Shown here: positions 1 through 64,000 of the stretch, piece after piece
How positions within the stretch are numbered: position 1 is the stretch's first letter
How the letters are laid out: each line of letters opens with the position of its first letter
IMG/VR virus record: IMGVR_UViG_3300021088_000010
Coordinates: 451 to 64,450 of that record
Reading direction: 5' to 3' (one strand)
Length of the DNA stretch: 64,000 bases
DNA from: a virus
Taxonomy: Duplodnaviria > Caudoviricetes
Position numbers and translations under genes: made by a program
Notes under the pieces: model-generated
The model's input: the letters and a program-made list of their open reading frames with translations, nothing else
What the model was told of the DNA's origin: nothing
The model's database searches: none

Positions 1-1383
1 AACGTGCCGGGCGTCAACGCTAGTTTGTTCAGTGGTACTACAGCACTCACTAACACAGCGGGCTCTCTGAATGTCAATGTAACGAACTCTTCAGGTAGCA
101 CTGTCACTGGTACTAAGGCAAATAACTCTGTCGTTCCGGGTTCTACAAATCTTGGCGTTCTACCCGGCATTGCTAATGCTGCAACTCAGACATGGACTGA
201 GGGCGATCAAGTCCTAGAGTCAATGGACCTGTCTGGTAGACAGCGTGTTCGTGGTACAATCGCACACAACACTCAAGCGCCCGACGCCACGGGCCAGATG
301 TGTCTAACTGAGTTGGCTAATGCGGTTGCTCCAACATATACTGAAGGAGATTTAGTTCTAGGTTCAGTTGATCTTAGCGGAAACCGTAGAATTATTGGAA
401 CCAAAACGAATAATAACGCCGCGCCGGGAACCCAAGTAGGTGTGCTGCCCGCTCTTGCGAACGCTGCAAACCCCTCATGGACGGAAGGATTTCAAGTTTT
501 AGAGTCCGTTGATTTGTCCGGTCGTCAGCGTATTATGGGGCAGGTTCCCGCTGACACTGCGTTTACTGGAAGTCCAGTAGTGGTTGCCGGTGTGGACGCG
601 GCAGGTAATGTTCAAGAGTTACCAGTAGTAGATGCAGGAACGGCAATACCAGCGCAAACACTGTTAATAGGAGGAGCGGATGTTTCGGGTGGTTTAGTTC
701 ATCCGCTTTCTGTTAATACTAACGGCGTTATAGCTACAGTAGATGCTCGTAACGCTGCGGATGCTATATCAAATACCCTTCAGGGTAGTCCTGTTGACAA
801 GAATGGTACTGATACATACTTACCTACTTGGTCATTTGTATTCAATGGCACAACCTGGGATCGCACACGCAGCGCTGGTATTGGAAATGCGGCTGCCGCC
901 ACCGGAATCGCGGCATCCGCTGCATACGGTGAATATCTTACAACTGCTCCAGCGCCCGCTAACGCGCAGTATTCCGCGCTTCAAACAGACTATGCGGGTA
1001 GTTTATTTACGAAGCCGATTCGCCGCAGTACAACAAAAGGGTCTTCAGCTACAATTACTAACTCTGCGGTTGCCGTTACGATTATGCCCGCACAAGCGGC
1101 GGGTATTTTTGCAGATATTTCTAATCTTGTTGCAACGGTTACATCAGCCGCTACGGTCTCATTGCCATTTACTCTGACTCTTTCAGACGGCACAGCTTCC
1201 TATGTTTATGACATGGTGACAGGTGCTTTAGCTACATCTCCGGCAGACGGAACGGTTTTGGCTTTAGCATTTAATCCGCCGTTGCCCGCAACGACAGCGG
1301 CAACAGCTTGGACTATTGCAACTAACGTAGCGACTGTCGTAGTTCACGCCGTCGCTGTCGCCGTATTACAGAAGGCATCATAA
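1..1383 (+). CDS. virion fibre/decoration protein, 5'-partial, with three ~50-aa internal repeats
   Basis: Frame is open from base 1; Thr/Ala/Gly/Ser-rich; repeats TWTEGDQVLESMDLSGRQR, TYTEGDLVLGSVDLSGNRR, SWTEGFQVLESVDLSGRQR; lies in the structural block. Confidence 0.6.
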   Translation, partial: NVPGVNASLFSGTTALTNTAGSLNVNVTNSSGSTVTGTKANNSVVPGSTNLGVLPGIANAATQTWTEGDQVLESMDLSGRQRVRGTIAHNTQAPDATGQMCLTELANAVAPTYTEGDLVLGSVDLSGNRRIIGTKTNNNAAPGTQVGVLPALANAANPSWTEGFQVLESVDLSGRQRIMGQVPADTAFTGSPVVVAGVDAAGNVQELPVVDAGTAIPAQTLLIGGADVSGGLVHPLSVNTNGVIATVDARNAADAISNTLQGSPVDKNGTDTYLPTWSFVFNGTTWDRTRSAGIGNAAAATGIAASAAYGEYLTTAPAPANAQYSALQTDYAGSLFTKPIRRSTTKGSSATITNSAVAVTIMPAQAAGIFADISNLVATVTSAATVSLPFTLTLSDGTASYVYDMVTGALATSPADGTVLALAFNPPLPATTAATAWTIATNVATVVVHAVAVAVLQKAS

Positions 1384-2276
1384 TGGCCAATACTGCATCA
1401 TTTCCATTAGTTGTGGCTATAGCAGGCGACAACGTATCTACGACATGCGTGGTTAGTTTAGGATATACTCCTACAACTGCGGTAGCTACAGCGGCTTATG
1501 ACGCTAACTTTAACAGCGTTTTAGCAAATATTTCTTCTACTATCCCTGGAACCTTACAGGTGACGATTAACTTTGTTGCCGCTTTTAGCGGGACGATTCA
1601 AGTAATCTTGGCCGTAACTAATTCAGTATTTAGCAACGCTCAGTTACAGCCTGTTACGCAGGCCACAGCCTCTTGGATAAGTAGCTCTCGTCCTGCTGCC
1701 TTTGGAGCACTAGGAGCCTACTCCTTTGCCAAGTCAAGTAACACAATGGCTGCAGGACTTGCGGCAGGTTCTCCAATTTGGTCTCTGCGATGGACGAGCG
1801 CTAATTTATGTTTGGTGCAGTCTGTTCGGTTCTCTATGATGTCGTTAGGAACAGCTTTTACTGCTGGACAGATGATATTTGATCTAATTACTGCACGTTC
1901 CTTTACAGTCTCGGATACTGGCGGCAATGCTTACACGCTAACTACGAATAATGGTAAGAAGCGCACCAGTATGGGGTCTACGCTTATCGCCTCTGGCGAT
2001 CTTCGTATAGCTACTACTGGAACACTCACAACAGGAACGCGTACTCTCGACGCAATCGCTCAAGGTGAGATAATGCAAGCGGCGTCAGCAGTCGCTAATA
2101 CTAGCTTTATACAGAACGTGGACTTCATTGACTTCGCTCAAGGGGCCGACAATCATCCTATTATTCTAGCTCAGAATGAGGGTTTGGTTATTCAAGCTAC
2201 TGTACCCGCAACGGGAACATGGTCATTTAGCGTGAGCGTTGATACCATAGAAACAGCCAGCTACACAGGGGTTTAA
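1383..2276 (+). CDS. putative virion structural protein
   Basis: Start overlaps previous stop (TAATG); Ala/Thr/Ser-rich, beta-type composition. Confidence 0.55.
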   Translation: MANTASFPLVVAIAGDNVSTTCVVSLGYTPTTAVATAAYDANFNSVLANISSTIPGTLQVTINFVAAFSGTIQVILAVTNSVFSNAQLQPVTQATASWISSSRPAAFGALGAYSFAKSSNTMAAGLAAGSPIWSLRWTSANLCLVQSVRFSMMSLGTAFTAGQMIFDLITARSFTVSDTGGNAYTLTTNNGKKRTSMGSTLIASGDLRIATTGTLTTGTRTLDAIAQGEIMQAASAVANTSFIQNVDFIDFAQGADNHPIILAQNEGLVIQATVPATGTWSFSVSVDTIETASYTGV

Positions 2277-2277
2277 G

Positions 2278-2679
2278 ATGGCATTAGTTATTTCAGAGAC
2301 AGGCCCGGTTCAAATTAGTTTTTCTAGCGGAGTTATTTCGTTCGCTGATCCAGCCAATACACAGGCCCCGATATACAAGGGTATACCAGTACTGACGGAG
2401 ACTATGAATGCCTGTACATTCGGTCAGGCGAGTCTTGGCACTTCGTTGACTCCCGTAACGCTACCTGCCAGTCCGACGCAGTTGCTTTATGCGAAAAATT
2501 TAAGCGCGTCAGGGACAATAACTTTTACGTGGACGCCTGTTGGCGGTTCTTCTGCTACAATTATGGTCATTCAACCTGGCGGGGAGTTACTTTTCTTTAA
2601 TCCCACTAATGGAATCACAGCCCTTTCGGTACAGGCTAGTATAGCTAATACTTCAGTTGATTATGTTTTGGCAGGTTAA
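2278..2679 (+). CDS. small structural protein, paralog of 11912..12295
   Basis: Shares LPxSPxQxLYxKN...TWTPxGGxS...QPG...GITALS with 11912..12295. Confidence 0.6.
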   Translation: MALVISETGPVQISFSSGVISFADPANTQAPIYKGIPVLTETMNACTFGQASLGTSLTPVTLPASPTQLLYAKNLSASGTITFTWTPVGGSSATIMVIQPGGELLFFNPTNGITALSVQASIANTSVDYVLAG

Positions 2680-2690
2680 TAGGAAACTTC

Positions 2691-4976
2691 GTGGCTGCTT
2701 ACTCAGATACGATGCAAGCTTCTGGACCTGCTACTGTTACTGGCTATGCCAGTGGTCCAAACTTGCCTCCACAGAATGGCACTTCAGCTACCAATAGTAC
2801 AATAGAGCAGAATAAGACTTCGGGCGCGGGCCTCATTACTGATCGTAACCGTCTGACAACATGGGTTCTTGATACGCTCCAGCGTATGAGAAACTTCCGT
2901 AGGCCTTACGATCAGCGGCGTGCATATTTCTACCGTCAGTATATCGGTCAAAGAGACCGCAGGATGTATCCTGATAACCTGACGCCGCGCTCCAACACAT
3001 TCGTTCCCATTCCTAAAAGCAATGTGGATCATATAGTTGCGCGGACGCATGATGCGTTCTTTAGCCTTGATCCCCCAATTGAAGTCCGTCCTAAAGGTGG
3101 AACTCCAGATCAGGCCTGGCAGATGGAAGCTGTTGAACTCACTTGCTTAAAGAAGGCACAGTGGATTCAAAAGCTTGAATTAGCTATTCGTGATTGCTGC
3201 ATCTATGGGCACATGGGCTTGAAGGTTGACTGGGACTGGGATTATGACGTTGTAAGCGGGCCTGAACCACAATGGGCTATGCAGCCTAAAGTTGATCCCA
3301 ATACTGGGCAGCCAGTTATGGACACGCAAGGTCAACCAGAAATGGTTCCTGTTTGGGATGCTAATGGCAATCCAATCCAGATTGGGACACAAATGGTTAC
3401 GAAGAATGTTCCTCGTAACTGTCCTAAGCTTATACCTATTGACATTTATGATCTACTTATTGATCCAGATGGGAAGCAAAAGGCTCATGTTCTGGAAATG
3501 AGCTGGGGTGAGATGAAGCGTTCGGTTGAGTCTAATCCGAATCTTTACTTCCCCGAGTCTATTGCTCAATTAACTACTAAGCTTAAGCAGTATAGAGACC
3601 TAGATGCAGACGGAATTATCATTCGTATGGCTGAGTTTTGGGATGATACTTCTAAGACTACCACAGTTGTGACCTTTGGAGAAGACGCAGATGCCATCGG
3701 ATGGAAGGATCGAAGGTATCAGTATCGCAATGCTTCTTACTCAGCCTATAAACGGCGGGTCTATAATGGACCCCCGGTTCTTCTCTATACAGGACCTAAT
3801 CCTTTTGCCCATAAACGAATCCCTATTCTTGACTTCGCGTATGTACCAATTAAAGGCGACGCTTACGGAATTGGTCTTATTGAAACAATAAGTGACCTTT
3901 GTGAAGGCATCAACGTCTTCACAAACATGATTACTGATAACTGGAACATGAGCATCAATAGGCGCTACGCCTATGATGTTCAAGTAGATATAGACCACGA
4001 CCAGTTAGACATGGGGAACGTCCCCGGTGGTAAGGTTGGCGTTGTGGGAGACCCGCAGAAAGCTATTTTCCCTCTGCCAAACTTCACTCCCAATCAGCAA
4101 GACTACATGATTTTGGATTTGTACCAAAAGTTCACGGAGGCAGGCTCAGGCATTGATGATTTCTATAGCAAAGGCATTGGCTCACCAGGGCCGAACCAAA
4201 CTGCATCAGGAATTGATTCCGCAATGCAAACTGGTGGGTACTCATTTAAGCTATTCATTCGTAGATTTGAGCTGGAAGTTCTTCAGCCTCTTTGTGAGAT
4301 GGTAGCAAGTATGATCCAACAGTTCGGCACAGACGAACTGGAATGGAGTATCACCAATGCGCCTCCAGGTATTCCTAAGTGGGGCCACGTTAAGCTTACT
4401 GATCTTTTTGGTGACTATGCATTCGATTTCGTGGGCGCTAACTACGCTACAGGTAAGCAGATAAAACAACGTAACTTAATGGCCTTTTATAATCTGGCTA
4501 TGCAATCCCCCTATGCTAACCAAGGTGAGTTCCTACGTGAAATCGCTCGGTGCATGGAAATCTCAACATACTCACGCTTGATGAAGACTGACCAGCAGGT
4601 ACAGCAAGAACAACAAGCAGCTACACAAGCTCGTCAGCAAGAAGAGTTGATTAAAGAGTTGTTGAAGATTGAGGGTAAGGTTCTCAACACTCAAGCAGGT
4701 AAGCCTGAGTTCCGGCCTACGATGTCTACTATGATCTCTGATCCAGCTCAACCTCATGCTGAGTCGGTTCAGCAACAGGTTGAAGCCTATCTCGGTCAAG
4801 CAGTAGAATCTGTTATGGGCTATGCTCCTCCTCCCACTGCTCCACCTATTCACCCTGTTGGACAACCCAAGAAGGGTCAGTTTGAGGGACCCATTCCGGG
4901 TGGACAGCAGAGGGACTCCATGCGAGCCACTGGGCAGGACATGGGCACGAACTCAATTGGTCAGGCGGGGATGTAA
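2691..4976 (+). CDS. portal protein (P22/podovirus-like)
   Basis: 761 aa, upstream of scaffold and capsid; IYGHMGLKVDW, YGIGLIE and NQTASGI segments typical of portals; Gln/Pro-rich C-terminal tail. Confidence 0.85.
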   Translation: MAAYSDTMQASGPATVTGYASGPNLPPQNGTSATNSTIEQNKTSGAGLITDRNRLTTWVLDTLQRMRNFRRPYDQRRAYFYRQYIGQRDRRMYPDNLTPRSNTFVPIPKSNVDHIVARTHDAFFSLDPPIEVRPKGGTPDQAWQMEAVELTCLKKAQWIQKLELAIRDCCIYGHMGLKVDWDWDYDVVSGPEPQWAMQPKVDPNTGQPVMDTQGQPEMVPVWDANGNPIQIGTQMVTKNVPRNCPKLIPIDIYDLLIDPDGKQKAHVLEMSWGEMKRSVESNPNLYFPESIAQLTTKLKQYRDLDADGIIIRMAEFWDDTSKTTTVVTFGEDADAIGWKDRRYQYRNASYSAYKRRVYNGPPVLLYTGPNPFAHKRIPILDFAYVPIKGDAYGIGLIETISDLCEGINVFTNMITDNWNMSINRRYAYDVQVDIDHDQLDMGNVPGGKVGVVGDPQKAIFPLPNFTPNQQDYMILDLYQKFTEAGSGIDDFYSKGIGSPGPNQTASGIDSAMQTGGYSFKLFIRRFELEVLQPLCEMVASMIQQFGTDELEWSITNAPPGIPKWGHVKLTDLFGDYAFDFVGANYATGKQIKQRNLMAFYNLAMQSPYANQGEFLREIARCMEISTYSRLMKTDQQVQQEQQAATQARQQEELIKELLKIEGKVLNTQAGKPEFRPTMSTMISDPAQPHAESVQQQVEAYLGQAVESVMGYAPPPTAPPIHPVGQPKKGQFEGPIPGGQQRDSMRATGQDMGTNSIGQAGM

Positions 4977-5215
4977 TGGATTCCGTTAACATCACTGCCC
5001 TAACAGGTGAGAACGGCACTGGATTTGAGAAGCGTGGGAACAAGGGACCTTTCCAATGCGCTAACTGTGAACACTATCCTAGCCCTTATGTATGTGACCA
5101 AAAAGACATGATGCGAGTTTCAAAGCAACCTAAGTGGCCAGATGGAACCGTTAAAGTAGACCCAGAGGATTGCTGCTCTTTTCTAGAACGTACAGGTAAA
5201 TTTTGGAGAAAATAA
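4976..5215 (+). CDS. small Cys-rich protein, HiPIP-like cysteine spacing
   Basis: CANCEHY...C...VDPEDCCSF; coupled to the portal stop. Confidence 0.5.
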   Translation: MDSVNITALTGENGTGFEKRGNKGPFQCANCEHYPSPYVCDQKDMMRVSKQPKWPDGTVKVDPEDCCSFLERTGKFWRK

Positions 5216-5216
5216 G

Positions 5217-5564
5217 ATGTCAGAGTGCAAACCAGCCGCTTCTAGTACGACTCCTACTTCAAGCTGCGAACGAATTCTAACGGAGTTTCAAGCTCAAGGG
5301 CGACCTGACAGTGTCTCTAACTTTATTCCCGAAGGTGGAATAATGGGCGGGTTTGATATCAAGACTCCCCGCGTGGGCACAGGGTTTATTGAGTGGGCTC
5401 TTACAGGGTATGACTCAGGTCATGATCTTGAAGGACGCGCTCCAGCAGCCGTTACTACGCCGAACTACGACAAGCGTGGGGATTGGCTGTATGACAAGAA
5501 TGTTGGTCACACTGTAGACGGGGATACCAACAACTATAAAACACCCCCTACAAATAAAAAGTAA
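5217..5564 (+). CDS. hypothetical protein
   Basis: Tightly packed ORF in the head operon. Confidence 0.55.
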   Translation: MSECKPAASSTTPTSSCERILTEFQAQGRPDSVSNFIPEGGIMGGFDIKTPRVGTGFIEWALTGYDSGHDLEGRAPAAVTTPNYDKRGDWLYDKNVGHTVDGDTNNYKTPPTNKK

Positions 5565-5575
5565 AGGATACTTCT

Positions 5576-5779
5576 ATGGAACTCGGCAAAACATTGAACT
5601 TGGACGGCCACGCGGCCTATCAGCCAGAACATACCTATGCTCACCCGATTGCTAATTCATTCGCTTCGGCGATTGGGTTTGACGCGGAAGGCAAGGTTGT
5701 GTCCCCTGACGGTGGACCTATGGGCGCTTCTGTTCACAGTCCGTCTGGCGCACCGGATTTTCGTTCGGGCGCTCGATAG
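5576..5779 (+). CDS. hypothetical protein
   Basis: AAGGA RBS, in operon. Confidence 0.55.
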   Translation: MELGKTLNLDGHAAYQPEHTYAHPIANSFASAIGFDAEGKVVSPDGGPMGASVHSPSGAPDFRSGAR

Positions 5780-5796
5780 CTAACTTTGGAGGGGAT

Positions 5797-6222
5797 ATGT
5801 TTGGATGGTTAGATAGAACTGCACCAGAAGTGAAGATTGTTGAAAAAGTAGTCTATAAGGTAGTAGAAGTTAAATCTCCTCGCAGCAGCCAAGCGTGGAG
5901 CAAAGAAATCAAGGATGCGATCAGTACTCTCTCTTCACATCCAGGTTTCGTTGCATTGACAGACCGCCTCAACCTACAACGACAGATGCTTGAGAGTAAG
6001 CTATCCCGTGAGTTTCACAAAGACTTGCGAGAGATAGATTATCTTCAAGCGGGAGTGTTCTGGTTGGGGTATATACAGGACTTAGTTGCGAAGGCTACTA
6101 ACTTGATTCCCTCTGCTCCTGTGGATGCAATGCAAGAAGAGATGGAAGCTTTTAAACTTCTAGACTCTCAAATTGAGAGGATAGGAATAGAGGACCCACA
6201 AGGTCCTCAGCAACAAAATTAA
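5797..6222 (+). CDS. hypothetical helical protein preceding the scaffold gene
   Basis: GGAGG RBS; position between portal and scaffold. Confidence 0.6.
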   Translation: MFGWLDRTAPEVKIVEKVVYKVVEVKSPRSSQAWSKEIKDAISTLSSHPGFVALTDRLNLQRQMLESKLSREFHKDLREIDYLQAGVFWLGYIQDLVAKATNLIPSAPVDAMQEEMEAFKLLDSQIERIGIEDPQGPQQQN

Positions 6223-6248
6223 ACTGAAAGGCCCACAAGGTCACCAGT

Positions 6249-7190
6249 ATGCCCGAAGCTACATTAGACCAGATAGCCCCCGGTGGTGTAATCCAACTCG
6301 GAAATGCCCCAGCCGGACTCGACGATGCGACGTTTGATTCACTCTTCCCTGCGGAACCGTCGCAAACACAGTCTACACAACAGACTACAGCAAAGCAGGA
6401 CACACAGCAGACTCAGCAAGTCCAGCAAACTCAGTCTACGACTCAAACGCAGACTCAGCAAGATCAGTTCTTCCTCAAGGGAGACCGATCAGTTTACAAG
6501 ACTGCCGAGGATGCACAACGCGGCATCAATGAGAAGGATGCCGTAATCGAGCAATTGCGACAGCGATATGCCCTTACAACTGGGATTGATCCTCTCACAG
6601 GCAAGCCCGTAGGAATCAACGGCCAACCACAAGCGGAAGTTGATTACTCGACTCAGCCAGACAGGTACCTAGACGATTTGTATAACGCAGCCAAGAAGGG
6701 CGGCCCGGAAGCCTATCGAGATGTCCAGCAGAAGTTTATTCTGGACACGGTAAAGCCTCTTCAGCCTATTCTTCAGAAAGCTGCCAAGGATCAAGCTATT
6801 GAGACCTTGACAACGGAACTTCCCGCTGCCAAGGGCTTCGTCGGCTCTCCGAGTTATACAAAAGCACTAGAACTCAATCCTGAGATTAAGCAGGCTATTA
6901 CTGTAGGCGAAACGGATTCTCGTTTCCACTCTCGGCTGCCAGGACTCTTTAAGCTGGCCTATTATGCAGCCCAAGGTATGCAACTGCCCGAGTTATTGAA
7001 GGCGCAAGCCACTCAAACTCAAACTACCTCACAAACACAACAGGTCCACGGAACTCCTGTGAGAACCACAGTCAGTTCCACCACCCCATCACCTGCCGCT
7101 CAAACGAGTCGCCCTTCTTTCAAGACTATTGAGGGCATTCGGGCGATCATTGCAGACGCGGAATCTAGGGGAGTTAAGCTAGACCTGTAA
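6249..7190 (+). CDS. capsid scaffolding protein
   Basis: Directly upstream of the major capsid gene; Gln/Thr-rich low-complexity segments and helical core. Confidence 0.7.
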   Translation: MPEATLDQIAPGGVIQLGNAPAGLDDATFDSLFPAEPSQTQSTQQTTAKQDTQQTQQVQQTQSTTQTQTQQDQFFLKGDRSVYKTAEDAQRGINEKDAVIEQLRQRYALTTGIDPLTGKPVGINGQPQAEVDYSTQPDRYLDDLYNAAKKGGPEAYRDVQQKFILDTVKPLQPILQKAAKDQAIETLTTELPAAKGFVGSPSYTKALELNPEIKQAITVGETDSRFHSRLPGLFKLAYYAAQGMQLPELLKAQATQTQTTSQTQQVHGTPVRTTVSSTTPSPAAQTSRPSFKTIEGIRAIIADAESRGVKLDL

Positions 7191-7218
7191 GATGTTGTGA
7201 GGGACAAAGGATAATTTA

Positions 7219-8241
7219 ATGTTCGTTAGTAAACTTCGCTCCCTCGTCGGGATTCTGTTCGGCTTCGGTGATGACGTTGTAACTGTTATTACCGGGTCCG
7301 TGGGAACTCCCGGCCCGGCTGGATCGCTCGCAAGCGACCAGCAAACCTACTTTTCCGCTAAGCTCCTCGAAGTCGCGGTCCTCATGACCGTCCTCGATCA
7401 GTTCGGCGACAAAGACCCGATTCCCTCGAACTCGTCTAAGACGATTCAGTTCAACCGCTTGGAGAAGCTGACGACCTCACTTACTCCAACTCAGTTGGTT
7501 GAAGGTATCATGCCTGATGCTGTGGGGCTCTCTATGAGCCAGTTCACAGCTGTGGCAGAACAGTACGGCCTTGTGCTCCGGTTGTCTGATCTCGCTGAGC
7601 TGACTTCCAAGCACGATGTTGTGGGTCGTGCGCTGTATGTCCTTGGTCTGCACGCGGCTGAGACCTATGACATTTTGATTTACAACGTCCTTGCAAATGC
7701 GTCTAACGTGTACCGCCCTAATGGTAAGGTGTCTAACGCCACCACAACTGCCTCCGATAAGATTGGATATGTTGACCTGACGGCTCTTCACGCTAACCTC
7801 ATGGATCAGGGCGGACGGCCTTTTGATGACGGGGACTATGTCCTTGTGATCGCTCCTCAGGTTCATGCTTCTATGTTGCAGGACCCTGACTTCAAGGCGT
7901 CTAACCAGTTCGGCAAGCCCGAGCGTATTTGGCGCGGCGAAGTCCAAGAGTTGTCTGGCTTCCGCATCGTCAAGACGAACGCTCCTGGCTTCGCCTTCAC
8001 CTCACAGACCACCCTTGGTTCGGCTAATAAGCTGTTCACTAGCTATGCCATCGCTCGCAATGCGTATCAGATTTCTGACCTCCAGAACCTCCGCGTGTAC
8101 GCGGCTGCTCCTGGCGGACAGACTGATACCTTACAGCAAACCCGGAAGCTTGGTTATAAGTTTGCTTTTAAGACGATTATAACCAATCAGAACTGGATTT
8201 GGGCTGTCATTTCCGCTGGGCAGAATAGCATTAATAACTAG
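7219..8241 (+). CDS. major capsid protein (N4-gp56-like, HK97 fold)
   Basis: IPSNSSKTIQFNR, LVEGIMP, EQYG, GEVQELSGFRIV, DTLQQTRKLGYK segments; codon usage looks strongly biased. Confidence 0.9.
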   Translation: MFVSKLRSLVGILFGFGDDVVTVITGSVGTPGPAGSLASDQQTYFSAKLLEVAVLMTVLDQFGDKDPIPSNSSKTIQFNRLEKLTTSLTPTQLVEGIMPDAVGLSMSQFTAVAEQYGLVLRLSDLAELTSKHDVVGRALYVLGLHAAETYDILIYNVLANASNVYRPNGKVSNATTTASDKIGYVDLTALHANLMDQGGRPFDDGDYVLVIAPQVHASMLQDPDFKASNQFGKPERIWRGEVQELSGFRIVKTNAPGFAFTSQTTLGSANKLFTSYAIARNAYQISDLQNLRVYAAAPGGQTDTLQQTRKLGYKFAFKTIITNQNWIWAVISAGQNSINN

Positions 8242-8299
8242 TAAGTTCCCTCTAGGGCTACTTATCGTTTTCGGCCCAAGAGTGTAAACGAAAGAGCAT

Positions 8300-8326
8300 A
8301 GGGGTGGTCTTGAACCGACTGCCCCT
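8300..8326 (+). terminator. hairpin after the major capsid gene (terminator or processing site)
   Basis: AGGGGTGGTC-TTGAACC-GACTGCCCCT stem; no poly-T tail. Confidence 0.35.
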
Positions 8327-8360
8327 GGCTCAATCCCCACAAGGGAAAAGGAGTAACACC

Positions 8361-8777
8361 ATGCCGTCCGACACAATTGGATCGGTTCTTCAAAACAAGA
8401 GTCACGTTGCAAAGTCAATTCTTTCAAGTAAGGTTAGTCAAAGAAGCAGGGTGGAAAAAGATGCACCTCAGTCTGCTGCCGAAGTCCTGAAGGCGAATGA
8501 GAACAAGGACCTTTGGGAATGGGTTGAAATTCCTGATACAGATTTGTTTGGAGAGGATCACACGGGCGTCTCTGTGAACTTTGAGCAGTTTCTTCCGGGT
8601 AAGCACTTTGTAAGTCCTGAGATGGCCACTGAAGTTCGTAGGCTTCTAGCTAATAGAATGCGTGGAGATATTAGAGTTCTCCAGCCACGACAGGACCAAG
8701 TAATGGCTCGTATCATGGCTAAGAGTCAGCTCGGGGCTCCAGTCAATCCAGAGTTACGAGGCTTGAACGACAACTAA
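8361..8777 (+). CDS. hypothetical protein downstream of capsid
   Basis: AAGGAG RBS before the ATG at 8361 (the longer start in the ORF track is unlikely). Confidence 0.65.
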   Translation: MPSDTIGSVLQNKSHVAKSILSSKVSQRSRVEKDAPQSAAEVLKANENKDLWEWVEIPDTDLFGEDHTGVSVNFEQFLPGKHFVSPEMATEVRRLLANRMRGDIRVLQPRQDQVMARIMAKSQLGAPVNPELRGLNDN

Positions 8778-8858
8778 GATGGTATACGTTCTGTGGATAC
8801 TTATAGCTATAGCGGGGATTTATATGCTTGATCCCCGCAAGTATCATGATGATGAATA

Positions 8859-9377
8859 ATGGCTGATTTCTCACAAGCCGTTGCTAAGACTGAACTTTGG
8901 GAGGGTGGATACTCAAACAATCCCAACGACAGCGGTGGGGAAACCTATCGGGGTATCTCTCGAAAGAACTGGCCTTCATGGTCAGGTTGGCAAGTAATAG
9001 ACCAGCACAAAACTGAGTCGGACTTTCCTGCCAACCTCGATCAAGATTCAGTTCTACAGGGCCTAATAGTAGACTTCTACCACAAGAACTTTTGGAACTA
9101 CGACGGTCTCAACGATCAAGATGTAGCAAACAAGGTTTTTGATCTGGGGGTGAATGTTGGCAAGACTCACGCTGTTAAAATACTTCAGACCACAGTAGGA
9201 GCTGTAGTGGACGGGATATACGGGGAAGCCACCGAAAACCTCAGCAATCACCACCCTAAGGGGTCCTTATCAACACTTATTCGAGCTGCTGCTGAGGATT
9301 ACTACAAAAAATTAGTTATACTGCACCCCGAGGACTCGATCTTTCTTAAGGGATGGCTTGCAAGAGCGGAGGCATAG
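8859..9377 (+). CDS. endolysin, glycoside hydrolase family 108 with peptidoglycan-binding C-terminus
   Basis: EGGYSNNPNDSGGETYRGI catalytic motif; FDLGVNVG, VDGIYG, FLKGWLAR. Confidence 0.92.
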   Translation: MADFSQAVAKTELWEGGYSNNPNDSGGETYRGISRKNWPSWSGWQVIDQHKTESDFPANLDQDSVLQGLIVDFYHKNFWNYDGLNDQDVANKVFDLGVNVGKTHAVKILQTTVGAVVDGIYGEATENLSNHHPKGSLSTLIRAAAEDYYKKLVILHPEDSIFLKGWLARAEA

Positions 9378-9378
9378 T

Positions 9379-9804
9379 ATGAAACTTTGTCAATGTGGCT
9401 GCGGAACTCCCACAGTAATTGCAACGAAAACATGTACTAGAGATGGTTACATAAAAGGTGAAGGTAGACCTTTTCTAGTGGGGCACCAATTTAAAGGTAA
9501 ACCAAGTCACTGGCGAACCCACAATATGACGCGAATAAATGGGAAGCACACTCCTGAATTTGCGGCTTACATCATGGCAAAGGATCGTTGTAGTAATCTT
9601 AATTCTCAGGCGTGGAAGAACTATGGGGGACGTGGGATTGAGTTTAGGTTTAAGAGTTTTACGGAATTCTATTTAGAGCTTGGCCCCAGACCCAATGGAC
9701 TAACTCTCGACAGAATAAATAACGACGGGCATTATGAGATAGGTAACGTACGCTGGGCTACCAGAAGTCAGCAACAGTCTAATCAACGCCGTCAAAGAGG
9801 GTAA
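9379..9804 (+). CDS. HNH homing endonuclease
   Basis: CQCGCG N-terminus; YGGRGI; LTLDRINNDGHYEIGNVRWAT. Confidence 0.9.
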   Translation: MKLCQCGCGTPTVIATKTCTRDGYIKGEGRPFLVGHQFKGKPSHWRTHNMTRINGKHTPEFAAYIMAKDRCSNLNSQAWKNYGGRGIEFRFKSFTEFYLELGPRPNGLTLDRINNDGHYEIGNVRWATRSQQQSNQRRQRG

Positions 9805-9808
9805 ATAT

Positions 9809-10234
9809 ATGGGCTTTGACATCAGTTCACTGATTGGTGGTTCAATTGGGGATGCCTTTCAGAAGATCATGTCGGTCTTCAAGGTAGACCCGACAGTTGC
9901 TTTACAAAGTCGAACCGACATTGAGAAGATTCAACTTGAACTTCAAGGTAAACTTCAAGATGCAGTGTCTAATGAAATCAGTCAAGCTGCTGATGTAATT
10001 AAAGCAGAGGCTACTTCACAGAGTTGGCTGCCACGTAATGTGCGACCTTTACTCCTTCTATTTTGGGGGGTGGCTATTACTTTCAATGAAGTAGTGCCTA
10101 TCATCGCGCGATTCTGGATTCCAACTATACAGCCCCTAGTCTTAGACCCTTGGGTTTTCAAACTCACAGCAATAGGTTTCACTGGATACGTTACCGCTCG
10201 AACCTGGGAGAAGGTAACAGATAAAGATAACTAG
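9809..10234 (+). CDS. holin (3TM holin-like)
   Basis: IKAEATSQSWLPRNVRP, hydrophobic helices, GYVTARTWEK C-terminus; near the lysin. Confidence 0.8.
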   Translation: MGFDISSLIGGSIGDAFQKIMSVFKVDPTVALQSRTDIEKIQLELQGKLQDAVSNEISQAADVIKAEATSQSWLPRNVRPLLLLFWGVAITFNEVVPIIARFWIPTIQPLVLDPWVFKLTAIGFTGYVTARTWEKVTDKDN

Positions 10235-10254
10235 ACAAGGACCCTCTGGGTGGT

Positions 10255-11625
10255 ATGGCATACACAACTTTTCCTTCAGTCCAAAACGTAATTGATGGTG
10301 TAAGCCAAGACGTTCGTAACCAGCTCTCTGCTCAGCTTGGTACGACTGGTCAGCCTGTTCTTATTGACTATACCAATCGCATTCATAAGCAGATGTTGAG
10401 GTTCAGTCGCTGGAACTTCTTGAAGTCTGAGCCTCAGTACTTTCTTACGAACTTAGGGCAGTCATCGTATTGGGTAGGTCCACAGGGTCAGGGGCCTGCT
10501 GGTACTGTGGAAACTCAGCTTAATCTCCCTGACGTGTATCAGTTTAAGAAAGACTCCGTAATGGACCTGTCTAATCAGCAGGCTCTTAAGTGGTTGTTTA
10601 CCAGTCCACAGGGTCCTAATCTTATTACGCGAACTGGGGCAGGTAGGCCGGGACTTCCTGCGGTGTTCAGCCAAAGTCTCAATGACCCGAATATCTTGAT
10701 GATATTCCCCCCTCCGAACAACCAGAATAACACACAGCCTGAACCCCAGGTTCCTATCGTTCAGGCTCTTTCGGGTGGGACACTTCCTGTACGAACGTAT
10801 CTGCTAAAGATTACCTTAGTGGATTCCTTGGGCGGGGAGAGTACTTCAACTACTACAGGTGCGCCTCTCTTTCTTCCCCTGAACAGCCTTGCTGTTGTTA
10901 AGAGTCCCGCAACTGGATACTTTGGGATACTTCCTGACGAAGAGAGCATCGCTGGAGTTCAATATAATCGCTATAACGTGTATGCCGTTCAAGCTCAGCT
11001 TGTAAACGGCATTCCTACTAATGAAGGCACAGAGACATTGCAGAACTCTGTGCCTATTTCTTTTGGTACTGACTGGACTGAGCCCCTGACGGGATTGATT
11101 ACCTCCGGGCCGCAGGTTCCACGGGTCAATACACTTCAGCCTGTGGGGGCTTACGTCATTAAGTTTGAATACTATAAGAACAGGGTTAAGTTAACCAACC
11201 CCACTCAAACTCTTCAAATACCCGATGACTACATTGACGTTATAATTGCTGGAGTTACTTGGCTTGCCTACAAAATTATGGGCAAGGTTCAAGAAGCTCA
11301 GATGCAGTATCAGTTGTATCGAGCAGGCTTGACTGAAATGATTCAGGATAAGAATCTGTTCCCAGAGGGTGTGGAGTTCATTCGGCCTGATAGTAACTCA
11401 TATGTCAACACTCAGATACTAGGGTACCTCGATCCGTTTTTCGTTTGTTTTGTTCCACTTACACAGTCACAATTGATGACGCTGGAGGGCGTATGGGAGT
11501 CGTTACTAGAACGTGTGAGAATTGTGGTACAACTCATACATATACAGTTAGAAAGAAAAAGACGTACAATATTGGATTCTATTGTGTTAACTGTCGAAAA
11601 GCTGAACAAAAAGCTATTCGAATAG
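10255..11625 (+). CDS. head-tail adaptor / tail tubular protein A-like with an inserted beta domain
   Basis: RWNFLK, LMIFPPP, YYKNRVKL...IPDDYIDVIIAG adaptor-type segments; last ~60 aa look like read-through into the HNH gene. Confidence 0.65.
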   Translation: MAYTTFPSVQNVIDGVSQDVRNQLSAQLGTTGQPVLIDYTNRIHKQMLRFSRWNFLKSEPQYFLTNLGQSSYWVGPQGQGPAGTVETQLNLPDVYQFKKDSVMDLSNQQALKWLFTSPQGPNLITRTGAGRPGLPAVFSQSLNDPNILMIFPPPNNQNNTQPEPQVPIVQALSGGTLPVRTYLLKITLVDSLGGESTSTTTGAPLFLPLNSLAVVKSPATGYFGILPDEESIAGVQYNRYNVYAVQAQLVNGIPTNEGTETLQNSVPISFGTDWTEPLTGLITSGPQVPRVNTLQPVGAYVIKFEYYKNRVKLTNPTQTLQIPDDYIDVIIAGVTWLAYKIMGKVQEAQMQYQLYRAGLTEMIQDKNLFPEGVEFIRPDSNSYVNTQILGYLDPFFVCFVPLTQSQLMTLEGVWESLLERVRIVVQLIHIQLERKRRTILDSIVLTVEKLNKKLFE

Positions 11626-11912
11626 CGCATCCAGAAATAATGAAAGATCGAGATTTGAAGAAGAGTTTTGACATGCCTCTCGAAGAATATCAAGAGAGAC
11701 TAGCTAAACAAAACGGTGTTTGCGCTATATGCAAGAAACCCGAAACTCTTATTCGTCTTGAAAAGCTTACAGCACTGCGCGTGGATCATAGCCATCTAAC
11801 AGGGGCCAATCGTGGATTGCTTTGTGATTCTTGTAATAAAGGAATTGGATTCTTAAAGGACAGCCCTGAACTCTGTATTGCGGCTGCTCAGTATCTAAGG
11901 AGTTATGAATAA
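11493..11912 (+). CDS. endonuclease VII-type HNH endonuclease
   Basis: QNGVCAICK, LRVDHSHLTGANRGLLCDSCNKGIG; GGAGG RBS before ATG 11493. Confidence 0.9.
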   Translation: MGVVTRTCENCGTTHTYTVRKKKTYNIGFYCVNCRKAEQKAIRIAHPEIMKDRDLKKSFDMPLEEYQERLAKQNGVCAICKKPETLIRLEKLTALRVDHSHLTGANRGLLCDSCNKGIGFLKDSPELCIAAAQYLRSYE

Positions 11913-12295
11913 TGTCCGTTACAGCAACTCTTACTGGTAGTATCACTCTTACTGATAGTGTGGGCACAACTGGTTCTTTGAATAAGGTTTTAACAGCCTT
12001 AGCAAATACGGGCACGACCTCGGAGTTTGCTCAATCCTTAAGTTTGTCCTCTGGTGCAAATCCTATTACATTGCCTGTTTCACCTGTTCAATTCCTATAT
12101 CTTAAGAACACCCATGCTTCTAATACAGTCATTGTGACTTGGACCCCAAACGGGGGAGCCAGTAATATTGTCCTAACTCTTCAGCCAGGTTCCACAATTA
12201 TATTTGTAGAGACAAATGCAGTAAGTGGAATCACAGCTCTATCTCTTAACGCTTCAGGCACGCCTACTACAGTTGAAATGATTCTTGAAGGATAA
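11912..12295 (+). CDS. small structural protein, paralog of 2278..2679
   Basis: Direct sequence similarity to 2278..2679. Confidence 0.6.
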   Translation: MSVTATLTGSITLTDSVGTTGSLNKVLTALANTGTTSEFAQSLSLSSGANPITLPVSPVQFLYLKNTHASNTVIVTWTPNGGASNIVLTLQPGSTIIFVETNAVSGITALSLNASGTPTTVEMILEG

Positions 12296-12298
12296 GAA

Positions 12299-15292
12299 TT
12301 GCCAGAACTAAACATAATCGGGGCGAAGGAAGAGAATAGGTACTATCCTTATCAGCAAGCTTTTCGTGTGACTCGAAACAGCTTTTGGCAAGCGGGACAA
12401 GATAGCTTTACGCGCCCTCCTTCTCAAAATCCTGATATGTTTCAGGGTTTAACGAACGTAGAACCCGTGCTTCAAGGTAACTTACAGCGCAGGCGTGGAT
12501 ACAGTCTGTTCTCCAGTCAATCTCCCTCTGTACCTTATAGAAGGGGCTATAGTTTTCGTAGCGAAACTCTTAATATACGTGAGCTGGTGTTCACATCTTC
12601 AGGAAATGTATTAGCTATTAATGAAGACGGTTCCGCTTATCTTTCTACCATCTTCACACCTGTTATGACGGCTTCGTTCATTCCAAGGATGGTTTTATCC
12701 AGAAGCTATGGATACTTTGCTGACGGAGCGAGACCTGATTACGTAAAATGGGATGGAACAATCAATTCCGGTAATGTTACAAACTGGGGAATTGACATCA
12801 ATGATGTGGCGGGTTTAGTTGTAGGTCCCAATGGACCAACAACTGCTACCGATCTTGGATCAAGTGGCTCAAATGCTTCAAGTGGGCCTAATAGCCCGTC
12901 GGCAGCATCCAATGCGCTTAACAGTGGGGGTGGAGTAGCCTGGTTAAATGTTACAAATGTTTTTGCCCCTGATGGTTCTTTTGCTCAGGTTAATTTTCCT
13001 TTAGCTACACCGGGGGATCGTTCTGAATATATATTGGCAACTGGATATGGTTTTGCTATACCTGGTACTGCCACTATTACAGGAATAGTTGTAAAAGCTT
13101 TAACCGCAAGTGACAGTAATGCTGCTGGGGTTAGTGACCAGTCGGTAAAGCTGTGGAAATCAGTAGTACTAGCTCCAAATGACCATGCCAATGGTTCTAA
13201 CTGGGGTCTCTCTTTTTCTTACCAAACGTACGGTTCTAGCATGGATTTATGGGGGACTACCTGGACTCCTGCGGATATTAACAGCAGCGGTTTTGGAGTG
13301 GCGTATGCCGCGAAGAATCTCACCTCTAATGGGCGTTCTGGATATGTGGATTATATCAGCGTCACTGTCTACTATACTGTACCATCTGGCGGTAGTTGGA
13401 CTAACCCCAATAATATTTTAGTTCAAGATGGAGCCGTAGCTACTGCTGTAGCAGTTACATCACCTTCTTCTTCTTTACGAGCATCAAATTTCGGTCTTGT
13501 CCCAACTAATCCCCCCATTGGAATTAAAGTTGATATTAAGTACCAGACCTCTAATGACGCGCCTACCATAAATGTCATTCTTGTTAAAGCGGGCAGTCCA
13601 TTTGGGTTGCCTAAAACCGCTAGTATTACTAATACAAGTTTAGGATTCACAACCTTTGGAGGGATGAACGATCTCTGGGGTGGGGCTTGGTCTGCTGCTG
13701 ACATTAACAGTGCGACATTTGGAGTACAGTTCTTTGTTCAAACAACCAGTGGAAGCGCCACTGTAGGCATCGACTACGTACAGATAACAGTCTTCTCTGA
13801 AACTGGACCCCTCACGTTAGGGGCTCCAGCGGCAGGTAATATAACTCTGATAAGTGGAAGAATATATACTTTTGTCTTCCAGAACTCTATAACAGGGCAT
13901 ACAAGCACAATAGCGCCTTTCTCTTTGTCTACAGGCCCCTTGACGATGCAGGATCAGCCTTTGACTAATATAGCTGTATCCTTGGATCCCCAGGTAGATT
14001 CAAAACTTATCTTGGCTACGGCGGACGGTGGGGATGAGACTACATTATATCTTGTAGCTCAGATTCCAAACTCTCAGACCACCTATGTTGACAATACTCC
14101 TGATGCTTTAACAGCTACAGTCACAACAGGGCCATCCCTGCTTACCAATCCTATCTATCAGCAAACAGACTCAAGTGGAGTGTTACATGGAGTGGTATTT
14201 AACTATCCTCCTCCGTTGATTAATTTTCCTATAAAGCACAAGGGTCGTATTTATGGAATCATCGGACCTACTCTTTACTTTTCCAAGAGTCTAAGTGACG
14301 TTACTACAAGCACAGGAACTATTACAGGTAAGTGGGAAGAGGCTTGGCCTGCAACTAACACTATTGACATAAGTGAATACGCGGAAACAGGTTCCGCATT
14401 ACTTAGTGATGGGCAAACTCTATACATCGCTACAGATCGTACCATTCGCCGTCTGATAGGTGATGGACCCGATAACTTTCAAGAGCCTGAAGTTATTTTC
14501 AATGAAACGGGTGTTATCAATCCTGAGGTATGGCAGGTTGTCTTTGCTGAAGGTCAGCCTGTTGGAACTATGTGGCTAACCCCTGATAACCGAATTATGT
14601 TCAGCGACTTCAATACTTATAACGACATTGGAACTCCAATTCAAGATGTTCTAAACACAGTCAATCAAAGTGTTGTTCAAACAGTGTCTCATGCACGATC
14701 TGTTTCTCTAGGTCCTGCTGAGTATTATATGTTGTATATTCCCACGGGAACCAGTCTTGTTCCCAACACTGTTTGTGTTTACAATATGAAGTCAAAAAAG
14801 TGGTTCATATGGCAGCCTACGGATAATGTCACCGCCAGCTTGTTTAATGTGAATGCTACGGGAGTTCCTCAGTGGATATTTGCCAGTCAAGCGGGGTCCA
14901 TTTATATCTGGGACAACACTGTTAGACAGGATAGAAATGGCACTATGACACCTGTTCAGTATCCTGTTTCTATTACAACTTCTTGGTTAGATTTTGGTGA
15001 TACGGGGCTTACAAAGGCTTTTAACAAAACATTAGTGGCTACAGGGGATACTAGTTTGACTGTAGCGGTTCAGGGAGCAAACAGAGAAAGTGAGTTGCTC
15101 TCAGGTGGGTTTCTTGTGATACCCCCCACTACGGTACAACCGGAAATTTTTGGTGAGTTATTTATTCCTGATATGGTTTCTGCCCCTGGGTTATATAAGT
15201 GGTATCAGTTAACCTTTACAAGTCCTGCCAGTACTGTGGTTGATGTGCTTAATGACTTCGACTTTGAAATTGCTCCGTCAATGAGGATGTAA
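12299..15292 (+). CDS. tail nozzle / tail tubular protein B-like with a tandem domain insertion
   Basis: 997 aa between adaptor and ejection genes; NVEP...GNLQRRRG start, propeller-like C-terminal half, ITTSWLDFG...K end. Confidence 0.7.
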   Translation: MPELNIIGAKEENRYYPYQQAFRVTRNSFWQAGQDSFTRPPSQNPDMFQGLTNVEPVLQGNLQRRRGYSLFSSQSPSVPYRRGYSFRSETLNIRELVFTSSGNVLAINEDGSAYLSTIFTPVMTASFIPRMVLSRSYGYFADGARPDYVKWDGTINSGNVTNWGIDINDVAGLVVGPNGPTTATDLGSSGSNASSGPNSPSAASNALNSGGGVAWLNVTNVFAPDGSFAQVNFPLATPGDRSEYILATGYGFAIPGTATITGIVVKALTASDSNAAGVSDQSVKLWKSVVLAPNDHANGSNWGLSFSYQTYGSSMDLWGTTWTPADINSSGFGVAYAAKNLTSNGRSGYVDYISVTVYYTVPSGGSWTNPNNILVQDGAVATAVAVTSPSSSLRASNFGLVPTNPPIGIKVDIKYQTSNDAPTINVILVKAGSPFGLPKTASITNTSLGFTTFGGMNDLWGGAWSAADINSATFGVQFFVQTTSGSATVGIDYVQITVFSETGPLTLGAPAAGNITLISGRIYTFVFQNSITGHTSTIAPFSLSTGPLTMQDQPLTNIAVSLDPQVDSKLILATADGGDETTLYLVAQIPNSQTTYVDNTPDALTATVTTGPSLLTNPIYQQTDSSGVLHGVVFNYPPPLINFPIKHKGRIYGIIGPTLYFSKSLSDVTTSTGTITGKWEEAWPATNTIDISEYAETGSALLSDGQTLYIATDRTIRRLIGDGPDNFQEPEVIFNETGVINPEVWQVVFAEGQPVGTMWLTPDNRIMFSDFNTYNDIGTPIQDVLNTVNQSVVQTVSHARSVSLGPAEYYMLYIPTGTSLVPNTVCVYNMKSKKWFIWQPTDNVTASLFNVNATGVPQWIFASQAGSIYIWDNTVRQDRNGTMTPVQYPVSITTSWLDFGDTGLTKAFNKTLVATGDTSLTVAVQGANRESELLSGGFLVIPPTTVQPEIFGELFIPDMVSAPGLYKWYQLTFTSPASTVVDVLNDFDFEIAPSMRM

Positions 15293-15666
15293 TGCCAAGT
15301 GCCCCTGCCCGACTGACTAGCTTGAATCATCCGGACGCCGTGAAGGTTATCAATGAGCTTTTTGATACCTATTCAAAGCGTATTGAAGATGTGCAAAAAC
15401 TGGCGGCCAGCAAGCGTATTTCTAGTTTGTCCTTGTTGAAGTTTGGAACTATACCAGCTAATAGTTGTATTGAATCTCTTGTAAATATCCTAGGAGCGAG
15501 TACTACATTAGTAGCTCACGCTAATCCTATTTTACCGCTTGGTAGTATCAACCTAACTTGGTCTGCTTACGTTTCAGCAAAAGGTCAGGTTAAAGTTAGA
15601 GTCTGTAATCCTACTACGTCTCCTATAGTAGTTAATACTGTGCATTGGAATATACTGGTTGCTTAA
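15292..15666 (+). CDS. small tail-associated protein
   Basis: AYVSAKGQVKVRVCNPT resembles the C-terminus of 60741..61766 (AYVTSGNVNFIQTNPT). Confidence 0.55.
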   Translation: MPSAPARLTSLNHPDAVKVINELFDTYSKRIEDVQKLAASKRISSLSLLKFGTIPANSCIESLVNILGASTTLVAHANPILPLGSINLTWSAYVSAKGQVKVRVCNPTTSPIVVNTVHWNILVA

Positions 15667-15909
15667 ATGGAAATTACTGAAGGAACACTCTTAGACCTCG
15701 TGAAGGGTCAAGCTACCTTAACTCAAGCCGTTATGGATATCAAGGAACGGTTTGATACTGCATTGCCTTATCTAGCTAAGCAGGATGAAAAGAACGCTAA
15801 GGCTATTCGTAGCGTTGAAAAAAAGATATGGTATTTTGGGGGAGCAGGTACAGCAATAGGTTACATCCTAGAACACTTTGGAGCTAAGCATTTTGGAGGG
15901 AAGGGATGA
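15667..15909 (+). CDS. small coiled-coil protein with a C-terminal hydrophobic segment
   Basis: KKIWYFGGAGTAIGYIL. Confidence 0.55.
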   Translation: MEITEGTLLDLVKGQATLTQAVMDIKERFDTALPYLAKQDEKNAKAIRSVEKKIWYFGGAGTAIGYILEHFGAKHFGGKG

Positions 15910-16253
15910 TTAATAGGATTAGAGTAGCAACGTCAGAAGAAGTTGCCACGATAGCAAAAGTAAGTGATTGTGAAGGTTGTGTAGTTTTAGCTCTTGATAC
16001 ACCAGAGGGAACTCCACTAGCTGTGGTTCGTACCGCAGTTGAAGTTGATCCCGTTATCTATCCTGAAAAGCTTTCAGCCCGATGGAAGGCCATGTTTCAG
16101 CGGGATGTGGAGACTGTTCTTGCGGCCCAGGGCGTTAAGAAGTACTACTTCAATGTACATACATCTAATGAAACCATGCTAAAAGTTGTGGATACTTTTG
16201 GCGCAGTTCAACAATCAACAGAGCCGGAATTCAGATTCGTCAAGGTCCTCTAA
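15906..16253 (+). CDS. hypothetical protein, possibly GNAT-fold (T7 gp13 position)
   Basis: GVKKYYFNVHTSN...KVVDTFG resembles a GNAT C-terminus; sits before the ejection genes. Confidence 0.45.
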   Translation: MINRIRVATSEEVATIAKVSDCEGCVVLALDTPEGTPLAVVRTAVEVDPVIYPEKLSARWKAMFQRDVETVLAAQGVKKYYFNVHTSNETMLKVVDTFGAVQQSTEPEFRFVKVL

Positions 16254-16936
16254 TGAGTACAAAGACAGTACAGACACAACAAAACCAATACGATCCCACT
16301 GCAATGTCCACCTATCAGGGGATGCAGAGTGGACTAGGTTCGGCTATTGGGGGATACATGAACAACCCCTTTAGTAACCCCTTCTTTCAAACACAAGCCC
16401 AGATGGGTACTAGCCAAGCCAATGCAATGGGTCAATCGGGCATGAATAATCTAACTAGAAATCTTACTGCTTCTGGTATCCAGCAGAATAGCCCCGCTGC
16501 GTTACAGATGATGCAACAACAGTCTATGGGAAACAGTGCTAACAGAGCCAACCTTGGCTTTCTCAATCCAATGCAGAATGCTTTCACTGCACAACAGAAT
16601 GCAATGGGTTTAGCTTCTCAGTATCGTCCGTTGCAAACAGGGGGGACACAGACACAGCAAAAGAGTGGACTAGGAACGTGGCTACCCCAAGTTGCGGGGA
16701 TGGGACTTAGTGCTCTAACAGGAGGTTTGGGGGGAATGATGGGAGCAGGTATGGGCGCTGCAAGTGGTGCTATGTCAGGAACAATGGGCGCTATGTCTGC
16801 CGCTATGTCTCCCATGCAGGGTGGGCAAGGCAGCTACTATGGTCCCTCAGGTGGAATGGGCATGGGCGCTCCTGATGTTGGCGGGTATAACTTTGGTCAG
16901 TCTCCATTCATGATGGGCCAACCACAAGGTTACTAA
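16253..16936 (+). CDS. internal virion (ejection) protein 1
   Basis: Gln/Met/Gly-rich with a Gly-rich hydrophobic stretch; position. Confidence 0.65.
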   Translation: MSTKTVQTQQNQYDPTAMSTYQGMQSGLGSAIGGYMNNPFSNPFFQTQAQMGTSQANAMGQSGMNNLTRNLTASGIQQNSPAALQMMQQQSMGNSANRANLGFLNPMQNAFTAQQNAMGLASQYRPLQTGGTQTQQKSGLGTWLPQVAGMGLSALTGGLGGMMGAGMGAASGAMSGTMGAMSAAMSPMQGGQGSYYGPSGGMGMGAPDVGGYNFGQSPFMMGQPQGY

Positions 16937-16946
16937 GGATAAATTC

Positions 16947-18146
16947 ATGGCCATGTTTGACAATACGAATACTAATCAAGCTAACACTGGTGGGGCCTAT
17001 CAGACTAATTCTCCTTGGCAGAATAACTTTAGTGGCCAGTTGAATGACATGCTGGCTCCTTATAATAATACTATTGGCCAGTATCAGCAGATGGCTAAGC
17101 AGTTCCAAAGCCCCTACATGACTATGAGCCCTAATAGTTGGCTGGCTCGTAATCATCCGCAGGTTGCGGGAGTATTGGATAATGCCTTCTTAACAGGAGC
17201 TATGACCCCTGAAGCGCAGGGTCCTGAGGGTGCTGGTGGGGGTATATCCAGAATGATGCAAGGCTTAATGGGCGGCACACAAGCTCGTCGGCAACAGATG
17301 ATTCAGTCTGCGATGTTGCCGTATCAAATGGCTGGTGCCCAGTTGGGTGCGATGGACGTTGCCTCTCAGATTGGTGAGCGGCGAGCTATGGTTCCATTCC
17401 GCATGGCTCAGGAACGTAGGTATGATGCTCAGTCTGAGATGTACTATAATAGAATGGCTCAGGGAGATCGCTCTAAGACAATGGCGGGAGCTGATCTTAC
17501 AGACGATAAGGGTGGAACGTGGAGTCGGGTCTTTGATCCCGTTGCAGGAAGAGTCGATCTAGTTAATCCAGTAACTCAACAGAAGGCCAGTGAACTACCT
17601 GCCGATCAACAGCCTGCATTCACTAAAGAACAGCGTAGCCAGCGCATGTCTGCTCCTGGTGGTTTACTGGGAGAGACTTACGACATGATGAATAGTGCTG
17701 ATCCTGCTATTGCAGCACGAGGACGCCAGCTTCATCAACAGTACATTCAAGATCAAAGTGCAATAGCCGGGGCAAGAGCGGGGGGTACTCAAGGAATCAC
17801 AGAGCCCCCCAAGGACTTCAAATCCTTCGTAATGCAAGAACGTACAGCAGCCTATGGAGCCCTACCTAAGCTCCAAACAGCTACAGACTTTCAAACTTCT
17901 CACCTAACAGATCAAGACTACTGGAAGAATCCTCAGAAAGCTTATGAAGGTTACGTCAAGCAGTCTCAAGCTTCTAGGCAACAATTAGATGTGGACCTTA
18001 GTAAGTATGAGAAGAGTTCTGCCCCCCGTATGGGTGTGAGCTACCAAGAATACATGCAAGATCGCAGTAAGTGGGATGGCTCTGCCCCCGAGCCCGCTCC
18101 CCCTGCCGTAGCTGGCGGTACAGGCTCTCAGTGGAATCCTAAATAA
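16947..18146 (+). CDS. internal virion (ejection) protein 2
   Basis: Gln/Ala/Met-rich helical protein between the small and giant ejection genes. Confidence 0.6.
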   Translation: MAMFDNTNTNQANTGGAYQTNSPWQNNFSGQLNDMLAPYNNTIGQYQQMAKQFQSPYMTMSPNSWLARNHPQVAGVLDNAFLTGAMTPEAQGPEGAGGGISRMMQGLMGGTQARRQQMIQSAMLPYQMAGAQLGAMDVASQIGERRAMVPFRMAQERRYDAQSEMYYNRMAQGDRSKTMAGADLTDDKGGTWSRVFDPVAGRVDLVNPVTQQKASELPADQQPAFTKEQRSQRMSAPGGLLGETYDMMNSADPAIAARGRQLHQQYIQDQSAIAGARAGGTQGITEPPKDFKSFVMQERTAAYGALPKLQTATDFQTSHLTDQDYWKNPQKAYEGYVKQSQASRQQLDVDLSKYEKSSAPRMGVSYQEYMQDRSKWDGSAPEPAPPAVAGGTGSQWNPK

Positions 18147-21100
18147 TGCCCCAAGATAATCAGACACCGCAGCAGATTCCCGGCTCTGACGTTCTTCTCG
18201 ACACCCTTCGTAGGTCCCGTCTAACTGACGATCAACGTCAGCAGATGTGGGATGCCTATCATACTCCGGGTGATGAGAAGGCATTCATTGGAGCCATGCG
18301 TGGACTTCCAGTGAACGATGACGTTCGCCAGAACCTTTATGATATGCGCTATAAGGGCTGGAAGAACGAGCCCACTAACGCACAGGGACCAAAGGCTGCT
18401 CAAGCACAGACCGTAGCTAGTCTGGATACTCAGACTCCCGCTAAGGGAGATGTGCGTCCGTCAGCTACCGATGTTTTGTCAAAGACCACAGGTATCAGTC
18501 CTGCTAGCACTTGGCAGCGGCTTGGTAACGTGGTCGCTCCTTTTATGGAGCACATGCGTGTCGGTGGAGCAGCGCAAGGTGAAGGTCTAGTAGACCCTGG
18601 AGCTGCCGTGTCTTCCCGGCATCCTATCTTAAAGGCTACAGGCGAATTTGCTGGCGGTCTAACCTCAGCCCCAAATCTAATTCTAGCCGGTGGAAGTGCT
18701 GGATTGAGTGAAGCAGCTCCCGTAGTTTCCAAGCTGCTTAATCTCGGTTTCTCTCAGCAAATGCTAAAAGGGGCTTATGAACGCTATGCTCCCTTTAAGG
18801 AAGCCATTGATCGTGGAGATTCTGATGCTGCTTTAGAGCACTTCACTCATATGGTTCTAGGTGGAGCATTCGGCCTCCACTCAGCTACCGAAGGAATGTC
18901 TACTGATCCCAAGACCCGCATGGACGTTCGCAAGAACATCGCTACTGAGGCTAAGCTACGTGGAAATGATCCAGTCCTAAACTCTGCTGTTAGGCAGGCT
19001 GCTACACTGCCAGACAAAGCCACCCCACTGGGTCCTATATCTGAAACTGGTGGTCAGCAATTACACCTTGACTTCACCACTAAAGCTCCTACTGAAGCTC
19101 GTGCTCCTCAACATACTGATCTTAACGCCACTAAAGCTGCTGATGCTCCTCCTAGATATGCTCCTAAGCCCGCTACTGGGACCCCTGGGGGTGGCCCAAC
19201 TTCTCCTCAAGAACTCGCCCGAGTTGGCGGGCTGGTCTACAAAGGTGAATTGTTTCCAGGTGCAGGTGTACACCAGTTTGAGCATCCCGATTATCCCGCG
19301 CAAACTATGGCGGTTAAAGAGAGTGATATTCCCAGTAAGTTAGGTGCTGCGGTAGACTACCTGCGTGGCCGTATGCAGGAGAAGCTGGATCAGAAGCCTA
19401 TTGTATCGGAGGCACCAAAGCCTGTTCAACGGGATATCCCTACTCTTATTCAGCAGTTACACGGAAACTTTGATCGTATAGCTGACTTGAACAGGCAACG
19501 AGACGCTGCTGAGTCCGATCAACTAGCAGATGAGATAGGCAGGAAACACCAAGATCAGGAAGCTTCAGTAAGGTCTATACTTGCGGGGGACATGGCGAGG
19601 TGGTCTAATAAGGACGTAGCCACGTTTAGGGATAGTGCGACAACTGAGGCTCAGAGGCTTGAGGCTCAGGCGAAAGCTATTCAAGACCTGACGGAAGCTA
19701 CGGTTAAGAACCGTGGCGTTAAGAAAGAGATTGCTGACCTGCGTTCGCAGGGTGGGCCACTTAGGTACATAGTTGATCCTGAGACTGGTGAGCGTGTTTC
19801 AGTCAAGCCTGACTCGCCCGCTGGGCGTGGAGCTAGGTCTGTATTCGATGAATTACAGGGCCGGGTTCCTACTAGTGAGTTTAGTTCTATTGAAGTACAC
19901 GGTAAGCCTGAAGGTGTGTCTGATAAAGAGTGGGGCGACCATGTTACTAAACTTCAAGAGGAGCGGGTTGGTCTCAAGCGTAAGATTTCTGATGCTGTCA
20001 CTGTTGCTTCTGATACTGGGTCATCTATAGCTGAGGCTGGAATAGAGGAGCACGTTGCTAGGTTGAAAGAGATTGAGGGTTTACTGGGGAAGTATCAGGA
20101 ACCTGCTGAGACTGGACGTAGGCCGAATCTTGCCCCTGAGTTAGATGAGCAGGGAGCTATCAAGGCTCCTGAACCCTTGAAGTCTTGGACTCTTGAACGT
20201 GCGCGATTGGCGCTTGGCGCTAAGGTTAAGCAGATTCCTACCGATGAGGAGTTCTTTCAGCACGCTGACTTGAGGAACGAGAAGGGCCGTTTGTTTCGCA
20301 GTGTGGCCGATGTTGCAGATGGGGTGCTGAAAGATAGAAAGCGTGGGGGTCAGGCAGGGGTGTTGGGGGAAGGTGCATTAAAAGGGCAAGTCAAGCAGGT
20401 TTCTTTAGCGGATCGTGTACCCTCTGACGATGAAATAATGCGGCGTGCCAATGCCGCGAAGATTTATGCTCGGGAACTTAGTGATGACTTTAGAATGGGT
20501 GTAGCGGGATTCTTATCCAGAGATGGTCGTATTGGAATTGACTCTGGGAACATGATGCACGATGATGTAGCGCAGACTGTACTCCCTGAATTAGTCATAC
20601 CTAAAGCCTCAAAGGGAGGCTTCACTGATAGTGGAAGTCCTCTACGAGCCATGCTTGAGAAGGGCTGGATTAGAAAAGCCTCTCCTGTGGACTATGAGAC
20701 ATGGGCAGCAGACTCTCGGGCATTGAAGACCATTGAAACGGATATGCTACGAAATGGTAAGTACGGGCAGAAGGTGAGTATTGATGTCCGAAAAGCTGTT
20801 GGCAACTACGTAGGTTTAACCATTGAACAAGGTTGGGATGAAAAGTACAGCAACCTTGAGGATGCAGTTAATGCAGCTAAGCGCCGTCAAGGTTGGGGTC
20901 CTGAACAAGGTGCTATCTCTGGGGCTAGACTGGCTACTGGTGGTACAGTTGGTGGAATTGTCGGCTCTCTGGTAGGCGCTCATCTTGGACATCCATATGA
21001 AGGGGCCGCAATTGGTTGGGGACTTGGTTTCGTCACTCCAGCTATTGCGGATCATCCCTTAATGTGGAACCGCTTGAATTCTATTCGCCCGGCCATCACC

Positions 21101-24100
21101 AGTATGGGTATTAGTGTAGCTGATTGGTTGAAGGGTCCTGTTCAGGATAAGTCTGTGTTACGTGACATGGATACTATTCGAGACGCTCAGCAACGTGATC
21201 TCAAGGGGCCAGCACGCAGCTTTGTTAATCGTGTCGCGCAGCTTCCCGGCGACGTGTACGCTAAGATGTTTGATAAATTCGCTTTCATTAATGACCGTCC
21301 GGGTGCTGTGCAAAACTTCCTGATGAAATTTGATCCTCGGGGTGCTGCATTTAGGGACCTACGAGGAAAGCTAGATATTGAGAACTCCCCTTACGTTAGC
21401 GCATGGTTAGCGGCTGGTGGTGGTGGAGGTATGGCCGAAGCTCATCTGCTTGACTATAAGAATATTATTAAAGATGCTCAGTCAAATAAGATGGGCGAGC
21501 ACCTCAACGACTACTTGAACCTCCGTGGCTATCAGCGTGTATATGATGTAATGCAAGAACGAATACAGGAAGCCGATGATGCTATTAATAAAGCTCAGCA
21601 AGCTTTGCAAACGCCTAAGCTTCCTGTAGAAGTTGAGGCGGGAATTCGCAAGGCATTGCGAGAGGCCAAAGCTGAAAAGCAGGAAGTAATTGACAGACTG
21701 ACCAGTAAGACTTTAGTACCACAACCCTACGACCCCCCTAAGATTGCTGCTGACCTAGCTCAGATGCAGGCTCAGCTTGGCCCTAAGTTCAATGACGTGA
21801 AGATGCTTGCTGATCGTGTGTTTGGCTTGAATCGTAAAGCACTCGATATGGTTCACGACGCAGGAATTATTGGGGATGCGGAGTATCAGAAGTACACGGG
21901 ACGCGGTAATGAATACATCCCAATGCACAGAATTCTCGAACAGGTTGCAGACAATACTGGTCGAACAAGTGGAAAAGGTTCCCCACTATATCTTCGACAA
22001 CAGAATGTTATTAAAGCTCTTATGGGTTCTGACCGTATTAACAGGGACCCCATTACTGCTTCTGCCGATGCTAATAGAGAAGCCATCCGTGAAGTTATCC
22101 GTAACGGAGTCATCAAAGACTACCTAAAGGTAGCTGTTGCTGATCCGCAAGGGGTGGGTTCCCTTTTCAAACCTGTCAAGAGTGGATACAAAGCGGGACC
22201 AGATGAAGGTCTTGTCGGTGTGTATGATAACGGGCAACAGCATACGTTTGCTACTCCAGCTTGGCTCTCTGAGTCCCTGAAGGATGTGTCTCCATCTAGT
22301 CTAGATGTTATTGGTAAAGGTCCCTTACAATACTTTAGTCAGCTACTCCGCAAGGGCGCGACGATGGGTAACTTGGCGTGGTCGATACCTAATGCTCTTA
22401 GACATTTCGGGGACATGGCCATTATGTCTGATGCTGGACTGAAGGACATTCGCACCCTGCCAAAGGATGCGGCTGGCCTCATGCGGGAGTGGACTAAGGC
22501 TGTGTATGGCTCAGTTACTCACGACGGAAGCTGGCAAGAGTACATGCGCTCTGGTGCTGCGTACTCTACTTTACAGCGCATGATCTCACCTGAGATGGCG
22601 CTTGATCTAAAGACACTTGGCTTTGGACAGAAGATTGTTAAGGGTAGATTTATTGACGTAGTGCAGGACTTCAACGCAGCAGTTGAAGATGCCACGAAGA
22701 TGACCACGTTCCAACGATTGAGGCAGGCTGGATACACAGAGAAGGCTGCCGCGTGGGAAACAAGAAGGTACGGGGGTGGACCAGACTTCGCTAAGCAGGG
22801 GAACTTGACCCCAGCTATTAACCTAGTCTCAATGTTCTTTAACGCTCACCTTCAGTATGTGTCGAGGGTGTTCGCTCGGGCTGCGGAGAATCCGGCAAGG
22901 GTTGGAGTAGCTCTTGCTGCGATAACTGGGATGGCGATGGCTCTGAATGAGCACAATGTTCAGCAGAAAGATGAGAAAGGTAATCTTTTGCTTCGGAAAG
23001 TGCCTTATACTGACCGTGAGAATAACTTTGTTGTCTTGACGGGGGACACATACCAGTCATCTTCGGGCGCAACACTTCCAGTGTACTACAAAGTTCCAAA
23101 ACCATCTTTTGTAAAGTTCTTGTATAATCCAATAGAGAACATGTTAAACAAGGTTGCGGGCCATGAGGAACGTAGTGGCGTACAGCTTGGGCTTCAAGCC
23201 GTGAGTAACTTATCTCCAGGTCAGATGGACCTTCAACAAAGCGAGATTGGGAAATCTGCTGTTCGGGGTGCTGTCTCGTCATTAAATCCCGTGATACGGG
23301 CTCCTCTCGAAGAAACTATGAACTACAAGACTACTGGAACAGGTGGACCTATAGTTCCCGGTCGGGAACAGAATATTGATCCTCAGTTTCAGTATGGACC
23401 TGGGACAAGCCCGATGGCTCAGCAGATGGGACAGGGTGGAGTCCGAGGTGCTGTAGCAGGCGGGGCTGAAGGTGCATCAATAGGTTATCTACTCGCAGGC
23501 AATAAAGGTGCGGCAATTGGTGGTGCATTGGGTAGTATAACTGGCTCATTCGGAGTGTCTCCTCGTAGGGCTGAGCATGTAATAGACACAACCACAGCAG
23601 GTGTTGGTCGCATGGCAACAGGCTTTGTTGATCCCTTCATTGCTGCTGTGAAGCAGACTCACATGGAGGGACCGGAGAAGCTCGCCAATACTCCTGTGGC
23701 TGGACCTATCCTTGGGCGCTTTGTGTCTACCAGCATTGACCAGCAGGAACAGTCACTGCAGTACCAGTTCTACAAGGATGCCCAAGCCGCTCAGCAACCT
23801 ATGCAGACCATTGAGTTCTTAAAGAAGAATCACCCAGAGCAAATCCCCGCTTACATTGAAAGCCACAAGGACGATCTCTGGAAGGCCCAAGTTGCTACAC
23901 AGATGCAGAGCAGGCTAGGCCAAGTAATGAACACCCAAAAAGCTATCAAGCAGAATCAGCAGATGTCAGACAAGGATCGCTCTGAAGCTCTTAAGAACTT
24001 GCATGAAGTAAAGATGCAGGTGCTCAGGGTGTTCGCGGGTGTGCTACGTCCAACTCCTCAGGTTGGTCAGGCAAAGGCATTTTACGGGGAAGGTCAAGGC

Positions 24101-24112
24101 AACGCCCGTTAA
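18146..24112 (+). CDS. giant internal virion/ejection protein, C-terminus LPD38-like
   Basis: 1988 aa; DFAKQG...FFNAHLQ, PVIRAPLEETMNY...GGPIVP, SPRRAEH segments; two Gly-rich hydrophobic hairpins. Confidence 0.7.
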   Translation: MPQDNQTPQQIPGSDVLLDTLRRSRLTDDQRQQMWDAYHTPGDEKAFIGAMRGLPVNDDVRQNLYDMRYKGWKNEPTNAQGPKAAQAQTVASLDTQTPAKGDVRPSATDVLSKTTGISPASTWQRLGNVVAPFMEHMRVGGAAQGEGLVDPGAAVSSRHPILKATGEFAGGLTSAPNLILAGGSAGLSEAAPVVSKLLNLGFSQQMLKGAYERYAPFKEAIDRGDSDAALEHFTHMVLGGAFGLHSATEGMSTDPKTRMDVRKNIATEAKLRGNDPVLNSAVRQAATLPDKATPLGPISETGGQQLHLDFTTKAPTEARAPQHTDLNATKAADAPPRYAPKPATGTPGGGPTSPQELARVGGLVYKGELFPGAGVHQFEHPDYPAQTMAVKESDIPSKLGAAVDYLRGRMQEKLDQKPIVSEAPKPVQRDIPTLIQQLHGNFDRIADLNRQRDAAESDQLADEIGRKHQDQEASVRSILAGDMARWSNKDVATFRDSATTEAQRLEAQAKAIQDLTEATVKNRGVKKEIADLRSQGGPLRYIVDPETGERVSVKPDSPAGRGARSVFDELQGRVPTSEFSSIEVHGKPEGVSDKEWGDHVTKLQEERVGLKRKISDAVTVASDTGSSIAEAGIEEHVARLKEIEGLLGKYQEPAETGRRPNLAPELDEQGAIKAPEPLKSWTLERARLALGAKVKQIPTDEEFFQHADLRNEKGRLFRSVADVADGVLKDRKRGGQAGVLGEGALKGQVKQVSLADRVPSDDEIMRRANAAKIYARELSDDFRMGVAGFLSRDGRIGIDSGNMMHDDVAQTVLPELVIPKASKGGFTDSGSPLRAMLEKGWIRKASPVDYETWAADSRALKTIETDMLRNGKYGQKVSIDVRKAVGNYVGLTIEQGWDEKYSNLEDAVNAAKRRQGWGPEQGAISGARLATGGTVGGIVGSLVGAHLGHPYEGAAIGWGLGFVTPAIADHPLMWNRLNSIRPAITSMGISVADWLKGPVQDKSVLRDMDTIRDAQQRDLKGPARSFVNRVAQLPGDVYAKMFDKFAFINDRPGAVQNFLMKFDPRGAAFRDLRGKLDIENSPYVSAWLAAGGGGGMAEAHLLDYKNIIKDAQSNKMGEHLNDYLNLRGYQRVYDVMQERIQEADDAINKAQQALQTPKLPVEVEAGIRKALREAKAEKQEVIDRLTSKTLVPQPYDPPKIAADLAQMQAQLGPKFNDVKMLADRVFGLNRKALDMVHDAGIIGDAEYQKYTGRGNEYIPMHRILEQVADNTGRTSGKGSPLYLRQQNVIKALMGSDRINRDPITASADANREAIREVIRNGVIKDYLKVAVADPQGVGSLFKPVKSGYKAGPDEGLVGVYDNGQQHTFATPAWLSESLKDVSPSSLDVIGKGPLQYFSQLLRKGATMGNLAWSIPNALRHFGDMAIMSDAGLKDIRTLPKDAAGLMREWTKAVYGSVTHDGSWQEYMRSGAAYSTLQRMISPEMALDLKTLGFGQKIVKGRFIDVVQDFNAAVEDATKMTTFQRLRQAGYTEKAAAWETRRYGGGPDFAKQGNLTPAINLVSMFFNAHLQYVSRVFARAAENPARVGVALAAITGMAMALNEHNVQQKDEKGNLLLRKVPYTDRENNFVVLTGDTYQSSSGATLPVYYKVPKPSFVKFLYNPIENMLNKVAGHEERSGVQLGLQAVSNLSPGQMDLQQSEIGKSAVRGAVSSLNPVIRAPLEETMNYKTTGTGGPIVPGREQNIDPQFQYGPGTSPMAQQMGQGGVRGAVAGGAEGASIGYLLAGNKGAAIGGALGSITGSFGVSPRRAEHVIDTTTAGVGRMATGFVDPFIAAVKQTHMEGPEKLANTPVAGPILGRFVSTSIDQQEQSLQYQFYKDAQAAQQPMQTIEFLKKNHPEQIPAYIESHKDDLWKAQVATQMQSRLGQVMNTQKAIKQNQQMSDKDRSEALKNLHEVKMQVLRVFAGVLRPTPQVGQAKAFYGEGQGNAR

Positions 24113-24127
24113 CTAGAGGGTACCAAA

Positions 24128-24847
24128 ATGACAAAAATAAAGCCCCGATTTCCCGTTCGTGAGTTTCTAGGGAAGTTCGAGGCTTGGCTATTAGTTATGA
24201 AGGGCGGCCACGTCATGCGTTGCTATGACGGTGTGCTAGAGCGTTTGTTTGAGATGTTCCCAAAACGCACAGGTATAGAACAGTTCGTCAGCATGGACAT
24301 AGGGGACTATGTTGCCGTTCGTACCAAGCAGGGTGCAGCCCAGCTAAGTCTCAATCACGAACTCAGTATGTTAAGCAACTTCTTCAAGTGGTGTCAAGAG
24401 GATCAGCACCTAAAGGTCTATAACCCTGCCAAGATATACATAGGTCACTGGAAAACTGAGAAGGTCCCCAACCACAAAATCTTTACGCTCGACAAACTCA
24501 ACCGGCTTCTTGATGCTGTGCCGTTGAAAGAGAAGAGAATAATCTTGAGCGTGATTCAGGGAGGCGAGTGTCCCCGGTACCGGGCAGGTAATGTAATCAG
24601 GGAAGCTGCAAAGCAACTTGGCTTTGAGGGCTTTAGTATGGGAGCCCTGAAGCGTGCGAGTAAAAACAGGTTGGGAAGGGAGATTATAGAGTACTACTGC
24701 CGTCAAGTTAGCAATACCTTGCCTCCTGAAGCCCAATGCTATGGCGACACCCTCGCTACAGTCCAGCGAGCGGCCCCTAATGAACGGCCCGCGATCTGCG
24801 ACAGTTACAACTACCCTCTTATTTGTAACGGGATTAATCAACAGTAG
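24128..24847 (+). CDS. degenerate tyrosine-recombinase-like protein (core-binding domain, no intact catalytic set seen)
   Basis: IGDYV...SLNHELSMLSNFFKW...NPA...FTLDKLNRLL resembles an integrase N-domain; HxxR box appears as MGALKR. Confidence 0.55.
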   Translation: MTKIKPRFPVREFLGKFEAWLLVMKGGHVMRCYDGVLERLFEMFPKRTGIEQFVSMDIGDYVAVRTKQGAAQLSLNHELSMLSNFFKWCQEDQHLKVYNPAKIYIGHWKTEKVPNHKIFTLDKLNRLLDAVPLKEKRIILSVIQGGECPRYRAGNVIREAAKQLGFEGFSMGALKRASKNRLGREIIEYYCRQVSNTLPPEAQCYGDTLATVQRAAPNERPAICDSYNYPLICNGINQQ

Positions 24848-25072
24848 CTTAGTCCCGAAGGGGAGAGTCTTATGAGCTACAGTCATTGCCAGCTTATCGT
24901 AATGTTTGCCGTTAGCCATGACCTTACCCGACTCGTCGCCGTACCAGCTTGATACCACCCCGAAAGGGGTCCTAGAACTTAAATCCGTCGCCTTGGCTGT
25001 CGGGGTCAAGGTTAGCATAAAAGGCATCAAGACCAGCCCAGTCAGTATCGCTCTCTTTCTCCATGTAATCAA
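24410..25072 (-). CDS. rlpA: RlpA-like lytic transglycosylase (DPBB) with signal peptide
   Basis: SSWYG...MANG...TVAHKTLPFGT...VVVTVADRGPFIRGRSLDCS. Confidence 0.85.
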   Translation of the reverse strand: MITWRKRAILTGLVLMPFMLTLTPTAKATDLSSRTPFGVVSSWYGDESGKVMANGKHYDKLAMTVAHKTLPFGTKLLLINPVTNKRVVVTVADRGPFIRGRSLDCSEGVAIALGFRRQGIANLTAVVLYNLPSQPVFTRTLQGSHTKALKAKLLCSFPDYITCPVPGTLASLNHAQDYSLLFQRHSIKKPVEFVERKDFVVGDLLSFPVTYVYLGRVIDL

Positions 25073-25652
25073 TGTAGTCCTCCGGTTTGGATATCAGATT
25101 GTAGACCCCGATACTCTTTGCCTTCAGACCCTTTAAGTCTCCATCCTTTACTGCTATGATATAATCCCAATCCTCATATTCATCTAAAGCTATTTCACTA
25201 GGATGATTCGGGTCACGGCCCGGATCAATATACTGAGTTCCATCTGCATTATGACGGCGGACTTCAACCATGAAGCCGCCGTTTTCCTTTATCCACTGAG
25301 CCTCATTGATAAATCTAACGTCCGTAATAACCGCAGCCTCAGGCTGTTGAGCAACTATTTTCTCCGCTACTTTATCAACCCAGAAGTTCTCGTCAAGTTC
25401 TCGAAACTCCATCCCAACCATCTGCAAAATAGGGGAGCATCCATAGATGGGATCATCTTTCCAAGCAGGGAGTTGCTTTGTGGAGTTGCGTAGCTGCCAT
25501 CGAGGAACTAATTCATCGTGATGTTCTTTGCAATATAACTTCAACTCATCTGCAAAAGCAAAAATTTTAATAGCAGGATTTACCTGCTTCATATAGTTCG
25601 CAACAAAGTTCTTGCCTTGACGTGCTTTGTGACCCAAGCCAATAAGAATCAT
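24972..25652 (-). CDS. deoxynucleoside monophosphate kinase
   Basis: IGLGHKARQGKN, FAFADELK, VITDVRFINE, HPSE. Confidence 0.88.
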   Translation of the reverse strand: MILIGLGHKARQGKNFVANYMKQVNPAIKIFAFADELKLYCKEHHDELVPRWQLRNSTKQLPAWKDDPIYGCSPILQMVGMEFRELDENFWVDKVAEKIVAQQPEAAVITDVRFINEAQWIKENGGFMVEVRRHNADGTQYIDPGRDPNHPSEIALDEYEDWDYIIAVKDGDLKGLKAKSIGVYNLISKPEDYIDYMEKESDTDWAGLDAFYANLDPDSQGDGFKF

Positions 25653-26230
25653 TGAGCCTCCAAAATTAGTTTTGCAAAGTCGTTGAAGCTAAGAACAGCA
25701 GGTGCTTGACAGAATTCTTGGTTGTAGGTAGTACGAAGAATATAAGTACCACCGGGACATTTTGGATAGACCTCACTCACATTCTTCGGTCTATCATCAA
25801 TGAAAGCGTTTAGCTTCAGCCCTTCGGCTACGGGACCTTTGTTATCTGATATGATAACATTCGTGTAGACAATTCCAAAGGTCCTCTTGAGCCACACCTT
25901 AGTCTGATCTTCAACAGGCATACCCATACCATCTTTGCGGTTAGTGATAAAGATCACACGATGCTTCTCACAGAGTTGAGAAAGTAGATCAGTCTTAGGT
26001 AATGGTTCATGTCCTAGCCACCAGTTAGGTATAGTGTCTATCCTATTCCAGAACTGTCGCTCCTCTTGAGCATTGATCCCTAAGGATTCAAATGCCCACG
26101 TAGTCTGAACTAGCTTATCGTCTGGACGCCCATTGAACATCTGCTTCATCAGCTTACGCGCAGCACTGGTAAAGTCAGCGAGGACACCATCAACGTCCAC
26201 CCCGATGTTAAGCCTTCTTTCCATAGTCAA
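25649..26230 (-). CDS. 5'(3')-deoxyribonucleotidase (HAD superfamily, NT5C-like)
   Basis: GVDVDGVLADF, FITNR, FIDDRPKN, YN. Confidence 0.85.
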   Translation of the reverse strand: MTMERRLNIGVDVDGVLADFTSAARKLMKQMFNGRPDDKLVQTTWAFESLGINAQEERQFWNRIDTIPNWWLGHEPLPKTDLLSQLCEKHRVIFITNRKDGMGMPVEDQTKVWLKRTFGIVYTNVIISDNKGPVAEGLKLNAFIDDRPKNVSEVYPKCPGGTYILRTTYNQEFCQAPAVLSFNDFAKLILEAQ

Positions 26231-26786
26231 CCTCCAGATAAGCTATAGCTTTAGTCAAAGCAGGAATAGATTCTTTGAGTAAGCCTATTGCACGATTACA
26301 GGGACCACAAAGGAGACCTCGCACAATCTTAGTTCCCTTTATGTGATCTACGTGAAAGTCCTTTGTAATATCTCTACCACAAATCTTACAGAAACCTTCT
26401 TGCTCTTTTAATAACCCTTGAGCATCTTCAGGTTCTAAATTATAGTCGTGTCTTAGTTTTGTCTCACGGCCTTTACGCATAAGATAGGCACGGAACTCTG
26501 GATCAGAATGATACCTTTTCTTTCGCCGTGCTATTGTCTTTTGATTCTTAATCCACCTTTTATCCGCTGACATAGCAGCGTGCCATTTACGACGATCTGC
26601 ATTGTAGCAGTTTTTGCATTCAGGACGAACGCCCAACTTAAATCTGTCATCCTTCACAAAGTTATCTAAAGAACCTATAAAGGAACAACGAGAACAAGAT
26701 TTACTTTCCGCTGTAGATATTTCCGCCATAAGAAAATTGTCCGTTAGATATAATGATAATATAGATGTTAAATAGTCCTGCTCCAA
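26208..26786 (-). CDS. endonuclease VII-type HNH endonuclease
   Basis: QEGFCKICG, HVDH...VRGLLCGPCNRAIG; true start probably at MAEIST. Confidence 0.88.
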   Translation of the reverse strand: MEQDYLTSILSLYLTDNFLMAEISTAESKSCSRCSFIGSLDNFVKDDRFKLGVRPECKNCYNADRRKWHAAMSADKRWIKNQKTIARRKKRYHSDPEFRAYLMRKGRETKLRHDYNLEPEDAQGLLKEQEGFCKICGRDITKDFHVDHIKGTKIVRGLLCGPCNRAIGLLKESIPALTKAIAYLEVDYGKKA

Positions 26787-27462
26787 ATTCCTCTACTATA
26801 CCAAATCCATGCACATGATTATTTGATGCACCCTTCGCATACGCAGGAGCAACTGTACCTAAAGTAGGAAGTACATATCCAGCCCACTTGTCGTTCTTTT
26901 TAACTTGAGAAGTTTTGATATGCATCTGTGCGGTATGGACATGACCCATGATAGCTGTAGCACAGAATGCCTCCACAAGTTTCTTAGAGATATACATAGA
27001 ACTACCGAGCTGATCTCCATGTATTAAATAGACTTTTCCAATCTTATAGTGGTCTCCCTGCGGGATAACTTTCCAGTTTCGTTCAGCTAGGTTAAGAGAC
27101 TTCTCAATTGATAGAGCCCCTTTTAACTCAGGCTGCTCCTCAAGAAGTTGTTGAAGCCAATCTTCATGATTTCCATAAAAGATAACTTTCTTTGCGGCCT
27201 TAGGAATACGAGCTTCAATTGGCTTTAATATATTTGCATTAAAATAGTCAAGATCATGCTGCCATCCACCTGGTTTACGAAGGCCAGGCTGTTGCTTCGT
27301 GTGTCGTGAGATATCTTCACAATCCATGTTGTCCCCTAAGAGAACAACACCTTCCACAGGATTTTGCTGAAGAAAATCTAACACAGCTCCAAATGATTCT
27401 TTATCTTCTTTTGGAGCATGTATATCAGAGAGGATTGCCCACGTCCGTATTTTTTCTGCCAT
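26701..27462 (-). CDS. calcineurin-like metallophosphoesterase
   Basis: SDIH, LGD, GNHE, HG, GHVH motifs. Confidence 0.88.
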   Translation of the reverse strand: MAEKIRTWAILSDIHAPKEDKESFGAVLDFLQQNPVEGVVLLGDNMDCEDISRHTKQQPGLRKPGGWQHDLDYFNANILKPIEARIPKAAKKVIFYGNHEDWLQQLLEEQPELKGALSIEKSLNLAERNWKVIPQGDHYKIGKVYLIHGDQLGSSMYISKKLVEAFCATAIMGHVHTAQMHIKTSQVKKNDKWAGYVLPTLGTVAPAYAKGASNNHVHGFGIVEEFGAGLFNIYIIIISNGQFSYGGNIYSGK

Positions 27463-28355
27463 TAGGTCCTCGTCCCTCCGAAGTTTAAGTCCACTGATTC
27501 ATAGCCATTAGGTGTCAGATTCAAAGTCTTTGACTTACCGTGTAAGTATCTGCCATAAAAGGTGAAGTCTCGTTTAGTACTATAAGCATTAGGAGCGTCC
27601 ATGAAGATCAAGTGTCCACCGCCCCCAACGAATGCTGATGATCCCCGTGCCGAACTGATTGCCAGGTTGCTCCCGTTCTGTTGAGGATTCTCCGACTTCT
27701 TCCTGTTGTGATGCGTAAGGATAATGCCCAAGTATCTGTTCTTGAATAAAGGATTCAACTTGTTGATCTGATTCTGAATTGTAGCCGCATCGTTTTCTCC
27801 GTGCGGGGGAAGTTTCGCCAACCCTCCAAACGTGTCCACTACTAAGATTTTCGACTTTGTAAGTGAGAGCATCTTCTCTGCAAACGCGATAGTGTCCTCC
27901 CATGTCTTAATCTCCTGGGGTGTTTCTTCAGCTAGAAGTACGAAGAAGTTCTTATTCCCTATAAGTCCTTTAACCTCACAGACTTGTTTCTTGAACTCCT
28001 GCTCAGTCTGCTCTGTTAGATATAGGACCCTTGTGGGTGGGCACTGTTTGCCAAGAAACTTTCCACCCTCCGTTACGGCTTTAAGAATATGAAAGAGGAG
28101 TATGGTCTTGCCTGTCTTAGGCTCAGCGGATAGAATTGTTTTTGCTCCGACAGGTATCCAATCTGGGCAAAACCATTCAATCTCAAGATTAGGACGGGCG
28201 GCAAGTTGTTCAAGGTTGATAAGGGGGGACCACCGCTCTGGGGCTTCCTCCCATCGTTCGTGCTCGTACTCTCGAAAGGCTTGTTCGGCGGGGTCGTGGG
28301 ATGTCGTTTTGTAAAGGTCAAAAGGTGGGTCTAGTGTGAAAGGATATTCGGCCAA
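27462..28355 (-). CDS. AAA_25 / RepA-like SF4-type helicase ATPase
   Basis: AEPKTGKT Walker A, VLYLTE, LVVDT, THHNRK, ARGSSA. Confidence 0.8.
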   Translation of the reverse strand: MAEYPFTLDPPFDLYKTTSHDPAEQAFREYEHERWEEAPERWSPLINLEQLAARPNLEIEWFCPDWIPVGAKTILSAEPKTGKTILLFHILKAVTEGGKFLGKQCPPTRVLYLTEQTEQEFKKQVCEVKGLIGNKNFFVLLAEETPQEIKTWEDTIAFAEKMLSLTKSKILVVDTFGGLAKLPPHGENDAATIQNQINKLNPLFKNRYLGIILTHHNRKKSENPQQNGSNLAISSARGSSAFVGGGGHLIFMDAPNAYSTKRDFTFYGRYLHGKSKTLNLTPNGYESVDLNFGGTRT

Positions 28356-28637
28356 TTAGTTCACCAGTTCTAAGGCAGGCTTAGCTGCTTGAGCCTTAGC
28401 CAACTCTGCCACCATCTCATCTTGAATCTTGGTCTTGAGGACCATTTCTTTGGCCTCTCTACGAAGGTGATCTTCAATACTCTCTAGCTCAAATTCCGCT
28501 ACGCGGTCCAGTGAATGGGTAATCCCATTTTCATGTGACATAACGGGGCGTCGCACAACTACACCTGCGTCCTCTAATCGTATGACAATACAAAGCTCAC
28601 CTGTCGTCTTGTAGCAGAATACTTGTCCAGGTTCCAT
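28356..28637 (-). CDS. hypothetical protein
   Basis: Coupled to the polymerase stop. Confidence 0.6.
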   Translation of the reverse strand: MEPGQVFCYKTTGELCIVIRLEDAGVVVRRPVMSHENGITHSLDRVAEFELESIEDHLRREAKEMVLKTKIQDEMVAELAKAQAAKPALELVN

Positions 28638-31144
28638 TAATCCTCCAGTTTGAACGGTTTGGTTTCGCCCCAGGATAAAGAAGCGGGGGCAACGCTGAAT
28701 TCTGCGGGAATACTGTAGCCAGCTAATTGAGGCCAGCTTTGTTCCATTACTTTTCTAACACAACGTACCACTTCTGGCACAAGTTGTTTTGGTGCTTCGA
28801 TAAGAAGGGAGTCATGCACGGATAGTAAGAGTCTTGCTGGTTTGGGCAACGGCTCCAAAACATTTGAAGCCTTGAGTGCGAGTTCAACAGACAATCCAAT
28901 TCTTTCATAAAGTAATCCTATCATGCTGCGAATAATTATATCAGCGAGAGTACTTTGCGGAAGGAAACTCAGCGATTCTCCATACAATTTGCTTGTCCAG
29001 AACCACCTTTTTCTGTTAAAGACGGTTGTTAGCACCCCTGTAGACTCAGCTTCTTTGGATACTTTTTTCATCCAATCAACGGTAGGTCTGTTTGCTTGTC
29101 GCCACTTAAAAAGATAGTCTCTTACCTCCGCCTCTGGCATATCTAGGTTCATTGCTATTTTACGTGGACCCTCCCCGTAGTTGATTCCGTGAGTAAGTTT
29201 CTTAGCTCGTCCATAGGGAGCGTCTGGAGAGTTATCCTTGATTACATCTTGTACAGGTATTCCAAAGAATATGTGTGCGTTTTCCTTGTGCTCGGAATAC
29301 CCCGGAGTCGCAAGTTTTTGGAGCCGTTCTTGATCGTTAGCGTACCAGGCAGTTAATCTATTTTCCCCACTTGCAAAATCGGCTTCTACGAAGCACCAAT
29401 CAGGATCAGAAGGTACATAGATATATTTTGCAGCAGGAGGCTGATTTTGCATATTAGGACCTGAGGATGATAGACGACCGCTCGAAGTTCCGTAGGGGCT
29501 AAAGTGACAATATACTTTTCCATCTCTAATTGGAATTTCTTTCCCATCTTCATCTTTCATCCCCTTAATAAAGCTTGAGGCTAGTTCATCTAGGCTACGG
29601 AGCTTGCGGACAGCTTGAATGTGGGCCCTAATGAGTGGGTCCTTCTCTTTGTTAGCTAGCTTCTCTAGTGCAGTCTTATCAGTGGTTACTCTTTTGGTTT
29701 TGGAGTTGAGTTGCTCTGGAAGTCCCAGTCTTTGATAGAGGAATATCTCAACTTGCTTTGGAGAACTCCAAGGCACAATTCTTTCAGTTCCGGGGACATG
29801 GATGTACTTGATGGGTTTTCCTGATTTTCCGAGAGTGCCCTCTGGAGCAGGTTTGCGAACACGAATGCATTTATCATAAGGTTTAAGTCCCTCTGGAAGA
29901 GTCTTCTCTAAGCTTTTAATCTCAGCTAGTAAATCCTGACGAATCTTGTTTGCTCTAGCGCCTGAGGTGTGGATGCCAGTGGTTTCCATTAAGTGACATA
30001 TCTTAGCTAAGGGGACTTGGGTGTACCAGTATAAGTCTTCGAGCTTCTGAGACTTAAGAATAGGCTTAATCTGATTGGCAATCTGTAGCGTACCATCAAC
30101 GTCTTTGCAACAGTAGTACTCTAGGTTCTGGCCTATTTCATCTTTCCAGTAAGGCTTCTGTAGGAAGATGGAGGCCACATAGCCAAGATCGTGAGGGGAA
30201 TCTGGACTAATAAGATGGTGAGCAAGAATAGTATCAAACTCTTTGGCGTGAAGTACCTTGATGCCAAGAGCGGCACACAGACGAGGCATGTCAAAAGATA
30301 TACCATTATGTGTGATAATTTCTTCAGCGTTCTCAATGATCCTCTTAATCTCAGCTATGTACGCGCCCTTAAACGGAACGCACATCGCGTGATACGGTCT
30401 ATCAGATAAACCCACACAGATTATAGCCTGAGTAAATCTATTTGTTTCAATGTCTATCGCTAGCTTGGTTGATCTAAATCCTGCTACATCCTCTAGTGTT
30501 GGTGTAGTGTTATAGTACTCAGGAGGTACAGTCAGCCCCTTTTTTAAGTCACTAATCACGGCAGGAATTGCGCCCTGCCCATAGACCATGATATAGCTTG
30601 GATGGTATGTGCCAATAACCTTTGGCTTGATCTCATTCTTTAGAGGGAGAGGAGAGCCACGCCACTTCTCTATACCTTTCTTTCCTGTTAGAGCTTCAAG
30701 TGCTTCCCCTCCGAGAGCGTCGAATCTTTCCCAAGGTCTACTATCCAATATTGGCTTGACATGGTTCCTCCAGCATTGATCCGTCGCCTTTTTAGCATCG
30801 GCCTCTGATATATAAAACCTTGCGCTAGGAGAAAGAGGGTCAACATTGTTAGGGGGCCGACACTGACGACAATTAAGTATTGTAAGTTGCTCACGATCTA
30901 TTCCTGCCTTTCGTGCTAGGCTATCAAAGAACTTTCCTGCCGCTCCAACTAACGGCTTACCTTCTATGTTTTCATTTTCACCGGGATCGCGGGCTAGGAC
31001 TAGTCTTAAACTAGGGCCAATCTGTGGCGGTACGAAGGACATATCAGCGCCGATGTGATGTACCTTGCGTCCGGCTTTTTCGTACCAGCAGTCCACCTTA
31101 ACCATCGGACACCCTTTACAGGATTCTTTCTCGCTAACCCTCAA
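28637..31144 (-). CDS. family A DNA polymerase with N-terminal family-4 uracil-DNA-glycosylase-like domain and 3'-5' exonuclease
   Basis: UDG-like: CKGC, DPGENE...GKPLVGAAG, CRPPNN, YHPSY; exonuclease: IDIET, HNGISFD, YCCKD; polymerase: GRLSSSGPNMQN, ADFASGENR, RAKKLTHGINYG, VHDSL. Confidence 0.93.
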   Translation of the reverse strand: MRVSEKESCKGCPMVKVDCWYEKAGRKVHHIGADMSFVPPQIGPSLRLVLARDPGENENIEGKPLVGAAGKFFDSLARKAGIDREQLTILNCRQCRPPNNVDPLSPSARFYISEADAKKATDQCWRNHVKPILDSRPWERFDALGGEALEALTGKKGIEKWRGSPLPLKNEIKPKVIGTYHPSYIMVYGQGAIPAVISDLKKGLTVPPEYYNTTPTLEDVAGFRSTKLAIDIETNRFTQAIICVGLSDRPYHAMCVPFKGAYIAEIKRIIENAEEIITHNGISFDMPRLCAALGIKVLHAKEFDTILAHHLISPDSPHDLGYVASIFLQKPYWKDEIGQNLEYYCCKDVDGTLQIANQIKPILKSQKLEDLYWYTQVPLAKICHLMETTGIHTSGARANKIRQDLLAEIKSLEKTLPEGLKPYDKCIRVRKPAPEGTLGKSGKPIKYIHVPGTERIVPWSSPKQVEIFLYQRLGLPEQLNSKTKRVTTDKTALEKLANKEKDPLIRAHIQAVRKLRSLDELASSFIKGMKDEDGKEIPIRDGKVYCHFSPYGTSSGRLSSSGPNMQNQPPAAKYIYVPSDPDWCFVEADFASGENRLTAWYANDQERLQKLATPGYSEHKENAHIFFGIPVQDVIKDNSPDAPYGRAKKLTHGINYGEGPRKIAMNLDMPEAEVRDYLFKWRQANRPTVDWMKKVSKEAESTGVLTTVFNRKRWFWTSKLYGESLSFLPQSTLADIIIRSMIGLLYERIGLSVELALKASNVLEPLPKPARLLLSVHDSLLIEAPKQLVPEVVRCVRKVMEQSWPQLAGYSIPAEFSVAPASLSWGETKPFKLED

Positions 31145-31319
31145 TGTAGGTTATCTCCGTAGGCTTATTGTTAAGAAATAGATCAAACTGATCTAAACAC
31201 TTAGGACATGCCGTCCAACCCTTTTGATCAAATTCTAAATAGATTTCTTTCCAATAACTTCTATCCTCTAGCGTCTCTCTTCCACAACGATCACAAGTAT
31301 ATAAGGTTTTAGTGGACAT
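31134..31319 (-). CDS. small zinc-finger protein
   Basis: CDRC...CPKC. Confidence 0.6.
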   Translation of the reverse strand: MSTKTLYTCDRCGRETLEDRSYWKEIYLEFDQKGWTACPKCLDQFDLFLNNKPTEITYIEG

Positions 31320-31453
31320 TACTTCCCCTTCTTACTTTTTCCCGCTTTGGAAAGCGCAATAGCAACCGCCTGCTTTTGTGGAACGCCAGATTTAACTTCT
31401 TTACTAATGTTATAGGAGATGGTTTCTTTGCTTGAACCTTCGCGTAGCGGCAT
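31319..31453 (-). CDS. small basic phage protein (44 aa, below the ORF-track cut-off)
   Basis: Translated by hand: [44 protein letters not shown]; TAATG-coupled on both sides. Confidence 0.75.
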
Positions 31454-31776
31454 TACAGTTTAATCCCCGCCTTCTTCATGGTCAGGTAGTTTAGAACCGT
31501 GGCCACGATACCTTCCACTCCAACAATACCCGCAACGAGAGTAAGACAGGTTTCATTGTATCCCGTGAGAACATACGCTAGTACTGGAACAGCTTGCGCA
31601 AGTCCAATCACCTTCAACAACGTCATGCCAGTCTCACCGATCTTACTTACAATCCAAGAAGCAACTGGATTGCCTTCCTTAAGACCTCCAGCTAGACCAC
31701 GTTCCGTTGTATAGCTATCTCCAAGCTGTCCAAGTTCCGCAGCAGAGAGTGCAACAAAAATAAGAGCGACGTTCAT
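31453..31776 (-). CDS. membrane protein, DUF5658-like
   Basis: DSYTT...EGNP motif between hydrophobic helices. Confidence 0.6.
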
Positions 31777-31920
31777 TTTTTAATCTCCTAGTATTTTAAT
31801 TTCATGTAAACCCAAGCTGCAATTAAACCCCAGCCCACCAAGCTAATAAAGAGGGAAATAACTGTGGAAATAATTCCGTTCTTGGACAAGCGGCCTCCTG
31901 AGGATTTTGGTACGGGGGTA

Positions 31921-31951
31921 AAGAAATAGGGGTCGCATTTCTACGACCCCT
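31921..31951 (-). terminator. intrinsic terminator after the SSB-like gene
   Basis: GGGGTCGTA-GAAA-TGCGACCCC followed by TATTTCTT on the - strand. Confidence 0.7.
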
Positions 31952-31972
31952 GTGGTCCCCTTGCAATGGAGA

Positions 31973-32428
31973 TTACGCGGCTGGCTGTACATCGAAGATG
32001 CCAAACTTCGGGTCCTCTGTGCGCTCCAATCCAGTCTTTTTATCTGTGTACGTCTTACCCGGAAGCAACGGAGCCACAACCCTTGCATTACCGTTAGTAG
32101 CAATGCGGTTCAAATAAGCTGCTGTGTCCTCGCCGGGCAGAGCATCCTGTCCCAGACTGATCTCAAGCTTCTTAAGAGCCTGAGCACTCCACGTCATAGG
32201 CTTGCCTTCCCGATTCAATGCTGTGGGGTCGGGGTATGAAACAAACACCGGACGGCCTGCGTGCTCTCCATCCGTTACATCAAATCGGACGTTGAGTTCC
32301 TGGATATTATTATAGGGATTCTGCCTATAACTTGCTCCAGGTTGAAGCGTAAAGACATACGTTCCTGCTGGTACTGCGGCTGGCTTTTCGATCTTTGTAT
32401 CTGCGAGACTTACTGTTTCCCAACCCAA
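31973..32428 (-). CDS. putative single-stranded DNA-binding protein (DUF669-like)
   Basis: VPAGTY...LNVRFDVTDGEHAGR; downstream of the AAA_24 ATPase. Confidence 0.6.
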   Translation of the reverse strand: MGWETVSLADTKIEKPAAVPAGTYVFTLQPGASYRQNPYNNIQELNVRFDVTDGEHAGRPVFVSYPDPTALNREGKPMTWSAQALKKLEISLGQDALPGEDTAAYLNRIATNGNARVVAPLLPGKTYTDKKTGLERTEDPKFGIFDVQPAA

Positions 32429-32481
32429 GGTTCACTCTCCCATTTTAGTTTAGACTGGTCTATTGCTAGACTTTACAGCGA

Positions 32482-32730
32482 TTAAATTTTGACGATTCCT
32501 GTAGGATTACTTGGAACAACATCTTTAGGATCAGCGGGTACTGGCTTAACCTGCTTACGCCAGTCACCACCCGCCTTTGGATTAGGCCCAATCTTAGGCT
32601 GAACGATTTGAGGGTTTGGATCAGGCACAGATTTGTCCTGAATCACTGGCGCTGGCTGAGGCTTCATAGGCTCTAGCCAAATACTTCCGTTTGATTCCAT
32701 GTTACCTGTTGGTTTATTTTTGTTTGGCAT
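32482..32730 (-). CDS. Pro/Lys-rich hypothetical protein
   Basis: ORF in the - strand operon. Confidence 0.45.
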   Translation of the reverse strand: MPNKNKPTGNMESNGSIWLEPMKPQPAPVIQDKSVPDPNPQIVQPKIGPNPKAGGDWRKQVKPVPADPKDVVPSNPTGIVKI

Positions 32731-32764
32731 AAAATTGTCGGGGCACCTTTTCAGATGCCCCTAA

Positions 32765-32853
32765 TGGGAGGTTCAGCGCAGGATCATCCGATCCCGCCAC
32801 CCACGCCAGTTAGGGGTCGGCTAGAGCTGGCGATTTACTGCTTACTACTCCCA
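32765..32853 (-). ncRNA. putative structured small RNA (~88 nt)
   Basis: Closing stem UGGGAG/CUCCCA, inner stems CGCCAG/CUGGCG and GCGGGAUC/GAUCCUGC; followed by a GAAA hairpin at 32740-32761. Confidence 0.55.
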
Positions 32854-33007
32854 AACTTAATAGTTTATTTACCTGAAGTATACTCTTGAGGATTCAATAA
32901 CTTCTCTTCAAGGTTACGAATGTGAATCCAAAGGGCGTCCATCTCATTTTTGTACTTATCATCTAGCTCTTTAATCTTCTTCAAGAAGGCTACTCGCTCT
33001 GAATATG

Positions 33008-33481
33008 TCACGCCTTTACCTCCACCCAATTACTATAAACTCGCGTAATCCATTCTCTAAACTCTTGTTCAGTGCAGTCATGCTTAGCAATGTTACATTG
33101 AGGGCAGCAAGGTCTACAGTTAGTAGAAATATATCTTATGGTATTATCTATTCGATCTATTCCACAGCCTGTCTCCCCTAAAGTACCATTACAATAAAAG
33201 CAAGGTTGAGTTAAGATTACTCGAAATTCCTCAAAGCTAATAACAGTCTCTTTATCTTGAACACTTAATCGAGAAAGAAAGTTTTTGTACCTGCCCCGAG
33301 GAGACCTAATATATTTTTGCATACGGCGTCTAACTTTTTCGGGGTTTAGTAGTTTGTACTCTTTATTGTAAGCTCTCTTAGCCGCAAGTTTTTCTTTGCC
33401 TCTCTCTTTAATCTGTTCTCTATTCGCCCAATAATACGCTTTATTATAGGCAAGTTTTTGTTCTGTGCTTTTATGTAGCAT
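33008..33481 (-). CDS. HNH endonuclease
   Basis: PCFYC...GIDRIDN...NCRPCCPQCNIAK. Confidence 0.88.
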   Translation of the reverse strand: MLHKSTEQKLAYNKAYYWANREQIKERGKEKLAAKRAYNKEYKLLNPEKVRRRMQKYIRSPRGRYKNFLSRLSVQDKETVISFEEFRVILTQPCFYCNGTLGETGCGIDRIDNTIRYISTNCRPCCPQCNIAKHDCTEQEFREWITRVYSNWVEVKA

Positions 33482-34313
33482 TCTTTACCGGATTTTCTAG
33501 CAAATATTTGGTGTACTCAGCCTTTGCTTTATTTAAAAACCAATCAAATGTTCCTAAGCCACTAGCGGGGTCAAATAGCACCTCTGTAGGGAGGAACGAG
33601 ACCCCTTTTTCATTTACAGAAAGTCGGTTTTTAGCCAGCCTTCCCCCCGTGTTTTCGGTAATGAAATACCGTTCAGTGTACCTAGACTTTGCATCTCTAG
33701 GGTCTCTTAGCACACTTCTTGTGCCCAAGTAGAGTACAACGTCCACCATTGCCGTAACACCTAAGAACATGGCTCCAGGTAAGTCTGGCCCTACTAAAAC
33801 ATCACCTTGTCCATTCTCAAAATCAGGTTTATCTATTCGCAACCCTGCCGTTATGATTATATGAGTAGGCTGATTTAACAACTGCTGAACCAGCTTGCGA
33901 CTAAGTTCCCCCATAACTCCATAATCATCCAACTCAGGAACGCCTAACAGTCTCTTCTGTGATTCCCCTTTAGCACGGGGGATCGCTAGTGCTTTATCTT
34001 TTACGAAAGTTTTATTCGCCCAACTCAAGGAGTCTAGACCATAAACATCGAATCCAGCAGGAGGTTTAGTGCAAAACTCTTGAAAATCATTGTAGCTCTC
34101 TAAATCACAGGCGGTATATCCAGTACTCGCAGCAGAAAGCTGTCCTTTACCCATTCCCGTTTCACATACTCCCGCTAAAAGCTTGTGCTCTAGGGAGTTA
34201 GCGGAGGCCATGAAGGACGTTTTCCCCGAACCAGCCATGCCATATATCAATATCTTTAACTTAAACTTATCTGGCGCTATTAACTCACGTGTATTGTATA
34301 ACTTAAGCGGCAA
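33471..34313 (-). CDS. AAA_24 (Sak4-like) ATPase/recombinase
   Basis: ILIYGMAGSGKTS, LDSLS, DYG, GPDLPG, AKNR; likely TTG start at 34313 with GAGAGG RBS. Confidence 0.8.
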   Translation of the reverse strand: MPLKLYNTRELIAPDKFKLKILIYGMAGSGKTSFMASANSLEHKLLAGVCETGMGKGQLSAASTGYTACDLESYNDFQEFCTKPPAGFDVYGLDSLSWANKTFVKDKALAIPRAKGESQKRLLGVPELDDYGVMGELSRKLVQQLLNQPTHIIITAGLRIDKPDFENGQGDVLVGPDLPGAMFLGVTAMVDVVLYLGTRSVLRDPRDAKSRYTERYFITENTGGRLAKNRLSVNEKGVSFLPTEVLFDPASGLGTFDWFLNKAKAEYTKYLLENPVKNAT

Positions 34314-34453
34314 CGTAACCCTCTCATTCTCAAAAGGTTTGGAAGGCCCGTGCTGACAGCCCGACGGTACGATCAGTCGAGCCTTCCGGTTGGAGTCCAT
34401 AACCGTCACGGTTCATGGCGTCCTCCAAACTCAACTTCATTTAATCTTCATAC

Positions 34454-34486
34454 TTAATTATACGAAAAATGCGACCAAAAGTGTCA
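34454..34486 (-). promoter_or_regulatory. ECF-type promoter driving recombination/replication genes
   Basis: TGACAC-N16-CGTATAATTAA. Confidence 0.75.
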
Positions 34487-34512
34487 AACTATTTTTAGGC
34501 ACAATTTGTGAC

Positions 34513-34551
34513 GTAAGTCCTTTATTCTCGTAAACGCAAAGTACTAGTACT
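34513..34551. promoter_or_regulatory. conserved box with palindrome AGTACTAGTACT, copy 1
   Basis: GTAAGTCCTTT..CGTAAA..AAAGTACTAGTACT, same spacing as 54551..54589. Confidence 0.65.
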
Positions 34552-34592
34552 AAAACTTTATTGTAAGTCCGTCATTCTCGGTGACTTATTCG

Positions 34593-34625
34593 TGACACTT
34601 TTCCCTTCGCCGGACGTATAATTAA
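34593..34625 (+). promoter_or_regulatory. ECF-type promoter, antisense to the early/middle genes
   Basis: TGACAC-N16-CGTATAATTAA. Confidence 0.7.
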
Positions 34626-34719
34626 TGTAGTGAAGCGTAAGCGAGAACGAAGTGCCCGAAGTGTGTTTGCGCCGCTTTTGTACACCTAGCTGAGATGTAG
34701 TTTGTTGAAAGGAAAGGAC

Positions 34720-34932
34720 TTATCGCTTCGCGGCACGTTCGAGTTCTTTCTTAATCCAGTTTAAGCCTCTATCAAAAGTAGCATCTTCTGGCTCCATGTG
34801 ATCGTTATAGATTGCCTTATAGTCTCCATCTTCTATTGTTAGAAAGCCACACCAGTCTTTATCATAAGGTAAGTCATCTTGATCTACCCAACTTGGAAGT
34901 TCTTCTGCTGTATAATATATAGCTACTTTCAC
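34720..34932 (-). CDS. hypothetical acidic protein
   Basis: AGGAGG RBS, GTG start. Confidence 0.6.
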   Translation of the reverse strand: MKVAIYYTAEELPSWVDQDDLPYDKDWCGFLTIEDGDYKAIYNDHMEPEDATFDRGLNWIKKELERAAKR

Positions 34933-35190
34933 CTTTCCTCCTATTTGTTCGCCTTCCCGCCCTTACGGGCTCCAGGCTCACTGGTGGACCCTTGGGGTGG
35001 AATTAGATGTCATCACAGTGGAATGCCCAGGGATAAGGACTCTCTATAGGCTTAGGCCACTTCATAAACCTCCCACATACAACACACTTAGGTGGCCAAG
35101 GGTCACCGTGAATAGGGCAATCCTCGCGGGGTTCCAGGTCTTGACACCCGCAACAGCAAGTGTGGGCTTCTTGACACTCGTGTGGTTTAT

Positions 35191-35604
35191 TTACCATAAG
35201 TCGTGAAACGCTCCTTTCTCCGCTAGTCTCAACATGCAAGCCTGCCACTCAGGTCCGTGGTCATCTAGGGTATGCACATCCTCCACGAACAATTCTATAT
35301 GACATTGCTCATGCAAGAGTGTAAGCCTCAAGGTCTTTTCGCTCTTTATATAGTCTGGATTGAACGACATACGAATGTAGCCATCAGCCTCCCCAAATAT
35401 TGTAACACCCATCTTCTTCGGATCACGTAGGTGAAAGTCAATGATAACATCCGGGGGGCTAAGAGTCCCCGCCTTTGGCAGCTCATTGTTGAAGTACATT
35501 TGGTTGTAACCATTGTACCAAGCTGTGAGGTCCATGTCTACATCGGCTGGTTTAACTACTGACGTTAACAGGAACACTAAACAAATTATCAAGAGCCATC
35601 TCAA
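35191..35604 (-). CDS. SprT-like zinc metalloprotease with N-terminal signal/TM segment
   Basis: YNQMYFNNELP, TLLHEQCH, HGPEW. Confidence 0.8.
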   Translation of the reverse strand: MRWLLIICLVFLLTSVVKPADVDMDLTAWYNGYNQMYFNNELPKAGTLSPPDVIIDFHLRDPKKMGVTIFGEADGYIRMSFNPDYIKSEKTLRLTLLHEQCHIELFVEDVHTLDDHGPEWQACMLRLAEKGAFHDLW

Positions 35605-35605
35605 T

Positions 35606-36145
35606 TTAATCTCCTAATCCTGTAGCTAGATACTTTTTAGGGTGTGCAATAAACTTATCCATTTCCACAGGCATATAGTTCGTATACTCGACCGAAAATA
35701 GCCGCTGCCAAGGATGTCTAAGCTTAACGGCAGGGAACTGTCCTGGTTGATTGAAACCATGCCAAATATTGTGTAAATGCCCGTGTATGTTTAAGATACA
35801 GCCAGGGGGTAGATGGTCTGCTGGTTCATGAGTTAACCAGCATCTTCGTAGTATAAGACTATCCACACAACTATCAAAGCCGTGATCTATCCACCATCCT
35901 GCGCTCTTTTTTCTATCGTGGTTCCCACGAATCAAAGTTTTCTTTCCTGTTAGCTGAGGCCATATTACGTCCCATCCAGCGACCTTGTGCATAAAGACAT
36001 CCCCAAGATGTATAATCATATCATCAGCTTTAACTATCTCTCGCCAGTTGCGAATTAACCTTTCATTGTAATCATCAGGGCGTTGGCAATAGGTTTTAAT
36101 GTTATAGTGATTGAAGTGAGTATCAGAGATTAAATAGATGTTCAA
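35606..36145 (-). CDS. metallophosphoesterase
   Basis: SDTHFNH, HLGD, RGNHD, THEP, HGHLH. Confidence 0.88.
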   Translation of the reverse strand: MNIYLISDTHFNHYNIKTYCQRPDDYNERLIRNWREIVKADDMIIHLGDVFMHKVAGWDVIWPQLTGKKTLIRGNHDRKKSAGWWIDHGFDSCVDSLILRRCWLTHEPADHLPPGCILNIHGHLHNIWHGFNQPGQFPAVKLRHPWQRLFSVEYTNYMPVEMDKFIAHPKKYLATGLGD

Positions 36146-36686
36146 CTCCCACCCCCGGGGTCCTTAGCTTCAAAATAATCCTCTTCCACTGCCCCTTAAC
36201 AGCATCCTCTGTAGTATCCAGCTCTGCTGCTATCTCATCATTAGAGAACCCGTGCATCTTCATATCTATAAGTTCTTGTTCTTCCTTAGACAGCTTAGCT
36301 ATCCTCTTCTCTAGGTCAATTTTGGCGTCCATATCTCTGTAGAAGTCATAGCTTTGATCGTTGAGAATAGCTGTATCTAGTTCTTCTTCCTGTTGACCGT
36401 TACGCTTTCTTAACGCATCTATACAGGCGTGTTCTGTTACAGTATATACCCATGTACTAAAGCCACTCTTTTTAGAATCAAAGCTTGATAAGCCCTCAAA
36501 CACTTTAAGGCAAGCCTCTCCTACTGCATCCTCTAGCTCTCTAAATTGGCTGCCATGAGTTCTTACTATTGTAGCTTCTATAAAAGTCATTAGGGCTAGT
36601 CCTAAAGCTTCATAGTTTTCAGAGGTAGGATTGTCTTTGTAAGCTTGGTAGGCTTCGTTTAACTGCGAGGGTTCTTTGGCGGGCAT
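36123..36686 (-). CDS. ECF-type RNA polymerase sigma factor
   Basis: Region 2 EDAVGEACLKVF...FD...FSTWVYTV...CIDALRK; region 4 HGFSNDEIAAELDTTEDAVK. Confidence 0.88.
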   Translation of the reverse strand: MPAKEPSQLNEAYQAYKDNPTSENYEALGLALMTFIEATIVRTHGSQFRELEDAVGEACLKVFEGLSSFDSKKSGFSTWVYTVTEHACIDALRKRNGQQEEELDTAILNDQSYDFYRDMDAKIDLEKRIAKLSKEEQELIDMKMHGFSNDEIAAELDTTEDAVKGQWKRIILKLRTPGVGVEHLFNL

Positions 36687-36695
36687 GTTACTCCT

Positions 36696-36878
36696 TTAGG
36701 TTTGAATTCCTTTTTCGGGATTGCGGCGGGCTACTAAGCTGAACTCCACCTTCTCAGTCTCCACTCCACACACTTCACATAGGGGGTTATGGCGTTTTTC
36801 TAAATGGCCATTCCCTTGTACGTAGCGTTCGTACTTCGCACTGCATTTAGGGCAAACATAATCAAAGATAGGGCACAT
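36696..36878 (-). CDS. FmdB-like zinc ribbon protein
   Basis: PIFDYVCPKC...CEVCG. Confidence 0.7.
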   Translation of the reverse strand: MCPIFDYVCPKCSAKYERYVQGNGHLEKRHNPLCEVCGVETEKVEFSLVARRNPEKGIQT

Positions 36879-37228
36879 TATTCCTCCTGTCTTTCATAGG
36901 AATCACAGCATCCATCACAGCCATGTACCCACGTATATTCATCTGATAACTGTTTTGGGTCTAAGTGTCCTACAGTGTGCCCTATTCCGTGCTTGCAGAC
37001 TCTCTCCAACCTTCCGTCCTCTCGAACTAAATCATAGATAAAGTTAGGCTTCATCCGGGTCCTCCCATTCCAACGGAATAATCACAACTCTAATTCCCTG
37101 CCCAGCTAGTTTCCGCACCTGCCAGAAGAAACATTCATCACAGATAGGGAAAGAAATCTGCTTAGCTATAGGTCTAATACCACAGTTCCAGCACTTGTAT
37201 TTCTTTTCATGCGACCAAGTTCTCATTG

Positions 37229-37528
37229 CTACTTCTTTTCCTTGGCTTCCGTCTTTGCCTTCTCTGCGGCAGCCTTGACCCGTGCGTCGATGCTCTCCTC
37301 CGCGAGAAGCCTTCTCGTGAGATTCGCGATCTGCTCCTTTTCCCACGCTTCCTGCTCCGCTTGGGACGGTTGGTGCTCTTTTAGGAGAGTGTCCATAGTG
37401 TCGGCTAACTGCTTGTAGATTTCGACGACGTGTGCCGAAGATAGCCTCCCCAGAGTGATGGTTCTCTTCCAAGAGATAGTCTCCTCTTGGTTAGAAGAGT
37501 CGTTGCCCAAACTAAACGTGATCTGCAT
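37229..37528 (-). CDS. hypothetical protein
   Basis: AAGGAG RBS; helical. Confidence 0.6.
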   Translation of the reverse strand: MQITFSLGNDSSNQEETISWKRTITLGRLSSAHVVEIYKQLADTMDTLLKEHQPSQAEQEAWEKEQIANLTRRLLAEESIDARVKAAAEKAKTEAKEKK

Positions 37529-37539
37529 TTTTGCTCCTT

Positions 37540-38388
37540 TTAAGGCTGAATAATTGGAACGCCTGTAAGATTAAGATAAGGTTTTTTAGCTTGATATTTC
37601 TCTCGTCTTATCTCCTCACTCCAACCATAGGTGCAAGGGAGGTAGAACGAGCATTCATAGTATCCGTTGAAGCAGTTCTCCTTATTCGAGGGGAACAATG
37701 TATCCTTAAACATTTGCTGGTAGTCCTCAATTTGATCAGCAACTATAACTAAATCTCGAACCGCTATTTCAATTTGTTCAGGTGTTCTCTCAAGTCTTTG
37801 TCTGTCTGGAAATAACGGCCCTTCTTGGAGCTTATCACTTGGCCGTTTGAGAACATTTACGAAGAATCCTTTTATTTCTTCCTTATAGACTTTGGCTGCT
37901 GCCCAGAGATACAAGGAGGCTTGGTCCCTAGCAGCCCATTTTTTCGGTGAATTTGAATTAGACCTACGCTTTTCTGACTTGTGATCTATAAGATAAAGGC
38001 CCTCATTCTCTCTGACAACAAGATCAATCTTTCCTGTGTAAATATGTTTGTATCTAGACTCATACCCTCCAATCTTTGTAGGTAGTTCTACTTTGAAGGT
38101 TCTTTCGATATCCTCTACTGTGAATGTCTCCTGCGGATATTTAGCTTTGTAAGCTTCCATAATCATTTGAGCTTCAATTTCAAGAGCCGCATTCTCACTG
38201 GGAGGATAAAGTAGAGCTTGCTTGTAGTGTTCTTCTAATAGCTCATGAATACGTGAGCCTAATCCTAAGGGAGTTACTTCATTCAGATTTGCTTTAGGTT
38301 CTAATCCAAGTCCCTCTACTTGATAAGAGTTATACCAGTACAGGGGGCACAAACGAAAAGCCTGCGCTTGACTGTTGTCAATAAACAC
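37540..38388 (-). CDS. PD-(D/E)xK exonuclease (RecB/Cas4-like)
   Basis: GSRIHELLE, GKIDLV...LIDHKS, QASLY; one N-terminal plus three C-terminal Cys (Fe-S staple pattern). Confidence 0.82.
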   Translation of the reverse strand: MFIDNSQAQAFRLCPLYWYNSYQVEGLGLEPKANLNEVTPLGLGSRIHELLEEHYKQALLYPPSENAALEIEAQMIMEAYKAKYPQETFTVEDIERTFKVELPTKIGGYESRYKHIYTGKIDLVVRENEGLYLIDHKSEKRRSNSNSPKKWAARDQASLYLWAAAKVYKEEIKGFFVNVLKRPSDKLQEGPLFPDRQRLERTPEQIEIAVRDLVIVADQIEDYQQMFKDTLFPSNKENCFNGYYECSFYLPCTYGWSEEIRREKYQAKKPYLNLTGVPIIQP

Positions 38389-38443
38389 TTATTTCTCCTT
38401 CCACTTTTTACCTGACCAAATTATGTCCATGAGTAACTCTCAT

Positions 38444-39118
38444 TCACTTACTCCCTTCCGCCAGCTTAACTCTCTTAACCACCTTAGGCGTCCAATCCGC
38501 TTTACACTTAAAGTACCTACATTCTTTCTTAAAGGAGTACTCATCAGGAAGCCAGCCATTGATCCAGTAGCTCGCTAGACTACCAGTATCCAACAACCTA
38601 TATCCATGCTTGACTAGCTCTTCAACTTGTGGTTGTGGAACCTCAACAGGCATCCTCATGAGAGTATGAAACCTGTGCATAAGGTCCCATACAAAAGGCG
38701 GCTCTCCAATCATAAATCCACAGCCACTAGCGGCTAGAAATTCATCTTGACTTAGCATCTTCCTGTTAGGAATATGAGGCGGGTACTCAGCCATACCCCT
38801 ATCAATCCCCCAGCTAACCCTGTGAGGCTTCTGTGGCTCTACTTGAGGATAAGGGTTCCGCATCCAGTAGAACATCATCCTTCGATTTTCAGTTCTGTGA
38901 GCATGGTACCAGTTATTCATAGCTGAGACGGGCTTAAAGCCTAATTCAACAGCATTGTCACTAACCCCAGTAGCTTTAACAAAGAAGATAAACTCCGTCT
39001 TAATCTCTTCTAAATGCCCAGGCGAGACATGGGCAGCCACCCAACTATCTCGCATGTAGCTAATCTCAGTTAAATCCGGAAACTGAGTAATAAAGTTATT
39101 ATATCCTCCAACTAGCAT
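38444..39118 (-). CDS. hypothetical protein
   Basis: Long ORF downstream of the ligase cluster. Confidence 0.55.
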   Translation of the reverse strand: MLVGGYNNFITQFPDLTEISYMRDSWVAAHVSPGHLEEIKTEFIFFVKATGVSDNAVELGFKPVSAMNNWYHAHRTENRRMMFYWMRNPYPQVEPQKPHRVSWGIDRGMAEYPPHIPNRKMLSQDEFLAASGCGFMIGEPPFVWDLMHRFHTLMRMPVEVPQPQVEELVKHGYRLLDTGSLASYWINGWLPDEYSFKKECRYFKCKADWTPKVVKRVKLAEGSK

Positions 39119-39120
39119 AT

Positions 39121-39459
39121 CTATGCTATGCCTCCTGCTTGGGGTTGATTATTGTCAATCCTTTTCTGCCAATAAAGGGACCGATTCTTCCTAGTCCTGC
39201 GCGGCTCCTGAAATAAAGTCAAAGTATATCCATGAGGTAATTTCTTAGACACTACCCGTATCTTCTCAATCTTAGACATGCCCCCAAGTTTCATCATAAC
39301 TTTACCTAAGGCCATGTTGCTAGTTTGGGGATGCGTGAGAATTAACAATTCCTTCACAGCCTTTGAGCCAGTGGACATGACTCCACTTGGATGCTTAAGG
39401 ACAACTCTAAGACGAGTGCTCATACTTCCCCCCTCTTTAAGCCATGAGACTCTAGCCAT
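39121..39459 (-). CDS. hypothetical basic protein
   Basis: In operon; start probably at MSTRLR. Confidence 0.5.
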   Translation of the reverse strand: MARVSWLKEGGSMSTRLRVVLKHPSGVMSTGSKAVKELLILTHPQTSNMALGKVMMKLGGMSKIEKIRVVSKKLPHGYTLTLFQEPRRTRKNRSLYWQKRIDNNQPQAGGIA

Positions 39460-39644
39460 TCCTTGTATTTCTTACTTCCGTCTATACCTTCAAAATATCC
39501 TTTAGGATTTTCTTTGTAGGAAAAAGGTACTTCGCGTCTGATTAACTTACCTGGACAACGAGAGCAATAGTTAAGGGGATGAGAGAAAGCTGTTTGACAT
39601 AAAGGGCAAGCATAAACAACCCGTGTTCCAGTGATTTTAGTCAT
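39420..39644 (-). CDS. small zinc-finger protein
   Basis: CPLC...CSRC. Confidence 0.55.
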   Translation of the reverse strand: MTKITGTRVVYACPLCQTAFSHPLNYCSRCPGKLIRREVPFSYKENPKGYFEGIDGSKKYKEWLESHGLKRGEV

Positions 39645-40396
39645 TGCGCCTCGGCCCAGTCTGAAATTAAGTTTGCCAGTCGGATACCTGTACTCCTTTT
39701 TGGAGAGTCAATGTTAGGCATGGAATTTACTTCTAGTACATAAATCTTTCCGTCCTTACCAAGGATAACATCAACCGCGCCAAAGTCCATGTTAAGAGCT
39801 TTCACCGCTTTAGTACTTGGAACCTCTATCTCCTTCATTCCACGTAGGTTATCCCTTTTCTCGAACTTGAAACCAAACCTTCGATTCCGCATGAAGCCTT
39901 CGTACTCTCCCTCGCCTTTGTACACTTTCTCATAGATTCCAAATACCCTATCTCGAAACACCCAAACACGATACTCGGTCTGAGTGGGAATCCATGCCAC
40001 AAAGAAGTCTTTGTTGTGTGCAGCAGCTCTTACATCCTTCAATGTCTTACAAACTACGATATCTTTACCTTTGACATGGTGGACATTCCGAGCCAGTACA
40101 ATTTGTCCTTTGTCTAGGTTAACGTAATCTTCAAAGTCAGTGTGGGGATATGGAGTCCTAATCTTGTTTCTAATAAACTGGAACATAGCACCAAGCTTGT
40201 CAAACTGATTCACCCCCGCATTAAGCGCTGGCTTGTTCCCTTGATATGAAATGCCCCACCTTACGGTAACATCCCACCCTAACGGGTCCTTAGCATCTCT
40301 AGTAACACGATGTCCTTTAGCTTCAAGATGTCCCTTAAGGATGTTAACGGCTGTATTACCCTTACAGCCTCCTGCTATGTAAATTGACTTCATCAA
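39641..40396 (-). CDS. ATP-grasp ligase (RimK/YheC-like)
   Basis: EYRVWVF, MDFGAVDVI, YVLEVNSMP. Confidence 0.88.
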   Translation of the reverse strand: MMKSIYIAGGCKGNTAVNILKGHLEAKGHRVTRDAKDPLGWDVTVRWGISYQGNKPALNAGVNQFDKLGAMFQFIRNKIRTPYPHTDFEDYVNLDKGQIVLARNVHHVKGKDIVVCKTLKDVRAAAHNKDFFVAWIPTQTEYRVWVFRDRVFGIYEKVYKGEGEYEGFMRNRRFGFKFEKRDNLRGMKEIEVPSTKAVKALNMDFGAVDVILGKDGKIYVLEVNSMPNIDSPKRSTGIRLANLISDWAEAQ

Positions 40397-41412
40397 TTAA
40401 CCCTCCTTTGATCTATAACTCGAATCTTACTTTCTTCTTTAGGTTGCCACAGCGAGCTACCACACCCCCCATTGCCAGTATCACAAGTGTACTGACTAAA
40501 GATACCATTAACAGGAATTAACCACTCCCTATCACACTTATAACAATAAGCAGGTTTCATCTTCCCATCACTACTAGCAGCCGGTTTCATCCTGTCATCC
40601 CACTTCTCTTGTCTCTTACTATATTCCTCATACGTCCTACGCCACGGTTCAGTATAGTCCCCTTGACAAATCTGGCATTCAACATGCGCTTCCAAGCCCT
40701 TAGGACCAATGATCCAAGCGGTATTATTAGCCATGTTAGCAAAGTCCACATCCGGCCTCTGTGCTTGAAACCACATGCCCATCCTCATAACAAATGGCCT
40801 GCAAGCCTTATGCAACGTGGTTTTCTCACTAGAAAAGAAGAAGAAGTCCTCATTACTTGCCAATGTCAGAGGATTCCCGCTACGAACCAGCAATAACTTA
40901 TCACGAAATTCGGGATGTACCCCTGCGATAGCCCCGCTACCACTAGCGCGAGCCAGAAATTTGATAGCCTCTTTGGTAAGTCCATACTTATCAACAATAG
41001 CTCGAATAATATCGGAATCCGTAGCTGCTTTCCTTTCAAGGTGCAGTATCTCAAATAGTTTATCATCATTCCGTATCACTCCGTTATGAATAATAGCTGA
41101 ACACCCCGCAAACATTGGGTGATTATTCTTATTATCTCGGGGATTACCCTGAGAGGCTCCGCGAGCATGTATCAACACGCTCCGACTGTCAGGCTTAAGG
41201 TAGTCCTTGATAAACTGCTCATACTCTTTAGATGTAACCAGCCTCCAGCCTGGAACATCTTTCTTGATAATATTTAACGAGCCGTCACTTTGTTGGATAC
41301 AAATTCCTGCACTATCGTTACCCCGGTGCTCATTACCGACTAGTAATATGCCGATTACTTCTTCGTTAATGGGCTTGTTGCCCCATCTAATACAGCCTGC
41401 TATGCCACAGAT
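40393..41412 (-). CDS. class II glutamine amidotransferase, apparent ATC start
   Basis: Frame is open upstream of the track start: (M)CGIAG...EHRGNDSAG...IHARGASQG...NNHP...HNGVI...TDSD. Confidence 0.88.
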   Translation of the reverse strand: MCGIAGCIRWGNKPINEEVIGILLVGNEHRGNDSAGICIQQSDGSLNIIKKDVPGWRLVTSKEYEQFIKDYLKPDSRSVLIHARGASQGNPRDNKNNHPMFAGCSAIIHNGVIRNDDKLFEILHLERKAATDSDIIRAIVDKYGLTKEAIKFLARASGSGAIAGVHPEFRDKLLLVRSGNPLTLASNEDFFFFSSEKTTLHKACRPFVMRMGMWFQAQRPDVDFANMANNTAWIIGPKGLEAHVECQICQGDYTEPWRRTYEEYSKRQEKWDDRMKPAASSDGKMKPAYCYKCDREWLIPVNGIFSQYTCDTGNGGCGSSLWQPKEESKIRVIDQRRVN

Positions 41413-41416
41413 ATAG

Positions 41417-42826
41417 CTACCACTCCTCTCTAGGGTACGGTGCTTGTTTTCTTACTCCAGGTTTTATTGCAGGTTCAATTTCAGTCTTGGGTGGTTTCCC
41501 GACTATGTGATCCTTAAGCTTCCCCAAAGGGGCCTTAGGCGCACTCCTACTAGGGTTATCCCACCTTGACCAATCGACTGTCTTGTAATCTACAGCCCTA
41601 CACACAGGGAACAAATTCGTATTGCTTAACACGTTATGTAACATCTTACACTGAGCAAGGGACTTGTTAAACTCGGAGGGTACACCTATCTGAATACCTC
41701 CAGAAGTTGTCCGATGAAAGACAATTTCATCTATACTACTTCTCAGAGCTTGCTTTATCCCCTGAATAGGTAAAGGTACATCATGATAGATGTAAAAATA
41801 CTCTGTCACACTAAGATGTACTCTCCGACCTTTGGAGATTAAATCTTTAACCACATCTGGCAGATGCCCAAGAGTGTGCTGTTGAACAGTTAAGTTATAG
41901 AATCCCTTAGGAAGTTGAAAAGGCTCCCACGTAGGTTGAGGTGTACGCTTTAGCATTGGTGTTCCCTGAGTCAAGTACTCAAACAACTCATGACATGTTT
42001 GTTCCTCAGGCTTAATCATGCTGGGGAAGAAGCAATTACCAAACTGATTAAAAGAGAAGTCTGTAGGAGCTTTTGTAAAGTTTTCCACCCCCCACCTACC
42101 TCTAAAATCTGTTGTATCTTCAGAAGGCAATCCCCACTTCTGCAAGGCATGTAAGGCAATGGCTGCATCATCATCTCGATTTTGATACACTTGTAGCAAA
42201 GTCAAAATCGCATCATACTCTCTACCTTTCTCAATACGCCATTTGCTACCACGATACAGCAATAACTTATTCAGCACCAACACAAAGTACATAAGCCACG
42301 GACTAGCCATTTGAGTAGGTAAAGTCCTGTACTCATACCCATGAGACTGAGGACGTACATCCCCGTACTTTCCATAATGTGTGTTGACCACTCGCGCATT
42401 AAAGGTATACTTATTAAACACACCTTGATTAATCAAGGTTTGGCATATTGTATCCAGTATCTCAACATCCTTCTGTCTATCTGGTCGCCTACGTCCCAGA
42501 TGTATATGTCCGCCACAGCCATCCTTCCCGTTGTACGAGACAGCAGACCAAGTAAGCTGTGATATATCATACCTATGTACATAAGCCATCCATCTCAGTG
42601 AATCCACAATACTAGCCACGACCTCAAGAGCAAACTTGGAGGGATAAGCTCGAATCTCAGCTTGTCTACCGGCCATATCGGACCCGAAGGCTCTTGACGT
42701 AGTTAAGCCGCATGATTCAGCGTAGATATACTTTCCTGTAGCTGAGTTAAACACAAACTCAGGGTCTAAGCCTAGGCTGAATCTGTTGCAAAGCCTTGCG
42801 GTGCGTGGATAGATAGAAATTCCCAT
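41417..42826 (-). CDS. phiEco32-like COOH-NH2 ligase type 2
   Basis: LGLDPEF, AEIR, GGHIHLG, YGKYGDVRPQSHGYEYRTLP. Confidence 0.85.
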   Translation of the reverse strand: MGISIYPRTARLCNRFSLGLDPEFVFNSATGKYIYAESCGLTTSRAFGSDMAGRQAEIRAYPSKFALEVVASIVDSLRWMAYVHRYDISQLTWSAVSYNGKDGCGGHIHLGRRRPDRQKDVEILDTICQTLINQGVFNKYTFNARVVNTHYGKYGDVRPQSHGYEYRTLPTQMASPWLMYFVLVLNKLLLYRGSKWRIEKGREYDAILTLLQVYQNRDDDAAIALHALQKWGLPSEDTTDFRGRWGVENFTKAPTDFSFNQFGNCFFPSMIKPEEQTCHELFEYLTQGTPMLKRTPQPTWEPFQLPKGFYNLTVQQHTLGHLPDVVKDLISKGRRVHLSVTEYFYIYHDVPLPIQGIKQALRSSIDEIVFHRTTSGGIQIGVPSEFNKSLAQCKMLHNVLSNTNLFPVCRAVDYKTVDWSRWDNPSRSAPKAPLGKLKDHIVGKPPKTEIEPAIKPGVRKQAPYPREEW

Positions 42827-43324
42827 TTATGCCCAACCCTCTGTACCAACAAGATTTAATGCCTCTAGTAGAGCACGAGGCTGTGGTTCACTCTCGCACC
42901 ACGCTTGAGTACAAGCTGATGAGCACAAAGGAACACCCCATTTTCTCTGCGCAGTATGGTGGTCACAAATTACGCACTTGCTATCCTTGAGCAATAAATC
43001 GTATGCGGCGCAGAGTCTTTTAGTACATCCTCCCTTGGCGAAGTGCAATTGTCTATCTGACGTAGACTCCGTGCTGTTATGACCGCATGATCTGCATTCA
43101 GCCAAGATATGCCCCGGTGCAGTTAGAATACAAGCCCAAAAGCGCCACTCCCACAGCTTGAAAAGACCTGGAATTTCAAATGGTTGATACACGTCCCTAC
43201 CAGACCCAGCAGTGAGTATCCTACTCGCAGGCCAGCTCTCACGTTCTATTACCAGCACAGGTTTCTTAGGGCCACGTACCCCGTGAGGCATTGTTTTCTG
43301 TGTAATAATCCAGCGTGGTATCAT
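42827..43324 (-). CDS. Cys-rich hypothetical protein
   Basis: Several CxxC motifs. Confidence 0.55.
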   Translation of the reverse strand: MIPRWIITQKTMPHGVRGPKKPVLVIERESWPASRILTAGSGRDVYQPFEIPGLFKLWEWRFWACILTAPGHILAECRSCGHNSTESTSDRQLHFAKGGCTKRLCAAYDLLLKDSKCVICDHHTAQRKWGVPLCSSACTQAWCESEPQPRALLEALNLVGTEGWA

Positions 43325-43560
43325 TGATAGCTACCTCTCCATCTCCAATAAATCATCGCGTAGCTTTCTCCCGGTTCTTGGATTACATCAAATGTACCGT
43401 GTTTCGCACACTTATGTCGCCTACAATGAGACACAGAGCAAATAGATACAACTCCATCACAAGTCGGACACTTGGTATTCACAGACTCAATCCACTTGTG
43501 CTCTTTATGTCTATAGGGTTTCATAAAATATTTGGAAAGCCTGTGCTCCCAACAAGCCAC
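43321..43560 (-). CDS. small Cys/His-rich protein
   Basis: GGAGG RBS, GTG start; CPTC...CAKH. Confidence 0.5.
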   Translation of the reverse strand: MACWEHRLSKYFMKPYRHKEHKWIESVNTKCPTCDGVVSICSVSHCRRHKCAKHGTFDVIQEPGESYAMIYWRWRGSYQ

Positions 43561-43569
43561 AGGCTCCCT

Positions 43570-43866
43570 CCAATCGCCGCTCTGCTTTTGTTTTCAGGAC
43601 GTATTACGTTGATACGTTACAGAGTTAGGCTGCATTGGCCTGACGAATCAGGGCACTAGCTTATCACCTTACCCCTTGCGGGGGACCACGTACACTCCAC
43701 TTTAAGTGCTATACTCATTGGCTTGAGCTAGCAGGTGGGTGTAATATCATTGGCAGTAGCTAGTTAGGTCGAAGGGGAGCTTATGTCCTTACACCTAAAG
43801 TCCCTTCAGCTTCCCGTCAAGGCTTTCACCTTGACCGTATCGCTCCTTCGGTGGCTCTACTGCCAA
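43570..43866 (-). ncRNA. putative structured RNA region (two modules)
   Basis: UUGGCAGUAG/CUACUGCCAA closing stem; GUCAAGG-UGAAAG-CCUUGAC, CCCC-GCAA-GGGG and CCUGA-UUCG-UCAGG hairpins on the - strand. Confidence 0.6.
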
Positions 43867-43893
43867 ACTCGTTAATAGGACCCTTGGGGTGGA

Positions 43894-44112
43894 CTACATC
43901 CAGTTCCACTTACTTTTAGGTGATGTGGCTACGGACAGCTGCTTTATATTTCCACCGTCATCCATAGAAATAAGCGTGAGAGTACGTTCCGGTTCAACAT
44001 CAAACTGGTCCGCCTCCTTTTTCGCCTCTGCTACAGTCTTGTAGGGTCCATCGACTTCCACGTACATATCCCCCGATCCATCTCTACAGATAACGTAGTA
44101 TAACTCTTTCAT
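43894..44112 (-). CDS. hypothetical protein
   Basis: GAGGA RBS. Confidence 0.6.
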   Translation of the reverse strand: MKELYYVICRDGSGDMYVEVDGPYKTVAEAKKEADQFDVEPERTLTLISMDDGGNIKQLSVATSPKSKWNWM

Positions 44113-44130
44113 ATGTCCTCCTTTATAAGA

Positions 44131-44646
44131 TTACTCAACGTACCTAACCTCAAATCCAACCACCTTAGCATTTTGCCCCAGGTCCTTAAGCAAATACGTA
44201 ACTAGGTTTCCGCTCTTTCCGTTTCTAAAAGCAGGTGTGGCAACCCAACCTCTGTCCAACGCTTTGGTCCAAGGCTCTTCCTTCCATAGCATCTTACTAA
44301 AAGCCGGGACACATTGCGTCATAGCCACTGATCCAAAAGCCGCGTTCTTGGCCGCTACCTCAACAAACTCTACTATCTGATCGAATAGTTCATAAGACCA
44401 AGGCTTAACTTGGATGTACGATAGGACTAACACTGCACAGCACCCTGGCATTTGCTGGACTTGAAAGTTAGCTTTAAACTTCTTAGGTCCTATATGATCC
44501 CCCATCCAGCACTGTACCGGACTCCAATCATTCATACCCCAAGAGTGCTCTGGTTTACTATTAAACCAAAAACCACGTTCCTTGGCCAAGTCCCTAAGCA
44601 TGTCTGTGATATAGTTTTGGTGGTCAACTACTAAACGGCCCTTCAT
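44131..44646 (-). CDS. hypothetical protein
   Basis: Abuts the GGCT gene. Confidence 0.6.
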   Translation of the reverse strand: MKGRLVVDHQNYITDMLRDLAKERGFWFNSKPEHSWGMNDWSPVQCWMGDHIGPKKFKANFQVQQMPGCCAVLVLSYIQVKPWSYELFDQIVEFVEVAAKNAAFGSVAMTQCVPAFSKMLWKEEPWTKALDRGWVATPAFRNGKSGNLVTYLLKDLGQNAKVVGFEVRYVE

Positions 44647-45060
44647 TTAGAATCGTCCTCCCTCTATTTTGTCTGTGTACCTGAAATCTTTGAAACAGTG
44701 TTCATATACCCAAGCATCCACCACCTTATCCACAGCCTCTTGCTCATCCCACAGGCAGACAGGAACAATCTTCCGTGTGTAAACTCGCCCGTTTTGTTCT
44801 ATACCATCCAGCCAATCCCACAACTCATCTGGGATGTCCCACAACTCGCCGTAAGCTATCTCTTTGTCCCTTGTTAAGCGAAGTCCTACTCCGCGAAATT
44901 TACCACCCCCAATGGGTCCTATGCCAAAGAGACTTGCACCTTCAATGTAACATTCCCCCAAGAATTCGGCATCGTAGTTGGTCAAGTCAAGTTCAAGTCC
45001 CCTTTTAAGGATTCCATATGTCATGAGCTTTTTGTTTTCCATAGGATTCATATACCCCAT
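44647..45060 (-). CDS. gamma-glutamylcyclotransferase (AIG2-like)
   Basis: TYGILKRG, GELWDI, LDGIE...YTR, AWVY; start may be the ATG at 45042. Confidence 0.85.
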   Translation of the reverse strand: MGYMNPMENKKLMTYGILKRGLELDLTNYDAEFLGECYIEGASLFGIGPIGGGKFRGVGLRLTRDKEIAYGELWDIPDELWDWLDGIEQNGRVYTRKIVPVCLWDEQEAVDKVVDAWVYEHCFKDFRYTDKIEGGRF

Positions 45061-45360
45061 CTAATCGAGGAACAATGTGTCCAGGTCTGACCGATATATC
45101 CAATCCACCTACCAAACCGCTTCAGCCTGTAGGGTCCATTCAAGCATTACGACTCTTTATGAGTGCTAGGGCTAAGCCCGTGGACTTTAGGAGCCTCTCA
45201 ATGGTACAGCTGTCGCTATAAATTTAGCTTCCTGACTGGCAACCAGCAATGACTAGATGCGAAAAGGTTTACCCTCCTCCCAGCCCGTACAGGGCCGCTG
45301 CTATCCCGTCATCTTCAGAGCGCGTTACATGCCTTTTAGATGGGGTATATCAATCCTATG
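45040..45360 (-). ncRNA. putative ~320-nt structured RNA bounded by a 25-bp inverted repeat
   Basis: 45040-45064 and 45336-45360 are reverse complements at 24 of 25 positions; many internal stems; no convincing ORF. Confidence 0.6.
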
Positions 45361-45514
45361 TTATTGGCGTATCCAACTCGTACTCAGTAATACTTTTCTT
45401 CCCGTGAAACTTGATGTTTTCGGCTGCTTCTTCAGCTTTTTCTTCGGAGGAGAAGATACCTTCGATAAATGTATCCTCATAAGGTATAAAATCCTCCAAC
45501 AGATACACTTTCAT
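45356..45514 (-). CDS. small acidic protein (52 aa, below the ORF-track cut-off)
   Basis: Translated by hand: MKVYLLEDFIPYEDTFIEGIFSSEEKAEEAAE...; GGAGG RBS; ATGA overlap with the upstream gene. Confidence 0.65.
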   Translation of the reverse strand: MKVYLLEDFIPYEDTFIEGIFSSEEKAEEAAENIKFHGKKSITEYELDTPIT

Positions 45515-45771
45515 TTTGTGGCCTCCAGTACTCTCTTACCACACTCATAACTCCCACAAATACTAACATCGTTAAGCTTACGGATTCCTGGGCGTCCACA
45601 TCGGCACATAACTTCTGTATTTAATACACCCCGCCCACCACAATAAGAGCAAGGTGGATTGCTAACCCGTGCGTGAACATTATTGGGCTCATGGCCCAGA
45701 CACATCGGACATTTTTTGAGTGCCATTATTCTTCCCAACGACTCCAAGGCTGTCCCGCATTTGGTATCCAC
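45511..45771 (-). CDS. Cys-rich zinc-finger protein
   Basis: CPMC, CSYCGGRG, CRCG; likely start MALKKC. Confidence 0.55.
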   Translation of the reverse strand: MDTKCGTALESLGRIMALKKCPMCLGHEPNNVHARVSNPPCSYCGGRGVLNTEVMCRCGRPGIRKLNDVSICGSYECGKRVLEATK

Positions 45772-46760
45772 TCATCTTCAAAATGCCAGTTGCCTACAAA
45801 GTTTTCATCTGCTTCTAATCCTTCTTCGCATAACCAAATAGCATTATTCACAGATTTTACCTGCTTGTAGACTTGACTCAGAATCCAGCGAAACATAGGC
45901 TGATTCCTATAAATGATCTTTGTAGCTCTCTCATAGTCACAGTTATTAATGACATCAATCGTCTCATCTTGGTTCCCTGCCCACAGATTCCCATACCGCG
46001 AATGAGCCAGCCTCACGCACATTCTGCCTATACCCCACGTTAATTGCATAATGGCAGGTGATTGGAGCCAGAAGTTAGATAGGACACGATACTCAACCCC
46101 TAACCCTTCTGTATACTTCGGCTTTCTAAACTCGCCCGCAAGCCCATAATATTGCCTGCGAATAGGATTATCTATATGCCGTGCTACTCCTACAGACCAC
46201 ACACCTAAGATATTGTCTAGAGTCTTAACAATCTTCTCGTAGTTTGGCTTCTGTGTAGTCCACGTCCCAAAATGGCAATGTCCACCAGCAAAGCGATACG
46301 GTAGCTTACGCGGATTAGCCACAGGCTTACCGCGCATATTATAAGCATTATAACTCGGTTCGCACCCTAATTCCACATGCCTAGGGTGTGCGTTATCTAG
46401 TATAACTTGAGGAACTCGAACTACATTCTTTAGAGATAGGCGAGCCTTGGGGTCTTTCTGTAAAGCTAGGCTATTCAATTCTATCAGCCTTTCTCTCGTG
46501 TATTTGACAAGATTATTTTGGCAATGTGCTCCCTCATGGTTGTACTTCCATTCAGCCTGGAACCCGTCATTATACAGCATTACATCTTTACCTTTACCGG
46601 GTAAAAACTCAAAAGCAGGGAGTAATTTAAGACCTGAGTAGACAAAGCACTCTGGGTCTGCTCCCAAAGAAATTGTACGTCTCTTTGATACACGTCCCTC
46701 AATCATTTCTTTTTCGCCTCCAGTACAATGGAATACACCCGTAAATGGCACAGGGGACAT
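45726..46760 (-). CDS. phiEco32-like COOH-NH2 ligase type 2 (second copy)
   Basis: LGADPECF, DGFQAE, LGCEPSYNAY, RFAGGHCHFG, RRQYYGLAGEFR, GVEYRVLSNFW. Confidence 0.9.
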   Translation of the reverse strand: MSPVPFTGVFHCTGGEKEMIEGRVSKRRTISLGADPECFVYSGLKLLPAFEFLPGKGKDVMLYNDGFQAEWKYNHEGAHCQNNLVKYTRERLIELNSLALQKDPKARLSLKNVVRVPQVILDNAHPRHVELGCEPSYNAYNMRGKPVANPRKLPYRFAGGHCHFGTWTTQKPNYEKIVKTLDNILGVWSVGVARHIDNPIRRQYYGLAGEFRKPKYTEGLGVEYRVLSNFWLQSPAIMQLTWGIGRMCVRLAHSRYGNLWAGNQDETIDVINNCDYERATKIIYRNQPMFRWILSQVYKQVKSVNNAIWLCEEGLEADENFVGNWHFEDEWIPNAGQPWSRWEE

Positions 46761-47052
46761 TCATTCAGGACTCGCCACCTACCATTACGTGGAACTGTGG
46801 GGATTTCATAGTCCAATACCGTCATCTTCATCCCTACTTTACACCGTTCGCACATCATCTACTCCTTATCCCCTGCCTGCTGGCCTGTCCAGTCCTTCTT
46901 CGGCAATGGCATGATTCCTCCTTCTCATTTCCTCGACATAGTGATCCCAACACAGCCAGAGGACTCCATCCAAGCAAACATCCAAAGAGTTCATACATCG
47001 CACCTTCTCACACCTCATTTCTTCACCTCTTGCCCCTCGCCAGCGTCCTCGA

Positions 47053-47433
47053 TCATTCTTGATCTGCCCCTAAATTATTTGGCATGTCATCATAGCCTTC
47101 GCTGATGCGTTCATTTTTCTGAATCGCGTCCCAATCTGGCTCGCCAGCGTCCCCGGCAGGCAGGGGATCGAGCGGTATCGAGCGGATATGCTCTTGGAGG
47201 TCGCCATAGGGATTCGTTGAATCTATCTTCCGCCACCGAAGCCCGCAAGAGCATTTGCCGTAGTCCAAAGGAACGTGTTGCGAAATCTTTTCCTTCATCT
47301 GCTCCTGAGCCATGCGCCAGAGAGCGGCGTCCCGAGCGGCGATTAGTTTTTCGGCTTCATACATCACGGCACCATAAGGAAACTTATTCCTTGCCAATAA
47401 CTCAGCAAACTCCACCGCACTATGCATTGGCAT
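47053..47433 (-). CDS. hypothetical protein
   Basis: AAGGAG RBS. Confidence 0.55.
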   Translation of the reverse strand: MPMHSAVEFAELLARNKFPYGAVMYEAEKLIAARDAALWRMAQEQMKEKISQHVPLDYGKCSCGLRWRKIDSTNPYGDLQEHIRSIPLDPLPAGDAGEPDWDAIQKNERISEGYDDMPNNLGADQE

Positions 47434-47647
47434 CTCCTTCCTTTGGGAGGAGTTCCTTTATGTCTAGCGCGATTGGCCGCCGCTTCACGTCAAACATGCG
47501 AAGCAATCCCCTTACAGCCGCCTGCATATCGGAATAGCTTTCGGGATAGGAAAGATCGGGACGCCACTCTTTATGCCCCGCTATCAAGGTGTCAATGATC
47601 TCATTTTCGAGAGTGCGAAATGGCTCTTTAAGGCTAGGTTTGGCCAT
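47420..47647 (-). CDS. hypothetical protein (start MAKPSL)
   Basis: GGAG RBS within an 18-bp repeat shared with the next gene. Confidence 0.6.
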   Translation of the reverse strand: MAKPSLKEPFRTLENEIIDTLIAGHKEWRPDLSYPESYSDMQAAVRGLLRMFDVKRRPIALDIKELLPKEGDANA

Positions 47648-47861
47648 TTGAATCTCCCCTTTCTCGGGCCGTGAGTGGACGCAAATTTTTCTCGTGTGTT
47701 CTATCTCTGCCAGTCGGCGAATATTCGGCTTCAAACGTGCAACCATGACCTAGGGATGGTTTCGTTCTCAACCAGCACCACGTCGATAAAATACGCACGT
47801 ATGATTTCTTGTAGACCGTCAATTTGACGACCTGCCCCGCTTGAAACTTAGGCTTGGCCAT
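47634..47861 (-). CDS. hypothetical protein
   Basis: MAKPKFQAGQVV; same RBS repeat. Confidence 0.6.
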   Translation of the reverse strand: MAKPKFQAGQVVKLTVYKKSYVRILSTWCWLRTKPSLGHGCTFEAEYSPTGRDRTHEKNLRPLTARERGDSNGQT

Positions 47862-48375
47862 TTGAATCTCCTTTCACGCCAGGAGCGTCATGCCAAGTAT
47901 TCGCACATAGCTCTGATTTGTATTCCGATTCGGACACTCGAACATCGTAGCGAATGGAACGCATTTTAGACCCGCACGCCGGGCAGGCAGCGAAACGGGA
48001 ACCTTCTTTCTGCGAGACGGTAGGAGCGTCCAGAGCGGCGCGAAATCTAGCCAATTTTTCCGCCGCCTCTCTTGCAAACTCTTGATGGTTCGACGGAGAC
48101 TCAATTTCGCGCTTCAAGTAAAATTCCACTGTCGGCGCAACTGCCTCCATCCTCCCGCGCAGGTCGGTTATCTCCGTTTCAAAGGTTCGAGCCCGTTTCA
48201 TCCACAATTCAAGTTGTGCCTCATAGTCTTTAATTCGACCAGTATCGCGTCTTGTCTCAGCATTACACGAGGGGCAAGACTCCTGCGTGGATTGCCATTG
48301 ATGCTTCGCACAGTCACTCATGGCTCTTGTCTCCTTAGGCTGCCGCACGGTGATACGATTCCCCACCGTACTCAT
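47848..48375 (-). CDS. hypothetical protein with zinc-ribbon motifs
   Basis: CPSC, CPACG. Confidence 0.5.
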   Translation of the reverse strand: MSTVGNRITVRQPKETRAMSDCAKHQWQSTQESCPSCNAETRRDTGRIKDYEAQLELWMKRARTFETEITDLRGRMEAVAPTVEFYLKREIESPSNHQEFAREAAEKLARFRAALDAPTVSQKEGSRFAACPACGSKMRSIRYDVRVSESEYKSELCANTWHDAPGVKGDSNGQA

Positions 48376-48411
48376 TGTACAAATCTTCGGGATTCTCTGT
48401 TGTTGGGTCCA

Positions 48412-48687
48412 TTAATCCCTGCCTAACTGGTAACGTCTACGTTGACCACGTTGGCTTGTGTAATACTGCAAGCCCATATCTAAGTTAAGGTCCTTTTCGT
48501 AACGGTAAGTGGGGAACCCGTTATTGGCTTTATTTCTAAGATTTCTCGCACGAATACGTTCCTTCCTAGCTTGGGCCTTTTGAATCATGTGCTTAGCTTC
48601 ATCCGCCGTTTGTGAGAACCAATCATCTTCTTCAATAAACAGCTTAAAGGGATAATCAGCCAGGAATTGCTCTAGGTTACTCATCAC
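48412..48687 (-). CDS. hypothetical protein
   Basis: Overlapping-operon ORF. Confidence 0.5.
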   Translation of the reverse strand: MMSNLEQFLADYPFKLFIEEDDWFSQTADEAKHMIQKAQARKERIRARNLRNKANNGFPTYRYEKDLNLDMGLQYYTSQRGQRRRYQLGRD

Positions 48688-48932
48688 ATGACCTCACTTA
48701 GATTATGCACAATCGTATTCCCCTGCTTAATCTTCCTCTCAGTAACCTCGCAGGCTTCTTTGTAAAAAGCAATATTCCTTGAAAAGCGGCTATCTCCATA
48801 ATTCATCATGGCTAGATGCTTTTCATCATCGCATAGAGCGAAGCCCACAACCATTACTCCATCTTTTTTAGCTGTGCGTACCAAGTGTTCAAGAGCAGCC
48901 AATGTGTCCTCAGGCAATTTGTGGTCGGGCAT
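48684..48932 (-). CDS. hypothetical protein
   Basis: GAGGAG RBS. Confidence 0.55.
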   Translation of the reverse strand: MPDHKLPEDTLAALEHLVRTAKKDGVMVVGFALCDDEKHLAMMNYGDSRFSRNIAFYKEACEVTERKIKQGNTIVHNLSEVM

Positions 48933-49128
48933 CTTTGATCTCCTCAGCTAGTTGCTCTTCCGTTTCAATCACAGGTGTTAGATAGCCTACAAACCATTGA
49001 CTTTTCCACGCTCCTTCAATCCAACATGGATTACTGTACTTCACGACATCGTAATACTTCTCACGTAGCTCCGTATAGGCAGCCTCACGTTCTTCTCTTG
49101 TGTCGAATGATAGGGTGATATAAGCCAT
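48910..49128 (-). CDS. hypothetical protein
   Basis: Operon ORF. Confidence 0.5.
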   Translation of the reverse strand: MAYITLSFDTREEREAAYTELREKYYDVVKYSNPCWIEGAWKSQWFVGYLTPVIETEEQLAEEIKDARPQIA

Positions 49129-49263
49129 TATCTAATCCACTCCTTTGTCTTGGGATCGAATTCTTGTCTACCACGCTTAGCATTACTCTCACGCTGCTTA
49201 GCGCGGTAGTCCTCACGGGAACGTGGATTTTTGCGCTCTCTGTGTGAAACAGTGTTTTTCTTT

Positions 49264-49698
49264 CTAGTGGCCATATGTAATCACCCACACATTATCCAAT
49301 AGAATAGTCTCAATCACAGGCTTAACGTCCACCCACTTCAACCCACCATTACCACAGCCCGGACGTGGTAGAATGAACGTAGTCTCAGCGTCACAAGCTG
49401 CGTAAAACTCTGCTGACTTCTTAATCAACTCAATGTCTGATTTCTCCCACCATACATGCTTTGTGGGAAATGTCATAATAGGCTCCGCTGGCACTCTAAA
49501 CGGAACATTTCCATTCAACTTTATGTGATAGCCTAGTAGATATGGCAACTGTGGAATACGTTGCTTAGCTTCAAGCGCACATCCACGGCCCATGACACAC
49601 TCGCCATTCTTCTTGACAAATCCATTTGTGGTAACTAGAATGACAAAGTTATCCTTGCCATAGTAGTCCCACAAATTACCTTTGATTTCACGCATCAA
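49264..49698 (-). CDS. macro-domain (ADP-ribose processing) protein
   Basis: IKGNLW, TTN...VMGRGCA, FPTK, LPRPGCGNGGLKW. Confidence 0.85.
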   Translation of the reverse strand: MMREIKGNLWDYYGKDNFVILVTTNGFVKKNGECVMGRGCALEAKQRIPQLPYLLGYHIKLNGNVPFRVPAEPIMTFPTKHVWWEKSDIELIKKSAEFYAACDAETTFILPRPGCGNGGLKWVDVKPVIETILLDNVWVITYGH

Positions 49699-49877
49699 TC
49701 CACCTTAATCCCACACTGGCGCATGAATACACAATCTTCTGCCGTCAATCTGATCACAGGCTGTTTCTTAAACTCTTGTAGAGACTTTACAGCAGCTTTG
49801 TACACAGCCATATCCCTATCAAAGTCCTCACGCCACTGCTCAATGTTGAAATCCGCGTCTTCACTCATATGCGACAC
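49695..49877 (-). CDS. hypothetical protein
   Basis: Overlaps the start of the macro-domain gene. Confidence 0.45.
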   Translation of the reverse strand: MSHMSEDADFNIEQWREDFDRDMAVYKAAVKSLQEFKKQPVIRLTAEDCVFMRQCGIKVD

Positions 49878-50040
49878 TCACATATTCTGATTTCAAGTCC
49901 GGGTGCATCACGCTTAAGCTCTTTCGCTGCGTCTGCTGCATCATTAACATCTTCGTGATAGCCCAAACTAACGTATGGGGTAGTAAATTCTTCATCTCTT
50001 GACAGCGGCTTTACTCTATAAGCAAGCTCATACGTTATTT

Positions 50041-50439
50041 TCACAACACACGCTCCATGTTAACAGGCATGAATGGTGACACATACTTCTCCTGTTCCAC
50101 AGGCTCAGCTTGAGGTGCATCAGTCGTGACTTCTTCCTCAATTTCATGCCTAACACGCCGCCAGAGTGATTTCCTCTCATCCCTTAACTCTTTGATAAGA
50201 TACTTGAATTTACCTTCCAATGTGAGGCAATCCAGCCCGCGTATAAACTTATGCTCTACATAGCTGGATAGTTGAGATTGATATCCCACTAATTCTTCAA
50301 TCTTGGCGTCAATCTCTTCCAACCTATCCTTTTGGGTGCAAATCCATCTGTAAGAAACTTCCTTGCGCCTGGTAATCTCAGCCATATCGCCTCCGATGCC
50401 GCATCCTTTATAACGCGCCGTCTCAAAATGAGACGCCAA
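50041..50439 (-). CDS. hypothetical protein
   Basis: Likely start MAEITR with GGAGG RBS. Confidence 0.55.
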   Translation of the reverse strand: MASHFETARYKGCGIGGDMAEITRRKEVSYRWICTQKDRLEEIDAKIEELVGYQSQLSSYVEHKFIRGLDCLTLEGKFKYLIKELRDERKSLWRRVRHEIEEEVTTDAPQAEPVEQEKYVSPFMPVNMERVL

Positions 50440-50484
50440 CCGCGCCGTTCACCGACCAGAAAAATTCGCTCGCCCCGTTGTTAC

Positions 50485-50724
50485 CTATTCAGTTAAGACA
50501 CAAGTCTCAGCTTGGCAGCACATTTCGCGCAGCGTGTGCTGGTATCTTATCATGGTACAATTCACAACAGGTACTCTGCTGTGATTATCCGTGCTACTAG
50601 CTATGCGATCAGCACAGCTACTCAAGCCGATAAAGACAAGCACCAGCACAATAACAAATAATCCATCTTTACTCATGTAATCCTCAGTCATTGAATTCTC
50701 AATTCTACTCAACTTGATCCCCAC
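50485..50724 (-). CDS. putative lipoprotein
   Basis: Hydrophobic segment ending LSSC. Confidence 0.45.
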   Translation of the reverse strand: MGIKLSRIENSMTEDYMSKDGLFVIVLVLVFIGLSSCADRIASSTDNHSRVPVVNCTMIRYQHTLREMCCQAETCVLTE

Positions 50725-50759
50725 GGGACTTCAAGATGAGTAGAACAGAACATTCAACT

Positions 50760-51134
50760 CTACAACTTACAGGTAACTTCCGTCCAGGTATTCACATACT
50801 CTGGAGCTGTTGAAACTGTTCCATCCACCACAGGCGAACCACCGTTATGGCATACAAAGTACTTATACGCCGCAAAAGCACCCAAGTTACGGGATTCCTT
50901 GGGCAAGAGTGTGAACGTAGTTCCTGTGATGCCGGGCTGAACAAATCGAACAATGACTACAAAATCATTGTTATTCGTAATCTGGAATGTGGGAGTTGAT
51001 CCGTTGTAGCCAATCTGGATAACTTTCACATCACCATCTCCATCTGGGGCAATATCCTTAGTTTGGGCTCCGACCAACGTCCCAATCCCTGCAAGAGCTA
51101 GTACCATCAAAGCTGTCTTGATCTTGTTGTTCAA
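50760..51134 (-). CDS. secreted hypothetical protein
   Basis: Signal peptide MNNKIKTALMVLALAG; AGGAG RBS. Confidence 0.6.
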   Translation of the reverse strand: MNNKIKTALMVLALAGIGTLVGAQTKDIAPDGDGDVKVIQIGYNGSTPTFQITNNNDFVVIVRFVQPGITGTTFTLLPKESRNLGAFAAYKYFVCHNGGSPVVDGTVSTAPEYVNTWTEVTCKL

Positions 51135-52116
51135 GTGTTCTCCTATTTAGTTTATTTGTTACTACAACTTAGTCTAGTACACTCGTTTTGTCATATGAAC
51201 AAACAGTAGCCCTGTAATAAAGCCCGCAGCCATTGGATTCCACCAGTTGTAGACGGGCATTGATAGGAACATACAGCCGAGGTTAAGTCCTATTAAAAAT
51301 GAGTATATTAAAACAGCGCGCATGTTACTCCTTTCTAGCGTGATAATGCCCGCCAATCTCCATAATAGTATCAATTCCAGCCTTCCACATCTCATAACTT
51401 CGAGACTGCTCGCAGAATTCTTGGTGTATCTTAATCATGAGCGTAGACCAAAACTCGTTCAACTCCCGCTCACTGTAATCAGTCAAATCTCTCATCCCGT
51501 CCAAGCCTCTCAAAGAACTCAGCACATAAAATCAAGTAGTAAACTAAAAGCATGTCAGCCACAAAGTTCCTAAAGCTGAACTCCCCACGCCTGCTATCGT
51601 AGCTAGCCTCTACCAAGTAGGGCTTATGTGATGTCATCGAAGTCCTGCCTATGTAACGGGCATAGCTTTACCCAGTTATCCAGCTTAGACTGCCCATGCT
51701 GCTTGATGTAATGGCACCAGTCATGGCCTTCTCGATCTGCTTGTTTAGGGCACCAATGAAAACACTGACTATCTGAAATCAGCTTACCGTATTTAGATTG
51801 GCTCATGTCCAACTCCTAGTACATCCGCTAGAGCACAGCCCTGATGATCTATGCTCTAACAGGGGACTAGGCCAGTTCTCTTACCCTATCAACAACGTGT
51901 TGCCAGAGTTCATGCTGGACTTGATGCAACCTTGCCATATCCCTAAGCGTAACAGGATTAAGCACATCAGCCCGGCTAAACCCCTTGTCCATCCGTTCCT
52001 TACACTGAACAGCCAATCGCTTGGCTATTCGATTAGCGAATGAAATACGCAATTTCATGGTGCGTAGACCTAGTTCACGCTGAAAAGCAGGCATAGGCAA
52101 AGACATTGACGGCATG

Positions 52117-52272
52117 TTATTTTCCCTCCATTGTGCAAGCTATGAATCGTGCTGTGATGTTCAAGCTACTATCTTGGCACTCGTCATTTGGATCGCTTAT
52201 AACCTGATTAGCCCAATACAACAAGCCAACCGTAATCAAGAAGCAAACTAACGCTATTCTAATCAATCGCAT
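52117..52272 (-). CDS. small membrane protein (51 aa)
   Basis: Translated by hand: MRLIRIALVCFLITVGLLYWANQ... Confidence 0.5.
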   Translation of the reverse strand: MRLIRIALVCFLITVGLLYWANQVISDPNDECQDSSLNITARFIACTMEGK

Positions 52273-52482
52273 AGTCTGAATCCTTTCAAACCCAGACGTT
52301 GGGCAGCCTCAGAGAAGGTTATGTTTTGCGATAAAGCAAACTCGTTAATACGCTCTTGACAACGCTGACACAAAACAATGCGACCGACCAAACCAAGAAT
52401 CAAAGTCTTACGTGGACACATTTGACACTGCGCTTGCGTCACAGCTGCGCTCCTCTCGACTACTAGGACCCTTTGGGGTGGG

Positions 52483-52821
52483 TTAATTCACAAACTCAAT
52501 TTCATCGCCTTGCTCTGCAAAGATAGCCTTTAGCCTGGTTTCACGTACCGCGTCACTTATTTGGTCGTTGTCATTGGCATTGTAGGCCGGTCCAATCATA
52601 TTCCTAGTATCCCTCATCCAGCTAGGGAATAGTGTACAATTTGGGTCATCTTTATAGTTCATTTCAACTATATCTGAGCGATTCAATATGGCAGAGTCAG
52701 GTATACCGCATTGCTGCGCTACGAAACCGATGCAGCATCGTGTACCATCTTCGCGAAGTAGTGAACTTGTATCACTGCCATGCCCACGATACCACGTTCG
52801 CCTGTCTACAATGAATTTCAT
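52483..52821 (-). CDS. hypothetical early protein
   Basis: GGGAG RBS; WYRG...SSLL...RCCIG. Confidence 0.65.
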   Translation of the reverse strand: MKFIVDRRTWYRGHGSDTSSLLREDGTRCCIGFVAQQCGIPDSAILNRSDIVEMNYKDDPNCTLFPSWMRDTRNMIGPAYNANDNDQISDAVRETRLKAIFAEQGDEIEFVN

Positions 52822-52845
52822 GTTTATCTCCCTTACTAGGACTGG

Positions 52846-53103
52846 CTAATCAACCCACAACCAAATCGTCGCATCCAGTACAAACTCCAACACCATCAAA
52901 CCAAAGGCTATAATCCTCATCATGGCAGGATCACCGCGATGTAACCTAGCATCCCAAGAGCAAAGATGCTAAGAGCGATGAACAAGCCCATAGTGTACCG
53001 CTCGGCTAGGTTCATGTCAATCCTCCTGTGAAACAAACGCTAACAGCGTGTAGAACACCAAAAATGGGATTAATACATATACCACAGCATCGGTAAAGTC
53101 CAT
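52846..53103 (-). CDS. three consecutive 25-31 aa single-TM peptides (53017-53103, 52920-53015, 52846-52923)
   Basis: Translated by hand; AGGAGG RBS for the first two, ATGA coupling for the third. Confidence 0.55.
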
Positions 53104-53325
53104 TGTTATCCTCCTACGGACAAGGCCAGGTGTGTATTGGTTCGCTGGCCTCTACCGTTGAGGGACAACTAAGCCCGTAATTCCCTAAGCCGCATGTTTA
53201 TCTCTTCTTGACGCGGCAGCCATCGCGGGGACAAGAACTCCATCACAAGTGAATAAATCTTACTCATGGTGTTGCCTCCTAGGTACATCACCAAAGGGAG
53301 TATTGCTACTCCCTTTGAGGGGTAC

Positions 53326-53652
53326 CTAGGCAGATGCCTGTTTGCCGTATCCGGCGGGGATGCCCAATTCCTTGATGCCATTCTTGAACGAAACCCCATT
53401 GTCCCGGTTATCTGAGATAAACTGAATCATGGGTGACGTGAGCATGTCCGTGATGGGCAGGCCAGTGGTATGTTCCAACACCTTGATCCAAGTCTCGGCA
53501 TACAGCGTGACCGGGAATCGTCCTGTCCCGTACATGCTGATGCCACCTTTCTCAGCCACCTTGAACGACAGGCTAGGTGCCTTGCCCGTTCGCTTGCCTG
53601 CCTCTAGCTCCGCGATGCGTGCTATTAACTCATCGTACGTTGGATTCGCCAT
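53326..53652 (-). CDS. hypothetical early protein
   Basis: AGGAG RBS; KVAEKGGISMYGTGRFPVTLY. Confidence 0.7.
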   Translation of the reverse strand: MANPTYDELIARIAELEAGKRTGKAPSLSFKVAEKGGISMYGTGRFPVTLYAETWIKVLEHTTGLPITDMLTSPMIQFISDNRDNGVSFKNGIKELGIPAGYGKQASA

Positions 53653-54550
53653 TGCTATTCTCCTAAGCCGCCATTGCTAACCCGTCGGCGCTCAATTGCT
53701 CGCCCGGTTGCCGTTTGCGGCGGATACACTCATCAGAATTTCTCGGCGCGACCGCTGTTGAGTACATCGAACGCTATACTCATAAGAATATAGCGTGCGG
53801 ATACTCACATCTGTCCCAGATAACTCTCAGCCCAATCCCGAATACGCATAAGCTGTGCCCACCCATCTTCAATCGCCTCAGGTACGGGATCACCATCTGT
53901 GTCATAGATACGACGCAGGTTAGCGAATCTGTTAACCGCTGGTGATAGTGTAACTGCGATGTCCATCTCGACCATAACCGTCACCTCACTGTGGTATCTC
54001 GTTGCGACTATTGCGCTTGCCGCTTGCACCCTCCAGAAAAACTCGGCGGAGCCGTTGAAGGCGATGTTGCAAGCAAAGGAATACTAAAAGTGGAAACAAT
54101 AATGGCTAAAAGGATGCCTTGATTCACAGTAATGATGATGCGGCCCCGGCAAAATATTGAAAAATCGAAACTTATGGCACATAGTGTTGTTGTAACTAGG
54201 CAACTTATAGTCATTTGACATCAATAACATACGGACATAGCCTTTTGGCCTAGGTGGGTGTGGTCCTCCGCTCGGATGAAAAAGGGTGGTAGGCCGTACC
54301 ATGCTCATTCTAAACAGGATACGGCTTTTATTATGAGACCTAGCTAAGTGTCCATAAGCTATTGATTAGGCTAGACTTAACGCGGCGTGGCTCGCAAAGG
54401 CAGCTCGCTCTTGTATTTGATCCACCCACTGGGTCCTCAGGGGACCGCCGTAGCCGTCAGGCGGGAGGCGGGCCGTATACATCTCGGCTAGTAGTACACT
54501 GGCGTAGCCTTTTCTCTTTCTTTGGTTACTTTCTTTCTCTTTTAATGCTG

Positions 54551-54591
54551 GTAAGTCCTTTGTTTACGTAAATGAAAAGTACTAGTACTTT
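54551..54591. promoter_or_regulatory. conserved box with palindrome AAAGTACTAGTACTTT, copy 2
   Basis: Same layout as 34513..34551. Confidence 0.65.
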
Positions 54592-54629
54592 ATTTATTTT
54601 TTAAGTGATGTATCCAAAGGACTTAGGCG

Positions 54630-54662
54630 TGACACTAAAACCCTTATTTTTCGTATAATTAA
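54630..54662 (+). promoter_or_regulatory. ECF-type late promoter upstream of terminase
   Basis: TGACAC-N16-CGTATAATTAA. Confidence 0.75.
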
Positions 54663-54834
54663 GTATAAAGACTTTTCGATACTTAATCATACTACGGTGC
54701 TTCGCGTTCCGCTACCGTTTACACTAGCGCGGAAGCTTCAGGCCGTTTGGACGTATTTGCGAGGGGTGTATTTTGATTTTTGCTTATCTATTCTTGGCTG
54801 TTATGATTTGGGATTGTACTCTAGGGGTATACCA

Positions 54835-55272
54835 GTGGCTAAAGAAGGTAAGGTAGAACTCTGGTACACTGACGCCACTGAGCTAATGGCTAGGACTGGT
54901 ATGACCTTGCAGGAAGCTCTTACTGAGCTAGGCATACCTATGACCTCAGTAGAGTGTAACGCTATTATAAGGCGTAAGAGCTTTAATCGTGTCTTATGGG
55001 AAGCCCGTCATCGGTACTTCAATCAGCTAGCTAATGACCCGAACTTTAAGAAAGACACGATTATCGGTAAACTGGTATCGCTTGCCCAACGGCTTGAAGA
55101 TGAGGGTAACTTCGATAAGGCGGCAGAGGCTACACTTAAAGCCGCGAAGGTTGCGGGCTTTGTTGGCCCTGAATCGACTGTTAGTGTCTTTGGGGAACTC
55201 AGTCAAGCTGATCTAGATGCCATTCGTAAAAAGGTAGAAGAGGGCGCAATTGGGAAGTCAAGACCAAACTAA
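54835..55272 (+). CDS. putative terminase small subunit
   Basis: Overlaps the large terminase start; HTH-like N-terminus; likely GTG start at 54835. Confidence 0.65.
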   Translation: MAKEGKVELWYTDATELMARTGMTLQEALTELGIPMTSVECNAIIRRKSFNRVLWEARHRYFNQLANDPNFKKDTIIGKLVSLAQRLEDEGNFDKAAEATLKAAKVAGFVGPESTVSVFGELSQADLDAIRKKVEEGAIGKSRPN

Positions 55273-56812
55273 GGTCAAACAGGCTCTTGAGGAGCTAAAC
55301 AGGCTCCAACCCTCTGAACAGCTTGAGGCAGTTAAGCTACTTCAGGAACGTAGGATTAAGAAGAGTTACGTTAAGTACTTTAAGCCGTGGTCTGAACAGG
55401 CTGCGGCGCTTAAGAAGTTCACTAAGGACATTAAGGTTTTAGGGCTACTCGGAGGGAACCGAAGTGGTAAAACGATTCTGGGCGCGTTTATCTGCGTTGC
55501 TTGGTGCCTTGGCAAGGACTACTTCCAAGGTGAGCCAGCTTGGGAGTGGGTTAAGGACCTACCGATTCCTAAAGGTCCTGTTAATGTGTGGGTTGTCGGG
55601 GTCGATTTTCCTACACTTCGGGACGTTATTTGGCATGAAAAGCTTAGGTATGGAAAGACTCACCCTGCTTTTCTCCCTGATGATCCTAGTGTTATTGCAA
55701 ATGTCAAAGACAACGACTTCCAGATATTCTTCAAGAATGGGACGATTCTAACTGGGAAGTCGGCTGAAGCTGGAAGAGAAAAGTTCCAAGGCGCTTCTGT
55801 TGACCTTATCTGGATAGATGAAGAGTGTGAGAAGCAAGTCTACGACGAGTGCTACCAAAGAACAATTGATTGTTCAGGTAAAATCCTCCTCACGCAGACT
55901 CCTCTTACCGATATTAATTCGGGCGTTAAAGACCCCTGGGTATTCGACCTCTATGAAGACTGGCTGGCGGGTAACAAAAACCTAGAGTTCTGTCAGTTGT
56001 CGATGTTGAATAGTCCTTTTATCAGTGACAAGGACAAAGAAGAGGCTAGAAACAAATGGGCAGGTGATCCAGAAGAGGATGCCCGGCTATATGGAAAGTT
56101 TGTCAGACGCTCTGGATTGGTATATTCGCTGTGGTCGAATACTGTTCACCTTGTTAAGCCTTTTGCTGTACCTCAGTATTGGTCTCGCATTGTTTCTATT
56201 GATCCTGCCGCTACTGGTATTACCGCAGGTCTCTGGATTGCAGTCAACCCTGAGGGAGATTATTTCGCTTTTCGAGAGTACTATGAACGGGAGCGAACAG
56301 TAAGCGAGCACGCGAAGTCTTTGATGATGCTTGTTTCTGGTGAGCCTGTTGACTATTGGCTCTTGGACCCGTACTGGGGTGGACAACGAAATGCTGAAAC
56401 ACATAAAGATGGAGCCCAACTGTACAGGGAAGCCGGAATCCCTGTACGACTACCTGATGTTGGGAAAGAAGGATATGCTGTCAACGTATCGAGAGAGTAT
56501 ATCAATGCGACCGTTACTCCAGGCAGTAGACATCCGAAGTTTTACTGCTTTGAAGGCCTCCCGCATTTCCTCCACGAAATAACCCATTATACCTATGACA
56601 TGTTCACCAAGGGTGAGCAGAGGGGCTTGAGTAAAGAGAAACCCCGAAAGCGTAACGACCACCTAATGAACGCTATGCAATACGCTATGTGCTTGCGATT
56701 AAAAGGTGGGAAGGGTAAGGTCAGGAAGAGATTAGAAGCACAGGACGCGGAGTGGTTTGAGTTGTTTTCAGAAGATCAGAATAAAAGAAATTCTAATAGT
56801 TCGTATACGTAG
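55250..56812 (+). CDS. terL: terminase large subunit
   Basis: GGNRSGKT Walker A, LIWIDEE Walker B, TQTP, SIDPA, DHLMNAMQY nuclease motifs. Confidence 0.95.
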   Translation: MGSQDQTKVKQALEELNRLQPSEQLEAVKLLQERRIKKSYVKYFKPWSEQAAALKKFTKDIKVLGLLGGNRSGKTILGAFICVAWCLGKDYFQGEPAWEWVKDLPIPKGPVNVWVVGVDFPTLRDVIWHEKLRYGKTHPAFLPDDPSVIANVKDNDFQIFFKNGTILTGKSAEAGREKFQGASVDLIWIDEECEKQVYDECYQRTIDCSGKILLTQTPLTDINSGVKDPWVFDLYEDWLAGNKNLEFCQLSMLNSPFISDKDKEEARNKWAGDPEEDARLYGKFVRRSGLVYSLWSNTVHLVKPFAVPQYWSRIVSIDPAATGITAGLWIAVNPEGDYFAFREYYERERTVSEHAKSLMMLVSGEPVDYWLLDPYWGGQRNAETHKDGAQLYREAGIPVRLPDVGKEGYAVNVSREYINATVTPGSRHPKFYCFEGLPHFLHEITHYTYDMFTKGEQRGLSKEKPRKRNDHLMNAMQYAMCLRLKGGKGKVRKRLEAQDAEWFELFSEDQNKRNSNSSYT

Positions 56813-56817
56813 GAGGG

Positions 56818-57174
56818 GTGATGAAGAAGTTCTTATTGGCAATGGCAGCGGCTTTATTGTTGTTTCCTGTGAGTACCTCAATCAAGGCTCAAGGAAAGAA
56901 CGATACCGAGACAAACGCACAGATCGAAGCCGATCTGAGGCAGTATGAGGCATTTGGTGACGCTCATCACTTGTTCTCAACTTGTGGACGTGAAGCGGTT
57001 GGAAAGCCTTGGTTCGCTCGTTTGTATGATTTGGACGGCAAAGGTGCCTTCAAACACTGGGAAGAAGAAGATTACCCTACGTTAAAGGCAGCTATTACTG
57101 CTGTTGAAAAAGACTACTTGGCTCATCCCGAGGGAATGCCAAAAGGTCAAGTTGGGCACTACAAAGGTAATTAA
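56818..57174 (+). CDS. secreted hypothetical protein
   Basis: Signal peptide MKKFLLAMAAALLL. Confidence 0.6.
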   Translation: MMKKFLLAMAAALLLFPVSTSIKAQGKNDTETNAQIEADLRQYEAFGDAHHLFSTCGREAVGKPWFARLYDLDGKGAFKHWEEEDYPTLKAAITAVEKDYLAHPEGMPKGQVGHYKGN

Positions 57175-57197
57175 TCCTAGTTTTATGAAAGCCCACA

Positions 57198-57551
57198 GTG
57201 AAAATCCCTCGAATACCCTATTGGGAATTACTTATCGGTCCTTGGCTGGCTCTCGGCCTTGGTTTCCTCTCTAATGCGCTAGTTATGGCAGCCAATGGTG
57301 GGCAGATGCCTGTCCTGATGCCTCCTGGGTTTGGGGGAATCCCAGCAGACGATTGGATTCACTGTGTCATGACGGCGCAGACTCATCTAAAGTTCCTGGC
57401 TGATTGGATCGTTATTCGAGATATGGGGATTGCTAGTCCAGGTGATTTCTTGGAATGGGCCTATGAACTATCTGTGACACCGTTATTTGTAGCTTGGGGT
57501 GCTTTGACTCTTAAGAAACACCATGATGCAGAAGTAGCGAAAGGGAAGTAA
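57198..57551 (+). CDS. membrane protein, DUF5317-like
   Basis: NALVMAANGGQMPV...LADWI...SPGD. Confidence 0.75.
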   Translation: MKIPRIPYWELLIGPWLALGLGFLSNALVMAANGGQMPVLMPPGFGGIPADDWIHCVMTAQTHLKFLADWIVIRDMGIASPGDFLEWAYELSVTPLFVAWGALTLKKHHDAEVAKGK

Positions 57552-57835
57552 TGGCACATCAAGTTACACTAAATTGGACAGCTTCTACAGACGTTGTTGC
57601 AGGCTATAACGTCTATCGTGGCACTAATCCTCCCGGTAATGAGGGCGCAACGCCTATCAATGCCAGTCTGGTTGTAGGGACAACGTACATCGACACTGCT
57701 GTTACTGCCGGTGAGAAGCTGGACTACGTTGTCACCGCTGTGAGTTCGGCAGGGGTGGAATCAGTTCACTCTAACGAATCCGCAGTAACGGTGCCTATCT
57801 TTCCTCCCACGGGACTTGTGGCAGTGGCTTCTTAA
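57551..57835 (+). CDS. fibronectin type III single-domain protein
   Basis: VTLNWTAS...GYNVYRG...YIDTAV...YVVTAV...ES. Confidence 0.85.
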   Translation: MAHQVTLNWTASTDVVAGYNVYRGTNPPGNEGATPINASLVVGTTYIDTAVTAGEKLDYVVTAVSSAGVESVHSNESAVTVPIFPPTGLVAVAS

Positions 57836-57853
57836 GCTTCTTGAATTCTGGAA

Positions 57854-58474
57854 ATGGTGATGGACCATCAACCTATAGCCTATTTTGCCCGTCATGGTGA
57901 AACAGCGGGGAATGCTGCTGGAACTTTTAGGGGTCCATTGGATATACCACTGAATGCAGAAGGCCATCGAGATGCGAAGAACTTAGGGAAGTGGTTCGCT
58001 AATAAGGACATCAGTGCTGTATATGCATCTGATAAGCAGCGGACTCGGGACACAGCTGAAGCTATTGCTATTCCTAAGGGATTAAAAGTTCAAGTTACTC
58101 CTGAGTTGGGGCCTATTAACGTAGGCTATCTTGCTGGCGAACCAAAGAAGGACCATGAGAAGGTCATGGACTACTTTGAGAAGTACCCCAATGAGAAGAT
58201 TCCAATGGGGGAATCAGTCAATGAATTTAGAGCACGGACACAGCCACCCATTAAGAAAGTGCTGGTCGAAGGTGCGCATTCTCCTCATCCTGTGGTTGCT
58301 GTTGTTCATTCTAGTATTATTCATGAATTGAATCACATTATTACGGGAGACCATAATCAAACGCTTGTGAAGCCCGGTGGAGTTGTGGGGGTTTATAAGC
58401 ATCCACAGAAGGGTCTTGAGATAAAAGCGTTGTTGTACCCTGAGCGTGAGGAGGAGGTTCCATACCACGGTTAA
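57854..58474 (+). CDS. histidine phosphatase (phosphoglycerate-mutase-like)
   Basis: ARHGET, DIPLNAEG, ASDKQR, GES, VVH. Confidence 0.88.
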   Translation: MVMDHQPIAYFARHGETAGNAAGTFRGPLDIPLNAEGHRDAKNLGKWFANKDISAVYASDKQRTRDTAEAIAIPKGLKVQVTPELGPINVGYLAGEPKKDHEKVMDYFEKYPNEKIPMGESVNEFRARTQPPIKKVLVEGAHSPHPVVAVVHSSIIHELNHIITGDHNQTLVKPGGVVGVYKHPQKGLEIKALLYPEREEEVPYHG

Positions 58475-58657
58475 GGAGGGCTCCTTATAATGGCTAGTAC
58501 CAGGGAAAAATGTGAATCCACATATCACAGATATTATTCGCTTGAACCGCAAGCAACAGAAGATGGAAGTCAAATTCTGATAATCTCCATTTGTTCTAAC
58601 TGCGGCGATCCAATTGAATATCGTACGTCAATAAAAAAAGAAAAAGGAAACTAAAAA

Positions 58658-59500
58658 ATGTCTATTGCTAATGTCAATCTCAGTTATATTGGTCAACCTA
58701 AGCCTGCGGCTGGTGGACAGATTCTTGCTAATAGCAACCCCGGTCCTCTAGCTCGCACGCTAGTAGGGTTGGCTACAATTGTTCTAGATGGTGCAGCTAC
58801 GACTGGAACTATCAATTACATTGATGGAACCCAGACTTTTGGGAAGACCATCATTCTTCCTGTGCAATCAGTTGGGGCCTCTACCGGAACGACTCCTTCT
58901 CTAGTACTCACTGCTGTTGCTGCCTCTTCTGGTGGAAATGCGGTTTACACTGGAACGATTACTGGTGGTGCGTCTAACGGGCTCGTTGGTTTGACCTTCA
59001 CGGTTGCAGGATTTGTGAATCCGTCTAACAACGGTGTTTTTACTGCTGTTGCGTCTACAGCCACCACATTGACTCTTAATAACCCCAATGCAATCGCTGA
59101 GACCCACGCGGCTACCGCTCAAGCGGGGGTGGCGGCTTATAACTCTGTTTTCGGGGATGGTCAGGTTATCGTGGGTGATACGGTTGTGATCGCTGGTTTC
59201 ACGAATGCGGCTAACAACGGGACATTTATTGTGACAGCGGTTGGCAGTTCTTCTGTTACTGTTAACAACCTCGCGGCTGTCGCGGAAGTTAATCCTGCTG
59301 CAACTCTTAGCGACGTTCAGAATGCCACTCCTCTGGCGATTGCTCTTAACGTCACGGGTGGAACTCAGCAAGCTGCTGCTTGGGTGGGTATCAACGTCTC
59401 TACGATCACTTCAACTGGCTTTACCTATAAACTCAGTGGAGCGGGAACAGCGGCTAACACAATTGCTTTGGTTGCCTCTGTTTACATGCCGGGAATCTAA
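58658..59500 (+). CDS. virion decoration/fibre protein with two internal repeats
   Basis: VAGFVNPSNNGVF...NPNAIAE and IAGFTNAANNGTF...NLAAVAE. Confidence 0.6.
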   Translation: MSIANVNLSYIGQPKPAAGGQILANSNPGPLARTLVGLATIVLDGAATTGTINYIDGTQTFGKTIILPVQSVGASTGTTPSLVLTAVAASSGGNAVYTGTITGGASNGLVGLTFTVAGFVNPSNNGVFTAVASTATTLTLNNPNAIAETHAATAQAGVAAYNSVFGDGQVIVGDTVVIAGFTNAANNGTFIVTAVGSSSVTVNNLAAVAEVNPAATLSDVQNATPLAIALNVTGGTQQAAAWVGINVSTITSTGFTYKLSGAGTAANTIALVASVYMPGI

Positions 59501-59531
59501 CCTAAATAGGACAAAATAGAAAGGAAAAACT

Positions 59532-60659
59532 ATGAGCCTATTCAGGAATGAATCTCCTAATCTCGGTAAAAACACTACCTGTAACTGGTTGTCGGGTTCT
59601 GACGTTCTTGTTGCAAGGGATATGTACGCAATTCCCACAGCCGGACCTCATGAACAAGTTTTTGGACAACCCCCTCTCACTAACCTTGCTATTGATCCCA
59701 ACACTCAACGTAGCTATGCTATCGTAGCTCCTGCTGCGACTACCTTCACGCTAGGTGCGCCCTCACTAGGACCCCTCGTTTCGGGTTCTGGAGTTGGTCC
59801 TCTTAGTGATGGCAAGGTGCTTATTTTCAAATCCTTTACCAACTTCGCCCACATTATAAGTGCTCCCGGTCTAATCTTAAATGGGACATCTTCTACTCCG
59901 CTCGACTTTATTCAGTTTCCTCCCTTTGCGGGGGCTGCTGTAGAGTTGACGGCGTATCAGGGCTTTTGGCTTGTCAACAACTTTAGTCCTGTTGGAAATC
60001 CTGGTGTTGTTGTGGGTGCAGGCTCCCCAGGTGCTCCACAACTAGGCTTTGCCTCCACCTACGCTATCGGCGCTCGCGCAACAGAAACCGATGCGGGCAC
60101 TTCTTCGATTACTGGAAATGCATACCTGTCTCCGGGGACTTCGTTTAGCGGTAATACGACAGTCTCAGGTAGGACAGATATTAATAACGCTAACTCAACT
60201 CAAGCAGAAGCGGCAGTTCAGGCTGCTTATCTATACTTGGCTAGTCAAACTAGTACTAACGTGTTGCCAGGAAGTCTTAATAGCGTTACCATTACTCCAG
60301 GTGTTTGGACTGTGGCAACCTCTACGGGCACCACTGGAGCCGCTAACGTGAACTTCGATGCTCAAGGTAATGCCAATGCTATTTTCATCTTGCAAATTGG
60401 GACTACTTTGACATTCGGATCAGGAACAACCATCACGCTTCTTAATGGGGCTCAAGCTAAGAATATCTTCTGGCAGGTTGGCACTTCTGCAACATTTGCT
60501 GGAACAGGTGTTGTCTCCTTCAAAGGCAATCTCTTGGCTGCAGTTTCAATCTCAATGGGTACTTCGGGGGCCACTGTTGGTCGGCTCTTCGCAGGGTCCA
60601 ATGGGGATGCAACCGGGGCTCTCTCATTTGCAGGGACTAACACTGTTGTAACTCCATAA
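59532..60659 (+). CDS. structural protein with C-terminal ice-binding-like (DUF3494) domain
   Basis: ITPGVW, FDAQGNANAIFILQIG, LLNGAQAKNIFWQVGTSAT, FKGNLLA...GRLFA. Confidence 0.85.
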   Translation: MSLFRNESPNLGKNTTCNWLSGSDVLVARDMYAIPTAGPHEQVFGQPPLTNLAIDPNTQRSYAIVAPAATTFTLGAPSLGPLVSGSGVGPLSDGKVLIFKSFTNFAHIISAPGLILNGTSSTPLDFIQFPPFAGAAVELTAYQGFWLVNNFSPVGNPGVVVGAGSPGAPQLGFASTYAIGARATETDAGTSSITGNAYLSPGTSFSGNTTVSGRTDINNANSTQAEAAVQAAYLYLASQTSTNVLPGSLNSVTITPGVWTVATSTGTTGAANVNFDAQGNANAIFILQIGTTLTFGSGTTITLLNGAQAKNIFWQVGTSATFAGTGVVSFKGNLLAAVSISMGTSGATVGRLFAGSNGDATGALSFAGTNTVVTP

Positions 60660-60740
60660 AATTGTTCAACTCAAATAACGAGTTAACACCGCTTCGAGGG
60701 GTGCGCGGAAAATCACCCCCAAATATTAAACGAGGATGAA

Positions 60741-61766
60741 ATGGGAAACTTTGCCACCGACAAACTAGGCGCTGGTACAATCTTTTGGACGGCAACAGAG
60801 CGGCCAATTGTTGCGCCTAATGGAACCCTGTACTGGGATGTGACTGACGAGAACTTCTACATTCGGAAGTTCGATGCTTGGGTTGAATTGCTCACTGGTA
60901 GTTCTGGAACTGGGATTACTGGAACAATCGCAAACCATCAAATCGCATTTGGTACAGCTCCTAATACCATTGGAGGATCAAATAATTTAACCTTTGATAG
61001 TACTAATAATTATCTATTAGTAAAAGGTGCCGGTACAGGCAGCTTTATTGGAGCACCTTCTATTTCTGAGTTTCGGGTAGATAGCGGAGATGTTAGTAAT
61101 GCCATTGCGCTAACGACGGCTTTGCGCCCCGCTGCCGCTCTAGTAGCAGGTATGAGTGATGAGGGAATAGGATTCATTACGGGAAGTGGCGATGGAACTG
61201 TTTTTTCCTCTGTCAATTTTTTACTCAACGGCACCCTTGATTTAGAGGCATCCCATTCATCCTCCAGTGGCTCACAAATTCAACTGACTCCTACTACGGG
61301 AGTCATTATCCATGTTAGCGATGCAGGACAAGGCATCCAGATTTTAGGTTCCACTTCAGGTATAGCCAGAATAGGCGCGGCAGCGGTTGCGGGAACGCCC
61401 AATATCATTCTACTGCCGACGGCTACTGGCGCTGCGGGAACATTCCTTCAAACTAATGGCGCTAACCCTCAACAGACAAGTTGGGTTGCCGCCGGTAGTG
61501 TAATTGCCAGCGGCACAGCTACTATGCCCACAGGAGCACTTCCCGCAAATACTTCATCTGCTGCGGTTACAGTAGCAGGAGCGGGAATCCTAGCTACTGA
61601 TGCAATCGAATGGGCCTTTAACGCAGCCCCAGGAACAGGGTATACGGAAGGGGTATTCATTGCCGCATATGTAACCTCCGGTAACGTGAATTTTATCCAG
61701 ACAAACCCGACTGCTGTTAGTAGAACACCCGCAGCGGCGACTCTCAATTGGAGAGTTATCAGGTAA
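60741..61766 (+). CDS. tail fibre-like protein
   Basis: NGTLYWD, QIAFG...TIGGSNNLTFD, LPTATGAAGTFLQTNG...SWV fibre-type motifs. Confidence 0.65.
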   Translation: MGNFATDKLGAGTIFWTATERPIVAPNGTLYWDVTDENFYIRKFDAWVELLTGSSGTGITGTIANHQIAFGTAPNTIGGSNNLTFDSTNNYLLVKGAGTGSFIGAPSISEFRVDSGDVSNAIALTTALRPAAALVAGMSDEGIGFITGSGDGTVFSSVNFLLNGTLDLEASHSSSSGSQIQLTPTTGVIIHVSDAGQGIQILGSTSGIARIGAAAVAGTPNIILLPTATGAAGTFLQTNGANPQQTSWVAAGSVIASGTATMPTGALPANTSSAAVTVAGAGILATDAIEWAFNAAPGTGYTEGVFIAAYVTSGNVNFIQTNPTAVSRTPAAATLNWRVIR

Positions 61767-61786
61767 GAAGCCTTAGGAGGGCTCAA

Positions 61787-62014
61787 ATGAAAAAGAAACT
61801 GGAAGCTAAACTAAAAGAACTGCAAGCTGGACTTGCACAATCCATTGCCAATCAAAACGCATTCAACGGTGCAATTCAAATTGTGCAGCAGTTAATTAAA
61901 GAGGAAGAGGCTGCTGAAGTACCTACACAGCAGGAAAAGGTTACGAAGGCGCAGCTACCTAAGGCTTCAAATAGTCCCAAGGTCCTCACTCTTCCTACTC
62001 AACCGGCGAACTAA
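61787..62014 (+). CDS. small coiled-coil protein
   Basis: AGGAGG RBS before MKKKLEAKL. Confidence 0.6.
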   Translation: MKKKLEAKLKELQAGLAQSIANQNAFNGAIQIVQQLIKEEEAAEVPTQQEKVTKAQLPKASNSPKVLTLPTQPAN

Positions 62015-62015
62015 C

Positions 62016-62423
62016 GTGATTCTTCAAATCCTAGCTGCGGTTAACTTCATTCTAGGTTCCTATGACGCATGGGTCACGCAGCACAGGATGAAGGTTTTCG
62101 GTAAGAACTTTGAGTTGAATAGGTTAATTAAAGCAGTCGCCACCCACCTGGGTCCTGAGATCGCATCTGTTATCGGTGTCCTAGGACCATGTGTTGGGTG
62201 GACTTACATCTTCTGCTATTTCAATCTTTCGTGGGCGCTAGCCTTAATGGTTGGCTTCAACCTTAAACGGTTTGAACAACAGTTAACTAGCGTAGCTTTT
62301 GAACGAGAGGCACGTAAGATTCAGAAGATGATTAACGAGTTTGGGGCCTCCAACCCGTCCACCCTCCACGGGGGCGAATCAACGCCTTCTGAGGCCCCAT
62401 TTAATTCTAAGCGAGGTAAATAA
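62016..62423 (+). CDS. membrane protein, DUF5658-like
   Basis: DAWVT...ELN motif and hydrophobic helices; resembles 31453..31776. Confidence 0.5.
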   Translation: MILQILAAVNFILGSYDAWVTQHRMKVFGKNFELNRLIKAVATHLGPEIASVIGVLGPCVGWTYIFCYFNLSWALALMVGFNLKRFEQQLTSVAFEREARKIQKMINEFGASNPSTLHGGESTPSEAPFNSKRGK

Positions 62424-62590
62424 ATGTACGCTGATACAAAAAGTTCAAGAGAACTAGGGAAACTTTCCGGTAGGCTTTTAGACCTGGTTACGGAACTTGG
62501 TTCCCGTCGAGAGGATGACGATGAGGATGTTTTTGTCCGTCCTTCCGATTATGCTAAGTATGAGGCTCTATTAAGATTTGTGGAGTCTAA

Positions 62591-62923
62591 ATGGGTATCC
62601 TAAGTAAAAAAGACCAAGCTGACATCATTTCTCTAGCGATGGACCCTCAGAAGGTCACGCTTACGTGTGGGATTCATCATTTTGCCTATGGTGGAAAGAC
62701 TAAGCCTAATTTCAAGTGTAAGCGTTGTATGTTTACGCTTTTTATGGGTCTAGTCGCCAATACCCCTCCAGACAGTCAAAAAGACGTGGTGGAGATGCTG
62801 GAAGCTGAAGTCCACAGTATGATCGAGATGTCCAAGAGTAATGACGGCAAGCTACAGGACTTCTTCAAGCATCCTGAAGTCTACGTGAACGAAAAACGAA
62901 TTGGCGTACCCAAGGTGAACTAA
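62591..62923 (+). CDS. hypothetical protein
   Basis: CxxH/CxxC; GGAG RBS. Confidence 0.55.
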   Translation: MGILSKKDQADIISLAMDPQKVTLTCGIHHFAYGGKTKPNFKCKRCMFTLFMGLVANTPPDSQKDVVEMLEAEVHSMIEMSKSNDGKLQDFFKHPEVYVNEKRIGVPKVN

Positions 62924-63282
62924 TGGCGTCTGTAACAGCAATTTTTGGCGTGGATTACGGTAATACAATTACCACTGCGAATGCTGAGGGTACTTTGGCA
63001 GCCAGTGCAACTAGTGGGATTATCCAGCTAGGAAAGCGTCGTATCTTCATGGTGTCTTGTAAGGACACTACAACACCCGCCGCCTTGTCCCAGATTTCGT
63101 TTACATTTGGATTCTCTGGTGGAGTAACAGCCCCCGCTCCTGTAACAACCTCTCCATTCTGGAGTCTGTCTCAAGGTCTAGTATTTGATACAGGAGACCA
63201 TTACGATCAGATTCAATTGGCTAATTTTCACAACGGTGCTGACTCCATTGACTATTCTGTAGTCCTTTTAGATAAATTTTAA
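62923..63282 (+). CDS. small structural protein, paralog of 63282..63599
   Basis: Shared LAA..G.I..G.R.IF...FDTG...I.LAN...KF pattern. Confidence 0.6.
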   Translation: MASVTAIFGVDYGNTITTANAEGTLAASATSGIIQLGKRRIFMVSCKDTTTPAALSQISFTFGFSGGVTAPAPVTTSPFWSLSQGLVFDTGDHYDQIQLANFHNGADSIDYSVVLLDKF

Positions 63283-63599
63283 TGGCCACTTTATACTCAG
63301 TCTGGGTTCCGAATTCGGCTGTTAATCAGTCTGGTGGGGGGATTCTAGCTGCTAATACTAGCACAGGTCCTATTTACATAGGCTTTCGACAGATTTTTAG
63401 AATCTGGTCTAGCGCCACAATGAACATGAATATTGCTTTTGGTCCGAATAATCTAGTGGCAGCTCCAACCGCAACTATGTACGCCATTGGACCTGTTCCT
63501 CAAGAGTTCGATACGGGAAACGAGAACTCTTACATAAATCTGGCTAATAATAATACATCTGTTAGTTCTTTTTACTACCAGATTATGAATAAGTTTTAG
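63282..63599 (+). CDS. small structural protein, paralog of 62923..63282
   Basis: Same shared pattern; TAATG coupling. Confidence 0.6.
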   Translation: MATLYSVWVPNSAVNQSGGGILAANTSTGPIYIGFRQIFRIWSSATMNMNIAFGPNNLVAAPTATMYAIGPVPQEFDTGNENSYINLANNNTSVSSFYYQIMNKF

Positions 63600-63607
63600 G
63601 TGAGGGT

Positions 63608-63799
63608 ATGCTAGATACTATCAAGGGATATTTTCAAGACATCCGTATTTTAAGGCACAATCTACAGATAATCAAGGACCAAAATGAGGTTCGACTGGAA
63701 CACGCAACACTTCCTCAAAAAGAGTGCTCTGAGTGTTTCTTGTTAATTGACGAACGTGCCCGACGCTGCCCTTATTGCACAACAATCTTAATAGCATAG
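63608..63799 (+). CDS. small zinc-ribbon protein
   Basis: CSEC...ARRCPYC. Confidence 0.55.
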   Translation: MLDTIKGYFQDIRILRHNLQIIKDQNEVRLEHATLPQKECSECFLLIDERARRCPYCTTILIA

Positions 63800-63805
63800 A
63801 TAACA

Positions 63806-64000
63806 ATGGCTGAATTTACATTTGACGCTAACAATTTCCTGAAGGTTACCTCTGTTGGGAGTGGCGGGGGTGGCAGTAATGTGGATATTTTTGACTCTGC
63901 TGGTAATTCTTTAACCTCAACTGCTGGCTCCTTAAACGTCAATGTTACAAATACTTCTCCTACAGCGGGTACGCTATCTAAAAATACCCCTGCTCCAATT
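63806..64000 (+). CDS. 3'-partial fibre/decoration protein, probably the N-terminus of the ORF at the window start
   Basis: MAEFTFDANNFLKV...LTSTAGSLNVNVTN matches LTNTAGSLNVNVTN near the start of the window. Confidence 0.65.
   Translation, partial: MAEFTFDANNFLKVTSVGSGGGGSNVDIFDSAGNSLTSTAGSLNVNVTNTSPTAGTLSKNTPAPI

Follow-up and report, generated by a model that had tools for sequence, protein, structure and literature searches.

The two-part word GGACCC-N3-6-GGGTGG, dispersed over the genome of an uncultured soil phage, is a real, selected signal at the level of DNA that is specific to one phage clade and to the strand on which it lies. It is probably an undescribed signal that is read from the DNA itself and serves replication or recombination. 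The stretch analysed here (the window, 64,000 nt) covers almost the whole of a virus record that is complete at 64.4 kb, and the phage is present in 14 sequencing runs, each kept as contigs only. The window contains 16 exact matches, eight on each strand, and every copy listed in an earlier note on this DNA was recovered in place. Dinucleotide-preserving shuffles of the window (100) gave a mean of 0.02 matches and a maximum of one, in line with that note's hand estimate of well under 0.1 chance matches in 64 kb, and the pattern read backwards had no matches in the window. With the relaxed core pattern, 16 matches were observed in the window versus 0.38 expected. An A directly precedes the word in 12 of the 16 copies and the strands alternate in 13 of the 15 steps along the genome (permutation p 0.009), both as described before. 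When codons were exchanged synonymously (200 shuffles per genome), the window gave a mean of 3.6 matches (maximum 6) versus 16 observed, the residue being the intergenic copies, which were left unshuffled; in the relative G003 such shuffles gave 0.22 versus 18 observed.

Crude ORF calls place 11 of the 16 copies within coding sequence, the number claimed earlier, one of them in a doubtful 69-aa ORF; the remaining five are intergenic or at gene edges. The copy at 4887-4903 (+, spacer 5) lies in the portal gene (2691-4976), in the same sense and 73 nt before the stop, and the copy at 9251-9266 (-) is antisense within an ORF at 8859-9377 (+). Between the ORFs at 9809-10234 and 10255-11625, an intergenic copy at 10239-10253 (+) follows the stop of the first by 5 nt and precedes the ATG of the second by 2 nt. 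The gene for a 1988-aa LPD38 virion protein (18146-24112) holds an antisense copy at 19020-19035 (-) and a same-sense copy at 19179-19194 (+), a divergent pair 159 nt apart. Where the + and - gene blocks converge, the copy at 24955-24972 (-) overlaps the TAG stop of a dNMP-kinase-like gene (24972-25652, -) by one base, its first G being the final base of the stop. Three further copies, at 34986-35000, 43878-43892 and 52466-52481 (all +), lie 2, 1 and 1 nt past the stops of minus-strand ORFs (35003-35248, 43894-44112 and 52483-52821), and the observation that some copies adjoin stop codons is thereby borne out. The gene for an AAA_25 (DnaB-like) helicase (27462-28355, -) contains an antisense copy at 28025-28040 (+), the 3' end of an ECF sigma gene (36123-36686, -) a same-sense copy at 36149-36163 (-), and a GGACT-like gene (44647-45060, -) a same-sense copy at 44903-44919 (-); the copy at 40274-40289 (-) is at nt 107 of an ATP-grasp gene (39641-40396, -). 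The copy at 54422-54436 (-) is situated in a divergent region, between the end of the - block at 54308 and the + block that begins with a small terminase-like ORF at 54697. The large terminase gene (55250-56812) carries a same-sense copy at 56365-56382 (+) and a small membrane-protein gene (62016-62423, +) an antisense copy at 62140-62155 (-). The only one-mismatch variant of the full word in the window is a decayed copy at 62184-62201 (+), with GGACCA for GGACCC, 44 nt from the copy at 62140-62155.

Across eight related genomes (about 443 kb) the conserved core is GACCC-N4-8-GGTGG, with 143 copies (72 on the + and 71 on the - strand), which is about one copy per 3-4 kb; the window phage and its relatives carry about twenty copies per genome. 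Five complete outgroup genomes have zero or one core copy each. The genomes that bear the core group together as a single monophyletic clade in TerL, and the dialects of the word follow the TerL tree. In sister lineages the stem G is lost (GGACCC..nGGTGG) or the right arm reads AGGTGG or TGGTGG, and such shifts are seen even where the TerL proteins of two phages are 83% identical. Outside the core clade, two relatives have other two-part words of the same build, namely GCCGAC-N-GGCAC(A) with nine copies (G008) and GGGGCTT-N-GTCTGATG with 13 copies (G416). The word was not enriched over its backwards control in 5 + 401 + 151 = 557 sampled bacterial genomes, which may not include the host; a further bacterial scan gave only single matches among the matches listed, and no TerL relatives were found in the bacterial genomes searched. 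The word and its dialects also provide a simple signature to recognise and sub-type this soil phage clade in metagenomes.

Positional orthologues in the relative G001 exist for four of the 16 window sites. All 12 arm bases are kept in these four at about 75% flank identity, while three of the four spacers differ. The orthologue of the copy at 28025 is identical, that of the copy at 56365 has a different spacer, and the copy at 62140 has an orthologue next to which the counterpart of the decayed copy at 62184 is intact, likewise 44 nt from its partner. The position in the ATP-grasp gene that holds the copy at 40274 is occupied in G001, G003 and G009, with differing spacer length and encoded residues, and the copy at 36149 is retained, with a different spacer, in a strain variant whose adjoining sequence is unrelated. 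As presence/absence pairs show, substitutions and not indels account for the gain or loss of other sites.

Of the 143 core copies, 102 are inside ORFs, 51 in the same sense as the gene and 51 antisense, with all three frames in use, and 41 are intergenic or at gene edges, which is about twice the non-coding share (11-16%). The word is thus unrelated to gene direction, as was claimed, and because sense, antisense and all frames are used alike it acts at the level of DNA and not as an RNA signal. A rigid dimer operator, likewise rejected before, does not fit because spacer length differs among the copies of one genome. The equal numbers of same-sense and antisense copies do not agree with sites of the stoperator type.

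Along each strand the copies are spaced regularly. In 12 of the 16 strand series, same-strand gaps are more even than under random placement (p <= 0.006, CV 0.15-0.44); these series are not independent, because the genomes are related. One copy occurs every 5-9 kb on a strand, and opposite-strand copies can be as close as 37-160 nt. The pooled strands are spaced less evenly than either strand alone. One-mismatch copies occupy the largest same-strand gaps in G001 and G003. Both strands are populated along the entire length of the eight genomes, with no strand switch. Since about 20 evenly placed sites, many of them within genes, cost coding freedom, the word must serve something important for the phage.

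The phage encodes PolA with a UDG-like domain, the AAA_25 (DnaB-like) helicase, a Sak4-type ATPase and a PD-(D/E)XK exonuclease, a set that is typical of recombination-dependent replication. As remarked earlier, no primase is visible among the roughly 50 window proteins scanned, and the syntenic positions in relatives and in outgroups likewise yielded no primase domain. What reads the word and what happens at its sites we infer as follows. The strand that is read would be the one with 5'-(A)(G)GACCC-spacer-(G)GGTGG-3', and the reader of this cis-acting signal would probably be encoded by the phage and co-evolve with its sites. The process served would act on one strand and in one direction, and would be able to run both ways over the whole genome. 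Each copy might be a start or processing site for synthesis on its strand, through primer synthesis, through loading of a helicase or replisome, or through a programmed nick whose 3'-OH is extended by PolA, giving one entry point per 5-9 kb on each strand. Two half-sites joined by a variable, T-rich spacer would be easier to reconcile with a reader that has two domains and acts on single strands or on locally opened DNA than with a stable hairpin or with a rigid binder of duplexes. Our tentative explanation is that each site serves, in a strand-specific way, to start DNA synthesis or to process the DNA for it, with a phage factor that co-evolves with the word as the reader, and a fair number of points speak against it: no primase was detected among about 50 window proteins or at the corresponding places of relatives, no conserved nickase was found in the window phage and its relatives, and the genomes show no strand switch, unlike the proposed priming sites of T7. 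Helicase type does not track the dialect of the word, which also speaks against the helicase at 27462 as the binder that had been suggested. Intervals of 5-9 kb are moreover long for Okazaki fragments. An HNH/endonuclease VII-like gene and a Zn-ribbon gene were rejected as readers, both being present in the window genome alone. If strand-specific starts or strand processing do take place at the word, this would explain how DNA is copied in a large group of uncultured soil phages without a recognisable primase.

Several other explanations have to be weighed against strand-specific start sites. The word had been described as a hairpin with a fixed ACCC/GGGT stem, and this was not supported: the window sites fold in DNA with only -2.0 to -5.2 kcal/mol (-2 to -6 kcal/mol overall), no better than shuffles, with z values from +0.64 to -1.56 and a mean near 0 over the 16 sites. 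In dialects that lack the stem G or use AGGTGG or TGGTGG, any pairing falls in a different register. It is true that every dialect has 3-5 bases of self-complementarity between its halves, although in differing registers (ACCC/GGGT; CCAC/GTGG or CCCA/TGGG; GCCGA/TCGGC), and that folding is better than in shuffles for some sites of dialect C (z to -3.0). Three tests for covariation between the arms were all at chance level, with the loop-closing bases complementary in 7 of 21 cases, the bases at -1/+1 in 16 of 53, so that there is no tendency to lengthen the stem, and the single testable covariation at Fisher p 0.50; the G.G bases that flank the stem are conserved though unpaired. The case for a hairpin is thus weak, and a small hairpin or cruciform seems unlikely to be the recognised object, whatever the downstream function. 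Hairpin promoters of phage N4 have a stable 5-7-bp stem and a 3-nt loop and occur in few copies co-oriented with early genes; a promoter of this type does not agree with the 4-bp stem, loops of 3-6 nt, energies of -2 to -5 kcal/mol and gene-independent orientation. Duplex binding sites for an architectural or virion-associated phage protein, one that could give order to the genome, compact it or shield it when it is packaged or once it has been ejected, appear somewhat doubtful. A putative candidate is the protein encoded at 24128-24847, directly after the giant virion protein, which has a conserved N-terminal domain of ~110 aa of the integrase-type, SAM-like kind, lacks conserved catalytic residues and occurs in each of the seven related genomes that were tested. 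The half-sites also form a short imperfect inverted repeat (ACC/GGT), and the excess of intergenic and gene-edge copies would agree with such a binder. Nevertheless, a static binder leaves unexplained why each strand is even while opposite-strand copies can be 37 nt apart, and a difference of 3-4 bp in the spacer rotates the half-sites against each other on duplex DNA by at least about 100 degrees.

If the DNA in virions had programmed interruptions of single strands, here on both strands and with no role in starting replication, this would account for a crisp short word in about 10-20 copies, present clade-wide and with related words in related lineages. We hold this to be improbable, since the known cases, as far as the available parts of the reports go, are clustered on one strand (PMC3517423, PMC11780129) and the word lies on both (72+/71-), evenly on each. 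Where opposite-strand copies are 37-45 nt apart, interruptions would mean that no more than a short duplex joins the genome, and a conserved nickase was not found. A Chi-like role is also conceivable, in which the word would restrain a helicase-nuclease that tracks along the DNA from one side, be it the host's RecBCD/AddAB or an enzyme of the phage, and would protect phage DNA ends and direct them into recombination. Orientation-dependent reading from either side predicts a separate even series on each strand, the density of one per 3-4 kb is, to our knowledge, near that of Chi in E. coli, and the 3' half of the word appears to resemble the end of E. coli Chi. On the other hand, the 10-12 fixed bases with a variable spacer are unlike a contiguous Chi, the dialect shifts at 83% TerL identity, faster than expected for host recombination enzymes, the 557 bacterial genomes (possibly without the host) show no enrichment, and no RecB/AddA-type helicase was seen among the phage proteins, all of which makes this role decidedly unlikely. 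Two of the roles in the earlier note, priming or helicase loading and a Chi-like signal, fit the strand-by-strand even spacing, and they stay candidates only. Finally, it is very improbable that the word is a host-derived or mobile repeat (an uptake sequence or REP/MITE-like element) or an RNA signal: it is dispersed on both strands as DUS/USS are and several copies adjoin stop codons, but sites arise through substitution without insertion, have lengths of 15-18 nt in all frames within genes, and are antisense in half of the genic cases, while none of the sampled bacterial genomes is enriched and no Rfam family or tRNA was found. A mobile REP/MITE-like repeat in particular does not agree with the indel-free presence/absence pairs or with the 102 of 143 copies inside ORFs.

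A literature search found no published description of this signal, and several known systems can be compared with it. Known Chi words are contiguous 5-8-mers. The word resembles Chi in that it is read orientation-dependently from one strand, is needed both ways and has a kilobase-scale density; Chi is contiguous, abundant in the host and recognised by a host enzyme, whereas the word consists of 10-12 bases in two halves, with spacers of 3-6 nt (4-8 for the core) within one genome, and is specific to a phage clade. USS are said, in the work of Karlin et al. in 1996, to be evenly spaced. DUS/USS share with the word equal numbers on the two strands, a location inside genes and even spacing; they belong to the chromosome of a competent host, where they have a fixed core, number hundreds to thousands of copies and serve transformation, whereas no word-carrying host was found in the genomes searched and it is not evident what a phage of the lytic type would gain from an uptake word. 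Cluster A mycobacteriophages have stoperators, the sites of the L5 repressor, which like the word are many asymmetric short sites across a phage genome; stoperators lie between genes and point with transcription, whereas the word is mostly inside genes and in either orientation.

In phages with localized interruptions (T5, phiKMV-like and tf/Rembedalsseter-like), all motif copies lie clustered on one strand in the cases that the accessible parts of the reports describe, with nick-associated motifs such as CGACxxxxxCCTACTCCGG in phiKMV-like and WACTRTGAC in tf/Rembedalsseter phages (PMC3517423, PMC11780129). Within the same limits, the word is like these motifs in being short and crisp, in having about 10-20 copies per genome and lineage variants, in its placement regardless of coding (PMC3517423, PMC11780129), and in its clade-wide enrichment with scarcity outside the clade. 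It is unlike them in lying on both strands (8+/8- in the window, 72+/71- in the eight genomes), each evenly filled and not clustered towards one end, and in being two-part with a variable spacer. The T7 primase is proposed, in the portion of the account available, to select about 26 active sites 1-6 kb apart on single-stranded DNA via two linked domains; each site has a pentanucleotide, 5'-(G/T)2GTC-3', together with 8 nt rich in A/T and another short element, and the sites switch strand at the origin (PMC12839067). As far as that account goes, the word is similarly multi-part, with an A/T-rich stretch between elements and a few dozen sites kilobases apart, and the complement of its left half contains GGGTC. 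Unlike T7, which encodes its primase, the phage has no cognate primase that we could find, its sites show no strand switch at a fixed origin, 10-12 bases are fixed and the second element is found on the opposite side of the half that contains GTC, so that the word does not qualify as a primase or single-strand initiation signal of the described kind. The soil clade might punctuate each strand every 5-9 kb with a lineage-specific word at which a co-evolving phage factor starts or restarts synthesis without a conventional origin-plus-primase scheme, and if so, phage genomes would have a way of organising their replication and recombination that is as yet undescribed. From nick motifs, Chi, uptake sequences and primase sites, the word differs in a defining respect each.

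The observation of a dispersed word is confirmed and extended. The earlier note had claimed 16 copies of GGACCC-N3-6-GGGTGG, eight on each strand, and exact pattern matching recovered every one of them in place, against a mean of 0.02 matches in 100 dinucleotide-preserving shuffles of the window. The pattern read backwards gave no match in the full 64,450-base virus record, which is rated complete and of which the window is bases 451-64450. The core form GACCC-N4-8-GGTGG occurs 16 times where 0.38 are expected, and an A directly precedes the word in 12 of the 16 copies. The word is crisp to an unusual degree, because a search tolerant of one mismatch and of spacers between 2 and 8 nt adds a single copy, with GGACCA, at 62184-62201 (+). 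This decayed copy differs by one base and is separated by 44 nt from its intact neighbour at 62140-62155; the related genome G001 has both copies intact at an equal 44-nt distance, within the orthologous small membrane-protein gene.

Relatives of the window phage were identified through the large terminase. The exact pattern occurs 19 times in G001 (54 kb; 11+/8-) and 18 times in a second relative, G003 (63.5 kb; 9+/9-), and the backwards control gave zero in both. A 14-base version matched 115 stretches of the viral collection, seven of them with at least two copies; six of the seven belong to relatives of the window phage (L041, L120, L138, L121, L075, L128), and the seventh (L147, two copies) has no protein similarity to it. 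Core counts are 16 in the window's genome (G000), 21 in G001, 20 in G003, 17 in G002, 21 in G006, 20 in G007, 20 in G009 and 8 in G010, making 143 copies (72+/71-) in the eight related genomes. In the terminase tree the core-bearing genomes form one monophyletic group, and five complete outgroup genomes of 65-70 kb hold 0-1 core copies each. Within the clade the word has dialects: aGGACCC-N3-6-GGGTGG in G000, G001 and G003 (dialect A), GGACCC..nGGTGG in G002 (B), GACCC-WYT-n-AGGTGG in G006, G007 and G010 (C) and GACCC-WYT-n-TGGTGG in G009 (D). A further variant, GACC(n)..GGGTGG, occurs in L011-L013, where the terminase shares 79-83% identity with that of the window. Different two-part words, with variable, T-rich spacers, occur in two relatives that fall outside the core clade. 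G008 (L223-L225, 40.5 kb) has nine copies of GCCGAC-N4-6-GGCAC(A) (6+/3-) and additionally ten palindromic GCGCT..AGCGC sites, and the outgroup relative G416 (L349-L352, 70.5 kb) has 13 copies of cTAAGGGGGCTT-N2-8-GTCTGATG (9+/4-), of which the left half is also given as GGGGCTT (GGGGCTT-N-GTCTGATG). The ATG within the latter word opens no gene, as the ORFs from it are 3-110 codons long.

The word is selected at the DNA level. Codon-preserving shuffles of the window, a check raised in the earlier note, left a mean of 3.6 copies (maximum 6) of the 16, and the survivors were the intergenic copies, which were left unshuffled. The same treatment left 0.22 of 18 copies in G003 and, for the core pattern, 3.6 of 20 in G007. 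Positional orthologues in G001 exist for four of the 16 window sites, namely those within the genes for the helicase, ATP-grasp, terminase and membrane protein; all four pairs retain 12 of 12 arm bases, the spacer differs in three, and the flanks are about 75% identical. Other sites occur in one genome and are missing from its counterpart, where substitutions and not indels account for the difference. The ATP-grasp site stands at gene nt 104-107 in G000, G001, G003 and G009, with varying spacer length and encoded residues. Relative to genes, 51 of the 143 core copies are in the same sense, 51 are antisense and 41 fall between genes or at their edges, and genic copies occupy all three frames in either sense. 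The loss on shuffling, the arm-conserving orthologues, the 51/51 orientation and the use of all frames exclude both an RNA signal and a side effect of protein sequence.

On each strand the copies are much more evenly spaced than random, with CVs of 0.15-0.44 and p ≤ 0.006 in 12 of the 16 strand series of the eight genomes, which are related, so that the series are not independent. The plus-strand gaps in the window are 5352, 8940, 8846, 6961, 8892, 8588 and 3899 nt. In G001 and G003, the widest gaps between copies of one strand contain one-mismatch copies. Copies of both strands pooled are less even than those of single strands, and opposite-strand copies come as near as 37-160 nt. Strand alternation is above chance in G000, G003, G002 and G009 (p 0.002-0.016) and not in G001, G006, G007 and G010; we take it to follow from the interleaving of two evenly spaced series. 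The consistent picture is that a copy on one strand is no substitute for a copy on the other. This is the mark of a reader that uses one strand, or moves one way, and is required in both directions throughout the genome. Opposite-strand pairing is suggestive as a feature of the word; it is significant in G009 and G010 only, and pairs closer than 1.5 kb are convergent in 33 cases versus 14 divergent. GC content is 48.3% in the 300 nt downstream and 46.8% in the 300 nt upstream of the oriented word (n = 141, eight genomes, Wilcoxon p < 0.0001), a tiny difference between non-independent sites and without a sharp local feature.

The window encodes an SU10-type portal, a large terminase, a PolA whose N-terminal domain is UDG-like, a 297-aa AAA_25 (DnaB-like) helicase, a Sak4-type AAA_24 ATPase, a PD-(D/E)XK nuclease, an SprT-like protein, an ECF-type sigma factor, a cluster of phiEco32-type COOH-NH2 ligase, ATP-grasp, GATase and GGACT, and a 1988-aa LPD38 protein. 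A late protein of 375 aa with an ice-binding-like domain (PF11999; 59532-60659, +) is common to the window and G007 only, at 64% identity. The earlier note saw no primase, and no primase domain was seen among the approximately 50 window proteins scanned; none was found in the outgroups, where the helicase is of the DUF3987 type. Searches of the window found no tRNA and no Rfam family. The phage has no close cultured relative: megablast of its first 20 kb against phage records gave no match, and its capsid protein reaches no more than 30.5% identity with those in phage records, which, where named, are mostly from Bacillus megaterium podophages. The phage is present in soil metagenome runs. The outgroup relative G417 encodes a full tyrosine integrase (Phage_integrase and SAM-like domains; L355:16890-18143, -), so that some members of the wider group may be temperate. 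G416 encodes a 464-aa Ro60-like protein with TROVE and Ro60-type vWA domains (L350:18500-19894, +). Long 78-nt-periodic repeats (TCGGC..GGCCA) on one strand of the distant relative L194 (1531-5882) are presumably a repetitive structural gene, and long tandem repeats also occur in G420 and L185.

Homology breakpoints were compared with the sites. A strain contig keeps site 36149-36163 beside unrelated sequence, and one mosaic joint ends 2 nt from site 52466. Position 54479 is a recurrent breakpoint, where contigs of the metagenome runs X2 and X3 and locus L009 all stop matching; it is 43 nt away from copy 54422-54436, within the divergent region that precedes the terminase genes. The breakpoints of G010 (5290, 13976) are away from sites. 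With so few events, the idea of a link between word and breakpoints was dropped.

The earlier note also suggested a test for enrichment in candidate host genomes. In five soil genomes, 401 genomes of one bacterial phylum and 151 of another, the word matched about as often as the backwards control. Two of the 151 (G444 and G469, flagged unpublished) have three and two matches and are not enriched. The 14-base pattern gave at least 120 single matches in scattered taxa, a weak line of evidence, and alignment of the terminase (TerL) against bacterial genomes found no relative; within the genomes sampled, the idea of a host-borne word was set aside. A phage-encoded reader co-evolving with its sites is the simpler view, since no sampled bacterial genome is enriched and the dialect tracks the phage tree. 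Conserved candidates are the integrase-like protein (24128-24847), which keeps only the N-terminal domain of an integrase and lacks conserved catalytic residues, the small terminase-like protein (54697-55272), PolA with its UDG-like domain, and small proteins of 93, 151 and 224 aa. Relatives of the 224-aa protein (38444-39118) are all hypothetical. A Zn-ribbon protein (47848-48375) and an HNH/endonuclease VII-like protein (33008-33481) were rejected as readers because the gene table of relatives shows both to be unique to the window genome. The product of 62016-62423 is a small membrane protein, LPD38 is the only domain found in the giant protein, and helicase type does not track dialect.

The word would act as a strand-specific start or processing site for DNA synthesis, which we tentatively regard as its most likely role. 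The earlier interpretation is partly supported: the DNA-level, strand-specific signal stands, whereas the hairpin is not supported. Every dialect retains 3-5 self-complementary bases, yet the DNA folding energies of the 16 window sites, -2.0 to -5.2 kcal/mol, do not surpass those of shuffles (z +0.64 to -1.56), and for eight dialect-C sites, which pair in a different register (CCAC/GTGG or CCCA/TGGG), the energies are -0.4 to -5.9 kcal/mol (z +1.6 to -3.0). Complementarity of the loop-closing bases (7 of 21 cases) and of bases -1/+1 (16 of 53) is at chance level, and the first spacer base shows no compensation with base +1 (Fisher p 0.50). Neither folding nor covariation tests support pairing as a selected property, and the invariance of the unpaired flanks argues for a reader that would recognize the bases directly. 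A small hairpin as the recognized object, a separate question that can be combined with any functional reading, is doubtful. Sites for a duplex-binding architectural protein are possible but not very likely. A host, mobile or RNA origin of the word is highly improbable, given the lack of enrichment in the sampled bacteria, the equal numbers of same-sense and antisense copies and the site changes by substitution.

Text searches of the literature turned up no account of this word or of phage words spaced evenly on both strands. Chi and uptake sequences are contiguous words that belong to the host and are abundant there. The two-part word differs from both and is not enriched in the bacteria sampled; a Chi-like control word seems quite unlikely. 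In general look it resembles the words found at nicks in T5, phiKMV-like and tf/Rembedalsseter-like phages, but these are clustered on a single strand (PMC3517423; PMC11780129), unlike the 72+/71- copies evenly spaced on each strand here; T5-like nicks, in this case on both strands, are therefore unlikely. The T7 primase is proposed to recognize about 26 sites by combining a pentanucleotide with an A/T-rich stretch and a further short element; these sites are spaced 1-6 kb from each other and change strand at the origin (PMC12839067). Unlike T7, the window phage has neither a strand switch of sites nor a recognized primase, but its word is like the T7 sites in multi-part build, A/T-rich spacer and kilobase spacing.

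Follow-up and report, generated by a model that had tools for sequence, protein, structure and literature searches.

A conserved structured RNA of about 320 nt, matching no known family, within a peptide-ligase operon of uncultured soil phages

A 24/25-bp inverted repeat inside a peptide-ligase gene cluster of a tailed phage was identified as the closing helix (P1) of a conserved, intricately folded RNA of roughly 320 nt, which is kept at one fixed spot by a group of uncultured soil phages, matches no known RNA family and has no known function. The sequence analysed (the window) comprises 64,000 nt, positions 451 to 64,450 of IMG/VR record IMGVR_UViG_3300021088_000010, and is almost the whole of this 64,450-base record, which CheckV rates as 100% complete and which encodes the portal, major head protein, terminase and DNA polymerase of a tailed phage. 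All local genes lie on the minus strand, in the order COOH-NH2 ligase (344 aa), an 86-aa Cys-rich zinc-ribbon protein, DUF7336 (52 aa), the RNA element, GGACT, proteins of 171, 72 and 165 aa, a second COOH-NH2 ligase (469 aa), a class-II glutamine amidotransferase and a RimK-like ATP-grasp enzyme. The 171-aa protein looks GNAT-like by language-model features (0.93) and by the Atlas's own model (TM about 0.52), although this can only be taken as a lead. A gap at 41179-41416 that looked non-coding was found to encode the N-terminus of the amidotransferase. The coordinates of the element and its neighbours are given in Table 1.

Table 1. Positions of the structured RNA, its parts and adjacent features in the window (all on the minus strand)
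Feature	Coordinates	Description and support
RNA-1, whole element	45040-45360	321 nt; RNA position 1 = 45360, position 321 = 45040; covariance model R1 hits 45025-45366 at 272.6 bits, E 5.7e-73, the only hit in the window; comparative model of 101 pairs, all canonical, -103.3 kcal/mol against an unconstrained minimum of -119.4 kcal/mol
P1, 5' arm	45336-45360	Contains the stop codon TAG (45356-45358) of the 52-aa DUF7336 gene; all 12 pairs of the modelled inner part (helix 1) show compensatory changes across 28 aligned rows, 97.9% paired; the outer part lies outside the model's pairs, and its complementarity in relatives was read by eye from the alignment
P1, 3' arm	45040-45064	Last three bases (45040-45042) are the ATG that most probably starts the GGACT gene (MENKKL...); ATGs at 45058-45060 and 45049-45051 also lie in the arm; only 2 of 37 GGACT homologues carry the MGYMNP extension encoded by the arm
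P2, P2a, P3, 5' strands	45315-45334	Conserved internal-loop motif ..AUGUAACGC.. (invariant loop nucleotides ..AACGC..); ACGC invariant in 16 of 16 aligned members
P3, P2a, P2, 3' strands	45068-45090	Conserved motif ..UGGACACA.. (invariant loop nucleotides ..GGACACA..)
5' domain (P4, P4a, P5a, P5b)	45248-45313	Most conserved part; hairpins P5a (CGGCCC-UGUAC-GGGCUG, stem sequence barely varies) and P5b (G-U-rich)
Middle (long) arm, P6a-P9	45091-45247	P6d (with a bulged G) and P7 covary; P6b and P6c moderately supported; P6a and P8 seen only by eye, with register shifts between sequences; mostly deleted in the 213-nt relative L017
Upstream gene, DUF7336, 52 aa	45356-45514	Pfam PF24024, E 1.5e-13; lies between the zinc-ribbon gene and the RNA in this lineage, seen next to the RNA only in the window and in locus L012
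Zinc-ribbon gene, 86 aa	45511-45771	8 invariant Cys; constant upstream neighbour of the RNA in relatives
GGACT / AIG2-like gamma-glutamyl cyclotransferase gene	44647-45042	Pfam PF06094, E 1.8e-08; read from the start codon supported by an alignment of 37 homologues
RNA-2	about 43525-43770	Second, unrelated covarying RNA, between the 72-aa gene and a 79-aa Cys-rich ORF

The original prediction of a 24/25 inverted repeat whose two arms carry a stop and a start codon is confirmed by this analysis. The 25-nt arms are 96% complementary with 271 nt between them, and among inverted repeats of 18 nt or more lying within 600 nt, only three were found over the whole window, the other two being 78-79% complementary. 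The 18-nt arm core, allowing up to 3 mismatches, occurs only at the two arms, against 0.10 matches expected from shuffles, and 0 of 100 shuffles gave 2. The minus strand of the element folds to -119.4 kcal/mol (z -4.69) and the plus strand to -101.7 kcal/mol (z -3.60). A match to an Rfam family had been named beforehand as evidence against novelty, and none was found: there were 0 matches at gathering score amongst the 4227 models of Rfam 15 in the window, and only 4 sub-threshold, chance-level matches in 44900-45500 (E 1.7-8, 10.5-15.3 bits against gathering scores of 42-70). ARAGORN found 0 tRNA or tmRNA genes in the window. Literature searches on phage COOH-NH2 ligases and amidoligases, on novel covarying RNAs of phages and soil metagenomes, and on RNA motifs associated with AIG2 found no description of the element (PMC4431377; PMC3890496; PMC11945000; PMC6209634; PMC2938197; PMC9226505; PMC11494293), although it may be listed amongst the 10,006 candidate viral structured RNAs obtained by screening IMG/VR (PMC10690425), the supplements of which were not examined.

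Relatives of the locus were not readily found. A blastn search of the 1.2-kb region against 50,697 phage records gave no match, and single-protein searches of IMG/VR with GGACT and with the 344-aa ligase found nothing. A search with GGACT nevertheless gave 37 homologues, the alignment of which retrieved 5 IMG/VR loci and 64 metagenome loci (designated here by L numbers). The element was then found by blastn and nhmmer in many of these loci, always upstream of GGACT and on its strand, with the strongest conservation in element positions of about 23-136. The gene order is conserved as ligase, zinc-ribbon, element, variable small genes, GGACT, p171, p72, p165 and ligase. A covariance model of the element (R1) was searched over 63 sources (277,933 bases), from which seven duplicate loci and L001-L006 were left out, giving 28 matches at E of 1 or less. 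Of these, 24 have E of 2.6e-07 or better and all but one artefact are on the gene strand, 2 are weak hits in the syntenic slot (L046, L068) and 2 are weak reverse-strand echoes of true hits.

With filters off, R1 also gave weak hits of 7.6-25 bits in the same slot and on the same strand of more distant loci. A model of the 5' domain alone (R2), built from 16 diverse members and searched over 16 such loci, gave 14 hits at E of 1 or less, of which 13 are in the slot on the gene strand and one, at E 0.67, is elsewhere. Each slot hit has its own closing stem and a GGAUAC-type 3' motif. As a specificity control, R2 gave 1 hit at E of 1 or less in 48,654 bases of related phage DNA lacking the slot. 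A divergent 8-Cys zinc-ribbon ORF always lies between the ligase and the RNA, and out of the 31 non-redundant loci (window included) that contain this gene, 29 have a model hit; the other two, L022 and L064, show only the two characteristic hairpins by eye. Three cultured phages with distant ligase homologues, namely Pseudoalteromonas phage Slicky01, a Bruynoghevirus and Escherichia phage EP335, lack the RNA, as neither model hit within 6 kb on either side of the ligase, so that no laboratory system is at hand. A pattern scan of genome contigs used a motif gap of 24-34 instead of the correct gap of about 21, and its 6 hits were negative with the model, while a pattern with the correct gap and a 3' motif found 0 in IMG/VR; host and prophage copies were therefore not sought.

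Covariation, the absence of which, together with the absence of a discrete RNA, had been set in advance as a ground for rejecting the RNA, is strong. A MAFFT alignment of 9 sequences gave an RNAalifold structure of 58 pairs, 30 of them with compensatory changes. Counted independently, 96.4% of cells pair, against 35.4-42.5% when partners are slid by 1-3 columns, and 31 of 58 pairs carry changes on both sides, against 7-10 for the slid controls; 0 of 500 shuffles reach any observed measure. On the alignment fitted to the model, 94.5% of cells pair and 48 of 58 pairs have both-side changes, although such an alignment leans towards the structure. Frequent and in some cases invariant G-U pairs (for example column 80-94, GU in 9 of 9, and the whole of helix 7) would be C-A on the other strand, which places the RNA on the gene strand. 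Every frame has at least 2 stops in 19 of 19 members, so the element does not code.

The family is about 285-360 nt long, with one 213-nt deletion variant (L017), and its fold has a three-way junction and roughly 100 base pairs, in which P1, P2 and P3 stack and carry invariant internal-loop nucleotides, one arm being the 5' domain with two hairpins and the other a long irregular arm. Of the five interior helices first proposed by eye, GAUGAC/GUCAUU (P4) and CAGCUGUA/UACAGGCUG (P6d) are backed by comparative data. GGCCC/GGGCU (P5a) is predicted and pairs in every sequence, but 5 of its 6 pairs never vary and it carries almost no covariation. The GGGC-UUA-GCCC hairpin is supported only by eye, whereas GUCCA/UGGAC competes with a covarying helix, CCAUUGAG/UUGAAUGG (P7), and is not supported by relatives. 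In the long arm, RNAalifold on MAFFT alignments recovered only P7. With a hand-given structure realigned using a further model (R3), 67.8% of cells are paired against 37-41% for slid controls, P6d and P7 (helices 4 and 5) reaching 84% and 80%, while P6a and P8 are not supported as aligned (35-36% paired).

The base of P1 is conserved as 5'-C-R-U-A-G ... C-U-A-U-G-3'. The upstream ORF stops within -8 to +10 nt of the P1 5' base in 15 of the 16 members that have an upstream ORF, often using the conserved UAG itself, and the AUG at the 3' base opens an ORF of 47-155 aa (GGACT, a GNAT-like gene or a small ORF) in 11 of 20 members. P1 pairs the upstream stop with the start of the next gene, and none of the 10 such starts scored has a Shine-Dalgarno (SD)-like 4-mer, compared with 5 of 7 starts lying 11-30 nt beyond P1 and a window baseline of 19 of 35, although this contrast rests on related sequences that are not independent. 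In the other 9 of 20 members the downstream gene starts beyond P1 or the P1-base AUG opens only a 15-22-aa ORF, so coupling through P1 is not universal. Gene callers have translated the 3' part of the RNA as N-terminal extensions of GGACT proteins in public databases.

No promoter-like or terminator-like site was found beside the element on the minus strand. Thirteen soil-metagenome runs hold parts of the 1.6-kb stretch, two of which are metatranscriptomes. The absence of a discrete RNA had been the other part of that ground for rejection; two RNA-library contigs from two studies lie wholly inside the element, 236 nt at 45099-45333 with 5 differences and 211 nt at 45122-45332 with 0 differences. 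These Logan contigs show presence only and not strand, ends or level, DNA may be present in such libraries, and no experiment or read-end data show a discrete RNA or cleavage in P1. A third RNA-library contig, from a relative, covers the 5' end of GGACT plus the P1 3' arm (44929-45071), so the flank is not absent from RNA libraries, although they have no other contig over the flanking genes. None of the four runs aligned has a contig across 45334-45425, and since no DNA contig spans 45332/45333, where both interior RNA contigs stop, neither the missing cover nor the shared end can be read as an RNA end or as a low mRNA level.

A DNA-level element, such as a MITE or other inserted mobile element, an invertible segment, or a recombination or replication site, is contradicted by these data and is considered very unlikely; the first two had been offered originally as less likely options. 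The element does have terminal inverted repeats, and a TA dinucleotide flanks a 21-bp version of the repeat; this flank was seen by eye only and does not settle whether a target site was duplicated. Removing the element would leave the upstream ORF without its stop codon. However, the element is a single copy in the complete phage genome, although no host genome was searched, and all relatives carry it in the same slot and orientation. The arms differ in sequence between relatives yet stay complementary, including G-U pairs valid on one strand only. The arm core occurs elsewhere in IMG/VR only as 3 single matches without the second arm, which encode the same short peptide as the arm (by eye) and look like chance matches. 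The only inverted copy, in L072, lies in a contig that is a palindrome over its whole length, an assembly artefact. No inversion joint appears in two DNA runs, though their contigs are fragmentary there, and no recombinase family was found amongst the 10 neighbouring ORFs scanned with Pfam, the rest of the genome not being scanned for one.

The leading interpretation in the original prediction, a novel large structured RNA on the minus strand with no known family, is supported, and its alternative of a cis-regulator occluding the GGACT start gains comparative support. What the analysis itself demonstrates is the conserved, covarying, non-coding RNA, its gene-strand position at a fixed slot after the zinc-ribbon gene, its fold, and the pairing by P1 of the upstream stop with an SD-less start; the following steps are inferred and, taken together, are held with only moderate confidence. 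In this view the RNA, having no promoter or terminator of its own, is transcribed as part of the operon mRNA, and the next gene can be translated only when a ribosome finishing the upstream gene opens P1, or after the stem is cut; dependence of downstream on upstream translation was not measured. As 20-25 bp of near-perfect double-stranded RNA in the window and its closest relatives, P1 is the kind of substrate that RNase III cuts, and cutting would release the roughly 270-nt core as a stable RNA. Such excision, already suggested originally, is inferred from the length of the stem without cleavage having been assayed, and in distant members P1 is only about 10-14 bp, which is short for an RNase III site. 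What the released core does is not known; the best guess is that it binds a protein of the module, with the adjacent zinc-ribbon protein as first candidate, although the AlphaFold model of the latter (pLDDT 77.7) has no PDB match at E of 0.001 or better, and nothing here shows that it binds RNA.

A less likely possibility is that the RNA is never released and acts purely in cis, as a sensor or as the binding site of an autoregulatory protein such as the zinc-ribbon protein, setting how much of the downstream cistrons is translated. Its fixed position exactly at a gene junction, the lack of its own promoter or terminator, the SD-less start within P1 and the constant adjacency to the zinc-ribbon gene would be consistent with this. 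On the other hand, about 100 base pairs, more than 10 helices and invariant junction nucleotides are far more than occlusion of one start codon needs, the downstream gene differs between loci, and a 25-bp P1 is inferred to be too stable to switch by ligand binding. Such a P1 is also unlike the short switching helices of known riboswitches; alternative pairings were not sought.

It is also possible, but unlikely, that the RNA is a trans-acting catalytic or cofactor RNA of the ligase module (a ribozyme, a carrier or scaffold RNA, or an RNP with the zinc-ribbon protein), with P1 serving only as a processing and stabilising stem and the stop/start overlap a by-product of genome compaction. The size, complex fold and invariant junction nucleotides, the presence in nearly every ligase cluster of this phage clade and the GNAT-like protein of the cluster, itself only a lead, speak for this. 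Some GNAT-fold peptide ligases use RNA-borne (aminoacyl-tRNA) substrates, a point that was not tested here. However, there is no similarity to any known ribozyme, tRNA or tmRNA, no biochemical evidence exists, and the SD-less starts argue that P1 is not merely a processing stem. In its boldest and improbable form, a new class of large catalytic or substrate-carrying RNA would work as an RNP with the zinc-ribbon protein, the operon would be an RNA-dependent amide-bond-forming system, and ribosomes would in addition pass from the upstream stop codon to the SD-less AUG across a 270-nt folded insert. The operon also carries RNA-2, about 1.3 kb downstream, which is conserved in 13 loci (12 if L009 and its duplicate L031 count once) with stops in all frames. 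It has 47 pairs, 28 of them compensatory, with 93.2% of cells paired against 37-43% for slid controls, a value reached by 0 of 500 shuffles. It has no Rfam match and ends in a hairpin plus a U-rich tract just before the next AUG.

Large RNAs with complex folds and invariant junction nucleotides are rare, and the known ones have mostly turned out to be ribozymes, riboswitches or RNP scaffolds. The present RNA is strongly supported by covariation, matches no curated family and is tied to a poorly understood phage enzyme module whose substrates are unknown, while its closing stem gives a directly testable case of translation being handed across a long folded insert.

Several known systems share part of this organisation. 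In rRNA precursors and at processing sites of phage T7 early mRNA, RNAs are excised from longer transcripts by RNase III at a long stem formed by their flanks, and here too the flanks form about 25 bp of near-perfect double-stranded RNA around a folded core between operon genes; the core, however, matches no rRNA, tRNA or other known RNA, and the stem also carries a stop and a start codon. In RNA phage MS2, the start of a downstream cistron is masked by pairing with upstream coding sequence and opened by the translating ribosome, and in cauliflower mosaic virus ribosomes shunt over a stem. The pairing of the upstream stop with the downstream SD-less AUG is comparable, but about 270 nt of conserved, independently folded RNA lies between the two partners. 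MITEs have a similar size and terminal inverted repeats, from which the present element differs in its single copy, fixed orthologous site and compensatory evolution of arms and interior. GOLLD and ROOL, both Rfam families, are likewise large structured RNAs of unknown function found in phages and prophages, and the present RNA is similarly multi-helix and strongly covarying; it is, however, smaller, is embedded between protein genes of an enzyme operon rather than standing alone, and is closed by a long stem that overlaps the neighbouring ORFs.

The small zinc-ribbon protein family, represented in the window and in its relatives, has eight invariant cysteines (CPxC...CxxC...CxCGR...C....C) and always lies just upstream of the structured RNA. 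Its AlphaFold model (pLDDT 77.7) showed no fold match in the PDB. In one distant relative, the locus L075, an extra Cys-rich ORF with an HNH-like look, as judged by eye, is located between the zinc-ribbon gene and the RNA. A natural 213-nt variant of the RNA was found in the relative L017, where P1-P5 and the 3' strands are kept but most of the middle arm is lacking. The metagenome contig L072 was found to be an inverted duplication of itself around position 2290, with many small differences between the two halves; this is an assembly or amplification artefact and it produced a spurious second, inverted copy of the RNA.

On the downstream side, public gene calls extend GGACT proteins (P0006, P0010, P0017 and P0019) upstream into the RNA. 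The extension reads MGYMNP in the window, while in relatives it reads ...GHNPAMRRLVK..., which is a translation of the conserved 3' motif of the RNA, and these N-terminal extensions are probably annotation artefacts. The 171-aa protein gave no match to Pfam or PHROG, but it resembles GNAT acetyltransferases by language-model features (0.93) and by structure (TM about 0.52). Some relatives (the loci L013, L028, L029 and L022) carry an extra GNAT-like ORF directly after the RNA. The junction of the 171-aa gene and the end of the GGACT gene is a variable segment among close relatives; a DNA contig of one sequencing run (X3) replaces 183 bases at this site with 164 other bases.

Further along the operon, the class-II amidotransferase starts at 41178 in the ORF list, whereas its conserved N-terminus (..YICGIAGC..) continues in frame upstream, with no ATG, GTG or TTG before the catalytic Cys, which points to a non-canonical start codon or a sequencing issue. 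Two further long stretches of the same operon, neither of which was examined for coding or structure, have no ORF in the gene list used here, and the 3' part of the first is conserved in eight loci.

Coordinates of the additional features in the window and in related loci
Feature	Sequence	Coordinates	Strand
Second structured RNA candidate	window	43525-43770	minus
N-terminal extension of GGACT called into the RNA	window	45043-45060	
In-frame upstream continuation of the class-II amidotransferase	window	41179-41416	minus
171-aa GNAT-like protein	window	44131-44646	minus
Zinc-ribbon protein	window	45511-45771	minus
Inverted duplication	L072	1-5095	
213-nt variant of the RNA	L017	1253-1465	
Extra Cys-rich ORF	L075	1409-1792	
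Variable segment	window	44467-44651	
First stretch without a listed ORF	window	36687-37539	
Second stretch without a listed ORF	window	39119-39640	

A second structured RNA candidate, not of the same family, lies in the same operon between the 72-aa gene and a 79-aa Cys-rich ORF. It is conserved in 13 loci (12 if L009 and its duplicate L031 are counted once) and has no Rfam match. Of its 47 predicted pairs, 28 are compensatory, and 93.2% of cells pair against 37-43% for slid controls, a value reached by 0 of 500 shuffles. Its last hairpin is followed by a U-rich tract and the next start codon, an arrangement which looks like a terminator or attenuator, and the candidate could be a riboswitch-like leader.
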